Origin: an uncultured Lacihabitans sp.
GTDB taxonomy: Bacteria; Bacteroidota; Bacteroidia; Cytophagales; Spirosomataceae
Assembly (NCBI GenBank): GCA_964423865.1
Contig: CAYRGN010000012.1
Span: 21,198-85,197, forward strand
Direction: 5' to 3'
DNA: 64,000 nucleotides
This document shows, in pieces, positions 1 through 64,000 of the stretch. The notes beneath the pieces were generated by a model. That model saw only the letters and a program-made list of their open reading frames with translations. It was not told the DNA's origin and did no database searches. How positions within the stretch are numbered: position 1 is the first letter of the stretch; each line of letters begins with the position of its first letter. Made by a program: the position numbers and the translations under genes.

Positions 1-194
1 GCGTAAAATTCATAGATAAACCCGATGAAAGCAATGATGGGTCCGAGTGTAATGCCTAAAAATCCGAAACCGAATTCCTTCTTGTCGAGGGTCATGATGA
101 TAAAACCCAGGATGATCAGTCCGAGACCGATAAGCATGTGTACATAGTTGGTCTTTTTAAAAGGCAGACCTGACTTTCCTGTTGAATTGTCCAT
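1..194 (-). CDS. DUF3098-like small membrane protein (3' end runs off window)
   Basis: Manual translation from ATG at 194: MDNSTGKSGLPFKKTNYVHMLIGLGLIILGFIIM...; directly downstream of ftsX, the usual Bacteroidota arrangement; not in the ORF track. Confidence 0.75.
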   Translation of the reverse strand, partial: MDNSTGKSGLPFKKTNYVHMLIGLGLIILGFIIMTLDKKEFGFGFLGITLGPIIAFIGFIYEFY

Positions 195-200
195 TGGTTA

Positions 201-1079
201 TCAATATAATTTATCTAAATCCATTTTGTTATACCGGGCCACCGACTGGTAGGTACTCAGTATGCCGATCACCGGGCCCAGCAGAAGCAGAATTAAAAAG
301 AGAATGTAGGTCAGCCCGGGGTTAGACAGCAGGCTGAGGCCTTCTACCTGCACCGTGGCCGCGTAGCCTGTAAGGTAGATCAGCACAATGCTCAGTACGG
401 CCGCCAGCAGCCCCTGGAAGAAGCCCGTCAGGAGGAAAGGCTTCTGAATAAACCAGTCGGTAGCGCCTACCAGCTGCATGGTGCGGATGATGAAACGTTG
501 GGAATAAAGCGCCAGCTTGATCGTATTATTGATCAGCAGGAGGGTAGCTACAAAGAAAATCAATACAATGATGGCCACCACCTTATAGATCTTGTTGACA
601 TTGGTGATGATGCCTTTCAGGAAGTCTTTGGGGTAGTCTACGTCTGTTACCCCCTCGATCCGGGCTATCCGGCCCTGAAGCTCCTGTAAACGGCTCTCGG
701 TAATGTTCTCTTCTTTCAGTTTGATATTGTAGGCGTCACTAAAAGGGTTCTCGCCCAGTACTTCCTGGTAATTTTCCCGGGTTTCCTTGAAAAAAATCTC
801 CGCCGCTTTGTCTTTGGTGATCAGGGAAATGGCCGGTTTTCCGTCTACGGTTTCCGCAATGTCTAGTTTGACCAGTTCGGTGTGAAGATGGCCGATAGCG
901 GTGGAATCCAGGGATTTGTCGAGATACACCTGCACCTCTACATTCTGGCGTACATATTTAATCAGTTCTTTTGAAGTAATGGCAATCCATCCGCAGAAGC
1001 CGATGAGGAAAAGCGCCACCGTCAAACTGACTGTAATCAGTATGCCCGGATAGTTGCCCAATTTACTGTTGATATTCAT
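201..1079 (-). CDS. ftsX: Cell division permease FtsX
   Basis: 292 aa; N-terminal TM, periplasmic loop, 'NTIKLALYSQRFIIRTMQLVGATDWFIQKPF' FtsX signature. Confidence 0.9.
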   Translation of the reverse strand: MNINSKLGNYPGILITVSLTVALFLIGFCGWIAITSKELIKYVRQNVEVQVYLDKSLDSTAIGHLHTELVKLDIAETVDGKPAISLITKDKAAEIFFKETRENYQEVLGENPFSDAYNIKLKEENITESRLQELQGRIARIEGVTDVDYPKDFLKGIITNVNKIYKVVAIIVLIFFVATLLLINNTIKLALYSQRFIIRTMQLVGATDWFIQKPFLLTGFFQGLLAAVLSIVLIYLTGYAATVQVEGLSLLSNPGLTYILFLILLLLGPVIGILSTYQSVARYNKMDLDKLY

Positions 1080-1194
1080 TCAGTTGGAATATTTACCCTC
1101 AAAGATAAATACTACACGGCTTACACTCCTACTTTTTAAGGTTTTTTAGTATATGGAGTTCTGCTTGGAAGTCCTGTACGTCAAAATGAGAAAA

Positions 1195-1380
1195 TTAACT
1201 TAACATGATTTCAAGAATTCCGAAAGTGGGATTGTGAATGAAATTTTCGATTTCAGTTTCTTCTCTGGTGAGAATTTTGGCAATCTGCTCTGTTCTTAGA
1301 TTTTTTGTTCTAAGCCAAATGATTTTGGGAGGATGTCCGAAAAGGGAGTTTAAATCATCAAAGTCTGAATCTAACGTGAC
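1195..1380 (-). pseudogene. C-terminal remnant of a DUF5615 (PIN-like) toxin
   Basis: Open frame VTLDSDFDDLNSLFGHPPKIIWLRTKNLRTEQIAKILTREETEIENFIHNPTFGILEIMLS* with no start codon; overlaps the end of the DUF433 gene. Confidence 0.75.
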
Positions 1381-1567
1381 TTAATACGGCGTATATATCA
1401 TTTTCTGAAAGTTCATCGAAATCTGTAAGAATTTCAGAAATCGTCATGCCTGAGGCTAACCAGTTGAGCACGTCTGTCACAGTGATACGCATCCCTCGTA
1501 TAGTAGCTTGTCCGCTTCTTTTTCCCGGCTGAATCGTTATAATATTTTTAAAATCTTGCATTTCCAT
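1358..1567 (-). CDS. DUF433 family antitoxin-like protein (C-terminus probably altered by deletion)
   Basis: 'ITIQPGKRSGQATIRGMRITVTDVLNWLASGMTISEILTDFDEL' DUF433 pattern; TATATTTG promoter at 1591-1598 favours a start at 1567 or 1561. Confidence 0.85.
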   Translation of the reverse strand: MEMQDFKNIITIQPGKRSGQATIRGMRITVTDVLNWLASGMTISEILTDFDELSENDIYAVLSHVRFRL

Positions 1568-1628
1568 ATAAAAGTCGTTTAAACTCCCTCCAAATATAAA
1601 CAAATATTTGGGAAATCGGGTTCAAGAA

Positions 1629-1691
1629 GAGTAGTGAGTAGTGAGTAGTGAGTAGTGAGTACCGGGTAGTGAGTAGTAAGTGGTGAGTAGG
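1629..1691. repeat. Heptamer tandem tract (GAGTAGT) x9, partly degenerate
   Basis: Read directly from the sequence. Confidence 0.95.
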
Positions 1692-1696
1692 TTGCC

Positions 1697-1751
1697 CTTC
1701 GACAAGCTCAGGGTGACATGGATTGCCTTTGTCATGCTGAGTTGGTCGAAG
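1697..1751. repeat. REP-like palindrome (CTTCGACAAGCTCAGGGTGACA ... TGTCATGCTGAGTTGGTCGAAG)
   Basis: 22-bp arms, 18/22 complementary, 11-nt loop; related to the 23-mer family at 63510-63620. Confidence 0.8.
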
Positions 1752-1793
1752 CATCAGGTTCCTGATTTTATTGATCGTAGTCCGGGGCCAGCC

Positions 1794-1845
1794 CTCACTA
1801 CTCACTACTCACTACTCACTACTCACTACTCACTACTCATTACTC
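1794..1845. repeat. Heptamer tandem tract (CTCACTA) x7
   Basis: Reverse complement of the tract at 1629-1691. Confidence 0.95.
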
Positions 1846-1849
1846 CGTT

Positions 1850-2707
1850 CTACTCTCCCCGCTTCGCCATCTCCTTCAGCGCATTCCATTCCGCTATCAT
1901 TTCCGGCATATTCTGCTCGATGATCTGCTCTACAGTATGGGTTACCCCTTCCAGGGTGCTGTGTTCGTCTATATGAAGGGGTTTTTTGAATTTCACGCTG
2001 AGTGTGGTATTCCTTCTTTTGTATTTAAGTCCGGTTTTATTGAAGGCGCGGCGGAAGCCGTTGATCACTACGGGTACCACAATGGGTTTATTGTCCAGTA
2101 TAATGTGGGCTGTTCCTTTGCGTATAGGCGCGTAGGGGCTCGTGGTACCCTGTGGGAAGCTGATTACCCAGCCTTCGCGGAGGGCCCTGGAAACGTTATC
2201 GCCTGCCGAACGGTCCACTTCCCGTTTCACATTTACGCCTTCGGCCCTCCAGCTTCTCTCCACCAGAATAGCCCCTGCCAGGCTGAAAACCTTCGGGATA
2301 ATGCCTGATTTCATGGTCTCTTTGGCCGCTACATAAAAGATAAATGCCCGGGGCGCCAGCAGGTATACGGGAAATAGCTTTTTACCAAATCCCCATTTTA
2401 CATTACTGAAAATATGGTAAAAGGTGATCACGTCTGCGAAATAGGTCTGGTGGTTGGAGATAAAGAAGACATTACGGTCAGGCAGATCTTTCAGGTACTC
2501 TATGCCTTCAACTTTGAGTTTATTGGCCACGGCAATTTTCCAGAAGGTGGGCCAGCCGGCCACAAAGATGATCGCGCGCTTGAGAAACATGGAATTACCG
2601 AACGGGTCCCGCTGGAAGAGCCCCGGGAGATCCAGGTAACTCAGGAACCTCAAAAAAGGCCGGGAAGTGTTGGTAGGGCGCGGTAAAAAGTTTCTCAGTA
2701 TACTCAC
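1850..2707 (-). CDS. Lysophospholipid acyltransferase (PlsC family)
   Basis: NHQTYFAD (HX4D) and FPQGT motifs. Confidence 0.9.
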   Translation of the reverse strand: MSILRNFLPRPTNTSRPFLRFLSYLDLPGLFQRDPFGNSMFLKRAIIFVAGWPTFWKIAVANKLKVEGIEYLKDLPDRNVFFISNHQTYFADVITFYHIFSNVKWGFGKKLFPVYLLAPRAFIFYVAAKETMKSGIIPKVFSLAGAILVERSWRAEGVNVKREVDRSAGDNVSRALREGWVISFPQGTTSPYAPIRKGTAHIILDNKPIVVPVVINGFRRAFNKTGLKYKRRNTTLSVKFKKPLHIDEHSTLEGVTHTVEQIIEQNMPEMIAEWNALKEMAKRGE

Positions 2708-3286
2708 TTAATTCCTTTTTTCAATCTCATCTCTTATCTGGGCGGCCCGCTCATACTCTTCGTTGGCAATGGCATCTTTGAGCATGTGGTTCAGCTCTTC
2801 GTTGGAAAGGTGCCCCAGGCTGTTTCTCCCGCCCTTGACCTTGACTTCCCGGGGAGGTGCTTCCTGTGCGGCTTCGTCATCGGATGAGATACCGGCTACG
2901 GTCAGCACTTCTTCTGTGGTATAGATGGGCGCATTAAAACGGAGCGCGATAGCTACGGCATCGGAAGGGCGGGCGTCAATGTTTTTCTGGCGAATGCCGT
3001 CCGTACAGATAATGCGCGAATAAAAAACGCCTTCCTGGATGTCGGAAATATGGATTTCCTCTACCGAGAAATCGAAAGACTTGGCAAAGGATTTGAAAAG
3101 ATCATGGGTGAGGGGGCGCGTGGGCGAAAGCTTTTCCATTTCAATGGCAATGGCCTGAGCCTCAAACATCCCGATAATAATAGGGAGACGCCTGTCGCCG
3201 GAAGCTTCACTCAATACCAGGGTAAAAGAGCCGGCCTGGAGCTGGCTGGGCGACAAGTTCAATATTTCTAAACGTATTCTTTCCAC
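2708..3286 (-). CDS. Bifunctional nuclease (DUF151/BFN) with C-terminal UVR domain
   Basis: 'LPIIIGMFEAQAIA', 'RPLTHDLF', 'DARPSDAVAIALR'; UVR 'AIANEEYERAAQIRDEI'. Confidence 0.9.
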   Translation of the reverse strand: MERIRLEILNLSPSQLQAGSFTLVLSEASGDRRLPIIIGMFEAQAIAIEMEKLSPTRPLTHDLFKSFAKSFDFSVEEIHISDIQEGVFYSRIICTDGIRQKNIDARPSDAVAIALRFNAPIYTTEEVLTVAGISSDDEAAQEAPPREVKVKGGRNSLGHLSNEELNHMLKDAIANEEYERAAQIRDEIEKRN

Positions 3287-3352
3287 ACTGCAAATATAGT
3301 GTCGAATTTCAAGTTTATTTCACCCGTCGGAATGTTTATTCACAGAGACCGC

Positions 3353-4162
3353 TTACTTGCTGACCTCTTCATCGAGGCCGTCAGGCAGATAATACTCTAC
3401 GGTGGCGCGTAATCTTACGTCTTTGGGCCGGAGCTGGTAGTAGGCGTAAGGTGAAAGTTTAATCATGATGTTTTCATCCGGCCCTTTTTCACTGAGCTTG
3501 CCAATTACCTTGGCTACAATGGTGTGGCCTGTGGCCTCATTGGTGATTTTGATGTGGGAACCCACCGGCGCGGTACGGTGGAGTGCCAGGTATTTGGTGG
3601 ATTTGTTTGGGGTGTTGATCACTTCGGCCAGGCCGGTCTCCTTCATGTTTTTCCCGGTAGGGCGTAACCTCAGTTCGGCTTCCCGGTATGTGGTGGCCGC
3701 AATATGCGCAATGGTGGTGCCGTCTACAATGAGGCGGTCATCTATCCGAATGGCGTTGCTGGTGATGTTATTGGCTTCTACCAGGTTGGAAATATCCACG
3801 TTGTACAAGCGGGATATCGAAAAAACCGTTTCATTTGGTTTTACAACATGAATGGTGGTCAACGTAGTGGGCGTCTTTTCTATAGTGGTGGGCGCAGGTG
3901 TGTTTTTTGGTGCGGTCGATACCACGGGCGCGGGCGTGTTTTTCGGGAATTTAATCACCTGCCCCACCTTAATATCACTGTTGCCGCTGGCAAAACCCGG
4001 GTTAAGGGTTTCCAATGTAGCAAAATTGGTATTGTATTTTTTAACCAGGCTGTAAAGCGTCTCTTTGGGAGCTACCGTATGCAGGATAAAGGACTCATCC
4101 GTTTGCGCGAAAGACGGCAAAGACAAGGCCAGTACGGTGAATGCGGCGATCAGTTGTTTCAT
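3353..4162 (-). CDS. Secreted 2xLysM protein with C-terminal RlpA-like (DPBB) domain
   Basis: Signal peptide; LysM repeats 'HTVAPKETLYSL' and 'HVVKPNETVFSI'; 'ALHRTAPVGSHIKITN'. Confidence 0.8.
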   Translation of the reverse strand: MKQLIAAFTVLALSLPSFAQTDESFILHTVAPKETLYSLVKKYNTNFATLETLNPGFASGNSDIKVGQVIKFPKNTPAPVVSTAPKNTPAPTTIEKTPTTLTTIHVVKPNETVFSISRLYNVDISNLVEANNITSNAIRIDDRLIVDGTTIAHIAATTYREAELRLRPTGKNMKETGLAEVINTPNKSTKYLALHRTAPVGSHIKITNEATGHTIVAKVIGKLSEKGPDENIMIKLSPYAYYQLRPKDVRLRATVEYYLPDGLDEEVSK

Positions 4163-4270
4163 TTTGAGGAAAGCTTAGTATGCAAACCTAGTAAAATTTT
4201 TTGTCAAAGTCAAGAAGCTGGTATAATTAAAAATAGTGGTTAAATTTGTGGTAATAATGTACAAAGTCCC

Positions 4271-5017
4271 TTGAAAATCTTAGGAATTATCCCCGCCCGT
4301 TATGCCTCAAGCCGTTTACCGGCCAAATTGTTGCTGGAAGTCAACGGAAAAAGTATCCTCCAGATGGTGTATGAACAATGTTTGCGCGCCTCCAGCCTTT
4401 CCGATGTGATCATTGCTACAGACAATCCTATTATAGAAGAACACGTGAAGGGTTTCGGGGGCAATGTGGCCATGACTTCGGATAAACACCCGAGCGGAAC
4501 CGACCGCTGCGCCGAAGCCCTCAAAGTAATGGGAGGAACGGTGAGCTATGATTTTGTGATCAATATCCAAGGCGACGAACCGCTGATGGATCCCGAAAAT
4601 ATCAACCGCCTCAGCGCCTCATTTAAAATTACCTCGGAAATTTCTTCCGTATGCATCAAAATCAAAGATACAGACACCCTGCTGAACTCTAATGTAGTGA
4701 AAGTGGTGATGAATGAACAGCAGGAGGCCATGTATTTCAGCCGCTCGCCCATTCCTCACCTAAGGGAGGTAGAAACCGACCGCTGGGTGGCAGAAGCCGA
4801 CTTTTACAAGCACATCGGCATGTACGGTTTCCGGGCCGATATCCTGGAAAAAATCGTGAAATTGCCTGTAGCGCGGCTCGAAGGACAAGAGCGACTGGAG
4901 CAGTTGCGCTGGCTTTCCAACGGCTATAAAGTAAAGATGGTGGAAGTGTTTTCAGACGGGATTGGCATTGATACCGAGGAAGATTTCCTGCGGTTAAAGC
5001 AATTTTTGAACGGTTAG
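4271..5017 (+). CDS. kdsB: 3-deoxy-manno-octulosonate cytidylyltransferase
   Basis: 'IIPARYASSRLPAK', 'SGTDR', 'NIQGDEP', 'LEQLRWL'; TTG start. Confidence 0.95.
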   Translation: MKILGIIPARYASSRLPAKLLLEVNGKSILQMVYEQCLRASSLSDVIIATDNPIIEEHVKGFGGNVAMTSDKHPSGTDRCAEALKVMGGTVSYDFVINIQGDEPLMDPENINRLSASFKITSEISSVCIKIKDTDTLLNSNVVKVVMNEQQEAMYFSRSPIPHLREVETDRWVAEADFYKHIGMYGFRADILEKIVKLPVARLEGQERLEQLRWLSNGYKVKMVEVFSDGIGIDTEEDFLRLKQFLNG

Positions 5018-5049
5018 AAACGTATCCATTAATAACTAATAGAAAATTT

Positions 5050-6615
5050 ATGCAGCGTAGTACCATTTTGTGGGCTGATGACGAGATAGAGCTCCTGAAA
5101 CCATACATCGTTTTTTTAGAAACCAAAGGTTATGATGTCACGCCCGTGCCCAGCGGCGCCGATGCCCTTGACCTGGTGGAAAAGCAAAATTTCGATCTTA
5201 TTTTCCTTGACGAAATGATGGCCGGAATGACCGGCCTGGATACCCTCACCGAAATCAAGAAGGTGAAGCCGAATATCCCGGTGGTGATGATTACCAAGTC
5301 AGAAGAAGAACGTATCATGGAAGAGGCAATCGGTTCCAAAATTGCCGACTACCTGATTAAACCGATAAATCCGAACCAGATTCTGCTATCGGCTAAGCGA
5401 CTGCTGGATAACAAGCGACTGGTAGCGGAAAAGACCAACTCCAGTTATATGCAGGATTTCCGCCAGCTGACCATGCAATACAATGAGGAGCTGGACTTCA
5501 GCGAATGGGCCGAAATTTACCGCAAACTGGTTTTCTGGGAACTTGAAATCGACGGGTCTACCGACAAATCCATGGAAGAAGTGTTCCAGATGCAGAAGTC
5601 GGAGGCCAACACGCGTTTTGCGGAGTTTATTGAAGATAATTACGAGGAATGGATGACCAGTCCCAATGTGAAAAAACCGGTCATGTCGCACAATCTCCTC
5701 AAATCAAAGGTGTTTCCTCACCTGCGTAGCGGAGAACCCCTATTTTTTATATTGCTCGACAATTTCCGCCTGGATCAGTGGAAGATCCTGGAAGAAATCA
5801 TCAGCGACTTTTTTGTGGTGGAAGACGAAGATTCCTATTACTCTATTCTGCCTACTGCCACCGGCTACGCCCGTAACGCAATTTTCTCGGGGCTTACTCC
5901 TCTCGATATGTCGCGCCAGCACCCCGACCTGTGGATAAACGACGAGGGCGATAACGAAGAAGGACTCAATAAGAACGAAGAAGAGTTTTTAAGAAGGCAG
6001 CTGAAGAAAAGTAACATTACCCACAGTTTCAGTTTTCATAAGATACTGAACAATACCCAGGCCAAGAACCTGGTAGACGGGTTCAATAACCTGTTGAAAG
6101 ACGACCTGGTGGTGGTAGTGTTCAACTTTATAGATATGCTCTCGCACGCCCGTACCGACATGGCAGTAATCAAGGAGCTGGCCCCGGACGAGGCCGCCTA
6201 CCGTTCCATTACCCGATCGTGGCTGCTGCATTCGCCTATCCTGGATTTCCTGAAGCTGATTGCTTCCCGGAACGGTCGCCTGGTAGTCACTACCGATCAC
6301 GGCATGGTGAAGGTGCGGAACCCCAAACGAATTGTAGGAGACCGGAACGTAAACACCAATCTCCGCTACAAACAGGGCAAAAACCTGAACCTGGACGATA
6401 AGCGTGATTTTGTGATCGAAGTACGGAAGCCGGAGAGCTATAAGCTGCCTAGCCCCAATCTTTCTACGTCGTATTTCTTCACTACCAATGATTATTTCTT
6501 CGCTTACCCGAACAATTATAATCATTATGTCAGCCATTACCGCGATACCTTCCAGCATGGGGGCGTGTCTTTGGAGGAAATGATTATACCGGTGGTGAAA
6601 ATGCGGGCCAGGTAG
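5050..6615 (+). CDS. porX: T9SS response regulator PorX (receiver + PglZ/alkaline-phosphatase-like domain)
   Basis: Receiver 'ILWADDE..FLDEMM'; PglZ 'LPTATGYARNAIFSG', 'TTDHG', 'FQHGGVSLEEMIIP'. Confidence 0.9.
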   Translation: MQRSTILWADDEIELLKPYIVFLETKGYDVTPVPSGADALDLVEKQNFDLIFLDEMMAGMTGLDTLTEIKKVKPNIPVVMITKSEEERIMEEAIGSKIADYLIKPINPNQILLSAKRLLDNKRLVAEKTNSSYMQDFRQLTMQYNEELDFSEWAEIYRKLVFWELEIDGSTDKSMEEVFQMQKSEANTRFAEFIEDNYEEWMTSPNVKKPVMSHNLLKSKVFPHLRSGEPLFFILLDNFRLDQWKILEEIISDFFVVEDEDSYYSILPTATGYARNAIFSGLTPLDMSRQHPDLWINDEGDNEEGLNKNEEEFLRRQLKKSNITHSFSFHKILNNTQAKNLVDGFNNLLKDDLVVVVFNFIDMLSHARTDMAVIKELAPDEAAYRSITRSWLLHSPILDFLKLIASRNGRLVVTTDHGMVKVRNPKRIVGDRNVNTNLRYKQGKNLNLDDKRDFVIEVRKPESYKLPSPNLSTSYFFTTNDYFFAYPNNYNHYVSHYRDTFQHGGVSLEEMIIPVVKMRAR

Positions 6616-6652
6616 TTTAGGAATACGTTATAGCATTCTAAAAAGCAAAAAA

Positions 6653-7330
6653 TTACGCCGACAAATCCCGTACTTTACCCCCTTCGCAGTACAACGTTCT
6701 TTTGGGGTATTGCTCAATCAGGCCCAGTTCGTGGGTAGCCATCAGTATGGCCGTTTTGGAAAGCTGGTTGATTTTGAAGAAAAGTTTAAGGATCTCGATG
6801 GACTTTTCAGGGTCGAGGTTACCTGTAGGCTCGTCGGCCAGGAGAATCTCCGGGTGGTTAAGCAGGGCGCGGGCGATGGCGATCCGTTGCTGTTCACCAC
6901 CGGAAAGCTGATGGGGCATTTTTTTGAGTACATCGGGTAAACCCACCAGTTCGAGTACTTCGTGGATCCGGGCATCGATTTCGGCTTTGTCTTTCCAACC
7001 CATGGCACCCATAAAAAAACGCAGGTTCTGGTGAACGGAGCGGTCGGTGAGCAGTTGGAAATCCTGGAAGATGATGCCGATTTTACGGCGCAGGTAAGGT
7101 ACTTCTTTCGGTGTGATTTTTTCGAGCTGAAAACCGGCGACCGAGCCGGAGCCTTTTTCCAGCCAAAGGTCGGCATACAGGGTTTTGAGCAGGGAGCTTT
7201 TTCCACTCCCCGTCTTCCCGATGAGGTACACGAATTCTCCTTCCGCAATACCGAAATTTACATCTGAAAGCACCAGGGCTTCTTTCTGATAAATATCCGC
7301 GTGGGAGAGTGTGATGACCTCGTTTGCCAT
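6653..7330 (-). CDS. ftsE: Cell division ATP-binding protein FtsE
   Basis: Walker A GKTGSGKS, '[14 protein letters not shown]', [18 protein letters not shown]. Confidence 0.85.
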
Positions 7331-7333
7331 AGA

Positions 7334-7990
7334 TTATTTATTTCCTTTCGCGTAATCGGCCAGAAATTTCGCCAGTCCGATGTCGGTTAACGGATGATTA
7401 AGCAGAGCCAGTATGGCCGAAAGCGGACCTGTCATAACGTCTGCGCCGATTTTGGCACAGTTCAGAATGTGCATTGGTGTCCGTACCGAAGCGGCCAGGA
7501 TCTCCGTGGCATACCCGTAGTTGTCATAGATCAGGCGAATGTCCTCAATCAGGGTCAGTCCGTCGGTGCTTACATCGTCTAAACGGCCAATGAAAGGAGA
7601 CACATAAGTGGCACCGGCTTTAGCAGCCAAAAGGGCTTGTCCTGCCGAAAAAACAAGAGTGCAGTTGGTTTTAATGCCCCGCTCAGAGAAATATTTAATG
7701 GCTTTAACGCCGTCTTTGACCATTGGTATTTTTACTACAATCTGCTCGTGGAGTTTAACCAATTCCTGGCCTTCGCGGATCATGCCTTCAAAATCGGTGG
7801 CAATGACTTCGGCGCTTACGTCTCCGGTGACAATTTTACAGATTTCCTTGTAATGATTTTTGATATTCTCTTCCCCCGTAATGCCTTCTTTGGCCATCAG
7901 GGAAGGGTTGGTGGTCACTCCGTCTAATACACCCAGGTCCTGCGCTTCTTTGATCTCGGCAAGGCTGGCTGTGTCAATAAAAAATTTCAT
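7334..7990 (-). CDS. fsa: Transaldolase / fructose-6-phosphate aldolase family
   Basis: 'FFIDTA', 'GVTTNPSL', 'VVKIP', '[11 protein letters not shown]'. Confidence 0.9.
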
Positions 7991-8024
7991 GATTATGTAT
8001 ACAGATTAAGATAAGGTCAAAAAA

Positions 8025-8106
8025 AATGGCAAATTCACCGCTCAACCACCTACCCTTGCTACCTTCCGGTCCTGGGGGATTCAGCAGGAGCTGGTAATTT
8101 GCCGGT
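8025..8106 (-). ncRNA. ffs: Signal recognition particle RNA (4.5S)
   Basis: Minus strand GGCAAATTACC...CAGGACCGGAAGGTAGCAAG...GGTGAATTTGCC: conserved SRP domain IV with GGAA tetraloop and paired ends; TACCTTTG promoter at 8108-8115. Confidence 0.9.
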
Positions 8107-8197
8107 ACAAAGGTAGAAAAAATTTTCGGTAGCGCAAAAAAATGGTATCCTAAAAAATCAAGGAGGGTAGTGTAAAGTGCCCGATGAAACAAAGCGT

Positions 8198-8989
8198 CTA
8201 CATGGATTCTGGGCAAAGCGATGCCAGATGGTCAAGGCCATACTTGTGCTTGTCGATCAGTAAAATAGTCAGTACGCAAAATTCATCTCTTATAGGAAGC
8301 CGTGGGGTTTTGTAATAAGAAATTGCACCGGTCTCCAAATGCTTTTTTAAGAGCATTTCTGCCGATCTGTTAATTCTGTCTATAGTCTTGCGGGAGAACT
8401 CCACTCCTTTTTTGTTAGGATCGGTAATCTTATATTCATTTAGAAAGAGGTCAAGATCTGTTTCGGAGATTATTTTTAAGCCGTCGAAAAGGATTTCGAT
8501 ATCCGGAATTAAATAATGCAATGAATGATCTAAAAAAGACGCTTTCAGTCTTTTATTCTGATATATGCGGGCATGTCTGAAATGATCAGTGGTGAGTTCC
8601 TTGCACTTATTTGTTAAAAAATGGCGGTATTGTGTTTTCAGTTTTTCAAAGTAGAGATCTGTACTTTCAGAAAACTGAAGAAACTCTTCTGATGAAACAA
8701 TACGAATGAATTCTGCTTCAAACAGGCTTCTGAGGTCAGTATAATAAGCCAGTTCATTGTCACTCACGTCAGAAACCCGTAACCCGGCTTTTACATTCTC
8801 TATATTCTTTTGATATATCTTTTCAAAAACCGGAAGTTGGGCTTTATCCAGTACCCGGGAATAAATATAATACTCATAATCTAAGTTTTCCCATTCGGAG
8901 AAATGAGGAGGAAAAGAGCTCAGGTCATTTAAAGACAAAACCTTGGCCGTCTGCTCCTTAGTTAGCTTCAATTCAGGATAAGTCAACAT
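8198..8989 (-). CDS. Hypothetical protein (263 aa, no recognised family)
   Basis: Long AT-rich ORF filling the ffs-uvrC gap. Confidence 0.65.
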   Translation of the reverse strand: MLTYPELKLTKEQTAKVLSLNDLSSFPPHFSEWENLDYEYYIYSRVLDKAQLPVFEKIYQKNIENVKAGLRVSDVSDNELAYYTDLRSLFEAEFIRIVSSEEFLQFSESTDLYFEKLKTQYRHFLTNKCKELTTDHFRHARIYQNKRLKASFLDHSLHYLIPDIEILFDGLKIISETDLDLFLNEYKITDPNKKGVEFSRKTIDRINRSAEMLLKKHLETGAISYYKTPRLPIRDEFCVLTILLIDKHKYGLDHLASLCPESM

Positions 8990-9114
8990 AGTAGTATCTT
9001 TTTTATAGGTCTGCGGGCGAACTCGCAGGAAAAGGAATAGAGCGATATGAACTTTTTGTGGTAATTTTGAGTAAGGATTTTTGTTTCTAAAGTAGAAGAA
9101 GATCCTACAAATGT

Positions 9115-10923
9115 ATGATAAAATTTGAATATAAAAATATCCTCCCTCTTCTTCCTTCCGAACCTGGAATCTATAAGTATTTCAGCGCGGAGGGGCAGAT
9201 CATCTATGTGGGCAAGGCCAAAAACCTTCGTAACCGCATCAGTAGCTATTTTCACAACTACGACCGGGCCGATCGGAAGACCCGGAAGCTGGTGGAAAGC
9301 ATCCATCGCCTGGAATATACCATTGTGCCTACCGAATGGGACGCCCTCCTTCTGGAAAATAACCTGATTAAGGAGCATCAACCCAAATACAATATCCTGC
9401 TTCGTGACGACAAAACTTACCCTTACATTTGCGTAACCAACGAGCGATTTCCACGGGTGATCTCCACCCGCCGCATTGAAGACCGGGAGAAAGGGAAAAT
9501 GTACGGCCCTTATGTGAGCGCCAAACCCATGTACGCCCTTCTGGATATGTTTTCCCAGTTGTATACCATCCGCACCTGCAAATACAACCTAAGCAAAGAG
9601 AATGTGGAGGCCGGTAAGTTTAAGGTCTGCCTGGAATACCATATCGGAAACTGCAAGGGCCCCTGCGAAGGATGGCAGTCGGAAGAAGCGTATATGAAGG
9701 AAATTGAACAGGTGCACGATATCCTGAAAGGAAACCTGGGACCGGCCCGGCGCTATTTCCAGGAACAGATGGAGTTCGCCGCTTCTAAAATGGCCTTTGA
9801 AGATGCGCATAAGGCCAAACTGAAACTTGAATTCCTGGATCATTACCAGGCCAAAGCCACGGTGGTTACGCCTACCATACGCGATGCGGACGTCTTTACC
9901 ATTCAGTCTGACGAAACCGCCGCCTATGTGAACTACCTGAAAATTATCAACGGCTCTATCATCCAGACCCAGACCCTGGAGGTGAAGAAGCGTCTGAATG
10001 AGCCCGATGGAGAGATTCTGAGTATGATTATGCTGGAATTGCGGAGTACGTACGAAAGCAATGCCCGAGAGATCATCAGTAATATCCGGCCGGATATCGA
10101 TTTCAAGGCGAATATTGTGGTTCCACAGACGGGCGACAAGAAGAAGCTGGTAGAGATGTCACTGCGTAACGTGATTTTCTACCGCCACGAAAAAGCCGAA
10201 AAGGAGGTGATTGCCAAGACCGGGAATAACAATAAACGCGACCGGGTACTGATCAAAATGAAGCAGGACCTCCGCTTGTCCACACTCCCGCGCCACATTG
10301 AATGTTTTGATAATTCGAATATTCAGGGTACCAACCCGGTGTCGGCCATGGTTTGTTTTATCAACGGCCAACCCTCGCCGAAGAATTACCGGCATTTTAT
10401 CCCGCGAACGGTGGAAGGACCCGATGATTTTGCGACCATGCGGGAAGTGGTGGGACGGCGCTATGCCCGCCTGGTGGAAAACGGAAACACCCTGCCCGAT
10501 CTCATTATTATAGACGGAGGCAAAGGACAGCTTTCTGCTGCCTGCGATGCCCTGAAAGAACTCGGGCTTTATGGAAAAGTGCCGGTGATTGGTATTGCCA
10601 AACGGTTGGAAGAGATTTATTTCCCGGAAGATTCCCTGCCCATTTATATCGATAAGAAATCGGAAACCCTTAAACTCATTCAGCGCTGCCGCGATGAAGC
10701 CCACCGTTTCGGAATCACCCATCACCGCAACCGCCGCTCGAAAAACTTCCTGATCAGCAGCCTGGAGTCGGCGCCCGGTATAGGCAAGACCACCGCCACC
10801 AAAGTACTCGCCCATTTTAAGACCATTGGGAACATTAAGTCGGCCACAGACGAAGAGCTGGCCGGTGTGCTGGGAAAAGATAAAGCATGGCGTATCAGGG
10901 AATTCCTGGAAAATGAAAGCTAA
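9115..10923 (+). CDS. uvrC: Excinuclease ABC subunit C
   Basis: GIY-YIG 'GIYKYF..IYVGKAKNL', 'ECFDNS', 'DGGKGQ', HhH 'PGIGKTT'. Confidence 0.97.
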   Translation: MIKFEYKNILPLLPSEPGIYKYFSAEGQIIYVGKAKNLRNRISSYFHNYDRADRKTRKLVESIHRLEYTIVPTEWDALLLENNLIKEHQPKYNILLRDDKTYPYICVTNERFPRVISTRRIEDREKGKMYGPYVSAKPMYALLDMFSQLYTIRTCKYNLSKENVEAGKFKVCLEYHIGNCKGPCEGWQSEEAYMKEIEQVHDILKGNLGPARRYFQEQMEFAASKMAFEDAHKAKLKLEFLDHYQAKATVVTPTIRDADVFTIQSDETAAYVNYLKIINGSIIQTQTLEVKKRLNEPDGEILSMIMLELRSTYESNAREIISNIRPDIDFKANIVVPQTGDKKKLVEMSLRNVIFYRHEKAEKEVIAKTGNNNKRDRVLIKMKQDLRLSTLPRHIECFDNSNIQGTNPVSAMVCFINGQPSPKNYRHFIPRTVEGPDDFATMREVVGRRYARLVENGNTLPDLIIIDGGKGQLSAACDALKELGLYGKVPVIGIAKRLEEIYFPEDSLPIYIDKKSETLKLIQRCRDEAHRFGITHHRNRRSKNFLISSLESAPGIGKTTATKVLAHFKTIGNIKSATDEELAGVLGKDKAWRIREFLENES

Positions 10924-10958
10924 AGACCGTTAAAATTTGGAACGATTTTTCTTGGTAG

Positions 10959-10990
10959 TTTACGTATTAAATTTTAATTTTGTACGTAAA
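10959..10990 (+). promoter_or_regulatory. Promoter/operator of DUF6364-PIN operon
   Basis: TTTACGTA (10959-66) and TACGTAAA (10983-90) inverted boxes flank TAATTTTG -7 element (10975-82). Confidence 0.6.
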
Positions 10991-11003
10991 ATGAATAAAT
11001 CTC

Positions 11004-11261
11004 ATGACACAGGATGTGAAAGTTACCCTCAGTTTTGATGCAGATGTAGTAGAGAGAGCCAAGTCTTTTGCTGCGTCTCAGGGCATCAGTTTGTCGCGTC
11101 TTACTGAATTTTTGTACGATAAGATTACTTCCGAGCCACGGCCTTACAAGAGCCTGGAAGATATTCCCCTGGCTGATTTTATAGGTCAGGTGGCCGAGAA
11201 AGAAGTGGTGTATGAAAAGCGTCGCAATATAAAGAAAACGTATTACGAATCAAGGAAATGA
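11004..11261 (+). CDS. DUF6364 family (RHH-like) antitoxin
   Basis: 'KVTLSFDADVVERAKSFAASQGISLSRLTE'; ATGA overlap with the PIN gene. Confidence 0.8.
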   Translation: MTQDVKVTLSFDADVVERAKSFAASQGISLSRLTEFLYDKITSEPRPYKSLEDIPLADFIGQVAEKEVVYEKRRNIKKTYYESRK

Positions 11262-11674
11262 AGCTGTTTGTAGATGCGAATGTCATTGTATCCGTATTCA
11301 ATAATGAGCTGCCTCTCTTTCCGTATTCTTCCAGAATTTTGAGTTTGTCGCAATGGGATAAAAAATATACCCTGGCTACTACCACGCTTTGCCTGGCTAT
11401 TGCCTTTTATTTCTCTGAAAAAAGATGCGGGACGCGCAGAAGTCTTGAAAAGATAAAAACACTCGTACGGTATATGGAAATACTTCCGGTGGGGCCGGAA
11501 GAAAATCAGGCAGTATGCGCCAATCCGGTGATCCGGGATTATGAAGACGGGTTACAGTATTATGCGGCCCGCCACGGAGGTTGCAACTTTATTATTACCG
11601 AAGATAAAAGTGGCTTTTATTATTCGGAGATTCCGGTTTGCGGCTCCAGGGAGTTTTTGTTGAATTATATGTGA
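11258..11674 (+). CDS. PIN domain (VapC-like) toxin
   Basis: 'LFVDANVI', 'DYEDGLQYYAA', 'IITEDK'. Confidence 0.88.
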   Translation: MKLFVDANVIVSVFNNELPLFPYSSRILSLSQWDKKYTLATTTLCLAIAFYFSEKRCGTRRSLEKIKTLVRYMEILPVGPEENQAVCANPVIRDYEDGLQYYAARHGGCNFIITEDKSGFYYSEIPVCGSREFLLNYM

Positions 11675-11723
11675 GGTCTAATGCCCTGCCGAATGATTCC
11701 TTAATAGGTCTTGTTCTGTAGAG

Positions 11724-11827
11724 AAGATGTTTAAAAAGGAGTCAAACTGCTGCCTGGTTTCGACCTCAGTAACATACATGTTTCTTCAGTTTTATTCCCC
11801 ACATTTTGACTCCTTTTTAAACATCTT
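11724..11827. mobile_element. MITE-like element with perfect 23-bp terminal inverted repeats
   Basis: AAGATGTTTAAAAAGGAGTCAAA (11724-46) / TTTGACTCCTTTTTAAACATCTT (11805-27), 58-bp unique core. Confidence 0.55.
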
Positions 11828-11882
11828 TCAGGGCCATAATACTCCGGACTTTTTGGACAAAGCCTTATCCGGGATCAGGTGT

Positions 11883-13031
11883 TTATTTCTTTTTGGGCAC
11901 CACCTTCACAATGCGGCCGGGACCTTCAAGAGAAAGGTAGAGGTAGCCGTCAGGCCCCTGTACTACATCTCTTACGCGGCCCACATCTTTCAGGATCACT
12001 TCTTCTTTGGCTTTGCCGTTTTCAAAATAGATTCTCGACACGTGGTTCAGGGCCAGTCCGCCCGCGAAAAAGCTGCCCTTCCAGTTGCCGTAAACGCCGG
12101 AGGTGAGGTAGGCCAGTCCGCAAGCGCCAATAGAGGGTGTCCATTGGAAAGTAGGTTCGGTATAACCCGGGTGTTTTTTGCCGGAAATATCCACACCATC
12201 GTAATTGACTCCGTAGGAAACCAGGGGCCAACCGTAATTTTTCCCTTTTTGGATAAGGTTAAGCTCATCACCTCCCCGCGGACCGTGCTCGGTTTCCCAA
12301 ACTTCGTTGGTGGCCGGGTTCAGGGCCAGTCCCTGGGGGTTCCGGTGGCCGTATGAATAGACGGTGGTAGGTGCGGAGTTGCCCGGAAGAACGGGGTTGT
12401 CGGCAGGCACTTTGCCGTCGTCGGTCAGGCGATGTACTTTCCCCCATGATTCCTTCACGTTCTGTGCATTTTTGTTGGGTGAATCGGCACCTCCCCGGCT
12501 AGACGGACCGCCCTCTCCCACACTCCAGAAAAGATAGCCGTTGTTATCAAAAAGAATACGGCTGCCGTTATGTCCCCTCCATTTGTTGGTAGAAGAGGTG
12601 GTATGGAGGTTCTGAATGTCGGTCAGTGCATTGTTCTTAATCTTAAAGCGAATCAGATTCATTCTTGAATTTCCTCCTGCGTTTTCAAGATAGGTGGTGT
12701 AGATCCAGCCGTTACGGGCGTAGTCAGGATGCAAAGTGATATCCAGTAGTCCGCCCTGGCTTTCGTAGGCCACTTTAGGAACGCCCGATAATTCGGTTAC
12801 TTTCCCGTTGGCCAGGATTCCTATTTTTCCCGATCTTTCCGTAAAGATAATGGAGCCGTCAGGCAGGAATTTAAAGCCCCATATAGAACCCCGGTCTCCC
12901 AGAATCACTTCCGTGTCCAGGTCAAGGGCATTTCCTGTCGGAGGTGTTGTTTCTTCCTTCGATGTATCGGTGGGGTGAGTGCAAAAGGCAAACGCCGTAA
13001 AAGTCAATAAGAGCAACAACGCATTTTTCAT
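11883..13031 (-). CDS. PQQ-dependent sugar dehydrogenase (GSDH family), probable lipoprotein
   Basis: 'QGGLLDITLHPDY', 'HNGSRI', 'YSYGHRNPQGL', 'EHGPRGGDELN', 'NYGWP'. Confidence 0.9.
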   Translation of the reverse strand: MKNALLLLLTFTAFAFCTHPTDTSKEETTPPTGNALDLDTEVILGDRGSIWGFKFLPDGSIIFTERSGKIGILANGKVTELSGVPKVAYESQGGLLDITLHPDYARNGWIYTTYLENAGGNSRMNLIRFKIKNNALTDIQNLHTTSSTNKWRGHNGSRILFDNNGYLFWSVGEGGPSSRGGADSPNKNAQNVKESWGKVHRLTDDGKVPADNPVLPGNSAPTTVYSYGHRNPQGLALNPATNEVWETEHGPRGGDELNLIQKGKNYGWPLVSYGVNYDGVDISGKKHPGYTEPTFQWTPSIGACGLAYLTSGVYGNWKGSFFAGGLALNHVSRIYFENGKAKEEVILKDVGRVRDVVQGPDGYLYLSLEGPGRIVKVVPKKK

Positions 13032-13175
13032 TTTGTCTGATTAGTTTTTAAGGAGTAAATATAAGAAGTAGCTTTCAGGTTTCAGCTATCCGTTAGCAGA
13101 AAATAGGCCCGGCATCCGGTATGCTTGCCGCAGGAGTGCTAAAATTTATACAGCTACCACATAACGGGGCAGGAG

Positions 13176-13475
13176 TCAGGCCAGAGCAGATTCGAAATGA
13201 CGGATGGAGGCTCGGTCTACTTTTTGTTCCGCATGCCACAAATCGTAATTTAATTGAAGATTTAGCCAGAATTCAGCGGTATTTCCAAAAGCTTCTGAGA
13301 GTTTTACTGCCAATTCGGGGCTGATTCCCGCGTGTTCATTGACTACATTCGACAGATTAGGTCGGGTTATGCCAAGCCCTTGGGCGACCTCGGTAATGGT
13401 TAAGCCTCTTTCCTTAATGTAATCTTCCCGTAAAATTTCTCCCGGATGAACGGGAGGTAATCCTCTTTTTAACAT
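13176..13475 (-). CDS. higA: HigA antitoxin (HTH)
   Basis: 'PVHPGEILREDY', 'ISPELAVKLSEAFG..AEFWLNLQ..YDL'. Confidence 0.92.
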   Translation of the reverse strand: MLKRGLPPVHPGEILREDYIKERGLTITEVAQGLGITRPNLSNVVNEHAGISPELAVKLSEAFGNTAEFWLNLQLNYDLWHAEQKVDRASIRHFESALA

Positions 13476-13491
13476 ATACCTTTTTTGCGTT

Positions 13492-13770
13492 TTAATGGTA
13501 ATCCAGATAATCTACATCGTACACGTCTCCCGCTTTAAAACGGAATATGATCCGGTAGTTTGGGGAAATTGAAATCGCCCAAAAACCGGCGTAGTTATTC
13601 TTCAGCAGGTGGATGCCTGAACCCATTTGCAGGAGGTCACTTTCTGACCTCACAGCCTCCAACTGATCTAAAATACGGTGAATCTTGCGAAGGTATTGAC
13701 TTGGTAATTTCGATCCGTCAGAGGTTTCGTAAAATTTTCTCAGGCCTTTGTGTTGGATGTTTATGATCAT
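13492..13770 (-). CDS. higB: HigB toxin (RelE/ParE family)
   Basis: 'HKGLRKFYE', 'NYRIIFRF', terminal 'DYH'; upstream of higA. Confidence 0.9.
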   Translation of the reverse strand: MIINIQHKGLRKFYETSDGSKLPSQYLRKIHRILDQLEAVRSESDLLQMGSGIHLLKNNYAGFWAISISPNYRIIFRFKAGDVYDVDYLDYH

Positions 13771-13947
13771 AACGAAAGTGTATGGTGTAATGTTACGCAA
13801 TACGCATTTTTAAATAGGAGATTTTGGAAATTCCAAAATTTTCAAAGATAGATTGTGCTTGACAAATAACGTATTTCCTTTCTGTAACTTTCTTAACTGT
13901 AGATAATTTCGATATTGCTTGTAATCAAATTTTATATATTTAAGAAT

Positions 13948-13993
13948 AAAAGTACTGAAATACTTTTTTATTTAAAATTTGTATTTACCTTTG
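13948..13993 (+). promoter_or_regulatory. Promoter of ric/DUF2249 cluster with palindromic operator candidate
   Basis: AAAAGTA-N6-TACTTTT (13948-67) upstream of TACCTTTG -7 (13986-93). Confidence 0.5.
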
Positions 13994-14025
13994 TTCGAAA
14001 ATTGAAATCATTAAAATATACAGAC

Positions 14026-15234
14026 ATGCCAACAGCGACGGAAAACATCATCAACGTTCAGGAACTGGAGCCCAGGTTAAGACACCAAACCATCTTCAAT
14101 GTATTCAATACACTTGGGGAAGGCGAGTATCTGATTATTCATAACAACCATGACCCCATGCCCGTCAATTACCAGCTGATGAACTTACGCGGAAATATCT
14201 TTTCATGGGAATACCTCCAGCAAGGACCTGAACGGTGGGACGTGAAAGTCACCCGCCAGGTGCCGCCGGTTCCCACCGAGACAGACGGTGATCTTATTTT
14301 GAATATTCCCGCCCTGGAACCTCAGCAAAAACATGCCCTGATTTTTCATATTTTTGATCAGCTCGAAGCCGGAGAAACGTTTATTATACATAACGACCAC
14401 GACCCTAAGCCGGTATATTACCAACTAAAAGGGGAGAGGGGCGATGTCTTTACCTGGGAATATTTGAACGAAGGCCCCCAATGGTGGGATATCCGGGTTA
14501 CGAAAAAGGCAGAGGAGATACAGGAAACCATAGGAGAGATCGTAGCGAAAGACATTAGCAAAACTACAGTATTTAAAAAATATGGAATAGACTTCTGCTG
14601 CAACGGAAACCGGTCGGTGAAGGAAGCCTGTGAGGCAAAAGGACTTGATTACAAACAGGTGGTAGAAGAGCTGAACCAGGTTTCCGGGAACGTGACGGGC
14701 AACAGCCAGTTGAATTACGACGAGTGGAACCTGGATTTCCTGGCCGATTATGTAGTGAATACCCACCACCAGTATGTACGCAAATACCTGCCTGAAATTG
14801 TGCAGTACATGAATAAAGTGGAGCAGGTGCACGGAGCGCATCACCCGGAACTGGCCTTGATGAAAGTCCAGGTAGATAAAATAGAGGCGGAGCTTACTGC
14901 CCACATGAAAGAGGAAGAAACTTTGCTCTTTCCCCTGATAAAAGAGATTGTAAAAGTAAAAAATGAGGGATTAGTCTATACCAAAGCGCCGGGAGAGACT
15001 TTCCAGGTATTGGTGGAAGAAACCGAAAAGGAACACGATTCGGTAGGCAGAGCCCTGGAACAGATCAGGAAGCTGAATCACGATTATGAGATTCCGGAAG
15101 ATGCCTGTACGAGTTATAAACTCTTATACAAAATGCTGGAAGAGCTGGAAAATGATTTGTTTACCCATATTCACCTGGAAAATAATATTTTATTTGTCAA
15201 AGCGAGAGCGATAGAGAAGGAATTGCTGAATTGA
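14026..15234 (+). CDS. ric: Iron-sulfur cluster repair di-iron protein (Ric/YtfE/ScdA) with two N-terminal DUF2249 domains
   Basis: 'HNNHDPMP' and 'HNDHDPKP' repeats; ScdA_N 'YGIDFCCNG'; di-iron ligands 'HHQY', 'HMKEEE', 'EHD', 'HIHLENNILF'; start placed downstream of the promoter. Confidence 0.88.
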   Translation: MPTATENIINVQELEPRLRHQTIFNVFNTLGEGEYLIIHNNHDPMPVNYQLMNLRGNIFSWEYLQQGPERWDVKVTRQVPPVPTETDGDLILNIPALEPQQKHALIFHIFDQLEAGETFIIHNDHDPKPVYYQLKGERGDVFTWEYLNEGPQWWDIRVTKKAEEIQETIGEIVAKDISKTTVFKKYGIDFCCNGNRSVKEACEAKGLDYKQVVEELNQVSGNVTGNSQLNYDEWNLDFLADYVVNTHHQYVRKYLPEIVQYMNKVEQVHGAHHPELALMKVQVDKIEAELTAHMKEEETLLFPLIKEIVKVKNEGLVYTKAPGETFQVLVEETEKEHDSVGRALEQIRKLNHDYEIPEDACTSYKLLYKMLEELENDLFTHIHLENNILFVKARAIEKELLN

Positions 15235-15247
15235 ATTTTACAGGAAT

Positions 15248-16075
15248 GTGATGACCATTAACGAACAAACCAAAATCGCGGCATTGCTGAAACATCACCC
15301 CGATGCCCTGGAGGCCATCGTCTCCCTCAGTCCGGATTTTAAGAAACTCCGGAACCCGGTACTGAGGAGGCTGATGGCGGGTAGAACGAGTATTGGTATG
15401 GCTTCCAAAATCGGTGGGTGTACACCTGACGATTTTTTCCGGGTGCTGGCTCCCCTGGGTTTTGTGTCCGATGTGTCGTCCGGGGAAAGTGAGGAATTGC
15501 CTGTACGGAAGCCTCGGCCCGACTATCTCCGGAACATTTCCCCGGAGCGGTTGATTCAGTTTGACGTCAGGGAAATGCTGGCCGAGGGGACGGACCCTTT
15601 GAAGATGATACAGGAAAAAGTAAAGGCCCTGAATCCCGGAGAAGTTTTGACCATCGTGAATACATTTGAACCCGTTCCCCTGATACGCTTACTGGAAAGA
15701 AAAGGGTTTGAAACCTGGGTCAATGCGATAGACGAAGAAACCATAGAGACCTATTTCTTCCGAAAAGTCGAGGTGGAAGCCCCCGAAGAGGTGGCCGATG
15801 ATATACCGGAAACCGCCGGAGATTGGGACAGCCTGGTCAATCGTTTCAAAAATCGCCTGGAGGAAATCGATGTACGCGAAATGGAAATGCCCGGCCCTAT
15901 GATGACCATCCTGGAAAAACTGGAGGTGCTGACCCCGGACAAAGCTCTGTTCGTACATCATAAAAGAATTCCTGTATTTTTACTGACCGAACTGAAAGAC
16001 CGCCAATTTGACTACCGGATCAGGGAGGTCGGGGAAGGGGAGGTGCATCTGATGATTTTCAGGCAAATGGATTAA
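15248..16075 (+). CDS. DUF1858 + 2x DUF2249 domain protein
   Basis: N-terminal 'LRNPVLRRLMAGRTSI'; 'FDVREML..NTFEPVPL' and 'IDVREMEMPGPM..HHKRIP'. Confidence 0.75.
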   Translation: MMTINEQTKIAALLKHHPDALEAIVSLSPDFKKLRNPVLRRLMAGRTSIGMASKIGGCTPDDFFRVLAPLGFVSDVSSGESEELPVRKPRPDYLRNISPERLIQFDVREMLAEGTDPLKMIQEKVKALNPGEVLTIVNTFEPVPLIRLLERKGFETWVNAIDEETIETYFFRKVEVEAPEEVADDIPETAGDWDSLVNRFKNRLEEIDVREMEMPGPMMTILEKLEVLTPDKALFVHHKRIPVFLLTELKDRQFDYRIREVGEGEVHLMIFRQMD

Positions 16076-16103
16076 TTCAACACGCGTACATTCTGACGGA
16101 CTC

Positions 16104-17360
16104 ATGATCATAGGCGGATTACAAAAAACAACCAACTATAAAGTGGTATTGCCCTTTTACCTCTATGCCTCTCTGGGCTTTTTGGGGGGGACTTTACTGC
16201 TTTTGGGGAGTACGGAGGTAGCGGGCGCCCATTATTTTAATCCCGCCACGCTGGCCATCACCCACACCATGGCCCTCGCCTGGGGTACCATGATGATTTT
16301 CGGGGCTTCCCACCAACTATTGCCGGTGCTGGTGGAAGGAAAGCTGGACAGTGACCTCCTGGCTTACCTGACCCTGGTTTTTGCCGGGGTGGGCATCCCG
16401 ATCCTCGTCTATGGATTTTACGTTTTTGACACTGGACTGCCCATGCAGGCAGGCGGTATTTTGGTGAATATTGCCATTGTTTTTTATGGGGTCAATGTCT
16501 TTCGAAGCGCGTTTAAAAGCGGAAAGCGGAATGTGCATGCCTGGTTTGTCATCACGGCCACGGTATGGTTATTGGCCACCACCCTGATGGGACTGGTATT
16601 GGTTTTAAATTTCAGTACGCCGATATTGCCCGGCAACTCGGTAGAATACCTTTCGGTGCACGCTCACCTGGGCATTGTGGGATGGTTCGTACTCCTGGTA
16701 ATCGGGGTGGGTTCCCGCCTGATTCCCATGTTCCTGATTTCCAAGTATACGAGTAATCGTACCCTTTGGTGGATTTTTGCTTTGTTGAATAGTGCTTTGG
16801 CCGGTTTTTCCTGCCTTTATCTGGGCGGACACTCCCCAGTATTGTTTTATATACCGGTGGCAATGGCAGGGGTGGCGGTTTTTTTATTTGGGCGTTATTG
16901 CTACAAAGCCTACGGGGTCAGAATACGGAAAAGTGTGGACGAACAGGTGAAAACCTCCCTGGTTTCGGTGGCGCAAATGGGGCTGCCTTTGGTGGCTCTG
17001 CTGCTCGCCCTGGCTTTTCTGCCGAACGAGAAAATGGCTTTGGTATATGGATTTTGTATCTTTTTCGGTTGGCTGACGGCCATAATTTTGGGAATGACTT
17101 TTAAAACCCTGCCTTTTATCGTTTGGAACCGGGTGTACCATAACCGGGCCCACCAGGGCAAAACGCCCGCGCCCAAAGAACTGTTTAACGAAAATATCTA
17201 TACGGTGATGTGGTATACCTACGTGGGCGGTTTTGGCCTGTTTGTAACGGGCATCCTCCTGCTGCATCCCTGGCTTTTAAAAGGTGGGGCCCTGGCCCTG
17301 GTGATTTCTGCCGTATTGTACGTGTGGAATGTGATGATTACATTTACGCACAAGCATTGA
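16104..17360 (+). CDS. Polytopic membrane protein, heme-copper oxidase subunit I-like / NnrS-like
   Basis: About 12 TM; three repeats of (H)-x5-W-x6-G-x5-[LI]-P; no HPxVY or HH CuB motifs. Confidence 0.65.
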   Translation: MIIGGLQKTTNYKVVLPFYLYASLGFLGGTLLLLGSTEVAGAHYFNPATLAITHTMALAWGTMMIFGASHQLLPVLVEGKLDSDLLAYLTLVFAGVGIPILVYGFYVFDTGLPMQAGGILVNIAIVFYGVNVFRSAFKSGKRNVHAWFVITATVWLLATTLMGLVLVLNFSTPILPGNSVEYLSVHAHLGIVGWFVLLVIGVGSRLIPMFLISKYTSNRTLWWIFALLNSALAGFSCLYLGGHSPVLFYIPVAMAGVAVFLFGRYCYKAYGVRIRKSVDEQVKTSLVSVAQMGLPLVALLLALAFLPNEKMALVYGFCIFFGWLTAIILGMTFKTLPFIVWNRVYHNRAHQGKTPAPKELFNENIYTVMWYTYVGGFGLFVTGILLLHPWLLKGGALALVISAVLYVWNVMITFTHKH

Positions 17361-17387
17361 ACCAGCTGATAGCTAAACTTTACCCGT

Positions 17388-17705
17388 ATGAAAACAAACA
17401 ACGATGAAAAATGTGCGCATGCGCTGAAAGACCTGTACAATGTGTACGATCCGGAGATTGGTTTAAATATAGTAGACCTGGGATTGGTGTATGAAATCAC
17501 CTTTGATGAAGAAAGGAAAGGGCTGGACTGCGCCATGACTTTGACTTCCCAGTTTTGCCCTATGGGCGAAGCCATCACCACCGACGCCCGCGATTCCCTG
17601 TCCGGCTCGTTTCCCGGCTGGGAAGTACAGGTCAATCTGACCTTTGACCCGCCGTGGGACGTCAGCAAAATTACACCGGAGGGAAAAGCGTTTTTAGGAC
17701 ATTAA
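17388..17705 (+). CDS. DUF59 (SufT/PaaD-like) Fe-S assembly protein
   Basis: 'VYDPEIGLNIVDLGLVY', 'MTLTSQFCPMG', 'TFDPPW'. Confidence 0.9.
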   Translation: MKTNNDEKCAHALKDLYNVYDPEIGLNIVDLGLVYEITFDEERKGLDCAMTLTSQFCPMGEAITTDARDSLSGSFPGWEVQVNLTFDPPWDVSKITPEGKAFLGH

Positions 17706-17715
17706 ACCTAACGAT

Positions 17716-18147
17716 ATGCTAAGTCATACCTGCAAAACAGCCATCAAGGCCGTCATTTATTTGTCCGGGAAAAGCAAAGACGGAGACAAAACCAATATCC
17801 GGGAAATATCCGAACGCATCAATGCCAGCGAGCATACGGTGGGTAAAATCCTGCAATTACTGGCCAGGAAGAGGATCATCAATAGCTTAAAGGGCCCTGC
17901 GGGTGGTTTTTATCTTCGGGAAGAGCAGCAGGAGCAGGCGCTGATTGCCATTGTGGAAGCCATTGAAGGCGACCGGCTTTTTACGGAATGCGGGTTGGGC
18001 CTGACCAAATGTTCCGCCACACATCCCTGTCCCATTCACAACGAATACAAAGTGGCGAGAGAACTTATGGAAAAAATTTTCAGGGAAAGAAAAGTGGGCG
18101 AACTCTGCGGTTCGGTGACCCACGGACTTTCCTATCTTATCGATTAA
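17716..18147 (+). CDS. Rrf2 family transcriptional regulator with 3 Cys
   Basis: wHTH 'SLKGPAGGF'; 'ECGLGLTKCSATHPCPIH'. Confidence 0.9.
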   Translation: MLSHTCKTAIKAVIYLSGKSKDGDKTNIREISERINASEHTVGKILQLLARKRIINSLKGPAGGFYLREEQQEQALIAIVEAIEGDRLFTECGLGLTKCSATHPCPIHNEYKVARELMEKIFRERKVGELCGSVTHGLSYLID

Positions 18148-18159
18148 ACTTTACAAAAA

Positions 18160-18915
18160 ATGATACTTGAAAAAAATACCAGCGGAGAACTGGATGTAAG
18201 GGTATTGGTCCCCATTCAAAGGCATGAATTATTGATACGGCTTTTTAAGGATTTACCTGTGGGCGAAGATTTTGTGTTTGTCAATGACCACGACCCCATT
18301 CCTTTATTTTATGAGTTTCGCTCCATTTACGGGGATGTGGTGGGCTGGGAATACCTGAACCGGGGCGGACGGGAATGGAAAGTGAGAGTGACCCGGCTGG
18401 AGGAGTCGAAAGGCGTGGAACTGGAAAATGTTTCTACATTGCTTGACCTGAGGAAGGCCGGTAAAGACGAGTGGAAACAGATTGTATTTCACCGTTACGG
18501 CATGATGGAGCAGAATACTACCATGGAATTGATCTCGGCGGAAGATCCAACGGAGATTCACGGCATTTTTATTCATAAATTTGAGGGAAAACATAAGTGG
18601 ATTTATAAAAAGAAGTCGGAAGGAGAATTTGTGGTGCATATTACCAAGCAAGATAACAGCGGTTTGGGTGACGACGGCTTCTCGGTAGTCAACGAATTTG
18701 ATTTGAGACCCTTTCCACCTACCGAGAGACATGAAATGTTTTACCGGGCCTTTGCCGACATACGCGCCGGGGAAGCGTTTGAGTTCATCAATGACCATGA
18801 TCCCAAACCCCTGTATTACCAGATGGAAGCGGAGAGTAAGGAACCTTTCCGCTGGGAATACCTGGAGAAGGGACCCGACACCTGGAAAGTGCGTGTCACA
18901 AAAGTCACGGTATAA
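18160..18915 (+). CDS. Triple DUF2249 domain protein
   Basis: 'VNDHDPIPL..WEYLNRG..WKV', degenerate middle copy, 'INDHDPKPL..WEYLEKGP..WKV'. Confidence 0.8.
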   Translation: MILEKNTSGELDVRVLVPIQRHELLIRLFKDLPVGEDFVFVNDHDPIPLFYEFRSIYGDVVGWEYLNRGGREWKVRVTRLEESKGVELENVSTLLDLRKAGKDEWKQIVFHRYGMMEQNTTMELISAEDPTEIHGIFIHKFEGKHKWIYKKKSEGEFVVHITKQDNSGLGDDGFSVVNEFDLRPFPPTERHEMFYRAFADIRAGEAFEFINDHDPKPLYYQMEAESKEPFRWEYLEKGPDTWKVRVTKVTV

Positions 18916-18942
18916 AGAAGTAAGCAGCAGTTCGCCACAGGA

Positions 18943-19016
18943 CTCACAGCTCATAGCTCACAGCTCATAGCTCACAGCTCATAGCTCACAGCTCATAGCT
19001 CATAGCTCATCACTCA
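18943..19016. repeat. Heptamer tract alternating CTCACAG/CTCATAG (about 10 units)
   Basis: Read directly from the sequence. Confidence 0.95.
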
Positions 19017-19027
19017 AATATATACCC

Positions 19028-19531
19028 ATGAACAAAGCCTTGTACGATTTCTTTACGAATGATCATCGGCGTATCGAAACCATTTTCGACGAAGCCACCC
19101 GGGATAAAGATCGGGTAGACCTGGAAAAATACCACCATTTCAGGGTAGGTTTGCTCACGCACATCAAAATGGAGGAAAAGATACTCTTTGTGGCGGCGCA
19201 GAAGGCCAATAGAGGAGAGCCGCTTCCGCTTCAGGCTAAACTGAGGCTGGACCATGGCGCCTTGACCACCCTGCTGGTATGCTATCCGTCTCCTGAAGTG
19301 ATTCGGGTCATTCAGCATGTTCTGGAAGTACACGATATCCTGGAAGAAGAGGAGGGAGGTATGTATGAGGTCTGTGCTAAACTCACCCAAAATGAGACAA
19401 GGGCCATACTGGAAGAGCTGGAAAAAGTGACCCTGGTGCCGGTACACCCCTTCAATGAAGCCGATTATGTGCTGGACGTAGCGAAGCGCTCCCTGCAAAG
19501 GGCCGGATTTGATTTTGACGATATAATCTAA
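19028..19531 (+). CDS. Hemerythrin-domain protein
   Basis: 'DHRRIE', 'HIKMEEKILF', 'DHG', 'HDILEE' HHE-type ligand spacing. Confidence 0.8.
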   Translation: MNKALYDFFTNDHRRIETIFDEATRDKDRVDLEKYHHFRVGLLTHIKMEEKILFVAAQKANRGEPLPLQAKLRLDHGALTTLLVCYPSPEVIRVIQHVLEVHDILEEEEGGMYEVCAKLTQNETRAILEELEKVTLVPVHPFNEADYVLDVAKRSLQRAGFDFDDII

Positions 19532-19686
19532 TTGTTCTTCTCGGCCTTATGCCCGGTAATCTTACTTAGATCTACATGGGAAAGGGTACGTTTAGCACGT
19601 TCCAATTTTGATTGAACAAACTCATCCAGGGAAGCGTATGGGCCACTTTTTTGTCTGGGGGAGAAATTTTTGTTTTCGGTTTTCAT
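19528..19686 (-). CDS. Small protein (52 aa), partner of DUF6934 gene
   Basis: MKTENKNFSPRQKSGPYASLDEFVQSKLERAKRTLSHVDLSKITGHKAEKNN; ATG 14 nt downstream of the DUF6934 stop. Confidence 0.55.
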   Translation of the reverse strand: MKTENKNFSPRQKSGPYASLDEFVQSKLERAKRTLSHVDLSKITGHKAEKNN

Positions 19687-19699
19687 AAAAATAATTTTA

Positions 19700-20152
19700 T
19701 CAGACCAGTTTGTTTTTTGATTTAATAACGTAAGCATCGTAATTTTGGTTCTTCCGAAACAATTCAGGTAATGAATTCTTGATGCCCCATATCTCCAGTA
19801 TATTTTCCAAATGATCGATCTCAGCAGAGATAATAATTCTGTACAATCTTGTTCTTTCCGGCGTACTTCCTTCAATATAAACTAATTTGGTTGGATACTT
19901 GTCAAAGAAGTGAAAAATAGTTCTTACAACAGTAGCAAGGACTTTTTTCATATCAAGGTTATTCGTAACGGACTTGTCATCAAATGAGCCATCAGGTAAA
20001 GCATCCACCAATGCAAGGTTGTAAAGTTGGTTATTCTTCTCAAATGGGGTGTAGATCACAACTTTGTTAACCGTTTTGTGCGAACTTTTGCTAGTAAACT
20101 CGAATCGAAGAGAGTTTGCGTAATGTTGATATGGATAATATTCTTGTTGCAT
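19700..20152 (-). CDS. DUF6934 family protein
   Basis: 'FEFTSKS', 'YNLAL', 'DMKKVLATV', 'GSTPERTRLYR' pattern; AT-rich. Confidence 0.7.
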   Translation of the reverse strand: MQQEYYPYQHYANSLRFEFTSKSSHKTVNKVVIYTPFEKNNQLYNLALVDALPDGSFDDKSVTNNLDMKKVLATVVRTIFHFFDKYPTKLVYIEGSTPERTRLYRIIISAEIDHLENILEIWGIKNSLPELFRKNQNYDAYVIKSKNKLV

Positions 20153-20215
20153 GATATGCAAATTTAGGGGAAGAGTTTGACGATCTTCTGAACTTGAGAT
20201 AACTTTTGCGCAGAT

Positions 20216-20249
20216 AAAAAAATCCCCGGCTTTCGACCGGGGATTTTTT
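20216..20249. terminator. Intrinsic terminator after acnB (bidirectional A/T tails)
   Basis: AAAAAAATCCCCGG-CTTTCGA-CCGGGGATTTTTT. Confidence 0.9.
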
Positions 20250-20255
20250 GCTGTA

Positions 20256-23027
20256 TTACCGATTTAATGTCCCTATCGGAGGTGAAAAGCGGGTCAGGTC
20301 TATGCCCTCTACCGCGGTTTTGTACTCGTCCATGTTCGGGATTCGACCCAGTATGGCCGACAGCACCACCACCGGGGTGGAGGCCAGCAGAGATTCCCCT
20401 TTCTTACGTTCAGAATCTTCCACCACCCGGCCCTGGAACAGGCGGGTAGAGGTGGCCATCACGGTGTCGCCCTTCGCTGCCTTCTCCTGGTTCCCCATAC
20501 ATAGGTTACAGCCCGGGCGCTCCAGGTACATCATGTTCTCGTATTCCGTACGGGCAGCGTTTTTAGGGAAAAGGTCATTGAATTCAAAACCCGAATATTT
20601 CTGCAACATTTCCCAGTCGCCTTCCTGCTTCAGCTCGTCTATAATATTATACGTAGGGGCCGCCACCACCAAAGGGGCCTTGAATTTCACTTGTCCCTGC
20701 TCTTTTTCGAGGTTCTTGAGCATTTGAGAGACCACTTTGAGGTCGCCTTTGTGTACCATACAGGAACCTACAAAACCCAGGTCTACTTTTTTGTTTCCTT
20801 CGTAAAACGACAGCGTACGGATGGTGTCGTGGGTATACCGTTTGGAAACATCCTGGTTGCTTACATCCGGGTCCGCGATCATCGGCTCCACAATCATATC
20901 CAGATCAATGACTACCTCGGCGTAGTATTTCGCGTTGGCGTCCGGGCTGAGGGCCGGCTTCTCACCCGACCGGATCTCGGCGATCCGTTTGTCGGCCTTG
21001 TCAATCAGCCCCTGAAGCACCCCGTTCGCGTTATCCATTCCCTTTTCAATCATGATCCGGATCCGGTCTTTCGCGATTTCCAGAGACTCAATCAGCGTGT
21101 CGTCCTGGGAAATACAAATTGCGGCTTTCGCTTTCATTTCGGCCGTCCAGTCAGTAAATGTAAAGGCCTGGTCAGCCGGAAGCGTTCCGATATGCACCTC
21201 GATTATCCTGCCTTGGAATACGTTCTCGCCTCCGAATTGTTGAAGCATCTGGGCCTGGGTGGCATGCACCACATCGCGGAAATCCATGTGCTCCTTCATG
21301 TCGCCTTTAAAGGTCACCTTCACCGATTCCGGAATAGGCATAGACGCTTCGCCTGTGGCCAGGGCCAGGGCTACCGTGCCGGAGTCGGCACCAAACGCCA
21401 CTCCTTTTGACATCCGGGTATGCGAGTCGCCCCCGATAATGATGGCCCAGTCGTCTACCGTAATATCGTTCAGTACTTTATGGATTACATCGGTCATGGA
21501 GTGGTATTCTCCCTTGGGGTCACGGGCCGTAATGAGTCCGAAATCATTCATGAACTTCATGAGTTTCGGTATATTGGCCTGGGCTTTCTTGTCCCACACC
21601 GAAGCCGTGTGGCAACCCGACTGGTAGGCGCCGTCTACAATGGGCGAAATGACCGTGGCCGCCATAGACTCCAGCTCCTGGGCCGTCATCAACCCCGTGG
21701 TATCCTGTGATCCTACGATGTTCACCTCTACCCGTACGTCTGATCCGGCATGCAACAATTTACCGGGCGTAGTACCTACTGCGTTTTTGTTAAAGATTTT
21801 TTCCACCGCGGTAAGTCCCTGGCCTTCTATCGAAATTTCTTTTGAAGGTGCAAATACCGGGGCTGGTTCTACGCCCAGGATCCGGGCAGCTACCGTCTGA
21901 ATCTTCTTCCCGAACACTACTGCGTAAGAGCCGCCGGCCCGGATGAACTCCATCTTCTGAGGAGTCAGCGATTTGGAAATATCAATCAGTTCCTGATCGC
22001 CGTTATATAGTTTTTTCTTTTTCGTATCTATGGTCAGTACGGTCCCGGTCTCTACCGAATACGCCTGTTCCAGCACCGGTTCGTTATTTTCATTGCGGAG
22101 CAGATTGCCGTCCGTGTCCAATTTTTTCACCCAGTTTTTAAGGTCAATGCCAATACCTCCCGTCACGTCTACCGTGGTCAGGAAAATGGGGGAAATACCG
22201 TTGGTTCCTCCCACAATGGGCGCAATGTTCACGAAAGGCACGTATGGACTGGCTTGCTTACCGGTCCAGAGCGCCACGTTATTCACTCCCGACATCCGGG
22301 ATGAACCTACCCCCATGGTGCCTTTTTCCGCAATCAGCATCACACTCTTGCCGGGGTGTTGCGCCTGCAATGCCTTGATTTCTTCCTGAGCCTGGGGTGT
22401 GATCATACATTTTCCGTGTAGTTCACGGTCAGAGCGGGAGTGGGCCTGATTTCCGGGGGAAAGCAGATCTGTGGAAATGTCTCCCTCGCCCGCGATGAAG
22501 GTCACGATTTGTATCTCTTCCGCTACTTCGGGCAATTCGGTGAAAAACTCCGCTTTCGCGTAACTTTCCAGCACTTCTTTCGCGATCTTATTTCCCTGGT
22601 CAAACGCTTGTTTCAGGCGGTCGATGTCCGCATCGTATAAGAAAACCTGTGTTTTAAGTACCTTGGCGGCTTCTTGCGCTATAGCGGCATCCGTACCCAA
22701 GGCCAGGTCAAGCAGCACTTCAATAGAAGGCCCCCCTTTCATGTGAGACAAAAGTTCAAATGCGAAGGCAGGAGAGATTTCGGAGACCAGGGCTTCACCC
22801 AGGATGATCTCTTTCAGGAACCGGGCCTTTACGCCCGCTGCGCCGGTGGTACCGGGCAGGGTATTGTAAATAAAGAAATGGAGGGAGTCGGCGCGGTGCG
22901 CATGCTCCGTATCTTTTATTTGTTCAATGATTTCACTTAATAGGTCGGCCTCGTCTATGGGTTTGGGGTGAAGCCCGTGGTTTTTTCTTTCTTCAATTTC
23001 TTGAATATACTCCTGATAAATATTCAT
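20256..23027 (-). CDS. acnB: Aconitate hydratase B
   Basis: 'GVGSSRMSG', 'GSQDTTG', 'GGDSHTRM', 'VGSCM', 'PGCNLCMGNQ', 'STSTR'-like 'ATSTRLF'. Confidence 0.95.
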   Translation of the reverse strand: MNIYQEYIQEIEERKNHGLHPKPIDEADLLSEIIEQIKDTEHAHRADSLHFFIYNTLPGTTGAAGVKARFLKEIILGEALVSEISPAFAFELLSHMKGGPSIEVLLDLALGTDAAIAQEAAKVLKTQVFLYDADIDRLKQAFDQGNKIAKEVLESYAKAEFFTELPEVAEEIQIVTFIAGEGDISTDLLSPGNQAHSRSDRELHGKCMITPQAQEEIKALQAQHPGKSVMLIAEKGTMGVGSSRMSGVNNVALWTGKQASPYVPFVNIAPIVGGTNGISPIFLTTVDVTGGIGIDLKNWVKKLDTDGNLLRNENNEPVLEQAYSVETGTVLTIDTKKKKLYNGDQELIDISKSLTPQKMEFIRAGGSYAVVFGKKIQTVAARILGVEPAPVFAPSKEISIEGQGLTAVEKIFNKNAVGTTPGKLLHAGSDVRVEVNIVGSQDTTGLMTAQELESMAATVISPIVDGAYQSGCHTASVWDKKAQANIPKLMKFMNDFGLITARDPKGEYHSMTDVIHKVLNDITVDDWAIIIGGDSHTRMSKGVAFGADSGTVALALATGEASMPIPESVKVTFKGDMKEHMDFRDVVHATQAQMLQQFGGENVFQGRIIEVHIGTLPADQAFTFTDWTAEMKAKAAICISQDDTLIESLEIAKDRIRIMIEKGMDNANGVLQGLIDKADKRIAEIRSGEKPALSPDANAKYYAEVVIDLDMIVEPMIADPDVSNQDVSKRYTHDTIRTLSFYEGNKKVDLGFVGSCMVHKGDLKVVSQMLKNLEKEQGQVKFKAPLVVAAPTYNIIDELKQEGDWEMLQKYSGFEFNDLFPKNAARTEYENMMYLERPGCNLCMGNQEKAAKGDTVMATSTRLFQGRVVEDSERKKGESLLASTPVVVLSAILGRIPNMDEYKTAVEGIDLTRFSPPIGTLNR

Positions 23028-23315
23028 ATATGATCTTTTAGCTTAAAGCCACAAGCGATATGCTGTAAACCGCACACTCCCACTTCCCCAGCGGTTTGTG
23101 GTTCGGTTCAAAGGATTCCTGTCTTATGACTCAATTCGTACTATCTTAATAACCGCCAAAATTACAAATGGATTCCCAAATTGGAATTAAGGAGTATCTT
23201 ATTTAGAAAAATTCAAAATATTTTAGAATTTCCCCGTGTTTTTTTGTTTTTTTGTCATTTTTGTAAAAAATTTAGGTGAACTATCCTTTATTTTGCGCCA
23301 ACTTTTAAAGCATAC

Positions 23316-25784
23316 ATGTCAAAAAACCTCGTAATCGTAGAATCCCCTGCAAAAGCTAAGACCATTGAAGGATATCTTGGAAAAGATTTTATTGTCAAAT
23401 CCAGTTTCGGCCATATCCGTGATTTGCCCGAAAAAGAATTGGGTGTAGATATAGAGAAAGATTTTGAGCCTACCTATAAGGTTTCCGCCGATAAGGTGAA
23501 GGTGGTCAACGAACTGAAAAAGGAGGCGAAAGATAAGGAAGTATGGCTGGCCACGGATGATGACCGGGAGGGGGAGGCCATTTCCTGGCATCTTAAAGAG
23601 GCGCTGGGACTTCAAGGCGATACCAAGCGTATCGTATTCCGGGAGATTACCAAGAACGCCATCGGCAAAGCCATAGAAAATCCGAGAACCATTGATCTTG
23701 ACCTGGTCAATGCTCAGCAGGCCCGGCGTATCCTTGACCGCCTGGTGGGTTTTCAGTTGTCGCCCGTGCTTTGGCGTAAGATCCGTGCCGGAGATCGCAA
23801 AAACCTCTCCGCGGGGAGGGTACAGTCGGTAACTGTGCGCATTGTAGTGGAAAGAGAGCGGGAAATTGAGAATTTCCAGGTGGTTTCTTCGTATAAAATA
23901 CAGGCCGATTTTCATGTAGGAAACGGGAAGACTTTGTCGGCCGAGCTTTCGAAAAACTTTGAAACCCTTGACGACGCAGAGAAATTTCTGAACGACTGTC
24001 TGCCGGCCGGGTATACCATTGCCGGTCTTGAAGTCAAACCTGCTACGAAAAGTCCGGCGGCGCCGTTTACGACTTCTACCCTGCAGCAGGAGGCCTCGCG
24101 GAAGCTGAGCTTTTCGGTGCAGCAGACCATGACCCTGGCCCAGCGCCTGTATGAATCCGGGAAGATTACTTATATGCGTACTGACTCCACTAACCTCTCG
24201 GCGGAGGCGGTGGAAGGCGCCAAGGCGCAGATTATACACGCCTACGGAGAGAAATTTTCTAAACCCAGGGTTTTTCGTACCAAAGACAAAGCCGCCCAGG
24301 AAGCCCACGAAGCCATTCGGCCTACTGATTTTTCTGTAAGTGCCGCGGGAGCCGACCGCAACGAAAAACGCCTTTACGACCTCATCTGGAAACGGGCCAT
24401 TGCCTCCCAGATGGCTGAAGCGCAGATTGAACGGACCATCGCCAAAATCGGTATTTCCACCCGTCCGGAAGAACTTACCGCTTCCGGTGAAGTCATCAAG
24501 TTTGAAGGCTTTCTTAAAGTGTACCTGGAAGGAAATGACGAGGAAGACGAAGAAAACAAAGACATGCTTCCCCCTTTGAATATAGGTCAGGAACTGGAAT
24601 TGTTGCGGATGAAAGCCACCGAGCGCTTCAGTCGTCCGCCCGCCCGCTATACCGAGGCCAGCCTGGTGAAAAAGCTGGAAGAGCTGGGCATTGGCCGTCC
24701 TTCTACTTATGCGCCCACCATTTCCACCATTATCAAGCGGGAATACGTGGTGAAAGAAGACCGGCCGGGCCAGACCAGAACCTACCGTGAGCTGGTGCTG
24801 AAAGACGGCGCGGTGACGTCTGACGAGAAAACCGAAACCTACGGCAGTGAGAAAGCCAAGCTTTTTCCTACCAACCTGGGGATGATTGTGAACGATTACC
24901 TGGTGGAGAACTTCAGCGAGATTCTCGATTATAAATTTACGGCGGACGTAGAAGATGAGTTTGACGATGTGGCCGAGGGGAAGGTTTCCTGGCAAAAGAT
25001 GATCAAAGACTTCTACGCCGACTTCCATACCAAAGTGGAGCAGGCCGCCGAAGGTGCGTCTTCTGCTACCAGTTCCAACGAGCTGGGAATAGATCCGGAG
25101 AGTGGTAAAAAGCTGTTTGCCAAAGTGGGCCGTTTTGGGCCGTACCTCCAGATTGGGGAGGCCACAGACGAGGAAAAGCCGGTTTTTGTTTCTTTAAAGA
25201 AGGGAACGCTGATTTCCAGCCTGACTTACGAAGAAGCCCTGGCTGTTTTGAAAGGACCGAAACTCCCTCTTGAACTGGGTCTTCATGAAGGCCATCCCCT
25301 GGTGGTGAACGAAGGCCGCTATGGTCCGTATGTGTTGTACAACGGTAAGTTTTACAATCTTGAAAAGGACGAAGACCCGCTTACCGTAACGAAAGAAAGA
25401 GCGGTAGAAATTATTCAAGCCAGGAACTCAGGTGCAGACGGAAGCCTGCCAAGAAGCATGGCCGATTATGAAGGCCAGCCCGTAGTGATCAACAAGGGGC
25501 GTTTTGGTCCTTATATAAAACTGGGAAGTGTTTACTACAATATCCCCAAAACCGAAGACCCGCTGACGATAGATGATGCCAAAGTGGCGGAGCTGATCAA
25601 AGTAGCAAAGGAAACGGCTGCTAATAAGGTCATCAAAGAGTTTGCCGAAAACGATAAAGTGAAAGTACTGAACGGTCGCTACGGCCCGTATATCCAGATC
25701 GGTAAGCGGAACGTAAAGATCCCGAAAGGAACCGTTCCGGAAGAATTAACGTTAAAAGATTGTCTGGAATTAGGGGAGAAGTAA
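23316..25784 (+). CDS. topA: DNA topoisomerase I
   Basis: 'IVESPAKAKTI', 'ATDDDREGE', 'ITYMRTDS', 'QEAHEAIRPT', C-terminal GR(F/Y)GPY repeats. Confidence 0.97.
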   Translation: MSKNLVIVESPAKAKTIEGYLGKDFIVKSSFGHIRDLPEKELGVDIEKDFEPTYKVSADKVKVVNELKKEAKDKEVWLATDDDREGEAISWHLKEALGLQGDTKRIVFREITKNAIGKAIENPRTIDLDLVNAQQARRILDRLVGFQLSPVLWRKIRAGDRKNLSAGRVQSVTVRIVVEREREIENFQVVSSYKIQADFHVGNGKTLSAELSKNFETLDDAEKFLNDCLPAGYTIAGLEVKPATKSPAAPFTTSTLQQEASRKLSFSVQQTMTLAQRLYESGKITYMRTDSTNLSAEAVEGAKAQIIHAYGEKFSKPRVFRTKDKAAQEAHEAIRPTDFSVSAAGADRNEKRLYDLIWKRAIASQMAEAQIERTIAKIGISTRPEELTASGEVIKFEGFLKVYLEGNDEEDEENKDMLPPLNIGQELELLRMKATERFSRPPARYTEASLVKKLEELGIGRPSTYAPTISTIIKREYVVKEDRPGQTRTYRELVLKDGAVTSDEKTETYGSEKAKLFPTNLGMIVNDYLVENFSEILDYKFTADVEDEFDDVAEGKVSWQKMIKDFYADFHTKVEQAAEGASSATSSNELGIDPESGKKLFAKVGRFGPYLQIGEATDEEKPVFVSLKKGTLISSLTYEEALAVLKGPKLPLELGLHEGHPLVVNEGRYGPYVLYNGKFYNLEKDEDPLTVTKERAVEIIQARNSGADGSLPRSMADYEGQPVVINKGRFGPYIKLGSVYYNIPKTEDPLTIDDAKVAELIKVAKETAANKVIKEFAENDKVKVLNGRYGPYIQIGKRNVKIPKGTVPEELTLKDCLELGEK

Positions 25785-25892
25785 TTACAAAATCGGATGA
25801 AGAAGGAGCTGAAAGAGAGTTTTACAACCAGGAATTTGTGAGATAGATACGCGAATCCGAAAATCAAAAAATAATATTTTAGGTTACTTCAA

Positions 25893-26321
25893 TTGAAAAA
25901 GAAACTCGTAGTACTATCCGGAGCGGGAATAAGTGCTGAAAGCGGACTGAAGACCTTCCGGGATATGGGCGGGCTTTGGGAAACTTGTCGAGTGGAGGAC
26001 GTGGCTACGCCAGAAGGGTGGGTCGCTCACCCGGAAGTAGTGCTGGATTTTTACAATCAACGGCGGAAACAAGCCTTTGAGGCCGAACCCAATGCCGGGC
26101 ACCTGGCCCTGGCAGAACTGGAGAACTATTTTGACGTAAGGATCATTACCCAAAACGTGGACTCATTGCACAAAAAAGCAGGCTCCAGAAACGTGCTTCA
26201 CCTCCACGGGGAATTATCCAAAGTGCGTAGTGTAAAAAATTCAGAATTGATTTATGATATTGGCGCAGAACCCATTCATTTGGGTGACCTGGCCGAACGG
26301 TTGAAAACGCAATATTCATAA
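25893..26321 (+). pseudogene. cobB: Truncated sirtuin (CobB-like NAD-dependent deacylase)
   Basis: GAGISAESG, TQNVD, HGEL present; ends after 142 aa without RPxIVWFGE or GTS motifs. Confidence 0.75.
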
Positions 26322-26334
26322 AAGCCCAAAACAA

Positions 26335-26362
26335 AAAATCCCCGACATAAGCCGGGGATTTT
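26335..26362. terminator. Intrinsic terminator between cobB remnant and rplY
   Basis: AAAATCCCCG-ACATAAGC-CGGGGATTTT. Confidence 0.8.
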
Positions 26363-26386
26363 CATTCTCAGATAACAAGAAAAATC

Positions 26387-26959
26387 TTATTTCTCTGCAT
26401 TCAACTGTCCTCTCAGGGCACGTGGGATAGTCACGCTGGCCACTGGGTTGGCAGAAGGATCAATGATGGTCAGATCCGGAAGTTCCAGCGCTTTTACCCG
26501 GACAGATTTGCCCAGTCCTAACTCGGTTACATCCAGGTTAACAAATTCAGGAATCAGTTTGGCAGGTCCTTTCACCCGCACTTTCCGAAGTGTTTGCACC
26601 AGTTTACCCCCTTGTTTCGCGCCTTTCGCGGTTCCGGTGAGGCGGATGGGAATACTGGTGGTAATCACTTTTTCAGGATTGATCTCCAGTAGGTCCACGT
26701 GCACCAGGGAGTCATTTACGGGATGGAACTGCTTGTCCTGAAGAATAGCAGTATACTCTTTTCCCTCAATGCTCAACTTGATCTGGTACGCTTCGATGCT
26801 GTAAATCACCGGTCTGAACAGATACGCCGGGGCATAGAAGGAAATTTGTTCCTCTCCACCATACAGAATGCCCGGTACATATCCTTCAGCACGCAATTCC
26901 TGGGCTGACTGACGACCGAGATTCGCTCTTTTAAACCCTACAATCTCAGTTACTTTCAT
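26387..26959 (-). CDS. rplY: 50S ribosomal protein L25/Ctc
   Basis: 'LRAEGYVPGILYG', 'QFHPV..LVHVD'. Confidence 0.95.
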   Translation of the reverse strand: MKVTEIVGFKRANLGRQSAQELRAEGYVPGILYGGEEQISFYAPAYLFRPVIYSIEAYQIKLSIEGKEYTAILQDKQFHPVNDSLVHVDLLEINPEKVITTSIPIRLTGTAKGAKQGGKLVQTLRKVRVKGPAKLIPEFVNLDVTELGLGKSVRVKALELPDLTIIDPSANPVASVTIPRALRGQLNAEK

Positions 26960-26961
26960 GA

Positions 26962-27912
26962 TTAAAACTTAAGTTTTTGTTGATAATTTATGAACAATGT
27001 ACTAATTGATCCGTTGTCTCGAATTCTACCGATAGCATGGGCGAAAAGCTCCGCTACCGATATGACTTTTACTTTGGGATTGTCCTGCCTCAGCGGAATG
27101 GAATCGGAAACGATGACCTCCTCGAATACCGAGTTGGCAATGATTTCGTGCGCTTTGTAGGAAAATACCGGGTGGGTGGCTACCGCCCTGACCGACTTCG
27201 CTCCTCTCTCCAGGATCAGCTCGGCCGCTTTGCAGATGGTACCCCCTGTGTCGATCATGTCGTCGACCAATACCACATTGGCGTCTGTCACATCCCCGAT
27301 GAGCTGCATGCTGGCAATCTGGTTCGCTACTTTCCTTTGTTTGTCGCAGATCACAATATCCGCGTCAAAAAAACTGGCAAATTTTCTTACCCTTGACACC
27401 CCACCCACGTCCGGAGATGCAAAAATGAGGTTATCGATCTGTTTTTCCTTCAGGTAAGGTACAAAAACCGAAGTACCCTCCAGGTGATCTACCGGGATAT
27501 CGAAAAAGCCCTGGATTTGTCCTGCATGAAGGTCTAAGGTCATAATCCGGTCTGCCCCCGCTGCGGTCAGCATGTTGGCTACCAATTTGGCGCCAATGGC
27601 TACTCTGGGCCGGTCCTTTCTGTCCTGGCGGGCATAACCGTAATACGGAATCACTGCTACCACATAATGTGCCGAAGCTCTTCTGGCCGCGTCAATCATC
27701 AGCAGAAGTTCCATGAGGTTGTCCGCGTTCGGAAGAGTACTCTGAACGAGAAAAACGTCACAGCCCCGTACAGACTCTTCAAAGTTTACCGATATCTCGC
27801 TATCGGCAAAACGCTGAATAGACACCTTTCCCAGTTCTTTTCCGTAATAATAAGCTACTTTACCGGCTAAATACTGAGAATTAGTTCCGGAAAAGATTTT
27901 AACTTCTGCCAT
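26962..27912 (-). CDS. prs: Ribose-phosphate pyrophosphokinase
   Basis: 'YARQDRK', 'DLHAGQIQGFF', 'SPDVGG', 'DDMIDTGGT'; promoter TACCTTTG at 27934-41 supports ATG 27912. Confidence 0.96.
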   Translation of the reverse strand: MAEVKIFSGTNSQYLAGKVAYYYGKELGKVSIQRFADSEISVNFEESVRGCDVFLVQSTLPNADNLMELLLMIDAARRASAHYVVAVIPYYGYARQDRKDRPRVAIGAKLVANMLTAAGADRIMTLDLHAGQIQGFFDIPVDHLEGTSVFVPYLKEKQIDNLIFASPDVGGVSRVRKFASFFDADIVICDKQRKVANQIASMQLIGDVTDANVVLVDDMIDTGGTICKAAELILERGAKSVRAVATHPVFSYKAHEIIANSVFEEVIVSDSIPLRQDNPKVKVISVAELFAHAIGRIRDNGSISTLFINYQQKLKF

Positions 27913-28028
27913 GAGGTCTTTTGAAAAGTGCTGCAAAGGTAGGAAAAATAATACGAAGTATTAAGGCACTTTTAAAAAATTAATATTATTTTGCAGCTGG
28001 ATTCTTATAAAAAATACGTTTAAGGGAA

Positions 28029-28376
28029 ATGCAACTGTCACTGATAGATGAAATCCCCGGGTTCAATAAAGCTTTTTTCCTCGATGTGTACGCCGAGGCG
28101 CTTTGTGACAGCGGGAAGATGCGGCTGAAAACCATTAACGGGCAGCAGGTGCCTGAAGATCTCAGCGTGAGCATTGCCAGCCGGTTTATTTCGAAATATC
28201 CGGAGGGAACCATTTACAAACTCGATACCCGCCTGGTCAATAAAGGCGGGAAAAAACCGTATTTTGTAGCACTGAAAGCCAAAAAGGTAGAAAGAGCCAT
28301 TGAATTCTTTGACTATAATCTCAAAGTTCAATATGGTTTTGATCAGGAATTTTTATTTCAGAAAGCCCGGGGCTAA
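28029..28376 (+). CDS. Hypothetical protein (115 aa)
   Basis: Clean ORF divergent from prs; 3' end overlaps the DUF3822 gene by 56 nt. Confidence 0.65.
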   Translation: MQLSLIDEIPGFNKAFFLDVYAEALCDSGKMRLKTINGQQVPEDLSVSIASRFISKYPEGTIYKLDTRLVNKGGKKPYFVALKAKKVERAIEFFDYNLKVQYGFDQEFLFQKARG

Positions 28377-29151
28377 GCAAGGTGAAATAACGGTGCCAGG
28401 GAATGCTATCTGGGTGTTCTGACGGGGGTGGAGTGTGTCCGATCCGCACGGCTTGAAACTTCTCTTTCATGACACCGTAGGAAGCGCTGAAAGGTGTAAT
28501 CTCCCCAAAAAGTATCAGTTCAGATGCGGATGTCGACAGGTTTGGAAGATTCCGGACAGGGATCCTTTCGATATTCAAGGTCTTGTTTTTCCCCTTCATA
28601 GCGTATAAGGTTACAAAGTGGTCGGAGGCAACCCCCATGGCCAAATGGGTGAAATTGCGGGCAAAATACCGCGCCTGTACAGCCAGGGAAGACAGGGGGG
28701 CAAGGCCGGAATATACCATTGTAAAGAGGCGGGTGACCTTTTTCGGGGTGCCGCTTACGAGGTAATGGCCGGAAACCGCTTCGGAATACACATCAAAATC
28801 CGTTACGGGCGCGGATGGATAAGCCAGCGCCAGGTACCTTTCAGCGAGGGAAGGCAGGAAAACCGGGGCAGGGACCAGGGTATGAATTTCAAAATCAGAG
28901 AGCAGTTGAACACCTTTCCAGGAAGGAAGACCCAGGAATGGGTGGTGTTCGATCAGGGCGGCGCATCGCGACAAGCAGGCCGTCAGATCGTGACCCTGGC
29001 CCAGGAAGTGGTCCTCCAGCACCAAGAGTTCTTCTCCGTGTTTTACTGTAAAACGAAGTCGGGAATACTGGACCTCCAGAGTCAGGTCGTACCGTTCGGT
29101 ATATTCTGTAGAAAATCGCTCGTCTGTAATTTTGAAAGTGTTGTTCGTCAT
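28321..29151 (-). CDS. DUF3822 family protein
   Basis: 'DERFSTEYTERYDLTLEV', 'TLVPAPVF'; typical Bacteroidota context. Confidence 0.65.
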   Translation of the reverse strand: MTNNTFKITDERFSTEYTERYDLTLEVQYSRLRFTVKHGEELLVLEDHFLGQGHDLTACLSRCAALIEHHPFLGLPSWKGVQLLSDFEIHTLVPAPVFLPSLAERYLALAYPSAPVTDFDVYSEAVSGHYLVSGTPKKVTRLFTMVYSGLAPLSSLAVQARYFARNFTHLAMGVASDHFVTLYAMKGKNKTLNIERIPVRNLPNLSTSASELILFGEITPFSASYGVMKEKFQAVRIGHTPPPSEHPDSIPWHRYFTLLSPGLSEIKIPDQNHIEL

Positions 29152-29163
29152 GAGTTTGGGGTA

Positions 29164-29212
29164 TGAGCAATGAGCTTAGAGCTATGAGCTATGAGCTATG
29201 AGCTGTGAGCTT
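29164..29212. repeat. Heptamer tract (TGAGCTA-type) x7
   Basis: Read directly from the sequence. Confidence 0.9.
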
Positions 29213-29219
29213 TTGGTGT

Positions 29220-29657
29220 TTAATTTTTTTGGGGGAATACCGTTTCCTTCAGAAATGAAGGGCATTGGCCGGGCGGTATGCGAACCAGTTCATCTTCCGT
29301 AAACCACCGAAGTTCGGTCAGAATATTGCCTTCGGGGTCCGAGCCCAGTACCGGTTTCGGATCAGGGGCGGAAACCCGGAAGTACAATTCTACCGCATGA
29401 AGTTTTCCAGCGATATGTTCGTGAATACGGAGCAGTTCATGGACCGTGACCTCCAGACGGGTTTCTTCCCGGAACTCCCGCTGCAATCCGCTCACCACGT
29501 CCTCGCCCGGTTCCAGTCCGCCGCCCGGGGCATTCCAGAAGATGTTTTCCGGGTTCAGGAAGCGGTGGTTAAGCAGCAATACCCGGTTTTGCAGTCTCAA
29601 TACGCCGCAAGCCCGCAAGCGGATCCGTTGGCCGTAAAGGGTTTCAATGCTCGTCAT
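29220..29657 (-). CDS. NUDIX hydrolase
   Basis: Nudix box 'GGGLEPGEDVVSGLQREFREET'. Confidence 0.9.
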   Translation of the reverse strand: MTSIETLYGQRIRLRACGVLRLQNRVLLLNHRFLNPENIFWNAPGGGLEPGEDVVSGLQREFREETRLEVTVHELLRIHEHIAGKLHAVELYFRVSAPDPKPVLGSDPEGNILTELRWFTEDELVRIPPGQCPSFLKETVFPQKN

Positions 29658-30970
29658 TACATGTTTTTTCGGTAGGATTTCCCGTATTTCAGCTTCTTTT
29701 CGGCCTGGATATCGCGCCGTTTGTTTACTTTTTTGTTCTTGTCCAGTTTTTCATGAAACGCGGGGCCGGTAGCCTCCCGTTTGATTTTGGGCAACCTGAT
29801 TTCTTCATGTTCGGTTTCGAAGGGAAGGAGGTGCTCTTCCATTTCGATATAGGCGGGTAAAGGAAGGCGCGTGAGTTGAAGGCGGTACATGGCTTCGATC
29901 TCCCCAAAGGCCTCTTCTTCCCGTTCACTCACCAGGCTGATGGCCGTACCGAAGCTTTCGCCCCGGCCCGTGCGGCCGATCCGGTGGATATAATCGTTTG
30001 TTTCTTCGGGAATATCCATATTCACTACGTGGGTGATGCCCCGGATGTCCAGTCCCCGGGAGCCGATATCCGTGGAAATGAGGGTGCTTACCGTTCCCTC
30101 CGAAAATTCTTTGATGGCCCGGAAGCGGTAATTCTGGGATTTGTTGGAGTGAATCACTTCCACACCCTCTATACCCCGGTTTTTTAATTCCTGGAACAGG
30201 AGGTCTGCCGCTGATTTCTGGGCTACAAAAACCAGGTTTTTTTTCATTTCTTCGTCGTTGGCCAGAAGAAGTTCCAGGAGGTTGATTTTGGTGAGAAAAT
30301 TGGGGGCCGAGTAGGTTTTCTGGCGGATGTTTTCCAGGGGTGTTCCCACGTCGGCGTCTTCTATGACTTCGGGCGATTTGAAAATATCGTGAATCAGTTC
30401 TTCCACTTCTTCCGAAATGGTGGCGGAAAACAGCAGGTTTTGCCTTTTTTCGGGAATTTTATTGAAAATAAGGTCGAGCTGGGGCCGAAAACCCAGATCC
30501 AGCATCATGTCAAATTCGTCAATGACCAGTTTTTTGATGTTTTTTACCTTCAGGATACCTGCCGCGGCAAGGTCGGTGAAGCGGCCCGGAGTGGCCACTA
30601 CCATATCGCAGCCGTTCAGCAGTTCCGCCGCCTGGGTTTTCATATTGACGCCGCCATACACGCCTGTGACGTCAAAACTCATGTAAGGGGTGAGCGACTT
30701 CACACTTTCCACTACCTGCATGACCAGTTCGCGGGTAGGAACCAGCACCAGTATTTGCGGAAGTTTGTCTTTGCTGAAAGTCCACATTCTTAATAGGGGC
30801 AAAAGGTAGGCAAAAGTCTTGCCTGTACCCGTGCGCGCTATACCCGCCAGGTCTTTGCCTGACATCACCGCCGGGAATATTTTTTCCTGGATGGCCGTGG
30901 GGGAAATCAGACCCAGGTCGTCCAGGGCATTCAGCAGGGGCTTGTTAAGATTGAGGTCGGAGAATTGCAT
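29657..30970 (-). CDS. DEAD-box RNA helicase (DEFD variant)
   Basis: Q motif, 'RTGTGKT', 'PTREL', 'DEFD', 'SAT', 'HRIGRTGR'. Confidence 0.93.
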   Translation of the reverse strand: MQFSDLNLNKPLLNALDDLGLISPTAIQEKIFPAVMSGKDLAGIARTGTGKTFAYLLPLLRMWTFSKDKLPQILVLVPTRELVMQVVESVKSLTPYMSFDVTGVYGGVNMKTQAAELLNGCDMVVATPGRFTDLAAAGILKVKNIKKLVIDEFDMMLDLGFRPQLDLIFNKIPEKRQNLLFSATISEEVEELIHDIFKSPEVIEDADVGTPLENIRQKTYSAPNFLTKINLLELLLANDEEMKKNLVFVAQKSAADLLFQELKNRGIEGVEVIHSNKSQNYRFRAIKEFSEGTVSTLISTDIGSRGLDIRGITHVVNMDIPEETNDYIHRIGRTGRGESFGTAISLVSEREEEAFGEIEAMYRLQLTRLPLPAYIEMEEHLLPFETEHEEIRLPKIKREATGPAFHEKLDKNKKVNKRRDIQAEKKLKYGKSYRKNM

Positions 30971-31040
30971 AAGAACTAATCTGAATAATTTTACAAATTT
31001 AATTGATTTCATGCGTATATTGGTGACTTAATTCAGTTAA

Positions 31041-31075
31041 TAGCTCATAGCTCACAGCGCATAGCTTGCAGCTCA
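31041..31075. repeat. Heptamer tract (TAGCTCA-type) x5
   Basis: Read directly from the sequence. Confidence 0.85.
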
Positions 31076-31086
31076 AAATTAAACGC

Positions 31087-31686
31087 ATGAAGAAAACACT
31101 TTTGCTCCTTTTGTTGCCCTGCTTTATTTTTGCCCAGAAATCAAAGCAGGTATCTCTTTTTAATGGTAAGAACCTGGACGGGTGGGTCATTTACGGTACG
31201 GAAAAATGGTATGTGGAAGACGGCCTCCTGGTTTGCGAGAGCGGGCCGGACAAAGGTTACGGATACCTGGGAACGGAAAAATCGTACAAAGATTTTGAAC
31301 TTACACTGGAGTTTTTTCCGGAAGATAACGGGAATAGCGGGGTGTTCTTCCATTCCAGTATTGAAGGAACCAAGGTGAGCGGATGGCAGGCCGAAGTGGC
31401 CCCTCCGGGATACTTTTCCGGCGGGATTTACGAGTCGTATAAACGCGGCTGGCTGATTAAGCCGGACAAAGAACTGGATAACGTAAAAATGAATACCTGG
31501 AATTCCATGAAGATCAAAGTACTTGGTGATGAAGTGACCACCTGGGTAAACGGGGTGCAGATGGTGACGCTGAAAGACCCGGTATTTGCGGATTCGGACG
31601 GTAAGATCGCTTTACAGATTCATGACGGCGGGGGGATAAAAGTGAAGTGGAGAAACATGAAGATCAAGACGTTGAAAGCGAAGTAA
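31087..31686 (+). CDS. DUF1080 (3-keto-disaccharide hydrolase family) secreted protein
   Basis: Signal peptide; '[10 protein letters not shown]', 'GNSGVF', 'WNSMKI', 'IALQIH'. Confidence 0.88.
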
Positions 31687-31715
31687 ATTGTAAATTTCTA
31701 TTTTTTATATTTAAC

Positions 31716-32759
31716 ATGGCAGAAAACACAGAAAAACTAAAAATCCTGCAATCCACACTTGACAAGCTGGACAAGTCATTTGGTAAGGGGACGGTGATGC
31801 GCCTGAGCGACACCAAAGTATTGGATGTACCCGTAATTTCTACGGGTTCATTAGGATTAGACCTCGCTTTGGGGGTAAACGGGTTACCCAAAGGAAGGGT
31901 AGTAGAGATCTACGGTCCGGAATCTTCCGGTAAAACTACGCTGGCGATGCACGCTATTGCCGAAGCGCAGAAGCAAGGCGGAATCGCGGCTTTCATTGAT
32001 GCCGAACACGCGTTTGACCGCCTGTACGCGGAGAAACTGGGTATTGATACCAAAAACCTGCTGATTTCTCAGCCGGATTATGGAGAGCAGGCCCTGGAGA
32101 TTGCGGAACACCTGATTGCGTCCGGTGCAATTGATATTTGTGTGATTGACTCCGTGGCGGCGCTGGTGCCTAAGGCGGAACTGGACGGGGAGATGGGTGA
32201 CAGCAAGATGGGGCTACAGGCCCGGCTGATGTCGCAAGCCCTCAGAAAACTGACCGGTACCATCAATAAGACGGGTTGTACCTGTATTTTTATCAACCAG
32301 CTTCGCGACAAGATCGGGGTGATGTTTGGGAGCCCGGAGACCACTACAGGGGGTAACGCCCTGAAATTCTATGCTTCCGTTCGGATCGATATCCGGCGAA
32401 TAGGGCAGATCAAAGACAACGACAGCAATATCATTGGTAACCGTACCCGGGTGAAAGTGGTAAAAAATAAAGTGGCTCCGCCGTTTAAGGTGATTGAGTT
32501 TGATATCATGTACGGCGAAGGGGTGTCGAAGTCCGGTGAGGTGCTAGACCTTGCCGTTGACCTGGATATTATCAAAAAATCCGGTTCCTGGTTCTCGTAC
32601 GGTGCCGACCGCCTGGGGCAGGGCCGTGACGCGGTGAAAAGCCTCATTAAGGATAATCCTGAACTGATGGCCGAGCTCGAAGAAAAGATCAAGGCTACGG
32701 TGGCCGGTAATGCCGACGCGCTGATGGATAAAAATGCCGACGGAGAGTCTGCCGACTGA
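31716..32759 (+). CDS. recA: Recombinase A
   Basis: 'GPESSGKTT', 'IDSVAALVP', '[10 protein letters not shown]', 'TGGNALKFY'. Confidence 0.98.
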
Positions 32760-32779
32760 AATTCCGTTAAGTAAATGTT

Positions 32780-32809
32780 AAGGTGTTCCGATGGGACACC
32801 TTTTCTTTT
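32780..32809 (+). terminator. Intrinsic terminator after recA
   Basis: AAGGTGTTCC-GAT-GGGACACCTT followed by T-rich tail. Confidence 0.8.
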
Positions 32810-32873
32810 AATTTATTGGTCTAATCTATAGTTTTTAAGCAGATTCTATCGTTAACTATAAAAAGCAACTGCC

Positions 32874-33635
32874 TTGAAATTCAGAATTCTCGTATGCGTT
32901 TTGCTTTCCCTGTTGTTTTTGGGGTTTCGCCAGAATAATTTCCAGACGGGGGAAGAGTACCATTACCGGGTCAAATACGGCATCCTGACCATCGGTTCAG
33001 CCAATGTGGGTGTAGATACCCGTACCTACCAGGTAAATGGCCTGCCTTGTTATAAAATTCATATTTTGGGCCGAACAGAAGGGATTACCGACCTGTTTAA
33101 GGTGCGGAATACCTACACTACTTATATGGATACGGTCCGGTATTTGCCTCAGAAATTTGAGTACAGTGCCCGTGAAAACAATTACAGGCGGGATCAGGTA
33201 CTTTATTTTGATCACAACAAGAACATGGTGGTGAAGAAGGAGAAAGAATCCATAGATACTTATAGTGTGCCGAAAAATATTCACGATGTGATTACCGGAT
33301 ATTATTCGCTTCGACATGTTGATTTTTCCCAGTATGCTATAGGGCAAACCTATTCTGCTCCGCTTTTCTTCGATGACGAATATTATAGATTCAGTGTGAA
33401 ATATGCAGGCAAGGCTACCATTAAAACCCGGTTTGGGAAGATTAATGTCCTGAAATTGAATCCCGTTTTGCCCGACAATAAACTCTTTAAGGGCGAAGAC
33501 GCCATCCGGGTGTGGGTCACCGACGACCGTAACCGGGTGCCGGTGAAGATCGAAGTAGATTTCTCCTTCGGGACCATTGTGATGGAAATGCGGAAGTACA
33601 AAAAGAACCTGTTTCCATTTGATTTTAGCGGATAG
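32874..33635 (+). CDS. DUF3108 domain protein
   Basis: 'GEEYHYRVKYG', 'VWVTDDRNRVPVKI'; TTG start. Confidence 0.8.
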   Translation: MKFRILVCVLLSLLFLGFRQNNFQTGEEYHYRVKYGILTIGSANVGVDTRTYQVNGLPCYKIHILGRTEGITDLFKVRNTYTTYMDTVRYLPQKFEYSARENNYRRDQVLYFDHNKNMVVKKEKESIDTYSVPKNIHDVITGYYSLRHVDFSQYAIGQTYSAPLFFDDEYYRFSVKYAGKATIKTRFGKINVLKLNPVLPDNKLFKGEDAIRVWVTDDRNRVPVKIEVDFSFGTIVMEMRKYKKNLFPFDFSG

Positions 33636-33700
33636 GTCGGCATCGCACGCACATGGCCTCGAAAGAAAAAATCCCCGCATTTCATGTGTATAAAATTTTT

Positions 33701-33863
33701 GCCTTCAGCTATCAGCGGTCAGCCGGGCGGAGGGCCGCCCCGCGACACTTCGCTTATTCATTGGGGGGCGCCTAGCCGGCGGTCGGGCGACGCTTCGCTG
33801 GTGTGCCGGTTTTCTGATAGTGGTTCTCCACCCGGCTGATAGCTGAATGCTCATGGCTATTTC
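33701..33863. repeat. About 160-bp composite palindromic element, copy A
   Basis: Near-identical to 42964-43127; heptamer-built terminal inverted repeats. Confidence 0.9.
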
Positions 33864-33897
33864 GTAAGACAAAACATTTGGAATTCCGCCGGATATC

Positions 33898-34245
33898 GAT
33901 GTTTTACCGATAGGTTGTCCCTACAGGACATGACGGTTTCGCTGGATATGGAATTGCATTCCCGTAGGGGATTGTATAACGGTAGAAAACCGGATGTTTT
34001 ACCGATAGGTTGTCCCTACAGGACATGACGGTTTCGCTGGATATGGAATTGCATTCCCGTAGGGGATTGTATAACGGTAGAAAACCGGATGTTTTACCGA
34101 TAGGTTGTCCCTGCGGGACATGGGGATTTCGCCGGATATGGAACTGCATTCCCCGTAGGGGATTGTATAACGGTAGAAAATGGGATTCCTTTCTCTTTCT
34201 TCATACCCCGTAGGGGTTAAATAGTATTGTAAAAAGTCTACCGAC
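33898..34245. repeat. BIME-like array: three 95-bp tandem units of inverted REP arms plus a partial fourth
   Basis: Units start at 33898, 33993, 34088; arms TTTTACCGATAGGTTGTCCCTACAGGA / TCCCGTAGGGGATTGTATAACGGTAGAAAA. Confidence 0.9.
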
Positions 34246-34446
34246 AGGTGTTAAAAACATAGGGTTAGGAGCTTTTTTCTTCATTAACTATACTTTTTTC
34301 TTCTATCAATGTAAGGTTTTCTGTTTTTTCCTCTACCTTTGCAGCATTATTTTTTAATCTGCTGTAAACGCTGTTCTCCATGACCCTGAAGTCAGTTGTA
34401 TATTACCGATAGTGCATAGGAGATAGCACAGCTTAAAAAAAACACG

Positions 34447-35763
34447 ATGAAAATAGCTGTAGTAGGTACCGGGTATGTAGGTTTGGTGACCGGAACATGT
34501 TTTGCCGAGACAGGGAACGAAGTCACCTGTATCGATATTGACCAGGCGAAGGTAGACAGCCTGAAAAAGGGAAAGATTACCATATATGAGCCGGGACTGG
34601 AACCTATTTTTGACCGGAACCGTAAAGACGGAAGGTTAAAATTTACTACTGAACTGGAAGAAGGGATTAAGGAAGCCGAAGTGATTTTCCTGGCGTTACC
34701 CACTCCTCCGGGAGAAGACGGTTCAGCCGACCTGAAATATATCCTGGGGGTAGCAGACCACATCGGTAAGGTGCTGGATCATTACGCCGTGATTGTGGAT
34801 AAAAGTACGGTACCGGTAGGAACCGCCGAGAAAGTACATGCCAAGGTGGCGGCGAATGCCAAAACCGAGTTTGATGTAGTCTCTAACCCGGAATTTTTGC
34901 GGGAAGGGGTAGCGGTAGAAGACTTCATGAAGCCGGACCGCGTAGTGGTAGGGACGAGCTCGGAAAGGGCGAAGGTCATCATGGAGAGGTTGTATGCGCC
35001 TCTGGTAAGACAGGGGAATCCTATTATCTTTATGGACGAACGCTCGGCGGAAATGACCAAATACGCGGCTAACTCTTTCCTCGCCATGAAAATTACCTTC
35101 ATGAACGAGATGGCCAACCTTTGTGAGCTGGCCGGCGCTAACGTAGATAACGTGCGGAGAGGTATCGGTACCGACAGCCGTATCGGTAAACGTTTCCTGT
35201 TTCCGGGGATCGGGTATGGAGGAAGTTGTTTCCCGAAAGATGTGCAGGCCCTGGGAAAAACCGCCCAGGAGTTTGACTATGATTTCCGGATTCTGAAATC
35301 CATTATGCTGGTCAATGAAAAGCAGAAAGTAAAGCTGATTCCCCGGGTGAAGGAGTATTTTGGAGGAGATTTGAAAGGGAAAACCATTGCCTTATGGGGA
35401 CTCGCATTCAAACCGTATACCGATGACATCCGGGAGGCGCCATCCCTTTACAATATCAAAGCGCTGAAAAGAGCCGGAGCGAAAGTGGTGGTGTTTGACC
35501 CCGAGGCTGTAGCCAACGTGAAGAAAGAAATCGGTAAAAAAGTGAAGTACGCTTCGGGTATGTACGATGCGCTGGAAGGTGCCGATGCCCTGATGATTAT
35601 GACCGAGTGGCCCGAATTCAGAACACCGGATTTTAAGAAAGTAGCGGAAAAACTGAAAAATAAAGCGATCTTTGACGGGCGTAACCTGTATGACCTGGAA
35701 GAAATGAAGGGGCTGGGCTTTGCTTATTTTTCTATAGGCAGGGAAGCTGTAAAAGTGAAGTAA
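34447..35763 (+). CDS. ugd: UDP-glucose 6-dehydrogenase
   Basis: GTGYVG, SNPEFLREG, catalytic GGSCFPKD. Confidence 0.96.
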   Translation: MKIAVVGTGYVGLVTGTCFAETGNEVTCIDIDQAKVDSLKKGKITIYEPGLEPIFDRNRKDGRLKFTTELEEGIKEAEVIFLALPTPPGEDGSADLKYILGVADHIGKVLDHYAVIVDKSTVPVGTAEKVHAKVAANAKTEFDVVSNPEFLREGVAVEDFMKPDRVVVGTSSERAKVIMERLYAPLVRQGNPIIFMDERSAEMTKYAANSFLAMKITFMNEMANLCELAGANVDNVRRGIGTDSRIGKRFLFPGIGYGGSCFPKDVQALGKTAQEFDYDFRILKSIMLVNEKQKVKLIPRVKEYFGGDLKGKTIALWGLAFKPYTDDIREAPSLYNIKALKRAGAKVVVFDPEAVANVKKEIGKKVKYASGMYDALEGADALMIMTEWPEFRTPDFKKVAEKLKNKAIFDGRNLYDLEEMKGLGFAYFSIGREAVKVK

Positions 35764-35768
35764 GTTAT

Positions 35769-35853
35769 GAGTAGTGAGTAGTGAGTAGTGAGTAGTGAGT
35801 AATGGGTTAAGGAATCAAACCTGCGTAACTCACTACTCACTACTCACTACTCA
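35769..35853. repeat. Inverted heptamer tracts (GAGTAGT)x5 ... (CTCACTA)x3.5
   Basis: 35769-35803 and 35829-35853 are reverse complements. Confidence 0.95.
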
Positions 35854-35866
35854 AAACTAAACATCT

Positions 35867-36838
35867 ATGAAACGAATACTAATTACCGGTGGGGCAGGCT
35901 TTCTCGGCTCTCACCTTTGCGACAGATTCATTAAGGAAGGCTACCATGTGGTGGCCATGGATAACCTGATTACGGGCGACCTGAGGAATATTGAGCATCT
36001 TTTTAAACTACCGAACTTCGAGTTCTATCACCACGATGTGAGTAAGTTTATCCATGTGCCGGGTGAGCTGGATTATATCCTGCATTTTGCATCACCGGCC
36101 AGTCCGATAGACTACCTCAAAATCCCGATTCAGACGCTCAAAGTGGGTTCTTTAGGTATCCATAACTGCCTGGGACTGGCGCGGGTAAAGAAGGCCCGTG
36201 TACTGATTGCTTCCACTTCGGAAGTATACGGTGACCCCCAGGTGCATCCCCAGACAGAAGATTACTGGGGGCATGTAAACCCGGTAGGGCCACGTGGAGT
36301 ATATGACGAAGCCAAACGTTTTCAGGAAGCCATGACCATGGCCTACCATACCTATCACGGTGTGGAAACGCGTATTATCCGGATCTTTAATACCTACGGA
36401 CCGCGCATGCGCCTGAACGACGGCCGCGTGCTGCCCGCCTTTATCGGACAGGCTTTGCGGGGAGAAGACCTCACTATTTTCGGTGACGGTTCCCAGACCC
36501 GGTCTTTTTGCTACGTGGCTGACCTCGTAGAAGGCATTTATCGTCTACTTTTGTCTGATTATCCTCATCCGGTCAATATTGGTAATCCTTCCGAAATCAC
36601 AATCAAAGACTTTGCGGAAGAAATCATAAAGCTGACGGGTACGGATCAGAAGGTGGTGTACAAAGACCTGCCCAAAGACGATCCCAAGCAGCGTCAGCCC
36701 GATATTACCAAAGCCCGCGAAATTCTGGGCTGGGAACCCCAGGTAGACCGGGGGGAAGGGCTGAAGCTCACCTACGAATATTTTAAAAGTTTGCCTGAGG
36801 AGAGACTTTTTGAAGAAGCCCGACACAGGGAATTTTAA
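35867..36838 (+). CDS. uxs: UDP-glucuronate decarboxylase (UDP-xylose synthase)
   Basis: [19 protein letters not shown], '[10 protein letters not shown]'. Confidence 0.92.
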
Positions 36839-36845
36839 TGAGGGG

Positions 36846-36875
36846 AAAAAGACCGGCTAGACCGGTCTTTTTTTT
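36846..36875 (+). terminator. Intrinsic terminator after uxs
   Basis: AAAAAGACCGG-CTAGA-CCGGTCTTTTTTTT. Confidence 0.9.
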
Positions 36876-37056
36876 GGAATCTATTCTCAGAAATCCCTGT
36901 TTTTTGGCGGCTCCTAACCCTCCTTCGGCGCGAGGAAACGTACTGATTTTGTCAAAGGATGCTTTAATTTTAGCGAATGTAGGGGTGGAAGTTGAAGATG
37001 AAAGAAAAGTTTTGAATATTGCTTCTCTTAATCGGATAACTCCGCCCTCGAAATCT

Positions 37057-39744
37057 ATGAAACGACTGTCCTTATTCGTCTTCGCCGCCTTATGCGCCGG
37101 TACTGTTTTTGCTCAATCGCCTTGGGAAAGAATCGCGCAGATGCCTTCTACCCTGGGCATAGAAAAAGGAAGTAAAACCTTTACTACTTCCGATTTTTAC
37201 CTGGAAATATTGAATTCTTCGCACACGGCCGCGGCTTTGTCGCCCGTAAAAGATACCACCTTTGATTATACGCCTGATGAACGTCTGAAACAAAGGGACA
37301 AAGACGGTTTTTACCATTTGGGCGATATTAACCTGCGCTACAGGATACAGGGAAATGAAGCGTGGACGGCATTTTCATCTGCTAAGAAAAGGACCGACGT
37401 TCAAATGATTGCTCCTGAAAAAAATACATTGGCAGGGGCCGACCTCTCCGGTTTGCTGGAGGTGGGGGCACCGTTGACATTGAAGCGTTTTTGGGAAAAG
37501 CAGGGTGAAAATCTTGTACTTCGTTTTGAAATCAGGAATACTTCCGGCGCAGCATTGGAAATTGGTTCCTTAGGGATCCCGATGATCTTTAACAACATCC
37601 TCCAGGATAAGAAACTGGACGATGCGCATACCGATAACGTCTTTTTTGACCCTTATATCGGCCGGGATGCGGGCTACCTCCAGGTGAACCGCTTGCACGG
37701 CAAAGGAGCGTCTCTCCTGGTATTGCCCTATGAAAATGCCGGTTTTGAAGCGTATAATCCTGTAAATGATGATCCCACACCGAGAAGTATTGTTTTTGAA
37801 GGATTCCATGAATGGATGATTCACAGTAAGGCCCACGCCGAAACAGATTGGAAAGGGGTAGAGCAATGGAACGAACCTACCTCCGCTATCCTGAAACCGG
37901 GAGAAGCCCGTTCATTCTCCTTGAAATTTGTTTTCGCGCCTTCCATCCGGGAGATTGAAGCACAGCTGGAGAAAGAAGGCCGGCCGGTGGCAGTGGGGCT
38001 GCCCGGGTACATGCTTCCCCAAAATGAAAACGCGACCCTGCATCTGAAATACGGGAAGAAAGTGGCGTCGGTCAAGGTCTTTCCGGAGGGAAGTTTAGAA
38101 GTAAAACGCCTGGGTAAAAAAGGCAAATGGGAGCGCTACGCCGTACACGGATTGCGCTGGGGGAGAGCCCGCCTGACGGTGAACTACAAAGACGGCACCG
38201 TTCAAACCGTACATTACAAAGTAATCAAATCCCAGGAAGAAGTGGTGAAAGATTTAGGGAATTTCCTGACTACCAAGCAGTGGTTTGATGACAAAGACGA
38301 TCCCTTTGGGCGAGCACCTTCTATTATTACCTACGATATAGAAGAGCAAAAGCAGGTAACGCAGGAACAACGGGCCTGGTATGCCGGTCTGAGCGATGAA
38401 GCCGGTGCGGCAAGCTGGCTGGCCGCTTTTATGAAACAGTCTCTGGTACAGGATAAGGAAGAGGTGGAAAAACTGAAGCGCTTCGCGCGGGAAACCCTGT
38501 GGGGCGGTATCCAGTACAGTGAAGGAGAATATAAATACGGGGTAAAGAAAAGCCTCTTTTACTACGAGCCCGATTCTATGCCGAAAGGAACCTACCGGGA
38601 AGACATCAACTGGAAGGTTTGGTCGGCATGGCCCAAAAAAGAGGCCGATAAACCCGGTCGGTCTTACAATTATCCGCACGTGGCCGCGGCCCACTGGGTA
38701 CTGTATCGCCTGGCGCGGAATCACGAAGGCCTGGCAGAAGATGTTAACTGGCGGGAGAGCCTTCAGAATGCCTACCATACCGCTATTGCCATGGTGAACC
38801 TGGCGCCCTATTACGCGCAGTTCGGCCAGATGGAAGGCTCGGTTTTCCTGTACATCCTGGAAGACCTGAAACGGGAGGGAATTTTGGATATGGCCCATGA
38901 CCTGGAAGCTGCCATGAAGAAGCGGGCCGACCATTGGAAAACCCTGGGGTACCCCTTCGGAAGTGAAATGCCCTGGGATTCTACCGGACAGGAAGAAGTC
39001 TATATGTGGTCAAAATATTTTGGAAATACCGATAAAGCGGAGGTGACCCTGAACGCCATCCTGGCGTATATGCCCACCGTACCCCATTGGGGATACAACG
39101 GCAGCGCCCGGCGCTACTGGGATTTTGTGTACGGCGGCAAGTTGTCGCGGATAGAACGCCAGCTCCACCACTATGGCTCCGCCCTGAACTCTATTCCCGT
39201 ATCGGATGCTTACCGGGATAATCCGGATGATTTTTACCTGCTAAGGGTAGGCCATGCGGGCGCTATGGGTGCCCTGGCCAACGTGACGCAAGAGGGTTAT
39301 GGTCCGGCCGCATTTCACTCTTACCCTTCTACCCTGGAGATTGACGGAATCACCGGCGATTACGGGAGCGGATTTTACGGCTATGCGGTGAACTCGGGTA
39401 CTTATATTACCGTACATCCGGAGTTTGGCCCCGTGGCTTTTAGCGGCAATATTTCGGGAAAGGGCAAGTGGCTGAATACCGAGATTACGTCGGGGGGCAA
39501 ATCGAGGGTATACCTGGCACCCGAAAAACTATGGATCACGTTGGATGCGGGCCGGGTATCGTCGCTGAATTATAACCGTAGTACAAGGGAAGTGGAGTTG
39601 GTGCTGGAACCGGCCGATGAATTCACGAAGATGGCCTATGTGCGTCTGGAAGGACCTTACCAAATTACCGCACCCAAAGACAGCCGCGGGAATTATACCG
39701 TGCCGCTAAGTGGAGAAAAGACGGTGTTGAAGTTATCTCGTTGA
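37057..39744 (+). CDS. DUF5695 family secreted putative glycoside hydrolase
   Basis: Signal peptide MKRLSLFVFAALCAGTVFAQ; 'GLSDEAGA', 'RSYNYPHV', 'SEMPWDSTGQE', 'HHYGS'. Confidence 0.7.
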   Translation: MKRLSLFVFAALCAGTVFAQSPWERIAQMPSTLGIEKGSKTFTTSDFYLEILNSSHTAAALSPVKDTTFDYTPDERLKQRDKDGFYHLGDINLRYRIQGNEAWTAFSSAKKRTDVQMIAPEKNTLAGADLSGLLEVGAPLTLKRFWEKQGENLVLRFEIRNTSGAALEIGSLGIPMIFNNILQDKKLDDAHTDNVFFDPYIGRDAGYLQVNRLHGKGASLLVLPYENAGFEAYNPVNDDPTPRSIVFEGFHEWMIHSKAHAETDWKGVEQWNEPTSAILKPGEARSFSLKFVFAPSIREIEAQLEKEGRPVAVGLPGYMLPQNENATLHLKYGKKVASVKVFPEGSLEVKRLGKKGKWERYAVHGLRWGRARLTVNYKDGTVQTVHYKVIKSQEEVVKDLGNFLTTKQWFDDKDDPFGRAPSIITYDIEEQKQVTQEQRAWYAGLSDEAGAASWLAAFMKQSLVQDKEEVEKLKRFARETLWGGIQYSEGEYKYGVKKSLFYYEPDSMPKGTYREDINWKVWSAWPKKEADKPGRSYNYPHVAAAHWVLYRLARNHEGLAEDVNWRESLQNAYHTAIAMVNLAPYYAQFGQMEGSVFLYILEDLKREGILDMAHDLEAAMKKRADHWKTLGYPFGSEMPWDSTGQEEVYMWSKYFGNTDKAEVTLNAILAYMPTVPHWGYNGSARRYWDFVYGGKLSRIERQLHHYGSALNSIPVSDAYRDNPDDFYLLRVGHAGAMGALANVTQEGYGPAAFHSYPSTLEIDGITGDYGSGFYGYAVNSGTYITVHPEFGPVAFSGNISGKGKWLNTEITSGGKSRVYLAPEKLWITLDAGRVSSLNYNRSTREVELVLEPADEFTKMAYVRLEGPYQITAPKDSRGNYTVPLSGEKTVLKLSR

Positions 39745-39954
39745 AAGAGCGAGCAGCAAGCAGCATAGTGGATGCCGGGTTTCCTCTTTGAACCGATGCA
39801 TTCTGTATTTATAAATCCGGAATTTTCTGCTACCTATTTTTGAGTGAAGCCTTTTTAGGTTATTTTGCGTCAGAATCGTAAAATAACCGGGGCTATATAG
39901 GGTGTTTAACACGAATAGGTGTGCCCGAGTGTAGTTCACAGCTCAAATACAGAT

Positions 39955-41856
39955 ATGAAGAAACAACTGATTGCTCTCCTTGTGCTGTTTGCTTTTGGCG
40001 CCAACGCTCAGAATACCCTTACGGCGGAAGCGCTTTGGAAACTGGGAAGGGTTTCTCCGATGGGTATTGCGCCGGACGGGAAAACCGTGGTGTACAGGGT
40101 AACCACTCCCTCTGTGGCGGAAAATAAATCGTCAAGCCGCGTATTTACTGTACCGGTAGAAGGCGGACCTGCCACGGAAGTGAAGGAAACCGCCGGACTC
40201 CTGAAAGATGCCGCTATATCACCTGATGGAAAATATGTGGTGTACGATGAAAAAGTGAAAGGGAGTAAAGTACTTGCACAAGACTATTATCCGGCACTCG
40301 ATAAAGCCACGGTGAAGATCTACGAGGGCCTGGATTACCGGCACTGGGATACGTACAGTGACGGTACGTTTAATCACGTGTTTTACAGGGAAAACCGGGA
40401 AGGCGCTCCGGGAACCGATATTATGAAGGACGAACCCTATCACAGTCCGACCATGCCGTTCGGGGGAAGTGAAGATTATACGTGGAGTCCTGACGGGAAG
40501 AAAATCCTGTATGTGAGTAAGAAAAGTGCGGGTACCGCCTATGCGAACAGCACCAACACCGATATTTATGAATACGACCTGGGCAGCGGGACTACCCGAA
40601 ACCTGACAGGAGAAAATCCGGGATACGATACACACCCCGTGTTTTCATCGCAGGGAGTGCTGGCCTGGCTCCGGATGAAACGCGACGGTTACGAAGCGGA
40701 TAAGAATGACATTATGGTGGATGTGCGAGGAGTGCATATCAACCTGACAGGCGGTTGGGACGGTACCGTAGACGATTTTAAATGGAGTGAAGACGGGCGG
40801 AAGATCTATTTTACCGCTCCGGTGAAAGGTACCATTCAGCTGTTTGAAGTGAATTATCCCGGGTTAACGAAAATTGCGTTACAGGTAAGGCAGTTAACGG
40901 AGGGAGAGTTCGATGTGACCGGTATTGTGGGATTTTCAGGAAATAAGGTGATTCTGACCCGGACAGACTTCAACCATGCGGCAGAAATTTTTTCATTTGA
41001 TCTGGAGACCAAGGGTTGGAAACAGCTAACCGGGGTAAATGATGCCTATTACCAGGGTATACAATTGAGCAAATGGGAGAAACGCTGGGTGAATACTACA
41101 GACGGCAAGAAAATGTTAGTATGGGTGGTTTTTCCTCCGGATTTTGATCCGGCCAAAAAATACCCCACGCTGCTGTATTTGCAGGGCGGCCCTCAGGGAG
41201 CGCTGACCCAGTTTTATTCTTTCCGGTGGAATTTCCAGTTGATGGCGGCCAAAGGGTATATTGTGGTGGCGCCGAACCGCCGGGGTATGCCCGGTCACGG
41301 GGTAGAATGGAACGAGGAGATCAGTAAGGACTGGGGCGGACAGGTGATGCAGGACTACCTGGCGGCCATTGATGATGTGGCGAGGGAGAGTTATGTAGAT
41401 AAATCAAGGCTGGGAGCCGTAGGCGCCAGTTATGGGGGATACTCGGCGTATTATCTGGCCGGAATTCATCAAAATCGCTTTAAGACCTTTATTGCGCATG
41501 CGGGTGTTTTTAACCTGGAGAGCATGTACGGTACTACGGAAGAGCTGTTTTTTGTCAACTGGGATCTGGGTGGCCCTTATTGGGAGAAGAACAACGCGGC
41601 GGCCCGAAAAACCTATGAACAGTTCAATCCCATCCAGCATGTGGACGAATGGAATACGCCCATGTTGGTGATACACGGGGAGAAAGACTACCGGGTGCCG
41701 ATAGGGCAGGGACAAGAGGCCTTTCAGGCGCTACAGCAGAAGGGAATAAGGAGCCGTTTCGTCTATTTTACAGACGAAAACCATTGGATCCTGAAACCTC
41801 AGAATGCAATAGTGTGGCAGAGTGAGTTTTTCAGGTGGCTGGAGGAAACCTTGTAA
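39955..41856 (+). CDS. S9 family (prolyl oligopeptidase / DPP5-like) peptidase
   Basis: 'QGGPQG', nucleophile 'GASYGG', 'GEKDYRV', 'DENHWIL'. Confidence 0.92.
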   Translation: MKKQLIALLVLFAFGANAQNTLTAEALWKLGRVSPMGIAPDGKTVVYRVTTPSVAENKSSSRVFTVPVEGGPATEVKETAGLLKDAAISPDGKYVVYDEKVKGSKVLAQDYYPALDKATVKIYEGLDYRHWDTYSDGTFNHVFYRENREGAPGTDIMKDEPYHSPTMPFGGSEDYTWSPDGKKILYVSKKSAGTAYANSTNTDIYEYDLGSGTTRNLTGENPGYDTHPVFSSQGVLAWLRMKRDGYEADKNDIMVDVRGVHINLTGGWDGTVDDFKWSEDGRKIYFTAPVKGTIQLFEVNYPGLTKIALQVRQLTEGEFDVTGIVGFSGNKVILTRTDFNHAAEIFSFDLETKGWKQLTGVNDAYYQGIQLSKWEKRWVNTTDGKKMLVWVVFPPDFDPAKKYPTLLYLQGGPQGALTQFYSFRWNFQLMAAKGYIVVAPNRRGMPGHGVEWNEEISKDWGGQVMQDYLAAIDDVARESYVDKSRLGAVGASYGGYSAYYLAGIHQNRFKTFIAHAGVFNLESMYGTTEELFFVNWDLGGPYWEKNNAAARKTYEQFNPIQHVDEWNTPMLVIHGEKDYRVPIGQGQEAFQALQQKGIRSRFVYFTDENHWILKPQNAIVWQSEFFRWLEETL

Positions 41857-41863
41857 AAGTAGC

Positions 41864-42562
41864 TTATCGCAGTTTCTCTCTGAGCGTGGCTTCGTCCACA
41901 AATCCGGTATGTCCCCAGATTTCTTTCCCATTGCGGTAGATTTTCAGCACAGGTAATCCGGAAATGTCCAGGGCTTTGCACAGGCGGGCGTTCTGGTCGG
42001 CATCGATCCGGATGACGGTCACTTTATCTGCCAGGTCTTGAGAGATGCTTTCAATAAACGGCTTCATTTTTTTACAGGGAGCGCACCAGTCGGCATAAAA
42101 ATCAACCAGGATGGTCTTGCCCGAACCGAGCATGGCCTCGTATTCCTGTACTGACATCCCTTCAGAGGTGATCGTGAGCTTTACTTCCGGCAGATCATTG
42201 TTCCGCCACTCCATCATTCCTCCCGGCATTTCATACACGTCTTTAAATCCTTCTGCACGGAAATAGTTGGCGGCAGAGGCGCTACGGCCTCCGCTCAGGC
42301 AGTACACAAACACGGGTCGGCTCTTGTCAAGGGCTGCTGCCATGTTTTTAAATTCTGCAGAACGCATATCCATATTGCTGGCATCTTTGATGTGGCCTCC
42401 ACGGAATTCAGAAGGAGTACGGACGTCTACCACCTGAGCACCGGGTGTTTTTTCTATTTTTGAAGCAAAATCTTTTGCCGAAAAACGGGTGTCTGCTGAT
42501 TGGGCATGACCACACGCTACACCCAATGTCGTCAAAATAATAATGGATAAATAACGAAGCAT
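41864..42562 (-). CDS. Rhodanese-thioredoxin fusion lipoprotein
   Basis: Lipobox 'LGVAC'; 'VDVRTPSEF', 'YCLSGGRS'; 'WCAPCK'. Confidence 0.88.
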   Translation of the reverse strand: MLRYLSIIILTTLGVACGHAQSADTRFSAKDFASKIEKTPGAQVVDVRTPSEFRGGHIKDASNMDMRSAEFKNMAAALDKSRPVFVYCLSGGRSASAANYFRAEGFKDVYEMPGGMMEWRNNDLPEVKLTITSEGMSVQEYEAMLGSGKTILVDFYADWCAPCKKMKPFIESISQDLADKVTVIRIDADQNARLCKALDISGLPVLKIYRNGKEIWGHTGFVDEATLREKLR

Positions 42563-42563
42563 C

Positions 42564-42758
42564 TTATTTGTTTTTTTGAAAAATGGAAAGAATCAAGCCG
42601 CCCAACAAGGCGCCATAAGCGGTACTGTTAAGGGGTTTGGAGGTAATGGGGCAGGTTCCGGTGACGCAGCCCACATGCTTCCAATAGAGGTAGCCTGCCA
42701 GGGCTCCGAGTGTAACCCCTACTATGGCCCATACATGTTTCTTTAAAAAATCAGTCAT
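42564..42758 (-). CDS. DUF6132-like small membrane protein
   Basis: 'GYLYWKHVGCVTGTCPITS'. Confidence 0.75.
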   Translation of the reverse strand: MTDFLKKHVWAIVGVTLGALAGYLYWKHVGCVTGTCPITSKPLNSTAYGALLGGLILSIFQKNK

Positions 42759-42770
42759 TGTTTTTTAGTT

Positions 42771-42950
42771 TTATCGCTGACAACTTCCACCAGGTCCGCA
42801 ACCCACATTCAGTAGAGGCATTAACGAGAACAACGCCCCTAAAGTAATAAACAATCCGTCGCCAACAAGAATTCCCTGTATGATAACGGCCAGGCCGATA
42901 GCCAGCCGTAAGAGGCGGGGGAGGGTCCATTGTGATAGGTGTTTTTTCAT
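42771..42950 (-). CDS. DUF2892-like small membrane protein
   Basis: 'RLLRLAIG', C-terminal 'GCGPGGSC'. Confidence 0.6.
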   Translation of the reverse strand: MKKHLSQWTLPRLLRLAIGLAVIIQGILVGDGLFITLGALFSLMPLLNVGCGPGGSCQR

Positions 42951-42963
42951 GGGTATATATTTT

Positions 42964-43127
42964 AGCATTCAGCCTTCAGCTATCAGCCGGGCGGAAGGCC
43001 GCCCCGCGACGCTTTGCTTATTCATTGGGGGGCGCCTAGCCGGCGGTCGGGCGACGCTTCGCTGGTGTGCCGATTTTCTGATAGTGGTACGCCACCCGGC
43101 TGATAGCTGAATGCTCATGGCTATTTC
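42964..43127. repeat. About 160-bp composite palindromic element, copy B
   Basis: TCAGCTATCAGCCGGG ... CCCGGCTGATAGCTGA termini; near-identical to 33701-33863. Confidence 0.9.
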
Positions 43128-43140
43128 ATTCGTATAAAAT

Positions 43141-43455
43141 TTAGCTGTTCTTCTGTGCTTTGTCTACTGCTTCCCAGGTGCCGCCGTTGGTGACATTGGT
43201 AAAGCCGTTTTGGTTCAGAAGGGCTTTGGCCTGGGCGCTGCGGCCGCCACTTCGGCAAAACACTACAATATTTTTTTTGTTTTTAAACTTTGCCATTTGG
43301 GCGGGTAGTTTATCCAGGGGGATATTGACGGCTCCTTTGACACTGCCCATGGCGAATTCAGACGGTGTACGGACGTCCACGAGGTAAGCTCCCTCTTTCA
43401 GAATGCCCTGCAAGTCTGCCGTATTTCCGAAGAGATTTTTAAACAGATTGAACAT
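43141..43455 (-). CDS. Rhodanese-like domain protein
   Basis: 'VDVRTPSEF', active loop 'FCRSGGRS'. Confidence 0.9.
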   Translation of the reverse strand: MFNLFKNLFGNTADLQGILKEGAYLVDVRTPSEFAMGSVKGAVNIPLDKLPAQMAKFKNKKNIVVFCRSGGRSAQAKALLNQNGFTNVTNGGTWEAVDKAQKNS

Positions 43456-43510
43456 ACAATTGAATAGTTATCAGATGGTCACCGGACGGAACTTCGCCCC
43501 GGATTTCCAA

Positions 43511-43554
43511 CAAAAGTAGTGTAGCTTGGCGTACTGTACAGTAACCTGGGTTAC
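43511..43554 (-). promoter_or_regulatory. Promoter (TACTTTTG at 43511-18) with Crp/Fnr-like palindrome GTAACC-TG-GGTTAC (43541-54)
   Basis: Palindrome centre lies about 41 bp upstream of the inferred TSS. Confidence 0.55.
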
Positions 43555-43572
43555 ATAGGGCGGTGTTTTATG

Positions 43573-43878
43573 CTAATCTTCCCATTCTTTCACATCGTTT
43601 TCCACCTGCTGTTCTCCTTCCCTGATTTTCTTTTTGTTACGGAAATAATTGGCCACTCCGCTGATGAGGAGAATGGCGGAAATAGTAAAGAGAGGAATTT
43701 CGTAGATGCCGGCCCGGGGGATATCGCCCAGATTCTGGATAGTGAGGCCCGCTACCAGGAAATACATGGAAGAACGCAGGAAAGAGAGGAAAGTAGTTTG
43801 GTTGGCCAGGTGTGTACGCTGTATGGCCAGTTTTTCACGAAGAATCAGGTCTTTTTCGGGTTTTTTCGGCTGTTTCAT
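43573..43878 (-). CDS. DUF202 (YidH-like) membrane protein
   Basis: 'LAIQRTHLANQTTFLSFLRSS'. Confidence 0.8.
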   Translation of the reverse strand: MKQPKKPEKDLILREKLAIQRTHLANQTTFLSFLRSSMYFLVAGLTIQNLGDIPRAGIYEIPLFTISAILLISGVANYFRNKKKIREGEQQVENDVKEWED

Positions 43879-43918
43879 GGGTGTAAGATTAAGCAGGCGC
43901 TTTGAACCGGCTGGTTTT

Positions 43919-44551
43919 CTATGCCTTTAATAATTCAATATGGCTTCGGTTCAGCTTTATTTTTCCTTCGTTTTCGAGCGCTTTCAGCAGGCGGGAAATC
44001 ACCACGCGTGAACTGTTCAGCGCATAGGCAATTTCCTGATGGGTCTTGTAAATAATGGAAGACTGATTGACTTTGGAGGCCTCCTGGAGATACTGGAACA
44101 AACGTTCATCCATGTGCATAAAAGCCAGGGAGTCAATGGCCGAAAGAAGTTCATTGAACCGGTTATTATAGCTTTCAAAGACGAAAGCGCGCCAGGTTTT
44201 GTATTTTCCCATCCAATCTTCCATTTTGGAGACGGGAATCATAGCCACCATGCCGCTATTTTCCGCTACGGCGCGGATCTCACTTTTTTTGTCGCCTATG
44301 CAGCAGGCCAGGGTCATGGCGCAGGTGTCGCCCTTTTCCAGGAAATAGAGGAGCAGCTCGCCTCCGTCGAAATCCTCCCGCATGATCTTAATGGCACCTG
44401 TGATGAGCAATGGCATGGTTTTGATGTAGCGGCCTATGTCGATCAGTACGTCGCCTTCCCGGAAGGAAACGGGCTTGGCTACCGCCGCGATTTCCGCGAT
44501 CAGCTCATTTTCAAATATTCCCTGAAAAGTTTCTTCCAGTATGTCTTTCAT
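43919..44551 (-). CDS. Crp/Fnr family transcriptional regulator
   Basis: cNMP-like domain 'GDTCAMTLACC'; HTH 'THQEIAYALNSSRVVISRLLK'. Confidence 0.92.
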   Translation of the reverse strand: MKDILEETFQGIFENELIAEIAAVAKPVSFREGDVLIDIGRYIKTMPLLITGAIKIMREDFDGGELLLYFLEKGDTCAMTLACCIGDKKSEIRAVAENSGMVAMIPVSKMEDWMGKYKTWRAFVFESYNNRFNELLSAIDSLAFMHMDERLFQYLQEASKVNQSSIIYKTHQEIAYALNSSRVVISRLLKALENEGKIKLNRSHIELLKA

Positions 44552-44612
44552 TGGGTATGTAGGTTTGGTGAATTCGGTGGGGATTGTATTTCGGGAGTTG
44601 CGGTAGCCTTAT

Positions 44613-45107
44613 TCAATGAGGCAATTTTTCCCTTAGTAAACCGTATACCCACGTACCCGCTACGGCGCTAAGCAGGGTCACGATAATGACGGTAGCGCCG
44701 GTGCCGATCTGGGCGAAAAGGGGCCCCGGACAGGCGCCAGTAAGGGCCCAGCCAAAGCCAAAGAGCAGACCTCCGTAGATTTGCCCTTTGTTAAATTCCC
44801 GGTCACGAAGGGTCACGGGCTCACCGTAAATGGTTTTCACCTTAAATTTCTTAATAATCCATACCGAAAGTGCTCCTACTGCTACGGCGCTGCCGATCAC
44901 CCCGTACATGTGAAAAGATTCAAGGCGGAACATTTCCTGGATCCGGAACCAGCTGATAATCTCTGCTTTTACAAATACGATTCCGAAAAGCACACCGGTA
45001 ACGAGGTACTTGAGATTATGGTACCATTGGTGTTCCAACTGGCTTTCGTTAAGGCAGGAGGCGTCTACTGTCCGGATATCGTCGGTTTCTTTGTAGTTTT
45101 CCATCAT
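44613..45107 (-). CDS. YeeE/YedE family sulfur transporter half (DUF6691-like)
   Basis: 'FGFGWALTGACPGP'. Confidence 0.82.
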   Translation of the reverse strand: MMENYKETDDIRTVDASCLNESQLEHQWYHNLKYLVTGVLFGIVFVKAEIISWFRIQEMFRLESFHMYGVIGSAVAVGALSVWIIKKFKVKTIYGEPVTLRDREFNKGQIYGGLLFGFGWALTGACPGPLFAQIGTGATVIIVTLLSAVAGTWVYGLLREKLPH

Positions 45108-45109
45108 AA

Positions 45110-45670
45110 TTACAGGGACAGAATGTAAGGTAGAATAAGGTTAGCCATGATAAAACCACCGGTCATAAAGCATACCGTAGCTACCAGAGAGGGCCACTGC
45201 AGATTGGAGAGGCCCATAATGGAATGGCCGCTGGTGCAGCCCCCGGCATACCGGGTGCCGAAGCCCACGAGGAAGCCGCCCACCACCATCAGGACAAAGC
45301 CCCGGAGGGTAAGAAGGGCGGGCCAGTTGAACAAATCAGCCGGAACCAGGTTTTCAAAGCTCCGGATACCGTGGGCGGCCAGGTCGGCCTGAAGTGCAGG
45401 CGCAACGGTCACGGGTTCCGGGTTGTTCAGGAAAGCCCCGGCGATTACCCCGCCCAGGAAGATGCCGAAAACAAAGTAAAGGTTCCAGATTTCTTTTTTC
45501 CAGTCGTATTTAAAAAAAGAAATATCGGCCGGCAGACATACGGCACAGATGTGACGTAGGGAGGAACTGATGCCGAACGATTTGTTTCCCAGGAGCAGAA
45601 GCGCGGGAACCGTCAAGCCGATAAGGGGGCCGGCAACATACCAGGGCCAGGGTTTGAAAAGCCAATCCAT
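45110..45670 (-). CDS. YeeE/YedE family sulfur transporter half
   Basis: '[12 protein letters not shown]', '[12 protein letters not shown]'. Confidence 0.85.
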
Positions 45671-45767
45671 AAGAAAAGGGTATAAAATGGTGCAAATTAG
45701 CGGTATTGTTTCTTTTCTTTATCGTATTCAGTGTATATTTTTTGAAATAAGACGGGAATGTCCCGTT

Positions 45768-47273
45768 TTATTCCCGGAAGAGATCATCTGTAATCTTTTT
45801 CTGTACGGCGGTAAGTTCCGGGCGGATCCGCAGTTCGGAATTTTCATCGATATCCACCCCTATGCTGTGAAAGTAACGGGCATAGTCGATTTCCCTGGTG
45901 GTATATACATACTGAAAAATGTCTTCCAGGGAGGTTCCGGCTACCTCCTCACAGGTACGGATCATCTCTTCGTCGGTAAAGCCGCGGTTTTGTTTTTTGT
46001 AAAAATCGTGATACAGTATGCGCATCACGTCGTCTAATGTTTTGCGGTTTTCGGTAGCAGTACGGATCCGTATATCGAGGATCATCCCCACGAGCGGCCC
46101 TTTTTGGTAATAAGAGATGGTTTCCCCTTTTTTGCCGAAGGGGCCGTCTTCCCAGGTACAGGCGCTTGATTCGGCCAGGGTTTGCTTATGTCGGCCTTCG
46201 TTTTTCTGAAAAGCGCCTATGGCGCTTCCCCATGCTTCCAGCATTTCGCTACGCGTCAGCAGGCCGGCGCGATTCATGACAATATCTTCATAATAGGCGG
46301 TCAGTCCCTCGGCTACCCAGAGGCCGTTGGTACGGTTGGGAGCGCTGTAATCAAAGGGTCCCAGCTCTACGGGCCGGATTCGTTTGGCATTATAATGATG
46401 GAAGTATTCGTGGGTGAGGAAACTGAGTGTACGTGTCCTGCCCGGCCCTTGCAGAGACTCCCCGGAAAAGGCCACAGCGGTAGAATTGAGCTGTTCGATT
46501 CCGCCGTTTCCCGGGCCAATGCCTATAAAGGTATAATGTTCATAGGGAATATCCCGAAAAATATCGCTGGATACTTTGATGAGTTTTTCGAGGTCTTTCA
46601 TGAGTGCGGTGCCGTCAAAATCGCCCATCTGGTAGCCGATAAAGCGGTGCTTTTTCCCTTCGACATAGAAAGGGGGAAGCTCGCGAAGCTGCCCCGCCAG
46701 CAGGGGACTGTCAAATAGGGTGTCAAAATCAGGAGCGGTAAAAGAGAAGTCTTTGCCCGGAACAGGGGTAAGGCCGGTAGCCACCTGCTTCCATTGCGCG
46801 GGTAAAACGAGGGTGACGGTGACGGGCGTCTGGAGTTTCCCTACCGGATACAGGAATACGGCCGCCGGTTTTATAAAGGCGCGGGAGGTGTCTGCATAGG
46901 CTGTGGCCACAAAATTCCTTTCTGCCTTTACGGTGTACCGCAGGCTGAGCTTTTCGGCGAAAGCCGTATAGACCCGCCAGGTATTTTCTCCAAATTTAAC
47001 CCAGCGAAGAGGCTCTCCCTTCTCATTTTCCGGGGAAAAGGAAATTACATTTTCTCCAAAATTCATGATCTGATAATATCCCGGTGACCAGGCCGGAAGA
47101 GCAAGGTCAATGAAAGCAGAGGGAGCAGGCCGGGTGGCGAATTCTACCTGGAATTCATGTTTTTCAGGCGCAGGAATACTTACGGTGAAATGAACGGTTT
47201 GCGCATGACCCAAAAAGGAAATGAAGCAAAACAGAAGAATTATTCTCATTATGGATACGATGGAAATCTCCAC
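45768..47273 (-). CDS. M61 family (glycyl aminopeptidase-like) metallopeptidase
   Basis: 'AWSPGYY', 'GGIEQ', 'HEYFH', '[11 protein letters not shown]', 'SYYQKG'. Confidence 0.88.
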
Positions 47274-47314
47274 TAATTTAAGATGATTTTTTGATAAAGG
47301 AAAGATTTATACAG

Positions 47315-47347
47315 AAAAGGAGCCGGATAACGTTATCCGGCCCCTTT
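47315..47347 (-). terminator. Intrinsic terminator after susD
   Basis: Minus strand GGGGCCGGATA-ACGT-TATCCGGCTCC-TTTT. Confidence 0.85.
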
Positions 47348-47349
47348 AT

Positions 47350-47405
47350 GAGCTATTAGCTATCAGCTATCAGCTATCAGCTATTAGCTCAAGGCTCACA
47401 GCTAT
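47350..47405. repeat. Heptamer tract (AGCTATC-type) x8
   Basis: Read directly; abuts the susD stop codon. Confidence 0.9.
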
Positions 47406-49016
47406 TTAGTACCCCGTGTTCTGGCTCAGGTTCGGGTTTTTGGTCAGCTCTCCCAGGGGAATGGGGAAGAGAATCCGGGTCTGGGCCTGGGCGTGAGGCT
47501 GGTGGTTAAACCATGTTTTGGTTTGGAATACCCCGAAGCGGATGAGGTCCTGGCGACGGTGGGCCTCTGCGGCGAATTCCCAACCCAACTCGTCAAGGAA
47601 ACGGCCGTAGGAAATATCAGCGCCACCATTAGCTACGGCTACGCTGCCGTCTTTTTCCTGCCATCCGTATTGGTACGAACTTCCTTTGAGGAGGTCTTGC
47701 CCGGTTACCGTGGCCTTTGCAGGGTTGTTTTTAAAGGCACGTTGCCTTACCTGGGTCACCAGTCCTGCCGCGGCATTGGCATCTCCTTTTCTAAGCAGCG
47801 CCTCCGCCTTCATCATCAGGATATCGGCGTAGCGGAACATGGGGTAGTCGTTATCCAGGTTATTGGTAGCCCCTTGTTTGATTTTGTATTTGCCTATTCT
47901 GTAACCGCTGTTGCTGGGCGCTACGGTGCCGTCTCCCCCGATACCGGGTACCTCTTTCTTGTAATCAATCACCAGCTCACCGGTGGTAGCGTTGTACTGC
48001 GGGCCCTGGATCCAGCTGTCGGTTAAGCGGGAGTCTTCCGCGTCATAGGTGTCGATAAACTGGGGTACCGCGCAGTTTCCGCCCCATGGACCGGCCGACA
48101 TATTGTACACCAGGCGGCTCAGGGGATCCAGCGTTTTCATGTGGATCTGGGAGCCTTGTCCGTAGATTTCATCGTAGGGAACCGCGAAGATGATCTCTTT
48201 GGAATTGTGGTTGGTATACGTGAAGACATCGGAATAGTTGGCATCCAGCACGTAGCTGTTGCTGTTGATAATCTCGTCGGCTTCCCGGATCACGGCGTCC
48301 CATTGCGCCGTACCGGTATACACTTCGGCATTCAGGTATACTTTGGCCAGCAGGGCTTTGGCCGCCCATTTGTTCATCCGGCCGTAGGTACCCGCCACGT
48401 CAGTAGCCAGAAGAGGAGTAATTTCGGTGAGTTCACTAATCACAAAGTCATATAGTTCCTTCCGGGTTTTCTGCTGGGGAAGGGAGATGTCGCGGTAATC
48501 GGTGACGATAGGTACATTTCCATGGTTGTCCAGCAGCAGGTAATAGGCCAGGGCGCGGGCGGCGCGCAGTTCGGCAATAGCCGCTTTTCCTACGGCGTCA
48601 GGAAGCGGGATGTCTCCGTCTTCAATCTGGGCGATCACCATGTTGGCACGGGTGATGCTGGAGTAGGCCTGATTCCAGGTGTTGGTAGGTTGCCATTGCT
48701 CAGAATTCCAGTTGTGCTGGTGCATCCTCCGGTAGGTACCGCCATCGTCCCAGCCGTTAGGCCGTACAGGGGTAACAATGGCATCGGCCGGTTCTTCCTG
48801 CAGGTCAAAGTAGCCCTGCCATCCGAACATCAAAGAACGGAAAGAAGCATACACGGGAGCGAGGATGTTGGGAAGGTCTCTTTCCGTAGGTTCAAAAGAG
48901 GTAGAAAGTACTTCCGAGAAAACCTCTTCGTCCAGGTTGGTACAGGAGCTCATTCCCCCGCCTACAAACATAGAGGCGGTTAGTGCATATACATATATTT
49001 TTTTCATGTCTTTCAT
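47406..49016 (-). CDS. RagB/SusD family lipoprotein
   Basis: Lipobox 'MSSC'; 'LRAARALAYY', 'RYADILMMKAEA', 'EFAAEAHRRQDLIRF'. Confidence 0.93.
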   Translation of the reverse strand: MKDMKKIYVYALTASMFVGGGMSSCTNLDEEVFSEVLSTSFEPTERDLPNILAPVYASFRSLMFGWQGYFDLQEEPADAIVTPVRPNGWDDGGTYRRMHQHNWNSEQWQPTNTWNQAYSSITRANMVIAQIEDGDIPLPDAVGKAAIAELRAARALAYYLLLDNHGNVPIVTDYRDISLPQQKTRKELYDFVISELTEITPLLATDVAGTYGRMNKWAAKALLAKVYLNAEVYTGTAQWDAVIREADEIINSNSYVLDANYSDVFTYTNHNSKEIIFAVPYDEIYGQGSQIHMKTLDPLSRLVYNMSAGPWGGNCAVPQFIDTYDAEDSRLTDSWIQGPQYNATTGELVIDYKKEVPGIGGDGTVAPSNSGYRIGKYKIKQGATNNLDNDYPMFRYADILMMKAEALLRKGDANAAAGLVTQVRQRAFKNNPAKATVTGQDLLKGSSYQYGWQEKDGSVAVANGGADISYGRFLDELGWEFAAEAHRRQDLIRFGVFQTKTWFNHQPHAQAQTRILFPIPLGELTKNPNLSQNTGY

Positions 49017-49025
49017 CAGTGTAAA

Positions 49026-51971
49026 TTAAAAGGAAACATTTAATCCGAGGGTGAACGTACGGGTATTCGGATATTTATCGCGGTGGTCAATGCCCGGAGC
49101 GAACGTATAGTCGCCGGTATAGCTCACCCCTTCCGGATCGATGCCTTTATACCCGGTGAATGTCAGAAAGTTCAGTACCGAACCGTACACACGGAGGTTG
49201 GTGATCCCTTTAATTGCCGTAGAGGGGAGCGTATAGCCGAGCGTAACGTTGTCAAGTTTCAGATAATCGCCCTTTTCAATATAATGAGATACATACACGA
49301 GGTCATTTTTAAGCTCTTGTCCATATACCGGATCATAGGCCGTTTTGAGTACGTTATATGCTTTGTTTACGGGGTTCTCGTAATAGAGTCTCTGCATGTT
49401 CAGAATGTCGTGTCCGAAGGCTCCCCGGAAGTTCACCGTCATGTCAAAACGCTGGTAACTCAGGGAGTTGTTCCATCCCAGCAGGAATTTTGGAATACCG
49501 TTGCCATAGAACTGGCGGTCGGTCGGAGTGGCCTGGGCGATGGGAATTACCTCCCCGTTCTGGTTTTCCACCAGCCATTTCCCGCTGTCATCTACGCCAA
49601 CACTCTTCAATACATAGAACTGCCCGATAGGTCCGCCTACATGTACACGGTGGGTACTCACCTGGATGGGTTCTCCGGTATGGCCTGCATCGAAATATTC
49701 GGTGGTGACGTCAAACTGGTCGTTTGAAAGGTTAAGCAGTTTGTTCTTGTTGGTGGAGAACGTCAGGTTGGTGTTCCAGCGGAACGACCCCTTTCTTACA
49801 GCGTCTATGTTCAGCAGGAACTCCAGTCCTGAATTCTCCATAGAACCTGCATTCAGCATCATACTGCTGGTCAGATAAGGCGGAACGGGTACGCTGAAGT
49901 AATAGAGCAGGTCATTTACGGTACGGGTATAATAATCCACCGAACCGGTGATACGGTCTTTCAGGATACCGAAATCCAGACCGATGTTCCATTCGGTTTT
50001 CTTCTCCCACCGCAGGTCAGGGTTGAAGTTCCGGGCCGGGATAAAGCCCGGTACCCATTTCCCGCCGATAAAGGCGCCCTGGCTTTGGGAAAAGTTATAG
50101 CTGATCTGAGACTGGTAGGGCGAGGAGGCGATGGTGCCAGTAACACCTACCCCTGCTCTTAGTTTCAGCTGGGAAAGGGTGTTTCCGGAGCTGAGGAAGT
50201 CTTCTTTTGCGATATTCCATCCCAGTGAAAATGCCGGGAAAGTACCCCATTGATTGTTTTCTCCAAAGGTAGAAGAACCCTCGCGGCGTACACTGGCCAT
50301 CACCATATACTTGTCGTTAAAGATATAGTTTACCCGTGCGAAGAACCCGGCCAGCTGCCATTTGCTTTTGTAGCTTCCCATGGTGGCCAGCCCTCTTTGT
50401 AAAGCGGTACCGGATTCTATCCGGTTATACGAATAGGCGTCAGTAGGGAAGTCAAAGTTGTATACGTTAAATGACTCGCCCGTGTAATCCTGCCAGCTGT
50501 AGCCCCCTAAGAGGGTAAAACGGTGGAGGTCAAAAGTCTTCAGGTAATTGGTAGTCAGCTCCAGGAGGTTTTCCGTGCCGGCGCCCGTAGAGCGGCTTGC
50601 CGTTCCGTTCAGGTTGTTTTTCGTGGTGTTCACATGACGGAAAGTGGTGGAGTTTCCGTAGAGATTATCCGTCTGCACCCGGGAGGCCAGCATTTTGAGG
50701 CTCCAGTCTTTGATGGGCCGGTAATCTACTGAGCCGCTGAAACGGGCTTCCTTACTTTTGTTGTCGTTCACCGTTTCATGGATGATTCCCAGGGGGTTAT
50801 CGTACATGTAGGCATTGCTTTCTTTCCAGGTACCGTCTGCGTTCTGGATAGCGTCTGTCGGGTTCCGGATCATGGCTTGTCTCCAGGCCCATCCGCCCGC
50901 TCCGCCCTGTTTGGATTTGGCGGTAGTATTGATAATCTGGATATTGGTTTTTACTTTTCCGTCAAACATTTCATGGTTAAGATCGGCCCGAAGCGCTACC
51001 CGCTGCTGACCGGTTTTGATCATGATTCCTTCCCAGTCGCGGTAGTTCAATGAAGCGGTGAAGTTGGTTTTGTAGTTTCCTCCAAACAAGGCCACGTTAT
51101 GGTTCTGGCTGACAGGGTTTTGAAGCACCTCATCGATCCAGTTGGTACTTCCGCCCAAGTCTTGATAGGCGTATCCCTGGGAGATCAGGCGGCGGTAGTC
51201 TGAGGCGTCCATCATTTCCGGTTTCCGGAAAATACGTTGCTGGTTGACATACGTATTGTATTCTACGGTAGTTTTGTTCTCGGAATTCTTGTTTTTACGG
51301 GTGGTGATCAGGATCACCCCACCGGTGGCGCGCGTACCGTATATGGCGGCTGCAGAACCGTCTTTGAGCACATCGATAGATTCAATGTCTTCGGGGGCTA
51401 CCGTGGTGATGCTTCCCGGTACACCGTCTACAATCACCAGGGGGTTCTGAGACCCGTTGATAGAATTGAGTCCGCGCAGGTTAATCTGGGTGGTGGCGTT
51501 CGGGTCACCGCTGGGAGTCGTGATCCGGAGACCGGCTACTTTTCCCTGGATCAGCTGGGCCGCGTCGCGCACGGTTCCTTTCAGGAAATCTTCCGACTTT
51601 ATACTGGCTACCGAGCTGGTTATATCTCCTTTTCTCTGGGTACCGTATCCTACTACCACCAGCTCGTCCAGGGAGGAGGTCCCGCCGGTCAGGGTGATGT
51701 CGAGGGTACGTTGGTTGGTTAAGACAATTTCCGTTCTGTCGTAGCCGATAGCGGACACAACCAAAACCGCATTCGCGCCGTAGCGGATGGTAAATTTTCC
51801 CTCCGTGTCCGTATAGGTATGGGTGCTGGAATTTTTAATCCCGACCATCGCAATTTCAATCGGTTTCCCTTCCTCGTCTTTAACGGTACCCGTTAAAGTG
51901 GTTTCCTGTGAAAATGCCATCCAGGGGAGGAGCATTAGGAACAGGAGGCAGGCTGTAAGGTTTTTGTTCAT
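49026..51971 (-). CDS. SusC/RagA TonB-dependent transporter
   Basis: 'VVVGYGTQRK', 'IDVLKDGSAAAIYGTRA.GGVILITT', 'NPDLRWEK', terminal F. Confidence 0.95.
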   Translation of the reverse strand: MNKNLTACLLFLMLLPWMAFSQETTLTGTVKDEEGKPIEIAMVGIKNSSTHTYTDTEGKFTIRYGANAVLVVSAIGYDRTEIVLTNQRTLDITLTGGTSSLDELVVVGYGTQRKGDITSSVASIKSEDFLKGTVRDAAQLIQGKVAGLRITTPSGDPNATTQINLRGLNSINGSQNPLVIVDGVPGSITTVAPEDIESIDVLKDGSAAAIYGTRATGGVILITTRKNKNSENKTTVEYNTYVNQQRIFRKPEMMDASDYRRLISQGYAYQDLGGSTNWIDEVLQNPVSQNHNVALFGGNYKTNFTASLNYRDWEGIMIKTGQQRVALRADLNHEMFDGKVKTNIQIINTTAKSKQGGAGGWAWRQAMIRNPTDAIQNADGTWKESNAYMYDNPLGIIHETVNDNKSKEARFSGSVDYRPIKDWSLKMLASRVQTDNLYGNSTTFRHVNTTKNNLNGTASRSTGAGTENLLELTTNYLKTFDLHRFTLLGGYSWQDYTGESFNVYNFDFPTDAYSYNRIESGTALQRGLATMGSYKSKWQLAGFFARVNYIFNDKYMVMASVRREGSSTFGENNQWGTFPAFSLGWNIAKEDFLSSGNTLSQLKLRAGVGVTGTIASSPYQSQISYNFSQSQGAFIGGKWVPGFIPARNFNPDLRWEKKTEWNIGLDFGILKDRITGSVDYYTRTVNDLLYYFSVPVPPYLTSSMMLNAGSMENSGLEFLLNIDAVRKGSFRWNTNLTFSTNKNKLLNLSNDQFDVTTEYFDAGHTGEPIQVSTHRVHVGGPIGQFYVLKSVGVDDSGKWLVENQNGEVIPIAQATPTDRQFYGNGIPKFLLGWNNSLSYQRFDMTVNFRGAFGHDILNMQRLYYENPVNKAYNVLKTAYDPVYGQELKNDLVYVSHYIEKGDYLKLDNVTLGYTLPSTAIKGITNLRVYGSVLNFLTFTGYKGIDPEGVSYTGDYTFAPGIDHRDKYPNTRTFTLGLNVSF

Positions 51972-52166
51972 AGTAAAAATTTTGAGGTTAATTGATGTTG
52001 AACCTAAATGGTTTGACTGGAACAAATTTCCTTGAAAAAACCGAAGAGTTTTCTGCGCATTTTAACCAATAAATACCAATATTTAACAGAGGCTTAATAT
52101 AGGGAAGTATCTGTTTTATAGCAGGTTAAGATGTGCGTAGTAATGGTTAAAATCCGGTTCTTCCGT

Positions 52167-55100
52167 TTAAGGGGTACTCCATAAACGGATGTTCCGGAAA
52201 GTGCCGAAGCCCAGGACATTGTTATTGGAAGCTTGGAAAAGACCGATCTGCAGGAGCCCCCCGGCAAGTTCGGAATTCACCAGGGGAGAACCGGGTAACT
52301 CCGTCCAGGTGGTGCCGTCACGGCTGGCCCTCAGATAAAACGTGTCTCCGCTCTTCTGGACCTGGAGGAAAGGCAGGTAGTTCCAACCGACCCCGTTATT
52401 TTCCTGTATTCTCCGCCCCTTCCGGGTATCGGTGGTCATGTTACCGATGTTCCAGCCGGTGAGAATGGTGTTCTGAAGGTGATTTTCCGCTTCGGATCTC
52501 GGGTTCCGTATCATAATGCCTGCTTCTGTAGCCGTATTCCGCTGCTCGGAACGCCCTACAATATCGCTGAGTTCAGCAGTAAAAGTGAAGTCGCCTTCCC
52601 GGGCGATAAACAGGAAAGGTCCTGTTTTTCCCTGCCCGCTCCAGGAAGAATGAATGGATTCCAGGCGGATGCCTCCGTTTTCCTGTGCAATACCTGCCCT
52701 GATCGTGTCGGTATTCGCATACACCTCGTGGCCGGTCCAGAATCCGGATTTTTCATCGCGGAGGAGGTCTGTTTTTCCTGCCAGATCGGGAGAACTGAGG
52801 GTCATCTGAGGAAAATGTTCCTGAAAAACGGATTCCTCGCTCACATTCCCGTAGCGGTCTCTCACTTTTACCCGAAAGGCTGCGGACTGGTCGGCTTCCT
52901 GAAAGAAATAATGGGCTGGGGCGATCCATCCGCTGGTATGCTTCCCGTTGGAAAAATAATACTGTCTGCCGGGAGCGGAGGAAGCGGGAGAGGCTACCAG
53001 TACCTGTCCGGGTGTACTTTGGGCTACTTTGATCGGCGGTGGTGCAAGGGTTTCACTTTTTTGCCACAGGGTATGTAAGTCTTGATCTTCGGAAATGATC
53101 CAGCGGCTGACGGCGGTGTGATCCAGTTTTAAGGTGGAAACGGGAAGCGGTTTTCGGCCAGCTATTCCATTGACGGTGTATTCTCCTGAGCCGTGCAGGG
53201 TAACGGTATGCCAGTCCGTATTCCGGTTTTTTTTGTTGAGGATGCCGAGTTTATACAGGTCAGAGCGACGGGAAAGAGGGGAAGCCTGGAAAGTAAGCGC
53301 TGTTTCGGGGTGGTCAAGGAGGTAGTTGAGGGCATCCGGAGGCAATAGCTTCCCGTCCTTCAACAGTACGCTTTGTTTTCCTTTAAAATCCCGGGCCTGT
53401 ACCGTACCGGCCGTTCCGCCGATGCTTCCCCGGTTGGTCCAGGGGGTATCGGAGAGATAGGAGGCGTCTGTAGCGGTGAGATACCAGGCAGGCGCCTTTT
53501 CGGAGGTTTCAGGGGTGAAAATCTCTTCGGCCTCCAGCGCACGGTCATATACTTTCAGGGAAGCGATGGCGCCGGAAAAGAAATTTTCACGGTCAGTACC
53601 CAGAAAGAAATTTTCCCCTGTACGAACAAACAGCATTTTATTGCTTTCCGCGACAAGTTCCTGGTCTACCCAAATTTTTTCCATGTAGCCGTCAAAAGTG
53701 ATGGCTATCCGGTGCCATTTTCCTGCTTCCGGAAGTTTTTTGTAGGGCATATCCGGCCAGGAGCCATGGCTTACGGCACCTCTGTAAGCGTCTGATCCGT
53801 ATCCGAAGCGGGCCAGGGTGAGGTCCTGGCGGCCGGCCGACCACGCGAGAAAAGGCTCATACCGATCAATTTCAGGGTTCAGTACGTCAATGACGATACT
53901 GTAGCTGCTGTTTCCGGAGAGAGAAGCCGGAACTTTAAAGTCGGACAGGAAATGGTTTTTGTCACTGAATACAAAGCATTTTTTACCCTGAATAACATCG
54001 GAGACCACGGGTTGAGAAGACCGGAAACTGCCCTGGAGTTTTCCCCGGTTCCGGATTTCCGTAACGGGTTCGCCCGTCAGGTGATGATGGGCGCTGAGGT
54101 CAATCAGCAGGTCGCCACGCAAGGGCTTTTCCGGGGCATCTTGCGGGGGAGACAGGTAAAATTCCTCCGTTAACTTTTCCTGATATACTTTCACATTCCA
54201 GATTCCTTTGGGCAATCCGGGCATTTGGGTGTCGAACAGATGAAGCCGGATATACCGCATTTTTGCCTGTCCGAAGTCGGCCAGCGGGCTTCCCCATTGC
54301 CTGTTATTCCGTTTGTCGGCGTAGGTTTTCCAGGATTGGCCGTCTTCTGAATATTCAATGAGATATTCGTAGTACCAGGTGGCGTATTCAAACTGGGTAA
54401 GAACGGTGTTCACCGTATGCGATGCGCCCAGGTCAATCTGAAGCCAGGCGGGGCTTCTGTTGTCTTTGGCTCTCCAGAGGGTGCCGTTATTGTCATCGGC
54501 GGCGAAAGAGGCGCGAAAGTCCGGACTGTATTCGGAAGAAGCCATCACCGGTTTCCCCAGGGCCAGGTTGGTGTAGGGACGTGCATTTTCGGCCAGGAAG
54601 CCTATGCCTTCGTGTGTGGGCGCTACCTGGACGATATCGCCTTTGTCATCAAATATCATTTTATCTGCCGCTAACTGGCGATGAAACCCGCCACCGGAAT
54701 GGGGGTTGTTGTGACGGTGGTAGACAATGTAATATTCATTGTTTTCCTGGATAATGCTGTGGTGACCCGGACCGTGTATAGTTCCGTCTTCGCTGGTGAC
54801 CAGTATGGGGTTATGTTCCGGGTATTCGTAGGGACCGAAAGGACCTGTTTCGCTTTTGACATACTGCACCCGGTAGGTATGGTCTTCGCACCGCCCGGAA
54901 GAATACATCAGGTAGTAAATTCCGTTTCGTTTGAACATGAAGGGAGCTTCAAAGAAGTCTTTTGCCACGGTATTGGGAATAAGCTCCACCCGGGAAAAAG
55001 TTTTCATATCCTGATTCAGCAAGCCTACCGCACATCCGTGGTCGGGGTAGATGCCCCATGTACCCCAGAACATGTAGATAGAACCGTCATCGTTGGTAAA

Positions 55101-55553
55101 GGTCTGGGCATCAAGGGTAATCACCCCGGGAATCATGTAGTTGGGAATGATGGAGGTGCTGTCGGGGTTGAGTGGTATCCATGGGCCGGTGGGTTGATCT
55201 GAGGCAGCGGCAAAAATCTCCACCGGCTGGCTGTAGTACAGGTAGTAGCGCCCGTCGTACCCCCGGGTCATATCGGGCGCCCAATACCAGTGAGTATCGG
55301 GCCAGTTCATGGGTTTAAGCGACCAGTGGACAAAATCTTTGGAGATCCAGACCTGGGAAGGCCCCGCACCCCAGCCGTTTCCATCCGTAGTGGCGAAAAG
55401 ATAATACGTATCTCCGATCTTTTTTACTGCCGGGTCCGCGAAGTAGCCCGGCACCAGGGGGTTAAAGAGTCCCGGCTGTTGGTAAGGACTTAATTTCTGG
55501 GCGAAAGCCGCCGCAGATACACACCACAGGAAGATCAGGATCGCTCGGTTCAT
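52167..55553 (-). CDS. Multimodular GH43 glycoside hydrolase (GH43 + F5/8-type C + LamG-like + C-terminal lectin-like)
   Basis: 'FADP', 'WAPD', 'LDAQTF', 'FEAP', 'GPGHHS'; 'AADDNNGTLW..WLQIDLG'. Confidence 0.85.
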   Translation of the reverse strand: MNRAILIFLWCVSAAAFAQKLSPYQQPGLFNPLVPGYFADPAVKKIGDTYYLFATTDGNGWGAGPSQVWISKDFVHWSLKPMNWPDTHWYWAPDMTRGYDGRYYLYYSQPVEIFAAASDQPTGPWIPLNPDSTSIIPNYMIPGVITLDAQTFTNDDGSIYMFWGTWGIYPDHGCAVGLLNQDMKTFSRVELIPNTVAKDFFEAPFMFKRNGIYYLMYSSGRCEDHTYRVQYVKSETGPFGPYEYPEHNPILVTSEDGTIHGPGHHSIIQENNEYYIVYHRHNNPHSGGGFHRQLAADKMIFDDKGDIVQVAPTHEGIGFLAENARPYTNLALGKPVMASSEYSPDFRASFAADDNNGTLWRAKDNRSPAWLQIDLGASHTVNTVLTQFEYATWYYEYLIEYSEDGQSWKTYADKRNNRQWGSPLADFGQAKMRYIRLHLFDTQMPGLPKGIWNVKVYQEKLTEEFYLSPPQDAPEKPLRGDLLIDLSAHHHLTGEPVTEIRNRGKLQGSFRSSQPVVSDVIQGKKCFVFSDKNHFLSDFKVPASLSGNSSYSIVIDVLNPEIDRYEPFLAWSAGRQDLTLARFGYGSDAYRGAVSHGSWPDMPYKKLPEAGKWHRIAITFDGYMEKIWVDQELVAESNKMLFVRTGENFFLGTDRENFFSGAIASLKVYDRALEAEEIFTPETSEKAPAWYLTATDASYLSDTPWTNRGSIGGTAGTVQARDFKGKQSVLLKDGKLLPPDALNYLLDHPETALTFQASPLSRRSDLYKLGILNKKNRNTDWHTVTLHGSGEYTVNGIAGRKPLPVSTLKLDHTAVSRWIISEDQDLHTLWQKSETLAPPPIKVAQSTPGQVLVASPASSAPGRQYYFSNGKHTSGWIAPAHYFFQEADQSAAFRVKVRDRYGNVSEESVFQEHFPQMTLSSPDLAGKTDLLRDEKSGFWTGHEVYANTDTIRAGIAQENGGIRLESIHSSWSGQGKTGPFLFIAREGDFTFTAELSDIVGRSEQRNTATEAGIMIRNPRSEAENHLQNTILTGWNIGNMTTDTRKGRRIQENNGVGWNYLPFLQVQKSGDTFYLRASRDGTTWTELPGSPLVNSELAGGLLQIGLFQASNNNVLGFGTFRNIRLWSTP

Positions 55554-55704
55554 CGGAAAAAATTTACGGATACAAAGATAAGCGTACCGTGATACACCGA
55601 TGGGCATGTTTTAACCTTTACCGCAAGGATTTTATCCATTTGACCCCGACACCGCATTGGGGTATGAACACGGCTTTCCATACGGCAGTCTTGCCGAAAT
55701 GCCG

Positions 55705-56571
55705 TCACGACACATTTTTGATATACCGGTTAAGGTAATCTTTGGGGGAGGTGCCCGCCACACTTTTGAAGACCCGGTTAAAATTGGCGATACTGTTAAA
55801 TCCGCAGCTATACGCTACGCCGGAAATATTGTCAAAGCTTCCGCTGGTGAGGCTCCTGCACGCTTCCGTTACCCGAAGTTCATTCAGGAAGGTGACAAAA
55901 GTAACTCCCGTATGCTTTTTGAAATAGCGGCAAAACGCCTGGGGCGTGAGATGGGCCGCCGCGGCCACGTCATCAAGCGTCAGGGGATTCTTGTAGTTTT
56001 TCAGTACATAGTTGTAAATCTTGCTCATCCTAAGTCCTTCACCCTCCGATATGGCTTCATTACTCAGGGACGCCAGTTGGCCCGGGCGGGGTTCCATTTT
56101 ACAGAAGGCCCGCAACAAATGAAGAAAATGGAGAATCTGGTCGGTATGCGCCGCTTTCTGAATTTTGACCATTCTTTTGGCAATAAAGGAAGCGTGGTTT
56201 TCCGGCACCTTAAAACCGCCCCGGTATTCTTTCAGGAAGGTGTGAAACGGACGGAGTTCCGGCAAGTTTAACAAGGCATTCAAAGACCCGTCCGGATCGT
56301 AAAAGACGGAAAGAGAATGCACCTCTCCCGGTTCATCGGCCGACTCTCCACGGAAAACGTGGGACTGCTGGGGCGCGATCAGGAAAATATCATTGCTGGA
56401 AAAATCGTGGAAGTGATTGTCTACAATCAGGGTGCCGCGGCCTTGGATAATCCAAATAAGCTGGGCTTCTTTATGACGATGAAGATAAGGATAAAACTGG
56501 GGAATTTTATCCTCCTGTACCAGAACAGACTTGTCGGGGGTGACCGGGATGGTAAACTGTAAAGGTTTCAT
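55705..56571 (-). CDS. AraC family transcriptional regulator
   Basis: Cupin 'YLHRHKEAQL'; HTH 'AFCRYFKKHTG', 'CGFNSIANFNRVFK'. Confidence 0.92.
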   Translation of the reverse strand: MKPLQFTIPVTPDKSVLVQEDKIPQFYPYLHRHKEAQLIWIIQGRGTLIVDNHFHDFSSNDIFLIAPQQSHVFRGESADEPGEVHSLSVFYDPDGSLNALLNLPELRPFHTFLKEYRGGFKVPENHASFIAKRMVKIQKAAHTDQILHFLHLLRAFCKMEPRPGQLASLSNEAISEGEGLRMSKIYNYVLKNYKNPLTLDDVAAAAHLTPQAFCRYFKKHTGVTFVTFLNELRVTEACRSLTSGSFDNISGVAYSCGFNSIANFNRVFKSVAGTSPKDYLNRYIKNVS

Positions 56572-56761
56572 AATATCACTTAGGTTCGGTTGAATCATTA
56601 AATAAAACTAGCGAATATTAACGTCTGATCCAAATTTCGACACCTTATTAGTTAATTTTTGCGCATGAAATGTTAAGAATATTGGTTAAATTCAATCGAA
56701 TCGTGTAAAATTTACGCAAATCGACTTATGCCAAATATAATTCGGTGGTTTTGCTACAGGT

Positions 56762-56803
56762 CAAAAACAGAAGCGTGTCATAAGGGGAAACGCCTCTGTT
56801 TTG
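56762..56803 (-). terminator. Intrinsic terminator after deoD
   Basis: Minus strand CAGAGGCGT-loop-ACGCTTCTG-TTTTT. Confidence 0.65.
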
Positions 56804-56809
56804 TGCCGG

Positions 56810-57511
56810 TTATGCTATACCGAGGGCGATCTCCATCATTTCGTTAAAAGTCTTTTCCCTTTCTTCCTGGCTGGAAGCCGAACCCGTCAGGATGTTATCG
56901 CTCACCGTCAGGAGGGAAAGCGCGTTTACGCGGAAACGACATGCCATGGTGTACAGGATTTCGGTTTCCATATCAATGCCAAGTATGCCGTGTTTTTTCC
57001 AAACGTCCCAGCGGTTGGGTTCCAGGTCGTAGAAAGTATTGGTACTGAAAACCGTGCCGGGATGTACGCGGATATCCAGTTTGCGGGCAATCTCGTAGGC
57101 CTTCACCAGCAGTTCGAAACTGGGTGTAGGGGCAAAGTGTTGGTTCTTAAAGAGTACCGTGTTGGCGTCGGAGTCGCCCGAGGCGCCTGTGACCAGCAAT
57201 ACCTGGCCCAGGTCGAGGTCTTCCTGTATGGAGCCGCACGTGCCTACACGGATCAGGTTCCGGCATTGGTAGGTATTGATCAGTTCATGAATGTAGATAC
57301 CTGCGCTGCCCATACCCATGCCGGTGCCCTGTATGGAAACGCGCTGTCCTTTGTACAGTCCCGTAAATCCGAACATATTCCTGACTTTGTTGTAACAGAC
57401 CACGTCGGTCAGGTAGTTTTCGGCTACGAATTTCGCTCGTAGAGGATCTCCGGGCAGGAGTACGGTTTCGGCGATGTCGCCTACGTGGGCTTCTAAATGT
57501 ATGCTTCTCAT
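56810..57511 (-). CDS. deoD: Purine nucleoside phosphorylase (DeoD type)
   Basis: 'LLPGDPLRAKF', 'VRNMFGFTG', 'GTGMG', 'RVGTCG', 'DMET'. Confidence 0.95.
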   Translation of the reverse strand: MRSIHLEAHVGDIAETVLLPGDPLRAKFVAENYLTDVVCYNKVRNMFGFTGLYKGQRVSIQGTGMGMGSAGIYIHELINTYQCRNLIRVGTCGSIQEDLDLGQVLLVTGASGDSDANTVLFKNQHFAPTPSFELLVKAYEIARKLDIRVHPGTVFSTNTFYDLEPNRWDVWKKHGILGIDMETEILYTMACRFRVNALSLLTVSDNILTGSASSQEEREKTFNEMMEIALGIA

Positions 57512-57542
57512 GTATTTTGTTTTTAGGCTAAAAGCCGGGTTT

Positions 57543-59900
57543 TTATGCGCCGTAAGGAATCCAGATGTTTTTTACTTCACACGCCTTTTTCAGGAATTCT
57601 TTTTCCAGGGGATTGCCCAGCCAGTCGTAGTGCTTTCCGTAGCTTACCCAGGAACGTTTCATGGAATCGGTGGATAACGATTCCACGTTTTTACTGCCCT
57701 CTGCCGAACCGAAATACCAGATGCCTTCCACGTCGTAGTGCCGGGCCAGTTCGCTGCTCAACACTTCCCGCGGCCCTGTAATGATATTGACGGTTCCTCC
57801 GGGTACATCGGAAGTATCCAGCACCTGGTAAAAGTCGGTAGCGGAAAGCGGGGCAGTTTCCGAGGGGATCACGACCACATTGTTCCCCATGGCAATGGCG
57901 GGAAGTACCGCGCCAATAAAACTCAGGAGAGGGAATTCTTCCGGACAAACAATGCCCATTACGCCCAAAGGTTCATTCATGGCCAGGGTAATATTCCGGG
58001 AAACCGTAGAATGCACCTGCCCGTCGTATTTATCAGCATAGGCCGCATAAGTGAATATCCGTTCTACAGACTGGCTTACTTCGAGCGCTGCATCTTTGGA
58101 ATTATATCCGCAGGCTTCCATGAGCCTTTCCTCAAACTCTTTCCTTCGGGCAGACAGGTTTTCCGCCATATAGTAGAGTACCTGTGCGCGGGCGTGGCCG
58201 GTGTTTTCGGCCCATTTTGCATTGGCGCGGGCGGCTTCCACGGCATTGCGGATATCTTTCCGGGAACCTTCTCCTACTTCTCCAACCACCACTCCAGCCG
58301 GGTTTTTCACCAGGAGGCTATACCCGTTGTCGGGCCGGGCCTGTTTGCCGCCAATATACATTTTGGGCGTACGGTCCAGCTCCGGTTTTGGCGATTTTCC
58401 TCCTCCCGATACTTTGAAGCCGAAACTCTTTTCTCCGAAGGCCTTGTCGTTGCGGGGTTTCACATATTCCATGAGTCCTTCGCGTCCGCCTTCCCGCCCG
58501 AAGCCGGACTCGCGGTAACCTCCGAAGCCGGACGAAGCATCAAACACATTGGTGGTATTGATCCAGACGGTACCCGCTTTTATTTTCGGGGCTACATCCA
58601 GGGCCAGGTTGATGTTCTCGGTCCAAAGGCTGGCGGCCAGTCCGTACCGGGTATGATTGGCCAGTTTAACGGCTTCCTGGTGGCTGCGGAAGGTCATGGC
58701 TACCAATACGGGGCCAAAGATCTCTTCCCGCGCAATCAGGGAGGCGGGCGATACATTCAGAAACAGGGTAGGGGGGAAGAAGCACCCGGAAGGTACTTGT
58801 TCCAGCTGCCAGATTTCATTGCCTTCGTTTTTGCCCTTCTCCACAAAAGAGATAATGGTGTTCAGTTGTTCCGGACTGACGATAGCCCCCATGTCTATGC
58901 CTTTGTCGAGGGAGTTCCCCACTACCAGTTTTTGGAGCCGTACTTTTAATTTGTCGTAGAATTTTTCAGCGATACTCTCCTGCACCAGTAAGCGCGAACC
59001 GGCGCAGCAAACTTGTCCCTGGTTAAACCAGATGGCGTCTACCACACCCTCTACTGCCGAATCGAGGTCGGCATCTTCGAAGACGATGAAGGGAGATTTT
59101 CCGCCCAGTTCGAGGGAGAGTTTTTTGCCCGATCCCGCGGTGCTTTTCCGGATAATTTTGCCTACTTCCGTAGAGCCGGTAAAAGCTATTTTCTGTATTC
59201 CGGGATGGTTAACGAGGGCTTCTCCTACGCTTCCGTGTCCGGTGACGATATTGACTACTCCTTTGGGCAGGCCGATGCTCCGGCAGATTTCCCCGAACAG
59301 GAGGGCCGTCAGGGAAGTTTGCTCGGCGGGCTTCAATACCAGGGTGTTTCCCATGGCCAGGGCGGGCGCTATTTTCCAGGAAAGCATCAGGAGGGGGAAA
59401 TTCCAGGGAATGATTTGTCCGACCACTCCGATTTCCCTGTACTCTTTTAATTCGGTATCCATCAGCTGGGCCCAGCCGGCGTGATGGTAGAAATGGCGGG
59501 CCACCAGGGGGATGTCGATATCCCGGGTTTCCCGAATGGCTTTTCCGTTATCGAGCGATTCGAGTACGGCAAAGAGGCGGGCATGTTTCTGTACCTGCCG
59601 CGCCAGGGCGTAAAGGTATTTGGCCCTTTCGTGGCCGCCGGCTTCGGCCCAGTCGGGCAAGGCCTTTTGTGCCGCCTTTACGGCCGCGTCTACGTCTTCC
59701 GGCGTAGCCTCGGTGATTTGAGCCAGTACTTTTCCGGTGGCGGGACTATAGGAGGGAAAGGTATTTTCCGCAGCTGTCCATTTACCGTTGATATACAAAC
59801 CGAAGGCTCCCTGAAACGTGTCCAGAAACTCCATGGCATGTTTGTCGCTTTCAGGTGCCGGACCGTATTCCATAGTGTCAAATATTTCTTTAACAGTCAT
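57543..59900 (-). CDS. Aldehyde dehydrogenase, ALDH16-type (full ALDH + truncated second ALDH unit)
   Basis: 785 aa; first unit has FTGS, ELGGKS, GQVCCAG, EEIFGP; second unit from 'PKMYIGG' lacks the catalytic domain. Confidence 0.85.
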   Translation of the reverse strand: MTVKEIFDTMEYGPAPESDKHAMEFLDTFQGAFGLYINGKWTAAENTFPSYSPATGKVLAQITEATPEDVDAAVKAAQKALPDWAEAGGHERAKYLYALARQVQKHARLFAVLESLDNGKAIRETRDIDIPLVARHFYHHAGWAQLMDTELKEYREIGVVGQIIPWNFPLLMLSWKIAPALAMGNTLVLKPAEQTSLTALLFGEICRSIGLPKGVVNIVTGHGSVGEALVNHPGIQKIAFTGSTEVGKIIRKSTAGSGKKLSLELGGKSPFIVFEDADLDSAVEGVVDAIWFNQGQVCCAGSRLLVQESIAEKFYDKLKVRLQKLVVGNSLDKGIDMGAIVSPEQLNTIISFVEKGKNEGNEIWQLEQVPSGCFFPPTLFLNVSPASLIAREEIFGPVLVAMTFRSHQEAVKLANHTRYGLAASLWTENINLALDVAPKIKAGTVWINTTNVFDASSGFGGYRESGFGREGGREGLMEYVKPRNDKAFGEKSFGFKVSGGGKSPKPELDRTPKMYIGGKQARPDNGYSLLVKNPAGVVVGEVGEGSRKDIRNAVEAARANAKWAENTGHARAQVLYYMAENLSARRKEFEERLMEACGYNSKDAALEVSQSVERIFTYAAYADKYDGQVHSTVSRNITLAMNEPLGVMGIVCPEEFPLLSFIGAVLPAIAMGNNVVVIPSETAPLSATDFYQVLDTSDVPGGTVNIITGPREVLSSELARHYDVEGIWYFGSAEGSKNVESLSTDSMKRSWVSYGKHYDWLGNPLEKEFLKKACEVKNIWIPYGA

Positions 59901-59918
59901 TTTATGATAGATTAGAAG

Positions 59919-60872
59919 TTAGGCCATAGGGTGGCGGTGGGCGGCCGAATAGCTGCCGGTGACGTAATGTTCCAGCTGGCGTTCGATGTCGCCCAACAGG
60001 CTGCTCGCCCCGAAGCGGAACAGGCGATTGTTCAGCCATTCGTTCCCCAGCTCTTCTTTGATCAGAATCAGGAAATCAAGGGCCTGTTTGGCCTTTTGAA
60101 TACCGCCCGCGGGCTTATACCCTATGCGGATACCGGTAAGGTCGTAATACGCGCGGATGGCCCGTACCATCACCAGGCTCACGGGCAGCGTGGCGTTGAC
60201 CGCTTCCTTGCCGGTGCTGGTCTTAATGAAATCGGAGCCGGCCATCATGCTCACCCAGGAAGCTTTGGCCACTTTGGTAAGGATGGGGATCTCTCCTGTA
60301 GCCAGAATGGTCTTCATGTGGGCTTCTCCGCAGGCTTCGCGACAAAGTTTTACTTCGTGATACAGTTCTCCCCATTGGTTATTGATCACCAGCTCCCGGC
60401 TGATCACAATATCAATTTCCGTAGCGCCGGCTTCTACTGACCGCCGGATTTCGTCGAGTTTCTGTTCCAGGGAAATTTTGCCGGCAGGGAAGCCGGTGGA
60501 TACCGCGGCTATGGGCAGTCCGCTGTTGCCCAACGCTTTTCTGGCGTCGGCAATCATGTTGTGGTAAACGCAAACGGCCCCTACGGTGAGGGCAGGAAAC
60601 CCGAGGGCCTCCAGGAGGTCAGTGCGTACGGGATTCAGCGCTTTGGCACAGAGGCGCTGCACGTTTCCCGCGGTGTCGTCTCCGGCCAGGGTGGTCAGGT
60701 CAATACAGGAGACCGCGCGAAGCAACCAGGCGGCCTGATGTTCTTTTTTAACGGTGCGACGGCCCGGGAGTGTGGCCGCTCTGCGTTCTACGGCAGAACG
60801 GTTAATGTTCAGATGATCAAAATATTCCGGTCGGTAAGGAAGTCCTCCGTTCCGGCTTTCACTTGCGTTCAT
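59919..60872 (-). CDS. deoC: Deoxyribose-phosphate aldolase (long, eukaryote-like type)
   Basis: 'IDLTTL', 'EIDIVI', 'KTILATG', 'DFIKTSTGK', 'KPAGG', 'RFGAS'. Confidence 0.95.
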   Translation of the reverse strand: MNASESRNGGLPYRPEYFDHLNINRSAVERRAATLPGRRTVKKEHQAAWLLRAVSCIDLTTLAGDDTAGNVQRLCAKALNPVRTDLLEALGFPALTVGAVCVYHNMIADARKALGNSGLPIAAVSTGFPAGKISLEQKLDEIRRSVEAGATEIDIVISRELVINNQWGELYHEVKLCREACGEAHMKTILATGEIPILTKVAKASWVSMMAGSDFIKTSTGKEAVNATLPVSLVMVRAIRAYYDLTGIRIGYKPAGGIQKAKQALDFLILIKEELGNEWLNNRLFRFGASSLLGDIERQLEHYVTGSYSAAHRHPMA

Positions 60873-61091
60873 AAGCGGAAACTATTGAAATAAACGGTAA
60901 GAAAGATAATTCTTTCGGAATCCACAAAAAAACGGACCAAAATTAGTTTTCCTAATGGGTGAAAGAACCCGTGTATAAAGGAAACATGACGTTCCATACA
61001 GCGTAAATGACCGGATAATAAAAATATACAGACGTACTTGTTTGTTCACGGAAATCTTGTTTTTTTTGCAGAAAATAAAATAATATTTCTT

Positions 61092-61616
61092 ATGAAAAAG
61101 ATTATCTCATCACTGCTTTTTTCGGTTTTGGTTTTATGCGGACTAAGTGTTTCCGCACAGTTTGAGAAGGGTGATAAATTATTGAATGCAGGTATTAACC
61201 TGGGAGGTACTTACGGCGGTGGCGTAGGTGTCGGCGGTTCTTTTGAGGTTGGAGTACATGACTTCATCAGCGTAGGTGGCCAGGCTGACTTTGTGAACTG
61301 GAATAATAGCTGGGGTGGCTATGGGTGGAAATATAACTTCTTCACTATTGCGGCAAGAGGTTCCTACCACTTCGGTAAGCATTTTCTGACTATAGATAAC
61401 CTGGATTTGTACGGGGGACCGTCTTTGGGTTACATAGTAGCTAACTACAAGGATCCCAGTGGCTGGTCAGGAACGTATATAGACAACTACGGTAGCGGAG
61501 TCTTTTTTGGTATTTTTGCCGGAGCAAGGTATTACTTCAAGCCTACCATGGGTGTATTTGCGGAAGTGGGCCACAATGCTTCTCCGTTAAAAGCCGGGAT
61601 TACCTTTAAATTGTAA
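61092..61616 (+). CDS. Small outer-membrane beta-barrel protein
   Basis: Signal peptide; alternating Gly/aromatic strands; terminal 'AGITFKL'. Confidence 0.8.
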   Translation: MKKIISSLLFSVLVLCGLSVSAQFEKGDKLLNAGINLGGTYGGGVGVGGSFEVGVHDFISVGGQADFVNWNNSWGGYGWKYNFFTIAARGSYHFGKHFLTIDNLDLYGGPSLGYIVANYKDPSGWSGTYIDNYGSGVFFGIFAGARYYFKPTMGVFAEVGHNASPLKAGITFKL

Positions 61617-61637
61617 ACTGTAGTTTTCTTCACAGGA

Positions 61638-61757
61638 TCTGTGTCGATCTGCGATATCTGTGAGAGGAAGAAACATTTTCAGCTCACAGATACCGCAGAT
61701 TTACATGGGTTTTTTTGTACGGGAGAGATGTCATTTCAGCACACAGATACCACAGAT
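61638..61757. repeat. REP-like ATCTGTG/CACAGAT repeats (inverted pair plus third copy)
   Basis: ATCTGCGATATCTGTGAG (61647-64) vs CTCACAGATACCGCAGAT (61683-700); third copy 61742-57. Confidence 0.75.
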
Positions 61758-62920
61758 TTTATAAGGGCGAGGTAGCTTTTCCCCGCCGTAGCGTAGTCCA
61801 CCTCCAGGTAGTCGGCCACCGTAGCGGCAATGTCCGCGAAACTTTCTCTTATTCCGGTATTCGCTCCTTTCCTGATTTTCTGTCCTATATGCAATAAGGG
61901 AATATATTCCCGGGTATGATCTGTGCCGGGGGCTGTAGGGTCGTTGCCGTGGTCGGCGGTAATGATCAGCAGGTCTTCTTCCTTCAGATTTTCCAGGATT
62001 TCGGGTAGGTAGGAGTCGAACTCTTCCAACGCTTTGGCATAACCGATTACATCCCGGCGGTGTCCGTACTCCATATCAAAATCTACCAGGTTGGTGAAGA
62101 TCAGGGCTTCGGGGGCCGACTTAATCGCTTCGATGGTGTCCAGTATGCCCTCCTTGTTGTTCTTGGTTTTTTTGTAGCGGGTGATCCCTTTTTCGGCGAA
62201 GATATCGATGATCTTACCGATGGAATATACACCCTTTCCGCTATTGGAAACCGCGTCAAGTACAGTTTCTGGGGGGATGGTAGCGTAATCCTTTCGGTTT
62301 TTTGTACGGTAATATTCCCCGGAAGATCCGAGGAAGGGCCGTGCGATGACCCGTCCCACTTCCAGGTTACCGGTGAGCATTTCCCGGGCAATGCGGCATA
62401 TTTCGTATTGTTTTTCCAAAGGAATTATCTCTTCGTGCATGGCCACCTGGAATACGCTGTCGGCGGAAGTATATACAATGGGATACCCGGTACGGACGTG
62501 TTCGTCGCCGAGTTCATGGATGATGGCTGTACCGGAAGCCGACACATTCCCGATGGTTTTGGTGCCAATGGCATTTTCAAAAGCAGAGAGGAACTCCCTA
62601 GGAAATCCGGTTTCGGTATAAGTGGGGAAGGGTTTGTCGAGTATCACACCGGATATCTCCCAATGGCCTGTAGTGGTATCTTTCCCGGCCGAACGTTCGG
62701 CAGCCTTCCCGATCGCCGCCTGAGGGGAATCGGTTTTCTCCAGCGCGTTTTCCGGTACAATATTTCCTAAGCCCAATGCCGTGAGGTGGGGCAAGTACAG
62801 ATCAGGATAGTTTAAGGCAATGTTTTCCAGGGTGTTGGCGCCGGTATCCCCGTAAAGGTGCGCATCCGGTAATTCGCCGATTCCCACCGAATCAAGAACA
62901 ATTAAAATTACGCGTTTCAT
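61736..62920 (-). CDS. deoB: Phosphopentomutase
   Basis: 'LIVLDSVGIG', 'GKDTTTGHWE', 'YTSADSV', 'NLVDFD', 'TADHGNDP', 'DHTREY'. Confidence 0.95.
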   Translation of the reverse strand: MKRVILIVLDSVGIGELPDAHLYGDTGANTLENIALNYPDLYLPHLTALGLGNIVPENALEKTDSPQAAIGKAAERSAGKDTTTGHWEISGVILDKPFPTYTETGFPREFLSAFENAIGTKTIGNVSASGTAIIHELGDEHVRTGYPIVYTSADSVFQVAMHEEIIPLEKQYEICRIAREMLTGNLEVGRVIARPFLGSSGEYYRTKNRKDYATIPPETVLDAVSNSGKGVYSIGKIIDIFAEKGITRYKKTKNNKEGILDTIEAIKSAPEALIFTNLVDFDMEYGHRRDVIGYAKALEEFDSYLPEILENLKEEDLLIITADHGNDPTAPGTDHTREYIPLLHIGQKIRKGANTGIRESFADIAATVADYLEVDYATAGKSYLALIKSVVSVC

Positions 62921-62932
62921 ATTTTATATAGT

Positions 62933-62988
62933 TTAGCTGTGAGCCATGAGCTATGAGCTGTGAGCTGTGAGCCATGAGCAATGAGCTT
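62933..62988. repeat. Heptamer tract (TGAGCYR-type) about x8
   Basis: Read directly from the sequence. Confidence 0.9.
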
Positions 62989-63143
62989 TTTGTGGTCGAA
63001 AGGTTTGGTGTAACCTTTTCTAAAAGAGGTTCACTGCCCGGCTCAAAGCTGATTCCTGTTTTCACGGATGTTAAATTACAACATTCTTTTACACGGGCCT
63101 AAAAATAATGGCTTACTTTTGTACACAAATTTATTGCTATATA

Positions 63144-63179
63144 ACAGCTGAAAGCTCATGGCTCAAAGCTCACAGCTCA
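63144..63179. repeat. Heptamer tract (AGCTCA-type) x5
   Basis: Read directly from the sequence. Confidence 0.85.
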
Positions 63180-63191
63180 AAATTATACCCA

Positions 63192-63530
63192 ATGAAATAC
63201 CTACTTTATTTTTTTATCGTCATCTACGTGCTGTCCGCGGCCGTACAATACAATGATCCCGATCCTTTGGTCTGGATACTTTCTTATCTTATTCCGGCGG
63301 CGTTGTGCTATTACCGTTCCTTAGGAAAAGGCGATCGCCTTTTGTATTTCAGTATCGGTTTTGTGTATCTTCTATGGGCGGTGAACCAGTTTCCACCCCA
63401 GTGGGAAGGACTGATGATCGAACATCTGAGCATGAAGACGATGAACGTGGAGTTGGCGCGGGAGTCGCTGGGTTTAGGCCTTTGTACTTTGGGGATGTGG
63501 GTGTGTGGTTCTCGACTACGCTCGAACTGA
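63192..63530 (+). CDS. TMEM220-like membrane protein
   Basis: 'AVQYNDPDPLVW', 'ELARESLGL'. Confidence 0.78.
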   Translation: MKYLLYFFIVIYVLSAAVQYNDPDPLVWILSYLIPAALCYYRSLGKGDRLLYFSIGFVYLLWAVNQFPPQWEGLMIEHLSMKTMNVELARESLGLGLCTLGMWVCGSRLRSN

Positions 63531-63620
63531 CATCTCAACTACGCTCGAACTGACATCTCGACTACGCTCGAACTGATTGACAATGGCCGTTGCTACTTGT
63601 CACATCGAGCGTAGTCGAGA
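63510..63620. repeat. REP-like 23-mer: three tandem copies plus one inverted copy
   Basis: TCTCGACTACGCTCGAACTGACA at 63510, 63533, 63556; inverted copy at 63598-63620. Confidence 0.92.
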
Positions 63621-63636
63621 TGTATATAATTCAAAA

Positions 63637-64000
63637 TTACCGTGACAAATACAAATTCCTCTCCCCGTATACCTTCAGGAAGAAATCATCGGTCAGATCA
63701 TCGATAAAATAGATGCCTTCTCCGGTTGATTTCATTTCAGGCCCCAGCTGCTTGTTGACATTCGGGAATTTATTGAAGGAGAATACCGGGATCTTGATGG
63801 CGTAACCGTGCTTCACGGGCTTGAAGATAAAGTCAGTTACTTTGTTGACGCCCAGCATCACTTTGGTAGCGTAATTTACGTACGGTTCCTGGTAAGCCTT
63901 ACAGATAAACGGTACGGTCCGGGAAGCCCGCGGGTTGGCTTCAATGACATAGACGATCTCGTCTTTGATGGCAAACTGGATGTTGATCAGTCCCTGGGTA
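63637..64000 (-). CDS. carB: Carbamoyl-phosphate synthase large subunit, C-terminal part (5' end outside window)
   Basis: 'NIQFAIK..VIEANPRASRTVPF', 'VFSFNKFP..LGPEMKSTGE'. Confidence 0.92.
   Translation of the reverse strand, partial: TQGLINIQFAIKDEIVYVIEANPRASRTVPFICKAYQEPYVNYATKVMLGVNKVTDFIFKPVKHGYAIKIPVFSFNKFPNVNKQLGPEMKSTGEGIYFIDDLTDDFFLKVYGERNLYLSR

Follow-up and report, generated by a model that had tools for sequence, protein, structure and literature searches.

A conserved Bacteroidota operon joining DUF2249 proteins, Ric, an oxidase-like membrane protein and DUF59, with a possible role in the upkeep of iron centres

Genes and domains at the locus

The analyzed stretch of 64,000 nucleotides (the window) carries seven plus-strand open reading frames, g1 to g7, at 14026-15234, 15248-16075, 16104-17360, 17388-17705, 17716-18147, 18160-18915 and 19028-19531, with intergenic gaps of 13, 28, 27, 10, 12 and 112 nt. 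The initial annotation had described seven co-oriented, tightly packed genes, which agrees with gaps of 10-28 nt everywhere except before g7. Its gene identities were likewise recovered with Pfam and NCBIfam: Ric with two DUF2249 domains, DUF1858 with two DUF2249, DUF59, Rrf2 and a triple DUF2249 protein, the hemerythrin match of g7 being weak. The neighbors of the operon in the window are toxin-antitoxin genes, GSDH, DUF6934 and AcnB, and no respiratory enzyme genes adjoin it there.

The N-terminal part of g1 (14026..14520, plus strand) consists of two DrpA-like DUF2249 domains of the HDP type (PF10006, twice) and has no signal peptide. Its C-terminal part (14521..15234, plus strand) is Ric/YtfE, with ScdA_N (PF04405) and a predicted di-iron hemerythrin-like domain (PF01814); it scores 241.6 bits for TIGR03652 against a cut-off of 204.7, and its translation shows motifs rich in H and E. 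The DrpB-like g2 (15248..16075, plus strand; 275 aa) follows the DrpB pattern of DUF1858 and then two DUF2249 in about 273 aa; its DUF1858 part (PF08984) matches PDB 2fi0, and both its DUF2249 domains (PF10006) are degenerate. In g6 (18160..18915, plus strand), three DUF2249 domains (PF10006, three times) are of HDP, degenerate and HDP type, respectively. A whole-genome scan returned exactly the seven DUF2249 domains that had been counted in three proteins, all within this operon, and the N(N/D)HDPxP...WEYL..G motif attributed to four of them was found in g1a, g1b, g6a and g6c. Across 23 HDP-type domains (alignment A3), H17, N37, H39, P41, P43, Y46, W58 and W68 are invariant, and D38 and D40 are nearly so. 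Structure prediction, proposed earlier as a check of DUF2249 against the TusA fold, gave a model (pLDDT 88) with the two-layer alpha/beta fold of TusA and SirA. Its top structural matches were TusA, SirA and YeeD (TM 0.66-0.76), and one match was the YeeD-YeeE complex, in which a TusA-like protein is docked on a membrane protein.

According to its AlphaFold2 (AF2) model and His pattern, g3 (16104..17360, plus strand) is a 12-helix membrane protein of the heme-copper-oxidase-homology (HCOH) type from which CuB ligands are absent. No family in Pfam or NCBIfam, including the Pfam COX1 family, matched g3. The model (pLDDT 90) nevertheless has the fold of heme-copper oxidase (HCO) subunit I, as the earlier description of an HCO-like membrane protein implied, with Foldseek TM scores of 0.6-0.74 to CcoN, NorB and CoxI and the strongest similarity to HCO helices 9-12. 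Among its His residues, H54 and H186 alone are invariant, and 18 of 21 sequences retain H188, so g3 lacks the full six-His set for two hemes and CuB/FeB of an HCO/NOR catalytic subunit (PF00115); the counterpart of H54 in the alignment with CcoN is the second His of the HVH motif. HCOH three-unit proteins, among them NnrS, were reportedly described by Pei, Li, Kinch and Grishin in 2014 (Protein Sci 23:1220) as having 12 helices, two conserved His and the closest likeness to HCO helices 9-12, and g3 displays all of these features. Because Pfam gave no NnrS match (PF05940, E <= 0.01), g3 is not NnrS itself, which is only a distant language-model neighbor (0.84).

The next gene, g4 (17388..17705, plus strand), encodes DUF59, a SufT/MIP18-type Fe-S assembly helper domain (PF01883, 44.3 bits against a cut-off of 23.5), and falls below the SufT equivalog TIGR03406 (80.9 against 202.6 bits). 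All 89 orthologues retain D21-P22-E23 (DPE) and C57-P58. The Rrf2-family regulator g5 is treated below, and g7 (19028..19531, plus strand) is a divergent hemerythrin-like protein whose PF01814 match of 20.7 bits lies below the cut-off. It is an accessory gene, perhaps with its own promoter, given the 112-nt gap.

Conservation, regulation and transcription

Gene neighborhoods were surveyed at 100 Bacteroidota loci, with denominators that vary by gene pair. HCOH follows the DrpB-like gene at 87 of 89 loci, DUF59 follows HCOH at 86 of 88 and Rrf2 follows DUF59 at 71 of 86, while Ric fused to one to five DUF2249 repeats lies upstream at 64 of 85. The triple DUF2249 gene of the g6 type is found downstream at only 12 of 84 loci, and g6 is a lineage-specific accessory gene; homologues of g7 occur downstream at 8 of 82. 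Gene content and a near-invariant order are thus kept across Bacteroidota, as expected of the co-conserved set originally proposed, and the recurrence of the same order at about 100 loci places the layout far beyond chance. Furthermore, the fusions of DUF2249 to Ric and of DUF59 to the C terminus of HCOH (5 of the best 150 representatives) reinforce the suggested ties among DUF2249, Ric, DUF59 and the membrane protein. The proposal of AcnB as a linked target did not hold, since it adjoins the operon at just one of 100 loci, itself from the same species.

A palindrome, AAAAGTA-N6-TACTTTT, at 13948..13967 is the candidate Rrf2 operator and has no other exact copy in the 3.59-Mb genome. Related sites (AAAGTA-N6-TACTTT, at most one mismatch) lie upstream of the operon at 70 of 90 related loci and are missing where the operon has no Rrf2 gene. 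With no further operator sites in the genome, no wider regulon is visible, and the regulon appears from such motif searches to be this single operon. A Bacteroidetes-type -7 promoter box, TACCTTTG (TAnnTTTG), lies at 13986..13993 on the plus strand. Such a box recurs in the 50 nt that follow the palindrome at 67 of 73 loci, against a background of 2.4% of random 50-nt windows, and since it mostly stands 15-18 nt after the palindrome, the latter overlies the -33 region. To our knowledge, this operator does not resemble the boxes published for IscR or NsrR.

The regulator itself, g5 (17716..18147, plus strand; PF02082, TIGR00738), was noted earlier as a three-Cys Rrf2 protein, and we located these residues at Cys92, Cys99 and Cys105, with His108 in addition. 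All four are 99% conserved in 82 orthologues and, in sequence, correspond to the three Cys and one His of IscR-type cluster ligands. The protein scores far below the IscR (48.5 against 207.6), NsrR (29.4 against 182) and suf_reg_Xantho (59.3 against 110.7) equivalog cut-offs. A metatranscriptome contig of 4,034 nt spans g1-g5, although a contig from an RNA library is not proof of a single transcript, and word depth over g1-g5 is about 6-fold above that of g6, g7 and the flanks. Because of the short gaps, the single operator and promoter and this contig, the genes are probably cotranscribed, as had been supposed.

Proposed function and competing explanations

The operon represents, in Bacteroidota, a DrpA/DrpB, HCOH and DUF59 module known from denitrifiers, a module of a poorly understood and biochemically uncharacterized kind. 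New here are the promoter palindrome, the IscR-like Cys3His set in Rrf2, the HCOH-DUF59 fusions and the metatranscriptome contig over g1-g5. The statement that DUF2249 has no defined function overlooked both the genetics of DrpA/DrpB in Thermus thermophilus (Chahlafi et al. 2018, PMC6282519) and the finding that denitrifying conditions induce DUF2249 genes of Haloferax, one of which is fused to an Mrp Fe-S carrier ATPase (PMC11218638). Ric/YtfE is induced by NO and protects aconitase and fumarase (PMC9268430); that 2022 review makes no mention of DUF domains or fused forms. Taken as a whole, the interpretation in the initial annotation is partly supported.

As the most likely function, though with no more than an even chance, we propose an Rrf2-autoregulated operon, built on this module, that would protect or repair iron centers at the membrane under nitrosative or oxidative stress. 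Holo-Rrf2 would repress the operon, and repression would be relieved once its Fe-S cluster is lost or nitrosylated owing to NO from the cell's own NirK, to oxidants or to iron shortage. With NirK and NosZ encoded in the genome, endogenous NO is possible. HCOH would act as a membrane platform, probably with one b-type heme on H54 and H186/H188, and possibly as an entry point for electrons from the quinol pool; the DrpB-like adaptor and DUF59 may dock on its conserved cytoplasmic loops. The two invariant His and two Asp of the HDP-type domains, sited at the location of the TusA Cys, could bind a small ligand, Fe(II) or another, and exchange it with the fused di-iron Ric domain, and the invariant Cys-Pro of DUF59 might serve the hand-on to Fe-S client proteins. 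Metal binding by these residues is plausible, and their clustering in three dimensions is inferred from their positions at helix N termini only. By analogy, the occurrence of stand-alone single domains beside one to five fused repeats resembles the logic of metallochaperones and HMA domains. Only tentatively do we go further and propose that HDP-type DUF2249 domains constitute a novel type of cytoplasmic chaperone for iron (or nitrosyl-iron) on a TusA scaffold. Together with a heme-b oxidase-like membrane protein, the DrpB adaptor and DUF59, they could then make up a membrane-anchored machine that supplies the Ric di-iron site with iron or removes iron from it, and that remetallates NO-damaged Fe-S proteins.

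In Thermus, where DrpA is reported to be periplasmic, the drpAB genetics were read as evidence of nitrate sensing and regulation (PMC6282519), which suggests instead a signaling device in which DUF2249 senses nitrate, nitrite or NO and, via the DrpB-like protein at the membrane protein, modulates regulators of N-oxide respiration, with Ric and DUF59 as coregulated passengers. Deletion of drpAB leads to nitrate-independent nar and dnr expression and DrpB is membrane attached (PMC6282519, PMC7694296); g2 has the DrpB architecture, and Crp/Fnr, NosD and NosL genes adjoin some related loci. We nonetheless regard signaling as rather unlikely, as the HDP-type domains are fused to a cytoplasmic Ric without a signal peptide and in one to five tandem copies, a pattern more in keeping with capacity or hand-off than with sensing. 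Moreover, the operon has a DNA-binding regulator and operator of its own, operator sites elsewhere in the genome are lacking, and no preferential co-occurrence with nirK was found (3 of 22 HCOH-positive against 46 of 378 HCOH-negative Bacteroidota genomes), a result that also counts against the iron-center reading. The operon's presence in genomes without nirK also speaks against a role in maturing respiratory metal centers, whereby the HCOH scaffold would mimic oxidase subunit I during insertion of heme, iron or Fe-S into N-oxide reductases or oxidases. The poor activity of nitrate reductase in Thermus drpAB mutants despite the presence of its subunits (PMC6282519), the oxidase look-alike itself, the assembly-factor domain DUF59 and nos accessory genes close by at three related loci would all fit that role. 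We consider it quite improbable, given the absence of respiratory enzyme genes beside the operon and a Ric fusion that favors damage repair over first-time assembly.

A redox enzyme system turning over NO or nitrite is an unlikely reading as well. There, heme-bearing HCOH would pass quinol electrons to Ric, with the DUF2249 and DrpB-like proteins as electron or substrate adaptors, and the HCO/NOR fold of g3 and the description of YtfE, reported to be an NO-generating nitrite reductase (PMC9052748), are in its favor. So are the Flavobacteriia-type related loci, which additionally encode a 4-helix HCOH protein and a Pyr_redox_2 flavoprotein, and the present genome, in which no open reading frame scored as a named NorB and the third COX1 homologue is no more than cbb3-like. 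However, g3 lacks the ligands of CuB/FeB and the high-spin heme, keeping two or three of six His, no redox-cofactor motif was seen in DUF2249 or the DrpB-like proteins (alignments A3 and A4), and DUF59 with an Fe-S-sensing repressor suits maintenance better than catalysis. Finally, the initial annotation had suggested, besides a metal carrier, DUF2249 as a TusA-like sulfur carrier relaying persulfide, for which the fold and a weak TusA match in g2 (PF01206, 18.9 bits, the best score, below the cut-off of 28.6) might speak. The sequences contradict it and leave it scarcely credible: the seven window domains contain no Cys, neither the 23 HDP-type (A3) nor the DrpB-like (A4) domains have a conserved one, and the CPxP Cys of TusA is replaced by Pro or Met, so a TusA fold without Cys gives a persulfide relay no support.

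Ric/YtfE, NnrS-like oxidase homologues, DUF59 and DrpA/DrpB all occur widely, and each has ties to nitric oxide stress or denitrification, with no agreed mechanism for any of them; the present operon joins all four through gene fusions, near-invariant synteny and one repressor. If the iron-center reading is true, it would explain how bacteria that make or meet NO maintain their iron enzymes, give a function to DUF2249 (thousands of proteins) and recast Thermus DrpA/DrpB as metal-center maintenance factors rather than nitrate sensors. If the genes are merely a coregulated stress set, the operon would be an ordinary one for NO and iron stress. Direct tests are possible because the domains are short and soluble and some carriers can be cultured, for example Arachidicoccus ginsenosidivorans or a Sphingobacterium strain.

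Comparison with known systems

Thermus DrpB, with DUF1858 and two DUF2249 in 273 aa (PMC6282519), and g2 are alike in architecture and size, and we also count as a likeness the link of drpAB to N-oxide metabolism and metalloenzyme activity. The Thermus pair is bicistronic, lies directly downstream of narCGHJIKT (PMC6282519) and is controlled by DnrT, whereas the present operon is not next to nar and has a candidate Rrf2 operator. DrpA is a single DUF2249 domain with a conserved His; here, DrpA-like domains stand in tandem, fused to Ric, and HCOH, DUF59 and an Rrf2 repressor follow. Canonical Ric proteins (Ric/YtfE/ScdA/DnrN) lack N-terminal DUF2249 repeats, of which g1 has two, although its C-terminal 237 aa score above the family cut-off.

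With TusA/SirA carriers and YeeD(TsuB)-YeeE, DUF2249 shares the fold and, in the proposed model, the docking of a small TusA-like protein to a membrane partner, but conserved His and Asp take the place of the catalytic Cys. Like IscR/NsrR/SufR-type regulators, g5 has the winged-helix Rrf2 fold and, judging from its promoter, may be autoregulated through an overlapping palindrome; it shares the C-x5-C-x2-H spacing of IscR and differs in the spacing after the first Cys (x6). HCOH proteins such as NnrS have the 12-helix, three-unit oxidase-like fold and two conserved His seen in g3; a 4-helix HCOH paralogue, absent from this window, accompanies the Flavobacteriia-type loci. A genomic association with DUF2249 and with NO/denitrification genes is common to g3 and these HCOH proteins.

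Gene content and conservation of the operon

The operon comprises seven plus-strand open reading frames (g1 to g7, numbered 5' to 3') at positions 14026-19531 of the window, separated by 13, 28, 27, 10, 12 and 112 nt. Pfam and NCBIfam searches assigned to g1 a full Ric/YtfE protein (TIGR03652, 241.6 bits, exceeding the cut-off) with a fused pair of DUF2249 domains, to g2 a DUF1858 and two DUF2249 domains, to g4 a DUF59 domain, to g5 an Rrf2 regulator, to g6 three DUF2249 domains and, with a weak match, to g7 a hemerythrin-like protein. The 418-aa membrane protein g3 matched no family in either collection. A genome scan placed exactly seven DUF2249 domains in the whole 3.59-Mb assembly, all within this operon; the N(N/D)HDPxP...WEYL..G signature is seen in four (HDP-type domains). 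The ORF map, domain searches, genome-wide scan and motif agree in all details with the operon as described in the initial annotation.

The neighbouring genes are unrelated, namely, two toxin-antitoxin pairs, a glucose/sorbosone dehydrogenase, DUF6934 and, on the opposite strand, AcnB. The toxin-antitoxin-like pairs lie directly 5' of the operon (13176-13800, minus strand; 11004-11674, plus strand) and comprise a HigB-like toxin with an HTH_3 antitoxin and DUF6364 with a PIN_3 nuclease. AcnB had been suggested as a target of the system, a link that did not hold, as the adjacency occurs in 1 of 100 loci, in a MAG of the same species only.

Of 400 further Bacteroidota genomes sampled, 22 contain the family of g3, a membrane protein with homology to heme-copper oxidases (HCOH). 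Synteny was scanned with HMMs made from the window proteins in 17 kb around 20 of these 22 and in 80 named loci, all from Bacteroidota, retrieved with a profile of the DrpB-like protein g2; loci were counted only where enough sequence was present. Since these loci are mutually related and were picked through DrpB or HCOH, the counts describe synteny and not independent events: the DrpB-HCOH-DUF59 order is near-invariant (HCOH directly after the DrpB-like gene in 87/89 loci, DUF59 after HCOH in 86/88), Rrf2 follows DUF59 in 71/86, and an upstream DUF2249 gene is present in 74/85, as a Ric fusion in 64/85. The Ric fusions hold 1, 2, 3, 4 or 5 DUF2249 repeats in 33, 6, 17, 7 and 1 loci, respectively. 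The downstream triple-DUF2249 gene (12/84 loci) and g7-like hemerythrin (8/82) are lineage-specific extras. The closest locus, from a Leadbetterella byssophila MAG, has the same seven genes, with g2 95% identical.

Flavobacteriia-type loci lack the Ric fusion and encode a stand-alone DrpA-like (HDP-type DUF2249) protein of about 80 aa. They also encode an HCOH protein of 151 aa and four helices, together with a Pyr_redox_2 flavoprotein, hemerythrins and Crp/Fnr regulators, and NosD/NosL occur in three of them. The 151-aa protein, encoded 3' of DUF59 (L042:9535-9987, L047:9130-9582 and equivalents in loci L045-L050), is a single-unit HCOH type; its weak Pfam COX1 match falls on a different third of the model from locus to locus, and the flavoprotein often comes next. 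In Sphingobacterium sp. FBM7-1 (L097), the sole exception of this kind among the 80 loci, the DrpB-like gene is solitary, with no HCOH, DUF59, Rrf2 or Ric within 7 kb on either side.

Predicted structures of the DUF2249 domains and the membrane protein

The TusA-like fold proposed earlier for DUF2249 was borne out by the HDP-type model (pLDDT 88), a beta-alpha-beta-alpha-beta-beta TusA/SirA fold whose best structural matches were TusA, YeeD/TsuB and SirA-like proteins (TM 0.66-0.76); PDB sequence searches with DUF2249 returned nothing useful. Across 23 aligned HDP-type domains, P13, H17, N37, H39, P41, P43, Y46, W58 and W68 are invariant, D38 and D40 near-invariant, and no cysteine is present. 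Where TusA has its cysteine, HDP-type domains have P13 and g2 has a methionine, as judged from a weak TusA match of g2 and the domain alignment. H17 lies one helical turn past P13 and N37-D38-H39-D40 at the N-terminus of helix 2, and this placement near the TusA cysteine position makes it likely that a His/Asp site replaces the thiol. On these alignments, a thiol-based TusA mechanism appears clearly excluded for DUF2249. TusA itself (PF01206) gave no match at E <= 0.01 in this 95% complete assembly. The HDP domains of this operon are predicted to be cytoplasmic, because g1 starts with them without a signal peptide and they are fused to a cytoplasmic enzyme.

Both DUF2249 domains of g2 are degenerate (N-x-F-E-P-x-P and MPxP...H-x-R-x-P), and DUF1858 alone gave a match in the PDB sequence searches, to 2fi0. 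In g4, DPE and Cys57-Pro58 are conserved in 100% of 89 orthologues. Although g5 scored far under the cut-offs of all equivalog models, Cys92, Cys99, Cys105 and His108 occur in 99% of its 82 orthologues, a predicted ligand set of the IscR-like Cys3His type.

The AlphaFold model of g3 (pLDDT 90, built on a 21-sequence alignment) resembles the catalytic subunits of cbb3, aa3 and bo3 oxidases and of NO reductases (TM 0.6-0.74). Its only invariant histidines are H54 and H186, with H188 in 18/21 sequences. In a profile comparison, helices 1-3 aligned with helices 9-11 of CcoN from the same genome, H54 falling on the second histidine of the haem-binding HVH motif; helix 6 has its own HAH. By Pfam, g3 is not NnrS, and PDB sequence searches with HCOH returned nothing useful. 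These features fit the "HCO homology" proteins reportedly described by Pei et al. 2014, a study cited in PMC11218638.

The g3 family comprises 4,336 clusters (50% identity) at E <= 0.001, and over 2,400 relatives, the majority from Bacteroidota, bear the erroneous name "cytochrome c oxidase subunit I." Natural HCOH-DUF59 fusions number five among the best 150 of the 4,336 representatives, and one, from a Saprospiraceae MAG, sits behind a DrpB-like gene; the two contigs read for representatives were short. Another representative, the metagenomic P0152 (862 aa), is double the normal length, with two matched stretches and no Pfam match, and is possibly a tandem HCOH fusion. Both termini of HCO subunit I are cytoplasmic; therefore, a C-terminally fused DUF59 would be cytoplasmic too. 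By the positive-inside rule, the best-conserved HCOH loops (R273/R275/D279; positions 337-361) would also face the cytoplasm.

Candidate operator and transcription

The palindrome AAAAGTA-N6-TACTTTT at 13948-13967, a candidate g5 operator, has a single exact copy in the genome; a search for a wider regulon gave no second exact operator and 75 near matches, hardly more than the 56 of a reversed-pattern control. In 70 of 90 loci, AAAGTA-N6-TACTTT, with one mismatch at most, precedes the first gene of the operon; it is not present where the operon lacks Rrf2. TAnnTTTG, the consensus of the Bacteroidetes -7 box, is found 3' of the palindrome in 67 of 73 loci, at a distance of mostly 15-18 nt, versus 2.4% of random 50-nt windows. 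Here, the box is TACCTTTG (13986-13993); it was searched separately from a sigma-70 promoter and terminator scan, which was uninformative. As the box is just past the palindrome, the latter would cover the -33 region, where a repressor is expected, and we infer that g5 autoregulates the operon through it.

A compost metatranscriptome contains a 4,034-nt contig of about 95% identity that spans 14080-18115, from just inside g1 to nearly the end of g5; its word depth is 25, versus 3-4 in the upstream flank and in g6 and g7. A g1-g5 transcript would agree with this contig but is not proved by it, since the strand cannot be read from contigs and RNA libraries may contain DNA. A related-strain contig from the same data skips 62 nt at 18928-18991 in the g6-g7 spacer, so this region varies between strains.

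Proposed function and relation to known systems

The genome encodes a NirK scoring over its family cut-off, so NO can arise endogenously, together with a clade II NosZ. It also has two COX1 proteins of the typical kind, while none of its ORFs scored as a named NorB. A divergent cbb3-like pair, CcoN-like (599 aa) and CcoO-like (330 aa) (G000:C41, L139:1030-3818), is far under the cbb3 cut-offs (233 versus 583 bits) and may represent an atypical oxidase (C family) or NO reductase. Across 400 Bacteroidota genomes, nirK was not enriched with the module (3/22 module-positive versus 46/378). At one locus (L032:11517-12542, genome G063), the gene directly 5' of the Ric-DUF2249 gene encodes a cupredoxin protein resembling NirK (176 bits; TIGR02376 cut-off, 296).

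Four independent links, the Ric-DUF2249 fusion, the HCOH-DUF59 fusion, the DrpB-HCOH-DUF59 order and the single repressor with its operator, speak for a single physical system on the cytoplasmic side of the membrane. The best explanation, to which we give roughly even chances, is that the operon would form a de-repressible, membrane-anchored system protecting or repairing iron centres. NnrS, another HCOH protein, shields iron-dependent metabolism from NO in Vibrio. NO induces Ric, which protects aconitase and fumarase (PMC9268430), and in Haloferax, all four DUF2249 genes are induced under denitrifying conditions, one being fused to an Mrp Fe-S carrier ATPase (PMC11218638). In Thermus, loss of drpAB leaves nitrate reductase protein that shows little activity (PMC6282519). 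This literature fits iron-centre maintenance under NO. DUF2249 occurs both as lone single domains and as 1-5 fused repeats, a pattern like that of metallochaperones and of P-type ATPases with their HMA repeats, which suggests metal hand-off or buffering rather than sensing.

An N-oxide sensor of the DrpAB type is possible, although rather unlikely; g2 matches Thermus DrpB in both architecture and size (PMC6282519). Somewhat less probable still is a quinol-driven enzyme turning over NO or nitrite, to be set beside both the oxidase-like model of g3 and its two invariant histidines. A cofactor maturation scaffold, to which the Thermus drpAB phenotype is also relevant, we consider improbable next to iron-centre repair. 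The persulfide relay envisaged in the initial annotation would accord with the TusA-like fold, but the DUF2249 domains and their alignments lack cysteine, and this reading is scarcely credible.

The DrpB-HCOH-DUF59 system is genuine, occurs widely and bears on an open question, with its mechanism at the stage of a proposal. That DUF2249 is associated with hemerythrin-like and HCO-like proteins has been published before (PMC11218638, its references 36 and 37), and DrpA/DrpB have been studied genetically (PMC6282519); the Ric review (PMC9268430) does not mention Ric fused to DUF2249. Specific to the present system are the Bacteroidota architecture, in which tandem DUF2249 repeats are joined to Ric, the HCOH-DUF59 fusions, the predicted terminal IscR-like Rrf2 with a defined candidate operator over -33, and the clear exclusion, on sequence grounds, of a thiol-based TusA mechanism.

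Follow-up and report, generated by a model that had tools for sequence, protein, structure and literature searches.

Among the long simple repeats of bacteria, tandem heptamers are the most common. The STRR heptamers of heterocystous cyanobacteria are abundant intergenic tandem repeats that have no assigned function; to our knowledge they have been described as fingerprinting repeats, with neither a positional rule nor an element structure. Extragenic palindromes of the REP/BIME type, which go with RAYT transposases, gather downstream of stop codons and form stacked arrays, and the Correia elements of Neisseria and the enterobacterial ERIC elements are co-transcribed MITEs. For the 23S rRNA IVS protein family, which is kin to Avd of diversity-generating retroelements, no function is known to us.

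In Xanthomonas and Nostoc, Rehm et al. 2015 (PMC4692102) reported the coding-strand heptamer within 50 bp after, or over, stop codons and its complement within 50 bp upstream of ORFs, with 70-75 convergent inverted pairs per genome, most of them transcribed. MacGregor 2015 (PMC4679880) described TAACTGA arrays with a patchy distribution in Beggiatoaceae, cyanobacteria and five Bacteroidetes. The stop/start strand rule of heptamers is already published for these other heptamers, and the bias was twice reported without a cause (PMC4692102, PMC4679880). The 23S rRNA IVS carries an S23p ORF in the loop of an RNase III-cut stem of terminal repeats, and horizontal transfer has been proposed for it (PMC4990558, PMC11270868).

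Here we analysed the heptamer tracts of a 64,000-nt stretch of a Cytophagales genome (the window) and of the genome around it, and we consider it likely that small insert-like elements of one family have these tracts as their inverted terminal arms. What is new is a burst of gene-less copies, including a family that we call E, a portable leader, insertion at start codons and a locus found in three states. The Xanthomonas and Nostoc repeats follow the same rule but differ in unit (GGGAATC, quadruplex-forming) and in phylum, and no gene link between arms, fixed 9-15 nt leader or start-codon insertion was reported for them (PMC4692102). Rotated, TAACTGA reads CTGATAA, which differs by one base from the CTGATAG unit found here, and the TAACTGA repeats are likewise intergenic, forward just upstream of unrelated starts, with a few reverse copies after stops; unlike ours, they consist of one unit in 2-6 copies, often 1 nt from the ATG, with one inverted pair, and the paper describes no hairpin element, mini-ORF or four-helix-bundle link (PMC4679880). 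The 23S rRNA IVS of Coxiella burnetii and Leptospira (PMC4990558) resembles our elements in having a PF05635 four-helix-bundle ORF in the loop of a terminal-inverted-repeat stem, and in being a sporadic, proposedly selfish and horizontally transferred insert in a transcribed region that spares the host product. In contrast, all copies seen here lie between protein-coding genes and not in helix 25/45 of 23S rRNA, their arms are long 7-nt arrays, the gene is mostly lost, the 3' end carries a translation leader, and cutting by RNase III is putative.

The stop/start rule in the window and across the genome

The following window tracts adjoin gene ends:

18943-19027, plus strand: solo tract of the 3'-arm type, (CTCACAG/CTCATAG)n to 19016, with an 11-nt G-free leader before the ATG at 19028
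29152-29211, minus strand: 12-nt leader and (CTCATAG)n tract upstream of the ATG at 29151; stop of the upstream gene at 29220-29222
31040-31086, plus strand: (AGCTCAT-type)n tract and 11-nt leader before the ATG at 31087
47347-47405, minus strand: tract directly 3' of the SusD stop (47406-47408), followed by a GC hairpin and U-run terminator at about 47319-47344
62921-62987, minus strand: 12-nt leader and (CTCACAG/CTCATGG)n tract upstream of the ATG at 62920
63144-63191, plus strand: (CTCAAAG-type)n tract and 12-nt leader before the ATG at 63192 (TMEM220-like protein)

The first-pass annotation had placed tracts 11-13 nt upstream of six ATGs of functionally unrelated genes, and re-reading gave the same values: the last in-phase CTCA (or CTAA) unit lies 11, 12, 11, 13, 12 and 12 nt from the ATGs at 19028, 29151 (minus strand), 31087, 35867, 62920 (minus strand) and 63192. 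Pfam matches of the proteins at the window tract sites begin at residues 1-12, so these ATGs are true starts, and the functions of the linked genes are indeed unrelated. On the stop side, the claimed onset of 0-5 nt stood, with tracts beginning 4, 4 and 0 nt downstream of the stops at 1850-1852 (minus strand), 35761-35763 and 47406-47408 (minus strand), but the claimed strand did not hold at 47406, where the sense-strand tract is (CTGATAG)n, oriented as upstream of starts and not as the complement. Solo tracts have no significant RNA structure (z -1.4 at 18943-19027, and +0.6), and hairpin processing therefore cannot account for them. In the relative G081, the site of 31040-31086 holds two arms and a loop, and the site of 29152-29211 holds no tract, the orthologous flanks at 29152-29219, as at 33683-33865, being strongly diverged and the filled or empty state not cleanly readable there. 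When four metagenome DNA runs were compared with positions 1-19500 of the window, Logan contigs ended inside tracts, at 1657 and 18972/18981.

Across the 3.59 Mb genome, TRF returned 721 period-7 rows, which merged into 585 tracts of at least 21 nt; by a gene set from a crude in-house caller, 546 of these (93%) are intergenic, the intergenic share of the genome being only about 14%. In the 30 nt before starts, tracts of the six commonest unit families have one orientation 118 times and the other 2 times, and at least two in-phase CTNA units stand in the 45 nt upstream of 233 of 2856 gene starts, compared with 14 for the reverse complement of the same 45 nt. Tracts end 8-15 nt before a start in 107 cases (30.7 ± 5.1 expected, maximum 50, over 2000 random placements in the same intergenic regions) and start 0-5 nt after a stop in 50 (36.4 ± 5.1 expected), with about 63 further tracts overlapping the stop codon itself; the tract copies are related by descent, and these counts describe a pattern, not independent trials. 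The positional rule is weaker on the stop side than on the start side, and the distances and strands, as the first-pass annotation had supposed from its few sites, are non-random genome-wide.

C-versus-G skew failed as a strand descriptor (83 vs 73); the polarity lies in the motif (CTSA...) and not in composition. A further candidate source, that ATG or stop codons are avoided upstream of genes, was rejected: CTGAAAG and CTGATAG occur 37:0 and 23:0, yet their complements contain no start codon, and several sense units contain no stop codon.

Hairpin elements and four-helix-bundle cassettes

The heptamer tracts are arms of modular hairpin elements and not free microsatellites, as the paired sites of the window illustrate:

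35764-35866, plus strand: gene-less hairpin between ugd and uxs, with 5' arm 35768-35801, loop, 3' arm 35828-35853 and an unpaired 13-nt leader
1794-1845, minus strand: 5' arm (TAGTGAG)n, onset 4 nt after the acyltransferase stop at 1850-1852
1691-1793, no strand assigned: inter-arm spacer containing a REP-like hairpin of a different dispersed family
1629-1690, minus strand: 3' arm (ACTACTC)n, complementary to 1794-1845

An element runs from a stop-rich 5' arm through a loop and a CTSA-type 3' arm into a leader (consensus AAAATTTTATACAC) and an ATG, the leader between 3' arm and downstream ATG being 9-15 nt long, G-free and A/T-rich. All 60 adjacent inverted tract pairs have one arrangement (e.g. 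TGAGTAG...CTACTCA, AGCTATC...CTGATAG), with loops of mostly 6-60 nt. The predicted stem between ugd and uxs is about 26 bp long (-54 kcal/mol, z -10), another reaches -76 kcal/mol (z -4.3), and the leader is unpaired in both folds. Tract-linked starts share the context AAAATTTTATACAC-ATG-AAA, with G at only 2-6% at positions -14 to -4; genes without tracts have a weak leader consensus only. Rfam holds no family matching the elements.

All four four-helix-bundle genes of this genome (97-134 bits against PF05635, 100-127 bits against TIGR02436) lie between inverted heptamer arms, which belong to four different unit families, and these families are also the commonest gene-less tracts; the gene-bearing copies share with IVS the S23p-family ORF inside the element and the terminal inverted repeats that enclose it. 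Among relatives in the family, 14 of 27 four-helix-bundle copies are armed (shifted controls, 0 of 54), and across the phylum 8 of 26 (0 of 52). Between arms we found four-helix-bundle genes or short loops only and no ordinary genes, and several hundred copies are gene-less, with no PF05635/TIGR02436 ORF. One locus occurs in three states among congeners: full in G000 and G150, empty in G199 (stop, 11 nt, ATG), and reduced in G081 to a remnant of the last 16 nt of the gene and the right arm. The first-pass annotation had offered, as one option, that the tracts are the pair of arms that a small mobile cassette left between a stop and the next initiation region, and had pointed to a small four-helix-bundle gene as its possible content; the armed genes here and in the relatives and the full, empty and gene-less states of this locus support that option, on which the elements would be mobile.

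The E family numbers about 80-106 copies, 91-220 nt long, that precede unrelated genes; two of them are in the window:

33683-33865, minus strand: E copy (ACG AAA TAG ... leader ... ATG) on the 3' side of the DUF3108 gene, with no credible gene downstream
42948-43129, minus strand: E copy with mini-ORF ATG AAA TAG (43129-43121), long stem, leader (42962-42951) and ATG 42950

The mini-ORF of the second copy lies 11 nt after the stop of the upstream gene (43141-43143), and its ATG at 42950 is supplied to a 59-aa membrane ORF that ends at 42771. The left end of E directly follows an ATG in 70 of 100 copies and abuts the right end of another module in 27 of 100; at a start codon, E leaves behind the two-codon mini-ORF ATG AAA TAG, and the new leader and start codon come from the element. 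In 70% of copies, an ATG stands on both sides. The AAA after the left ATG is unchanged even where the second codon of the gene differs and is therefore part of E. A clear target duplication was not found at E, and the flanking ATG may be target, duplication or element part. E copies stack in tandem, with three modules upstream of G000:C12:18304, where the G081 orthologues are two genes overlapping by ATGA. At G000:C1:4739, E stands between a native TAnnTTTG promoter, UTR and ATG on its left and the ATG AAA AAA of the gene on its right. The orthologous sites of G081, G150 and G161 are empty, and promoter, UTR and ATG follow one another directly there. The E layout occurs in at least four genera: of 200 genomes searched, three had 13, 9 and 9 copies, and most gave none.

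The four-unit AGCTSAH pattern occurs at 143 places here and at none in two same-genus genomes, period-7 tracts are nearly absent from the syntenic 80 kb of G081, and orthologous sites differ in unit variants and copy numbers. Judged from these genome sequences, the gene-less elements are a lineage-specific burst, with hundreds of copies in this Cytophagales genome.

E copies resemble MITEs (PMC3184786) in being small, gene-less, multi-copy and intergenic with terminal inverted repeats. However, MITEs derive from transposase-bearing insertion sequences with defined target duplications, and no such parent was found for E; the full versions here carry a four-helix-bundle gene, and the elements have heptamer arms, exact start-codon insertion and their own leader. 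REP/BIME elements are alike in post-stop clustering and stacking, and differ from the heptamer arms, which have no GTAG-type core or linked Y1 enzyme; the STRR heptamers are alike in being abundant, intergenic, tandem 7-nt units. No transposase or recombinase tied to the arms was found among the Y1/RAYT genes and the reverse transcriptase, and the search of the genome for a longer "autonomous" E copy was negative. The two RAYT genes of the genome are flanked by GTAG-type and other REPs and not by heptamer arms, and its one reverse transcriptase is isolated, with no four-helix-bundle gene beside it; both were rejected as partners.

Origin of the rule and competing explanations

On the preferred reading, a full member carries one PF05635/TIGR02436 four-helix-bundle gene between two complementary 7-nt-unit arrays, and gene-less members, the majority here, are hairpins of both arms and a short loop or single surviving arms. 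The 5' end sits at or over the upstream stop, or right after a start codon that becomes the mini-ORF ATG AAA TAG, and the 3' arm of sense CTSA-type units is followed by the leader and then by the start codon of the next gene. With a fixed direction and such ends, both neighbouring genes would stay intact after insertion, and the strict distance and strand rule would result from element build and from the loss of inserts that cut off expression of either neighbour. Once transcribed, the arms may pair into a long stem cut by RNase III as in the rRNA IVS, which would split the cistrons and keep the leader single-stranded, open to initiation without a Shine-Dalgarno sequence, and arm length may drift via 7-nt slippage. 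E may also derive from the four-helix-bundle cassette, the one trait that points to this being the shared arm unit family. A bolder version, which we regard as doubtful, is that E is a start-codon-homing, expression-preserving mobile element that inserts at an ATG, turns the old start into a TAG-closed mini-ORF, has its stem excised or tolerated in mRNA and brings a portable leader and ATG, with the four-helix-bundle protein of the Avd/IVS family mobilising all heptamer-armed elements.

The most serious competitor is a host cis-regulatory system, in which the tracts are unstructured G-poor leaders or protein-binding arrays (S1, cold-shock, CsrA-like) that tune translation or mRNA stability and were spread by selection. 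Such a role was put forward by MacGregor for TAACTGA repeats in the same forward orientation (PMC4679880), and it agrees with the unstructured solo tracts (z -1.4, +0.6), with an adjoining leader of the A-rich kind at which Bacteroidota are expected to initiate without Shine-Dalgarno, as outlined in PMC3155529, and with the signal peptides in 45% of linked genes vs 28% (p 1e-5). It is nevertheless improbable: same-genus genomes with the same genes have no or almost no tracts, the linked genes are unrelated in function, stacked modules are needless for a tuned leader, copies also occur with no credible downstream gene (33683-33865), and the four-helix-bundle genes between arms are left unexplained. 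The first-pass annotation had named 5'UTR elements and protein-binding arrays among its options; the rule comes mainly from element build and single handedness and not from an independent, dispersed cis-code, and a role of this sort may be a secondary one.

We give very little weight to ordinary slippage microsatellites from which selection removed those in coding sequence or the ribosome footprint, even though many bacteria have heptamers as their most frequent long simple repeats, slippage has been proposed for them (Mrazek 2007, as cited in PMC4679880), and unit variants and copy numbers vary among orthologous sites. Slippage lengthens tracts but cannot set the 8-15 nt distance to the ATG (107 vs 31 expected), nor would it produce the 118:2 orientation, the non-repeat loops and ends conserved in about 80 copies, or the single-handed inverted pairs; the first-pass annotation was right to reject it on its own, and it probably still contributes by changing the length of the arms. 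An action of the arms at the DNA level, as cruciform or quadruplex-type structures or as integron-like recombination sites that shuffle genes, is just as improbable. Inverted arrays could extrude cruciforms, quadruplexes form from the G-rich heptamers of Xanthomonas and Nostoc, to which the same position rule applies (PMC4692102), and folding slightly favours the opposite strand of E (antisense more stable in 54 of 62 folded copies); the units here, however, are not G-tract repeats, the arms enclose four-helix-bundle genes or short loops and no ordinary genes, and the folding difference is one mismatch inherited by all E copies, which for that reason is no evidence of a functional strand. The elements also do not match integron cassettes with attC sites, there being no varied genes between the arms and the elements being dispersed and not in one array.

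Implications

Heptamer repeats and the IVS protein family are linked here in one genome, where every major tract family has a gene-bearing copy. Gene-less copies stand at about one in twelve gene starts and leave the genes unbroken, through their own stop codons and a Shine-Dalgarno-less leader. If mobile, the element would be a compact natural insert built to be harmless inside operons, and a source of portable Bacteroidota translation leaders and, should the stems be cut, of intercistronic processing hairpins. If the four-helix-bundle protein mobilises the elements, it would gain a function, and the heptamers of many bacterial phyla would be its footprints.

Position and strand of the heptamer tracts

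TRF returned period-7 arrays at every place in the window that a first-pass annotation, made from the sequence alone, had named, and we also read these sequences directly. The reading bore out the annotated gaps of 11-13 nt between six tracts and an ATG, and Pfam matches of the adjoining proteins, which start at residues 1-12, agreed with the claim that the genes are functionally unrelated (hemerythrin-like, DUF3822, 3-keto-disaccharide hydrolase, UDP-xylose-synthase-like epimerase, metalloenzyme, TMEM220-like, UDP-glucose dehydrogenase, acyltransferase and SusD). On the stop side, the proposed onset within a few nucleotides of three stop codons stood, but the proposed TGAG/GATAG orientation did not at the SusD stop, past which the sense strand reads (CTGATAG)n, oriented as upstream of starts.

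Tracts of the window: gap from the last in-phase CTCA/CTAA unit to the ATG, or onset past the stop codon
ATG 19028 (+), gap 11 nt
ATG 29151 (-), gap 12 nt
ATG 31087 (+), gap 11 nt
ATG 35867 (+), gap 13 nt
ATG 62920 (-), gap 12 nt
ATG 63192 (+), gap 12 nt
Stop 1850, onset 4 nt past it
Stop 35763, onset 4 nt past it
Stop 47406 (SusD), onset 0 nt past it

Compared with random placement, the positional and strand rule that had been read from the window is real across its whole genome (G000, a metagenome-assembled genome of 3.59 Mb in 82 contigs with 48% GC, in which the window is C12:21198-85197), being strong and non-random at starts and weaker at stops. Its nearest named relatives put G000 in Spirosomataceae (Cytophagales). 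TRF on G000 gave 721 period-7 rows and, after merging, 585 tracts of at least 21 nt, 546 of them intergenic; the gene set (2856 genes) came from a rough in-house gene caller. Distances from tract end to start peaked at 9-15 nt and those from stop to tract at -5 to +3. With random placement confined to the same intergenic regions as the observed tracts, 107 tracts were found 8-15 nt from a start compared to 30.7 ± 5.1 by chance, and 50 lay 0-5 nt past a stop compared to 36.4 ± 5.1. At least two in-phase CTNA units occurred within 45 nt upstream of 233 gene starts, versus 14 with the stretch complemented.

Sense:antisense counts of tract families within 30 nt upstream of starts in G000
CTGAAAG, 37:0
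CTGATAG, 23:0
CTCATAG, 16:1
CTCAAAG, 17:0
CTCACAG, 13:0
ACTCACT, 12:1

In the congener G150 (locus L109, C2, ~362200-362300), a CTSA-type tract lies upstream of a TAnnTTTG-like promoter box and not at an ATG, so that tract position relative to the promoter varies. Other dispersed short repeats, among them a palindrome with core GTCACCCTGAGCTTGTCGAAGGG and a 23-nt tandem unit, sit beside heptamer modules at window 1691-1793, at 63510-63576 and in many intergenic regions of G000. Window 8024-8110 (-) matches the Bacteroidales small SRP RNA (RF04183, 60.5 bits), and metagenome-contig read depth is raised over the same interval.

Inverted arms and the four-helix-bundle cassette

The tracts belong to modular elements, whose arms they form. 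A listing of upstream regions placed many of them within near-identical composite elements with non-repeat loops. In G000, 60 neighbouring tract pairs were inverted; the same arm led in every pair, and most loops measured 6-60 nt. Since an inverted pair is identical on both strands, for pairs the rule amounts to a single handedness. The ugd-uxs pair has a predicted stem of ~26 bp (-54 kcal/mol, z -10), with the 13 nt preceding the ATG predicted to remain unpaired, and solo tracts were without structure in folding prediction. Tract-linked starts share a strong leader, AAAATTTTATACAC-ATG-AAA, in which G accounts for only 2-6% at -14 to -4; the start regions of other genes show merely a faint A preference.

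One of the long-gap inverted pairs in G000 enclosed a 117-aa ORF, and all four PF05635/TIGR02436 (four-helix-bundle) genes of this genome lie between inverted heptamer arms, each cassette with a different arm family (AGCTATC/CTGATAG, GAGTAGG/ACTCCCT, AATTACG/CGTAATT or TTGACAA/AATTGTC). These four families are also the commonest among gene-less tracts. In co-directional cassettes the right arm is followed by the leader and the ATG of the next gene, and in one cassette whose gene runs antisense to its neighbours the arms still obey the rule. The suggestion that relatives might carry such a gene between the arms was confirmed: among relatives in the same family, 14 of 27 four-helix-bundle genes have inverted period-7 arms on both sides (0 of 54 shifted controls), and so do 8 of 26 from other Bacteroidota families (0 of 52). 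At one locus on contig C39 the cassette is full in G000 and G150, empty in the congener G199 (stop, 11 nt, ATG), and reduced in the congener G081 to the right arm plus the final 16 nt of the gene, a remnant which shows directly that internal cassette deletion can yield a solo right arm before a start. A fixed composite of AATTACG units, ~30 nt long, is also present in G000 in about 20 copies, which lie mostly just past stops (orientation 18:1) and lack a partner arm; in the cassette on contig C27 it serves as the left arm.

A gene-less family at start codons

A BLAST search of one composite region against G000 returned about 87-106 copies of a gene-less element family, E (91-220 nt), in which similarity sets in at ATGAAATAGCC and ends just past the downstream ATG. 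The left end directly follows an ATG in 70 of 100 copies and abuts the right end of another module in 27, the AAA behind the left ATG is part of E itself, and the predicted fold is one long stem with the TAG of E at one end and the base of the leader at the other. Two copies lie in the window:

33683-33865, E copy
42948-43129, E copy

Genes downstream of E are unrelated, with signal peptides enriched (45% vs 28%). E-like copies in the context ATG / AAATAG...leader / ATG are present in four or more genera (13 copies in G150, then 9, 9 and a few); of the 200 genomes searched, most yielded none.

Comparison with relatives supports reading the modules as insertions. Upstream of G000 C12:18304, one hairpin of the TGAGTAG type and two E copies are stacked as three modules; every module closes in ...ATACAC ATG AAA, and the next one's TAG follows. 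At this site in G081, the closest relative (syntenic, ~80% nucleotide identity), the orthologous gene pair has an ATGA overlap. At G000 C1:4739, a native TAnnTTTG-type promoter, UTR and ATG run into E and then into the gene's ATG AAA AAA; in three congeners the promoter and UTR at this site lead to the gene's ATG with no E present. Period-7 tracts are nearly absent from the syntenic 80 kb of G081, where some sites orthologous to tract sites hold short or decayed arms. A four-unit AGCTSAH pattern occurs at 143 places in G000, at none in two same-genus genomes and at 1-7 places in 4 of 80 family genomes, and metagenome DNA contigs matched to the window break within tracts.

Directly behind an E copy, a 59-aa hydrophobic ORF occupies window 42771-42950 (-), followed by a second small ORF at ~42757, both easily missed by length filters. 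At window 43131-43143 and on G000 contig C34 there are minimal junctions, in which a stop overlaps a single AGCTAAA/AGCTGAA unit and a TTTTATAC-type leader and ATG follow without a tract; such junctions may be seeds of modules or footprints left by them. In genome G131 (locus L104, C4, ~6334-6360), a sequence like the left end of E runs, by eye, into the apparent signal peptide of a sulfatase-like gene; it could be an incomplete element or similar merely by chance.

Candidate enzymes and known repeats

Searches of G000 for RAYT genes, reverse transcriptases and an autonomous copy of E found no enzyme linked to the elements and no such copy. Two Y1 (RAYT-like) transposase genes (C49:16994-17338 and C28:22686-23030) each have their own REP family, and were rejected as mobilisers of E or the arms because both are flanked by these other REPs; in the window, the 95-bp tandem array (33898-34180) is made of units similar to the GTAG-type REPs beside the C49 gene. 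The single reverse transcriptase of G000 (C5:68009-69019; L154:1315-2325, -; 336 aa), with best matches to UG17-type and group-II-like enzymes, was rejected as a partner because it stands alone, and its neighbouring ORFs had no match in the padloc or NCBIfam libraries.

The S23p/four-helix-bundle family is akin to Avd of diversity-generating retroelements (PMC10053308). In the ORF-bearing intervening sequences of 23S rRNA, RNase III cuts a stem of terminal repeats whose loop holds an S23p ORF (PMC4990558; PMC11270868), and the G000 cassettes have the same layout, a four-helix-bundle ORF between pairing arms. By the mechanism we propose, the arms would pair in the transcript and then be processed or tolerated, and the unpaired, G-free leader may support Shine-Dalgarno-less initiation (cf. 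PMC3155529).

In Xanthomonas and Nostoc, the same positional and strand rule has been reported for heptamers of the GGGAATC type, together with convergent pairs and stop-codon overlap (PMC4692102); it has also been reported for TAACTGA repeats (PMC4679880), a rotation of CTGATAA and one base off the main unit of G000. Neither study ties its repeats to a gene or a hairpin element. What is new here is the growth of gene-less derivatives to hundreds of copies in one genome, a conserved portable leader, insertion at start codons, accompanied by a mini-ORF and by stacking, and a locus found in three states.

What the first reader, a model, noticed from the sequence alone, without database searches (positions are those of the whole stretch)
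56810..60872. Eukaryote-type DERA operonically coupled to an ALDH16-type dehydrogenase and DeoD
Seen: deoC (317 aa, with the N-terminal 'RRTVKKEHQAAWLL' extension that I recognise from animal DERA) lies 18 nt upstream of a 785-aa ALDH with an active first unit and a truncated second unit, followed by deoD. Established: DERA releases acetaldehyde, and the ALDH16 family has this 1.5-unit architecture with an unclear physiological role (human ALDH16A1 is a pseudoenzyme). Inference: ALDH16 oxidises, and perhaps channels, DERA-derived acetaldehyde. This would give a genomic-context function for ALDH16 and predict a conserved DERA-ALDH16 complex.
Basis: partly seen in the sequence, partly recalled or inferred. 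Interest (0 to 1): 0.65.

Follow-up and report, generated by a model that had tools for sequence, protein, structure and literature searches.

The report
Deoxyribose aldolase paired with ALDH16 dehydrogenase
A bacterial operon places the animal-like long form of deoxyribose-phosphate aldolase directly before an active ALDH16 aldehyde dehydrogenase, and the two genes occur together across phyla (sometimes fused into one protein), which gives the orphan, gout-linked ALDH16 family a testable job: removing the acetaldehyde released when DNA sugar is broken down.

Summary
On the minus strand lie deoC (59919-60872), an 18-nt spacer, a 785-aa ALDH (57543-59900), a 31-nt spacer and deoD (56810-57511). 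deoB lies upstream, behind an opposite-strand gene. The ALDH matches the Loktanella ALDH16 structure 6MVR end to end (E 1e-288). It also matches animal ALDH16A1 end to end and keeps Asn167, Glu264 and Cys298. The DERA is 59% identical to a bird DERA, including the N-terminal extension.

The linkage is not sporadic. The long DERA sits directly upstream in 71 of 78 informative ALDH16 loci from at least seven phyla, and the other seven genomes carry it elsewhere. In samples of Bacteroidota (301 genomes) and Alphaproteobacteria (201), exactly the same genomes hold both genes: 75/75 and 15/15. In Chloroflexota (151) the figure is 54 of 57.

Natural DERA-ALDH16 fusion proteins exist, and one gives a compact AlphaFold2 model (pTM 0.86). 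A two-gene "split" ALDH16 follows DERA in many genomes.

Best reading: ALDH16 is the dedicated acetaldehyde-oxidising partner of long-form DERA. A physical complex and channelling are plausible but unproven. I found no paper making this link. This scan has found the same pairing before on other DNA.

The parts
59919..60872 (-). deoC: long-form deoxyribose-phosphate aldolase (DERA), 317 aa. Catalytic Asp154, Lys187, Lys217 (Schiff base) and Lys253 are present. So is Cys101, the counterpart of E. coli Cys47. Residues 17-50 are the class-specific N-terminal extension.
   Evidence: TIGR00126 137.3 bits (cut-off 117.3). Alignment to E. coli DERA structures 5EKY/1JCL. Residues. 59% identity to bird DERA including the extension.
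59901..59918 (-). 18-nt spacer between the deoC stop and the ALDH16 start
   Evidence: Sequence read. The estimated median spacer in 71 related loci is 21 nt.
58431..59900 (-). ALDH16 unit 1 (residues 1-490): complete catalytic aldehyde dehydrogenase with Asn167, Glu264 and Cys298
   Evidence: Pfam Aldedh 41-482, E 1.7e-201. Alignment to 6MVR. Residues.
57543..58400 (-). ALDH16 C-terminal non-catalytic Rossmann-like domain (residues 501-785) plus the stop codon
   Evidence: It matches only Aldedh profile positions 10-235 and aligns with residues 501-767 of 6MVR. Free-standing homologues exist in other genomes.
56810..57511 (-). deoD: purine-nucleoside phosphorylase, 233 aa, 31 nt after ALDH16
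   Evidence: NF004489 321.5 bits (cut-off 230) and TIGR00107 280 bits. The spacer was read.
61736..62920 (-). deoB: phosphopentomutase, 394 aa. Same pathway but a separate transcription unit, because an opposite-strand gene lies between it and deoC.
   Evidence: NF003766 531.6 bits (cut-off 256). Intervening + strand ORF.
60938..60945 (-). TAATTTTG, a match to the Bacteroidota-type -7 promoter motif TAnnTTTG, about 66 nt upstream of the deoC start. This is a candidate promoter for deoC-ALDH16-deoD.
   Evidence: There is no other minus-strand match until 56732-56739, upstream of the AraC gene. The motif is only weakly enriched in the window (55 found, 41 expected), so this is soft evidence. The motif consensus comes from my own knowledge.

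Best explanation
The window carries a deoC-ALDH16-deoD operon from a Bacteroidota genome, with deoB nearby. The proposed pathway runs as follows. Purine deoxynucleosides are phosphorolysed by DeoD. Deoxyribose-1-phosphate is isomerised by DeoB. Long-form DERA cleaves deoxyribose-5-phosphate into glyceraldehyde-3-phosphate and acetaldehyde. The catalytically intact ALDH16 then oxidises the acetaldehyde to acetate with NAD(P)+. This removes a toxic product that can also inactivate DERA. Long-form DERA and ALDH16 form an evolutionarily obligate two-protein module. The module is probably a physical complex, in which the conserved DERA N-terminal extension and/or the ALDH16 C-terminal domain may provide the docking surface. 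What is shown: the gene identities, the intact catalytic residues, the adjacency, the shared phyletic pattern, the natural fusions and the split form. What is inferred: the substrate (acetaldehyde), the complex, and any channelling.
For: Identity. The ALDH matches ALDH16 structure 6MVR over 1-785, E 1e-288, and animal ALDH16A1 end to end. Asn167, Glu264 and Cys298 are present. DERA, DeoD and DeoB pass curated equivalog cut-offs.

Linkage. Long DERA lies directly upstream on the same strand in 71 of 78 informative loci of fused ALDH16. These come from Bacteroidota, Gemmatimonadota, Chloroflexota, Alpha-, Beta- and Gammaproteobacteria, Myxococcota, SAR324 and Verrucomicrobiota. The estimated median spacer is 21 nt. 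All 7 genomes without adjacency carry the long DERA elsewhere.

Co-presence in both directions. In the window's genus, 16 of 22 relatives have both genes and 6 have neither. In 301 Bacteroidota, 75 have both and none has only one. In 201 Alphaproteobacteria, 15 have both and none has only one. In 151 Chloroflexota, 54 have both and 3 are exceptions, two of them at contig edges. Co-presence persists where the genes are unlinked. Other DERA classes (about 220 aa, and E. coli-like) never co-occurred with ALDH16 in these samples.

Fusions. DERA-ALDH16 single proteins exist. One clade is confirmed in independent assemblies with conserved synteny. The linker is only about 12-15 residues. The AF2 model of fusion P0278 has mean pLDDT 89 and pTM 0.86, with an ordered linker and extension.

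Context. The only other recurrent neighbours are DeoA (17 loci), DeoD (about 20), DeoB (about 12) and UPRT (4).

Inheritance as a unit. Pairwise identities of DERA and ALDH16 correlate at r = 0.81, with 0 of 2000 Mantel permutations as high.

Rationale. Acetaldehyde-derived crotonaldehyde cross-links Lys167 and Cys47 of E. coli DERA (PMC6244999). The equivalent Cys101 is at least 90% conserved in 85 ALDH16-associated DERAs.

Activity. Bacterial ALDH16 is reported active on aliphatic aldehydes (PMC12041015).
Against: No biochemical evidence here shows that ALDH16 prefers acetaldehyde. The only activity I could cite second-hand is with medium-chain aldehydes such as hexanal, and the primary paper was not readable. 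Adjacency, co-presence and fusion show functional coupling, not the substrate. pTM is a global score; no PAE or coordinates were available, so the DERA-ALDH16 interface is not verified. Two of the apparently independent fusions (P0279, P0293) rest on single short contigs and have long branches. Related genomes are not independent samples. No transcript data could be obtained. Animal ALDH16A1 lacks the catalytic residues, so catalysis cannot be the conserved role across the whole family.
Confidence: 0.7

Rival explanations
1. ALDH16 is coupled to DERA but acts on a different aldehyde of the pathway. Candidates are glyceraldehyde-3-phosphate (a non-phosphorylating GapN-like role) or the open-chain form of deoxyribose(-5-phosphate).
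For: DERA releases two aldehydes, and genomic coupling cannot tell them apart. ALDH16 substrate preference in vivo is unknown.
Against: The best-scoring curated families for unit 1 are aminobutyraldehyde, betaine-aldehyde, phenylacetaldehyde and acetaldehyde (ExaC) dehydrogenases. No GapN-type family appears among the top 25. The review describes an aromatic box lining the pocket and activity on hydrophobic aliphatic aldehydes, which does not suit a phosphorylated sugar.
Confidence: 0.1
2. The conserved role of ALDH16 is structural or regulatory: a scaffold, stabiliser or allosteric partner of long-form DERA. The dehydrogenase activity of the bacterial forms is secondary.
For: All animal ALDH16A1 proteins examined (snail, Limulus, tick, thrips, fish, monotremes) lack the Asn and Cys equivalents, yet the family is retained, while animal DERA stays 59% identical to the bacterial one. 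The non-catalytic C-domain is conserved even as a separate gene.
Against: Bacterial fused, split and DERA-fused forms all keep Asn, Lys, Glu and Cys. This indicates selection for catalysis in bacteria.
Confidence: 0.12
3. The adjacency is incidental: a generic detoxifying ALDH that hitch-hikes with deoC through horizontal transfer, without a specific functional tie.
For: The ALDH16 tree does not follow the species tree (for example SAR324 among Bacteroidota, and Verrucomicrobiota next to Gemmatimonadota). The pair therefore moves horizontally as a block.
Against: Co-presence persists when the genes are unlinked. The two genes are lost together within one genus. Fusions recur. ALDH16 was never found without the long DERA in the two cleanest samples.
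Confidence: 0.03

Closest known systems
Loktanella sp. ALDH16 (PDB 6MVR/6MVS/6MVT/6MVU; Liu & Tanner 2019, as cited in PMC12041015 and PMC8160307)
   Same: End-to-end homology (E 1e-288). It has the same catalytic unit plus non-catalytic C-terminal Rossmann-like domain and the same catalytic triad (Asn165/Glu261/Cys295 there, Asn167/Glu264/Cys298 here).
   Different: The reviews I could read describe its structure, dimer and activity on aldehydes such as hexanal. They give no physiological pathway or gene context. Here the gene sits between deoC and deoD.
Vertebrate/animal ALDH16A1 (pseudoenzyme; gout-associated variant; proposed partners HPRT1, maspardin, thioredoxin)
   Same: Same family and two-module architecture. 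Identity is 34-49% end to end. Animals also carry the same long-form DERA.
   Different: The animal proteins examined lack the catalytic Asn and Cys (reviews). The window's protein keeps them. No DERA link is stated in the papers searched.
E. coli deoCABD operon (deoxynucleoside catabolism)
   Same: DeoC, DeoB and DeoD perform the same steps. DERA's catalytic Asp and Lys residues and Cys47 are conserved.
   Different: E. coli DeoC is the 259-aa form without the N-terminal extension (the alignment starts at residue 49). By my own knowledge the E. coli operon has no aldehyde dehydrogenase. Here no DeoA was found in the genome, and ALDH16 sits between deoC and deoD.
DmpG/DmpF and BphI/BphJ aldolase-acetaldehyde dehydrogenase complexes (acetaldehyde channelling; own knowledge; an aldolase/aldehyde dehydrogenase of Pseudomonas is listed in PMC12041015)
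   Same: An aldolase that releases acetaldehyde is genetically and physically coupled to a dehydrogenase that consumes it. This is a precedent for channelling a volatile, toxic aldehyde.
   Different: Those systems use a metal-dependent class II aldolase and a CoA-acylating dehydrogenase of the GapDH-like superfamily, and yield acetyl-CoA. Here a class I Schiff-base aldolase is paired with a non-acylating ALDH-superfamily enzyme that would yield acetate. No complex has been demonstrated.

Membership tests
ALDH16 (CDD cd07111) | Full-length homology to a structurally characterised ALDH16 | tested here: met
   6MVR_A E 1.1e-288, query 1-785 against chain 2-767. The next best PDB ALDH reaches only E 1e-116 and covers unit 1 alone.
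ALDH16 (CDD cd07111) | Catalytic ALDH unit followed by an extra C-terminal Rossmann-like domain without a catalytic half | tested here: met
   Pfam Aldedh matches in two stretches. Residues 501-785 match only profile positions 10-235 of 461.
ALDH16 (CDD cd07111) | Orthology-level similarity to animal ALDH16A1 | tested here: met
   Representatives matched over query 2-784 are named ALDH16A1 or ALDH16A1-like in Limulus, Ornithodoros, Ornithorhynchus and cichlids. A Lymnaea protein named only 'aldehyde dehydrogenase domain-containing protein' matches equally. Identity is 34-49%.
ALDH16, active bacterial subgroup | Catalytic Asn, Glu and Cys present | tested here: met
   Asn167, Glu264 and Cys298 in the motifs PWNFP, ELGGKS and QVCCAGS.
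ALDH16 | Dimer that mimics the classical ALDH tetramer through the C-terminal domain | not testable with these tools
   Only monomer AF2 without coordinates was available.
Acetaldehyde dehydrogenase (functional class) | Efficient NAD(P)+-dependent oxidation of acetaldehyde | not testable with these tools
   No assay was possible. The score against the curated ExaC model is far below its cut-off (481 against 900 bits), so it is not a member of that equivalog.
Deoxyribose-phosphate aldolase (TIGR00126, class I aldolase) | Passes the equivalog cut-off and keeps the Schiff-base Lys and the proton-relay Asp and Lys | tested here: met
   137.3 bits against a cut-off of 117.3. Asp154, Lys217 and Lys253 align with E. 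coli Asp102, Lys167 and Lys201.
Long-form (animal-type) DERA subfamily | Conserved N-terminal extension of about 35 residues before the barrel, shared with animal DERA | tested here: met
   59% identity to the DERA part of a Turdus model from residue 17. Residues 17-50 are as conserved as the barrel across 85 sequences.
DeoD-type purine nucleoside phosphorylase | Passes curated cut-offs | tested here: met
   NF004489 321.5 against 230 bits; TIGR00107 280.3 against 232.25 bits.
Aldolase-dehydrogenase channelling complex (DmpFG-like) | Stable physical complex with an internal tunnel for acetaldehyde | not testable with these tools
   Only indirect support: natural fusions with a 12-15-residue linker and pTM 0.86 for one fusion.

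The most novel reading that the evidence does not exclude
ALDH16 in all its forms is an obligate physical partner of long-form DERA. In bacteria the two would form a channelling complex that converts deoxyribose-5-phosphate to G3P plus acetate without releasing acetaldehyde. Docking would use the DERA N-terminal extension and/or the ALDH16 C-domain. In animals the pseudoenzyme ALDH16A1 would keep only the DERA-binding role and regulate or stabilise DERA. That would tie the gout- and urate-associated ALDH16A1 variant to deoxynucleoside and purine catabolism.
Probability: 0.25. Interest if true: 0.85.

Novelty: new variant of a known kind. Interest (0 to 1): 0.6.

Why it matters
ALDH16 is an orphan family. 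The bacterial enzyme has a structure but, in the reviews I could read, no stated pathway. The human member is a pseudoenzyme linked to gout and serum urate, and its mechanism is unknown. A near-obligate pairing with long-form DERA, the same DERA subfamily that animals carry, gives the family a concrete and easily testable role in deoxynucleoside breakdown. It also points to DERA as a candidate partner of human ALDH16A1. In addition, it suggests a natural way round the acetaldehyde sensitivity that limits DERA as a biocatalyst, through co-expression or fusion with ALDH16.

Tried and rejected
- **Primary paper.** Liu & Tanner 2019 could not be read. The substrate data therefore come second-hand from reviews.
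- **Human DERA-ALDH16A1 interaction.** Full-text searches returned only omics lists. The supplement of the ALDH16A1 IP-MS paper is not held. The held hu.MAP 2.0 supplements contain no ALDH16A1 entry. A BioPlex search gave nothing usable. The Aldh16a1-null mouse paper is not held.
- **Sigma-70 promoter and terminator scan.** Counts were at or below chance and uninformative for a Bacteroidota genome.
- **Rfam on 54000-64000.** It gave only a weak sub-threshold hairpin hit and no riboswitch.
- **An 'Artemia franciscana' DeoC+ALDH protein (P0282) as a eukaryotic fusion.** Rejected. It is 69% and 63% identical to the bacterial proteins, keeps the active Cys and lacks 136 residues of the ALDH, so it is probably bacterial contamination or a chimeric model.
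- **AraC gene as regulator of the deo genes.** Considered and set aside, because GH43 and SusC-like genes follow it.
- **Names for the split-form proteins.** Exact look-up returned no names.


Full report
**What is in the window**

The minus strand carries four genes of one pathway:
- deoB (61736-62920), phosphopentomutase, NF003766 at 532 bits.
- deoC (59919-60872), 317 aa, TIGR00126 at 137.3 bits against a cut-off of 117.3.
- An ALDH of 785 aa (57543-59900).
- deoD (56810-57511), NF004489 at 321.5 bits against a cut-off of 230.

The spacers are 18 nt (deoC to ALDH) and 31 nt (ALDH to deoD). A + strand gene (61092-61616) separates deoB from deoC. It encodes a signal-peptide, glycine-rich, OMP-like protein with no Pfam hit. 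deoB is therefore a separate transcription unit.

A Bacteroidota-type -7 motif (TAATTTTG, 60938-60945) lies about 66 nt upstream of deoC. No further minus-strand copy occurs until just upstream of the AraC gene. This is soft evidence for one deoC-ALDH-deoD transcript. The AraC gene (55705-56598) is followed by a GH43 hydrolase and a SusC-like receptor, and probably belongs to that locus. The window is G000:C12 of a 3.59-Mb, 95%-complete genome. The nearest protein relatives are Saprospiraceae-like Bacteroidota.

**The ALDH is a true ALDH16**

- It aligns over residues 1-785 with Loktanella ALDH16 (PDB 6MVR), E 1.1e-288. Ordinary ALDHs match only unit 1, at E 1e-116 or weaker.
- Residues 501-785 match only the cofactor-domain half of the Pfam model.
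- Asn167, Glu264 and Cys298 are in place.
- In a search of 1.84 billion representatives, full-length matches include proteins that NCBI names ALDH16A1 or ALDH16A1-like in Limulus, a tick, cichlid fish and platypus. A Lymnaea (snail) protein with a generic ALDH-domain name matches equally. Identity is 34-49%.
- All animal members examined lack the Asn and Cys equivalents. The bacterial forms keep Asn, Lys, Glu and Cys. This agrees with the reviews that call human ALDH16A1 a pseudoenzyme.

**The DERA is the long form shared with animals**

E. coli-type DERA structures align only from residue 49. The DERA part of a bird gene model is 59% identical from residue 17 to the C-terminus. Across 85 ALDH16-associated DERAs, residues 17-50 are as conserved as the barrel: mean top-residue frequency 0.67 against 0.69-0.78. 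Asp154, Lys217 and Lys253 correspond to E. coli Asp102, Lys167 and Lys201.

**Is the linkage conserved?**

*Conditioning on ALDH16.* Eighty loci of fused ALDH16 were fetched with 10-kb flanks. They come from Bacteroidota, Gemmatimonadota, Chloroflexota, Alpha-, Beta- and Gammaproteobacteria, Myxococcota, SAR324 and Verrucomicrobiota.
- Two loci are cut at the contig end. In 71 of the other 78, the long DERA (59-76% identity) lies immediately upstream on the same strand.
- The estimated median spacer is 21 nt.
- All seven genomes without adjacency hold the long DERA elsewhere.

*Conditioning on neither gene.*

| Sample | Genomes | Both genes | Only one gene |
|---|---|---|---|
| Relatives in the window's genus | 22 | 16 (always adjacent) | 0 (6 have neither) |
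| Bacteroidota, drawn evenly | 301 | 75 | 0 of 226 others |
| Alphaproteobacteria | 201 | 15 | 0 of 186 others |
| Chloroflexota | 151 | 54 | 3 |

- Four of the six genus relatives that lack both genes are at least 97% complete.
- In Bacteroidota, 71 pairs sit within 1.5-3.2 kb on one strand, one pair is 8.8 kb apart, and three genomes of one genus have the genes on different contigs.
- Two of the three Chloroflexota exceptions lie at contig edges. Several Chloroflexota genomes have the two genes on different contigs or 7-8 kb apart, so co-presence outlasts adjacency.
- Short (about 220 aa) and E. coli-like DERAs never co-occurred with ALDH16 in these samples.
- Related genomes are not independent, so these are counts, not statistics.

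**Fusions and fissions**

*DERA-ALDH16 fusion proteins.* Single proteins of 1082-1184 aa exist. One clade (P0127, P0276, P0277, P0278) is solid:
- P0278 is found in an NCBI Rhodospirillales MAG and in an independent Logan assembly.
- P0277 is found in a JGI metagenome.
- Both sit in the same CobT-HisRS-x-fusion-x-SufE-ClpX neighbourhood, with no other deo genes nearby.
- The linker between the DERA C-terminus and the ALDH16 N-terminus is only about 12-15 residues.

An AF2 model of P0278, built on a 52-row alignment, has mean pLDDT 89.1 and pTM 0.86 over 1164 residues. The linker and the N-terminal extension are ordered. That fits a compact assembly. Without PAE or coordinates, however, the interface is not verified. 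P0279 and P0293 may be independent fusions, but each rests on one short contig and has a long branch.

*Split ALDH16.* In most Bacteroidota carriers sampled, and in part of the Chloroflexota, ALDH16 is split into two genes. The operon reads:
- DERA, about 300 aa.
- An ALDH of about 495 aa, 50-55% identical to unit 1.
- A C-domain protein of about 290-320 aa, 34-39% identical to the C-domain.

The genes are tightly spaced or overlapping. The free-standing C-domain protein matches residues 501-764 of 6MVR (E 2e-51) far better than unit 1 (E 2e-15). On a tree of unit 1, the split forms are one clade (SH-aLRT 100) nested among fused forms. The root is uncertain because the outgroup branch is very long.

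**Context and inheritance**

Apart from DERA, the only recurrent neighbours of fused ALDH16 are pyrimidine-nucleoside phosphorylase (17 loci), DeoD (about 20), DeoB (about 12) and UPRT (4). All are nucleoside catabolism or salvage genes. In many phyla the DERA-ALDH16 pair stands alone. Pairwise identities of DERA and ALDH16 correlate at r = 0.81, with 0 of 2000 Mantel permutations as high. The ALDH16 tree departs from the species tree. The pair therefore appears to be inherited and transferred as a unit. The window's genome has no detectable DeoA, so here the operon most likely serves purine deoxynucleosides.

**Mechanism**

The best-supported reading is the pathway DeoD, DeoB, DERA, ALDH16, with ALDH16 oxidising DERA-derived acetaldehyde to acetate.
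- *Shown:* gene identities, intact catalytic residues, adjacency, shared phyletic pattern, fusions and the split form.
- *Inferred:* the substrate. The curated families closest to unit 1 act on small or hydrophobic aldehydes, including acetaldehyde (ExaC), not on GapN-type substrates. A review reports that Loktanella ALDH16 has an aromatic box and is active on aliphatic aldehydes such as hexanal.
- *A further rationale:* E. coli DERA is inactivated when acetaldehyde-derived crotonaldehyde bridges Lys167 and Cys47 (PMC6244999). The equivalent Cys101 is at least 90% conserved in ALDH16-associated DERAs. A dedicated acetaldehyde sink would therefore protect the aldolase.
- *Still open:* a physical complex and channelling. 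They are plausible given the fusions, the short linker, the high pTM and the conserved class-specific extension, but they are unproven.

**Comparison with what is known, and novelty**

The genes are members of known families. What is new is the association.
- Full-text searches for ALDH16 or ALDH16A1 together with deoxyribose or DERA returned only omics lists.
- The reviews read give no pathway context for ALDH16.
- I could not read the primary structure paper.
- I could not check interaction databases, so prior implicit knowledge (for example neighbourhood links in STRING) cannot be excluded.

This scan has already found and followed up the same pairing, the fusions and the split form on other genomes. 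My tests here were run independently and agree. This window is a typical, intact member of a widespread arrangement.

Noticed in passing
L092:5357-8656 and L093-L101, L104, L105 (other Bacteroidota genomes); G650:C161, G695:C65, G641:C35 (Chloroflexota): A split ALDH16. A catalytic ALDH of about 495 aa and a separate protein of about 290-320 aa, homologous to the ALDH16 C-terminal domain, are encoded right after DERA. On a tree of unit 1 the split forms are one clade nested among fused forms.
   Followed up: yes
L089:6001-9495, L090:1562-5056, L091:6001-9393: Natural single-gene DERA-ALDH16 fusions (1130-1164 aa) in Rhodospirillales-like genomes. They sit in a conserved CobT-HisRS-x-fusion-x-SufE-ClpX neighbourhood, away from any other deo gene.
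   Followed up: yes
window 61092-61616 (+): A 174-aa ORF lies between deoB and deoC on the opposite strand. It has a signal-peptide-like N-terminus and a glycine- and aromatic-rich sequence resembling a small outer-membrane beta-barrel. It has no Pfam or NCBIfam match.
   Followed up: partly
window 61641-61706 (-): A hairpin lies about 30 nt downstream of the deoB stop. It gave only a weak sub-threshold Rfam hit (mir-2009, 29.5 bits against a gathering score of 90) and is probably a terminator-like stem, not an RNA gene.
   Followed up: no
window 49026-56598 (-): An AraC-family regulator is followed by an 1146-aa GH43/F5_F8 type C/laminin-G protein and a SusC-like TonB-dependent receptor. This is a polysaccharide-utilisation-type locus directly downstream of the deo genes.
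   Followed up: partly
window 63108-63530 (+): A 140-aa protein matches Pfam TMEM220 (E 1.2e-23), a family named after a eukaryotic membrane protein.
   Followed up: no
protein P0282 (nr, labelled Artemia franciscana): This DeoC+ALDH gene model is 69% and 63% identical to the window's DERA and ALDH16, has an intact catalytic Cys and lacks about 136 residues of the ALDH. It looks like bacterial contamination or a chimeric model in a eukaryotic assembly.
   Followed up: partly
G053:C8 / G053:C60, G080, G259 (one Bacteroidota genus): The stand-alone C-domain gene and the long DERA lie on different contigs. No ALDH unit-1 gene was seen within 11 kb of the C-domain gene. This is an exception to the usual three-gene operon.
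   Followed up: partly
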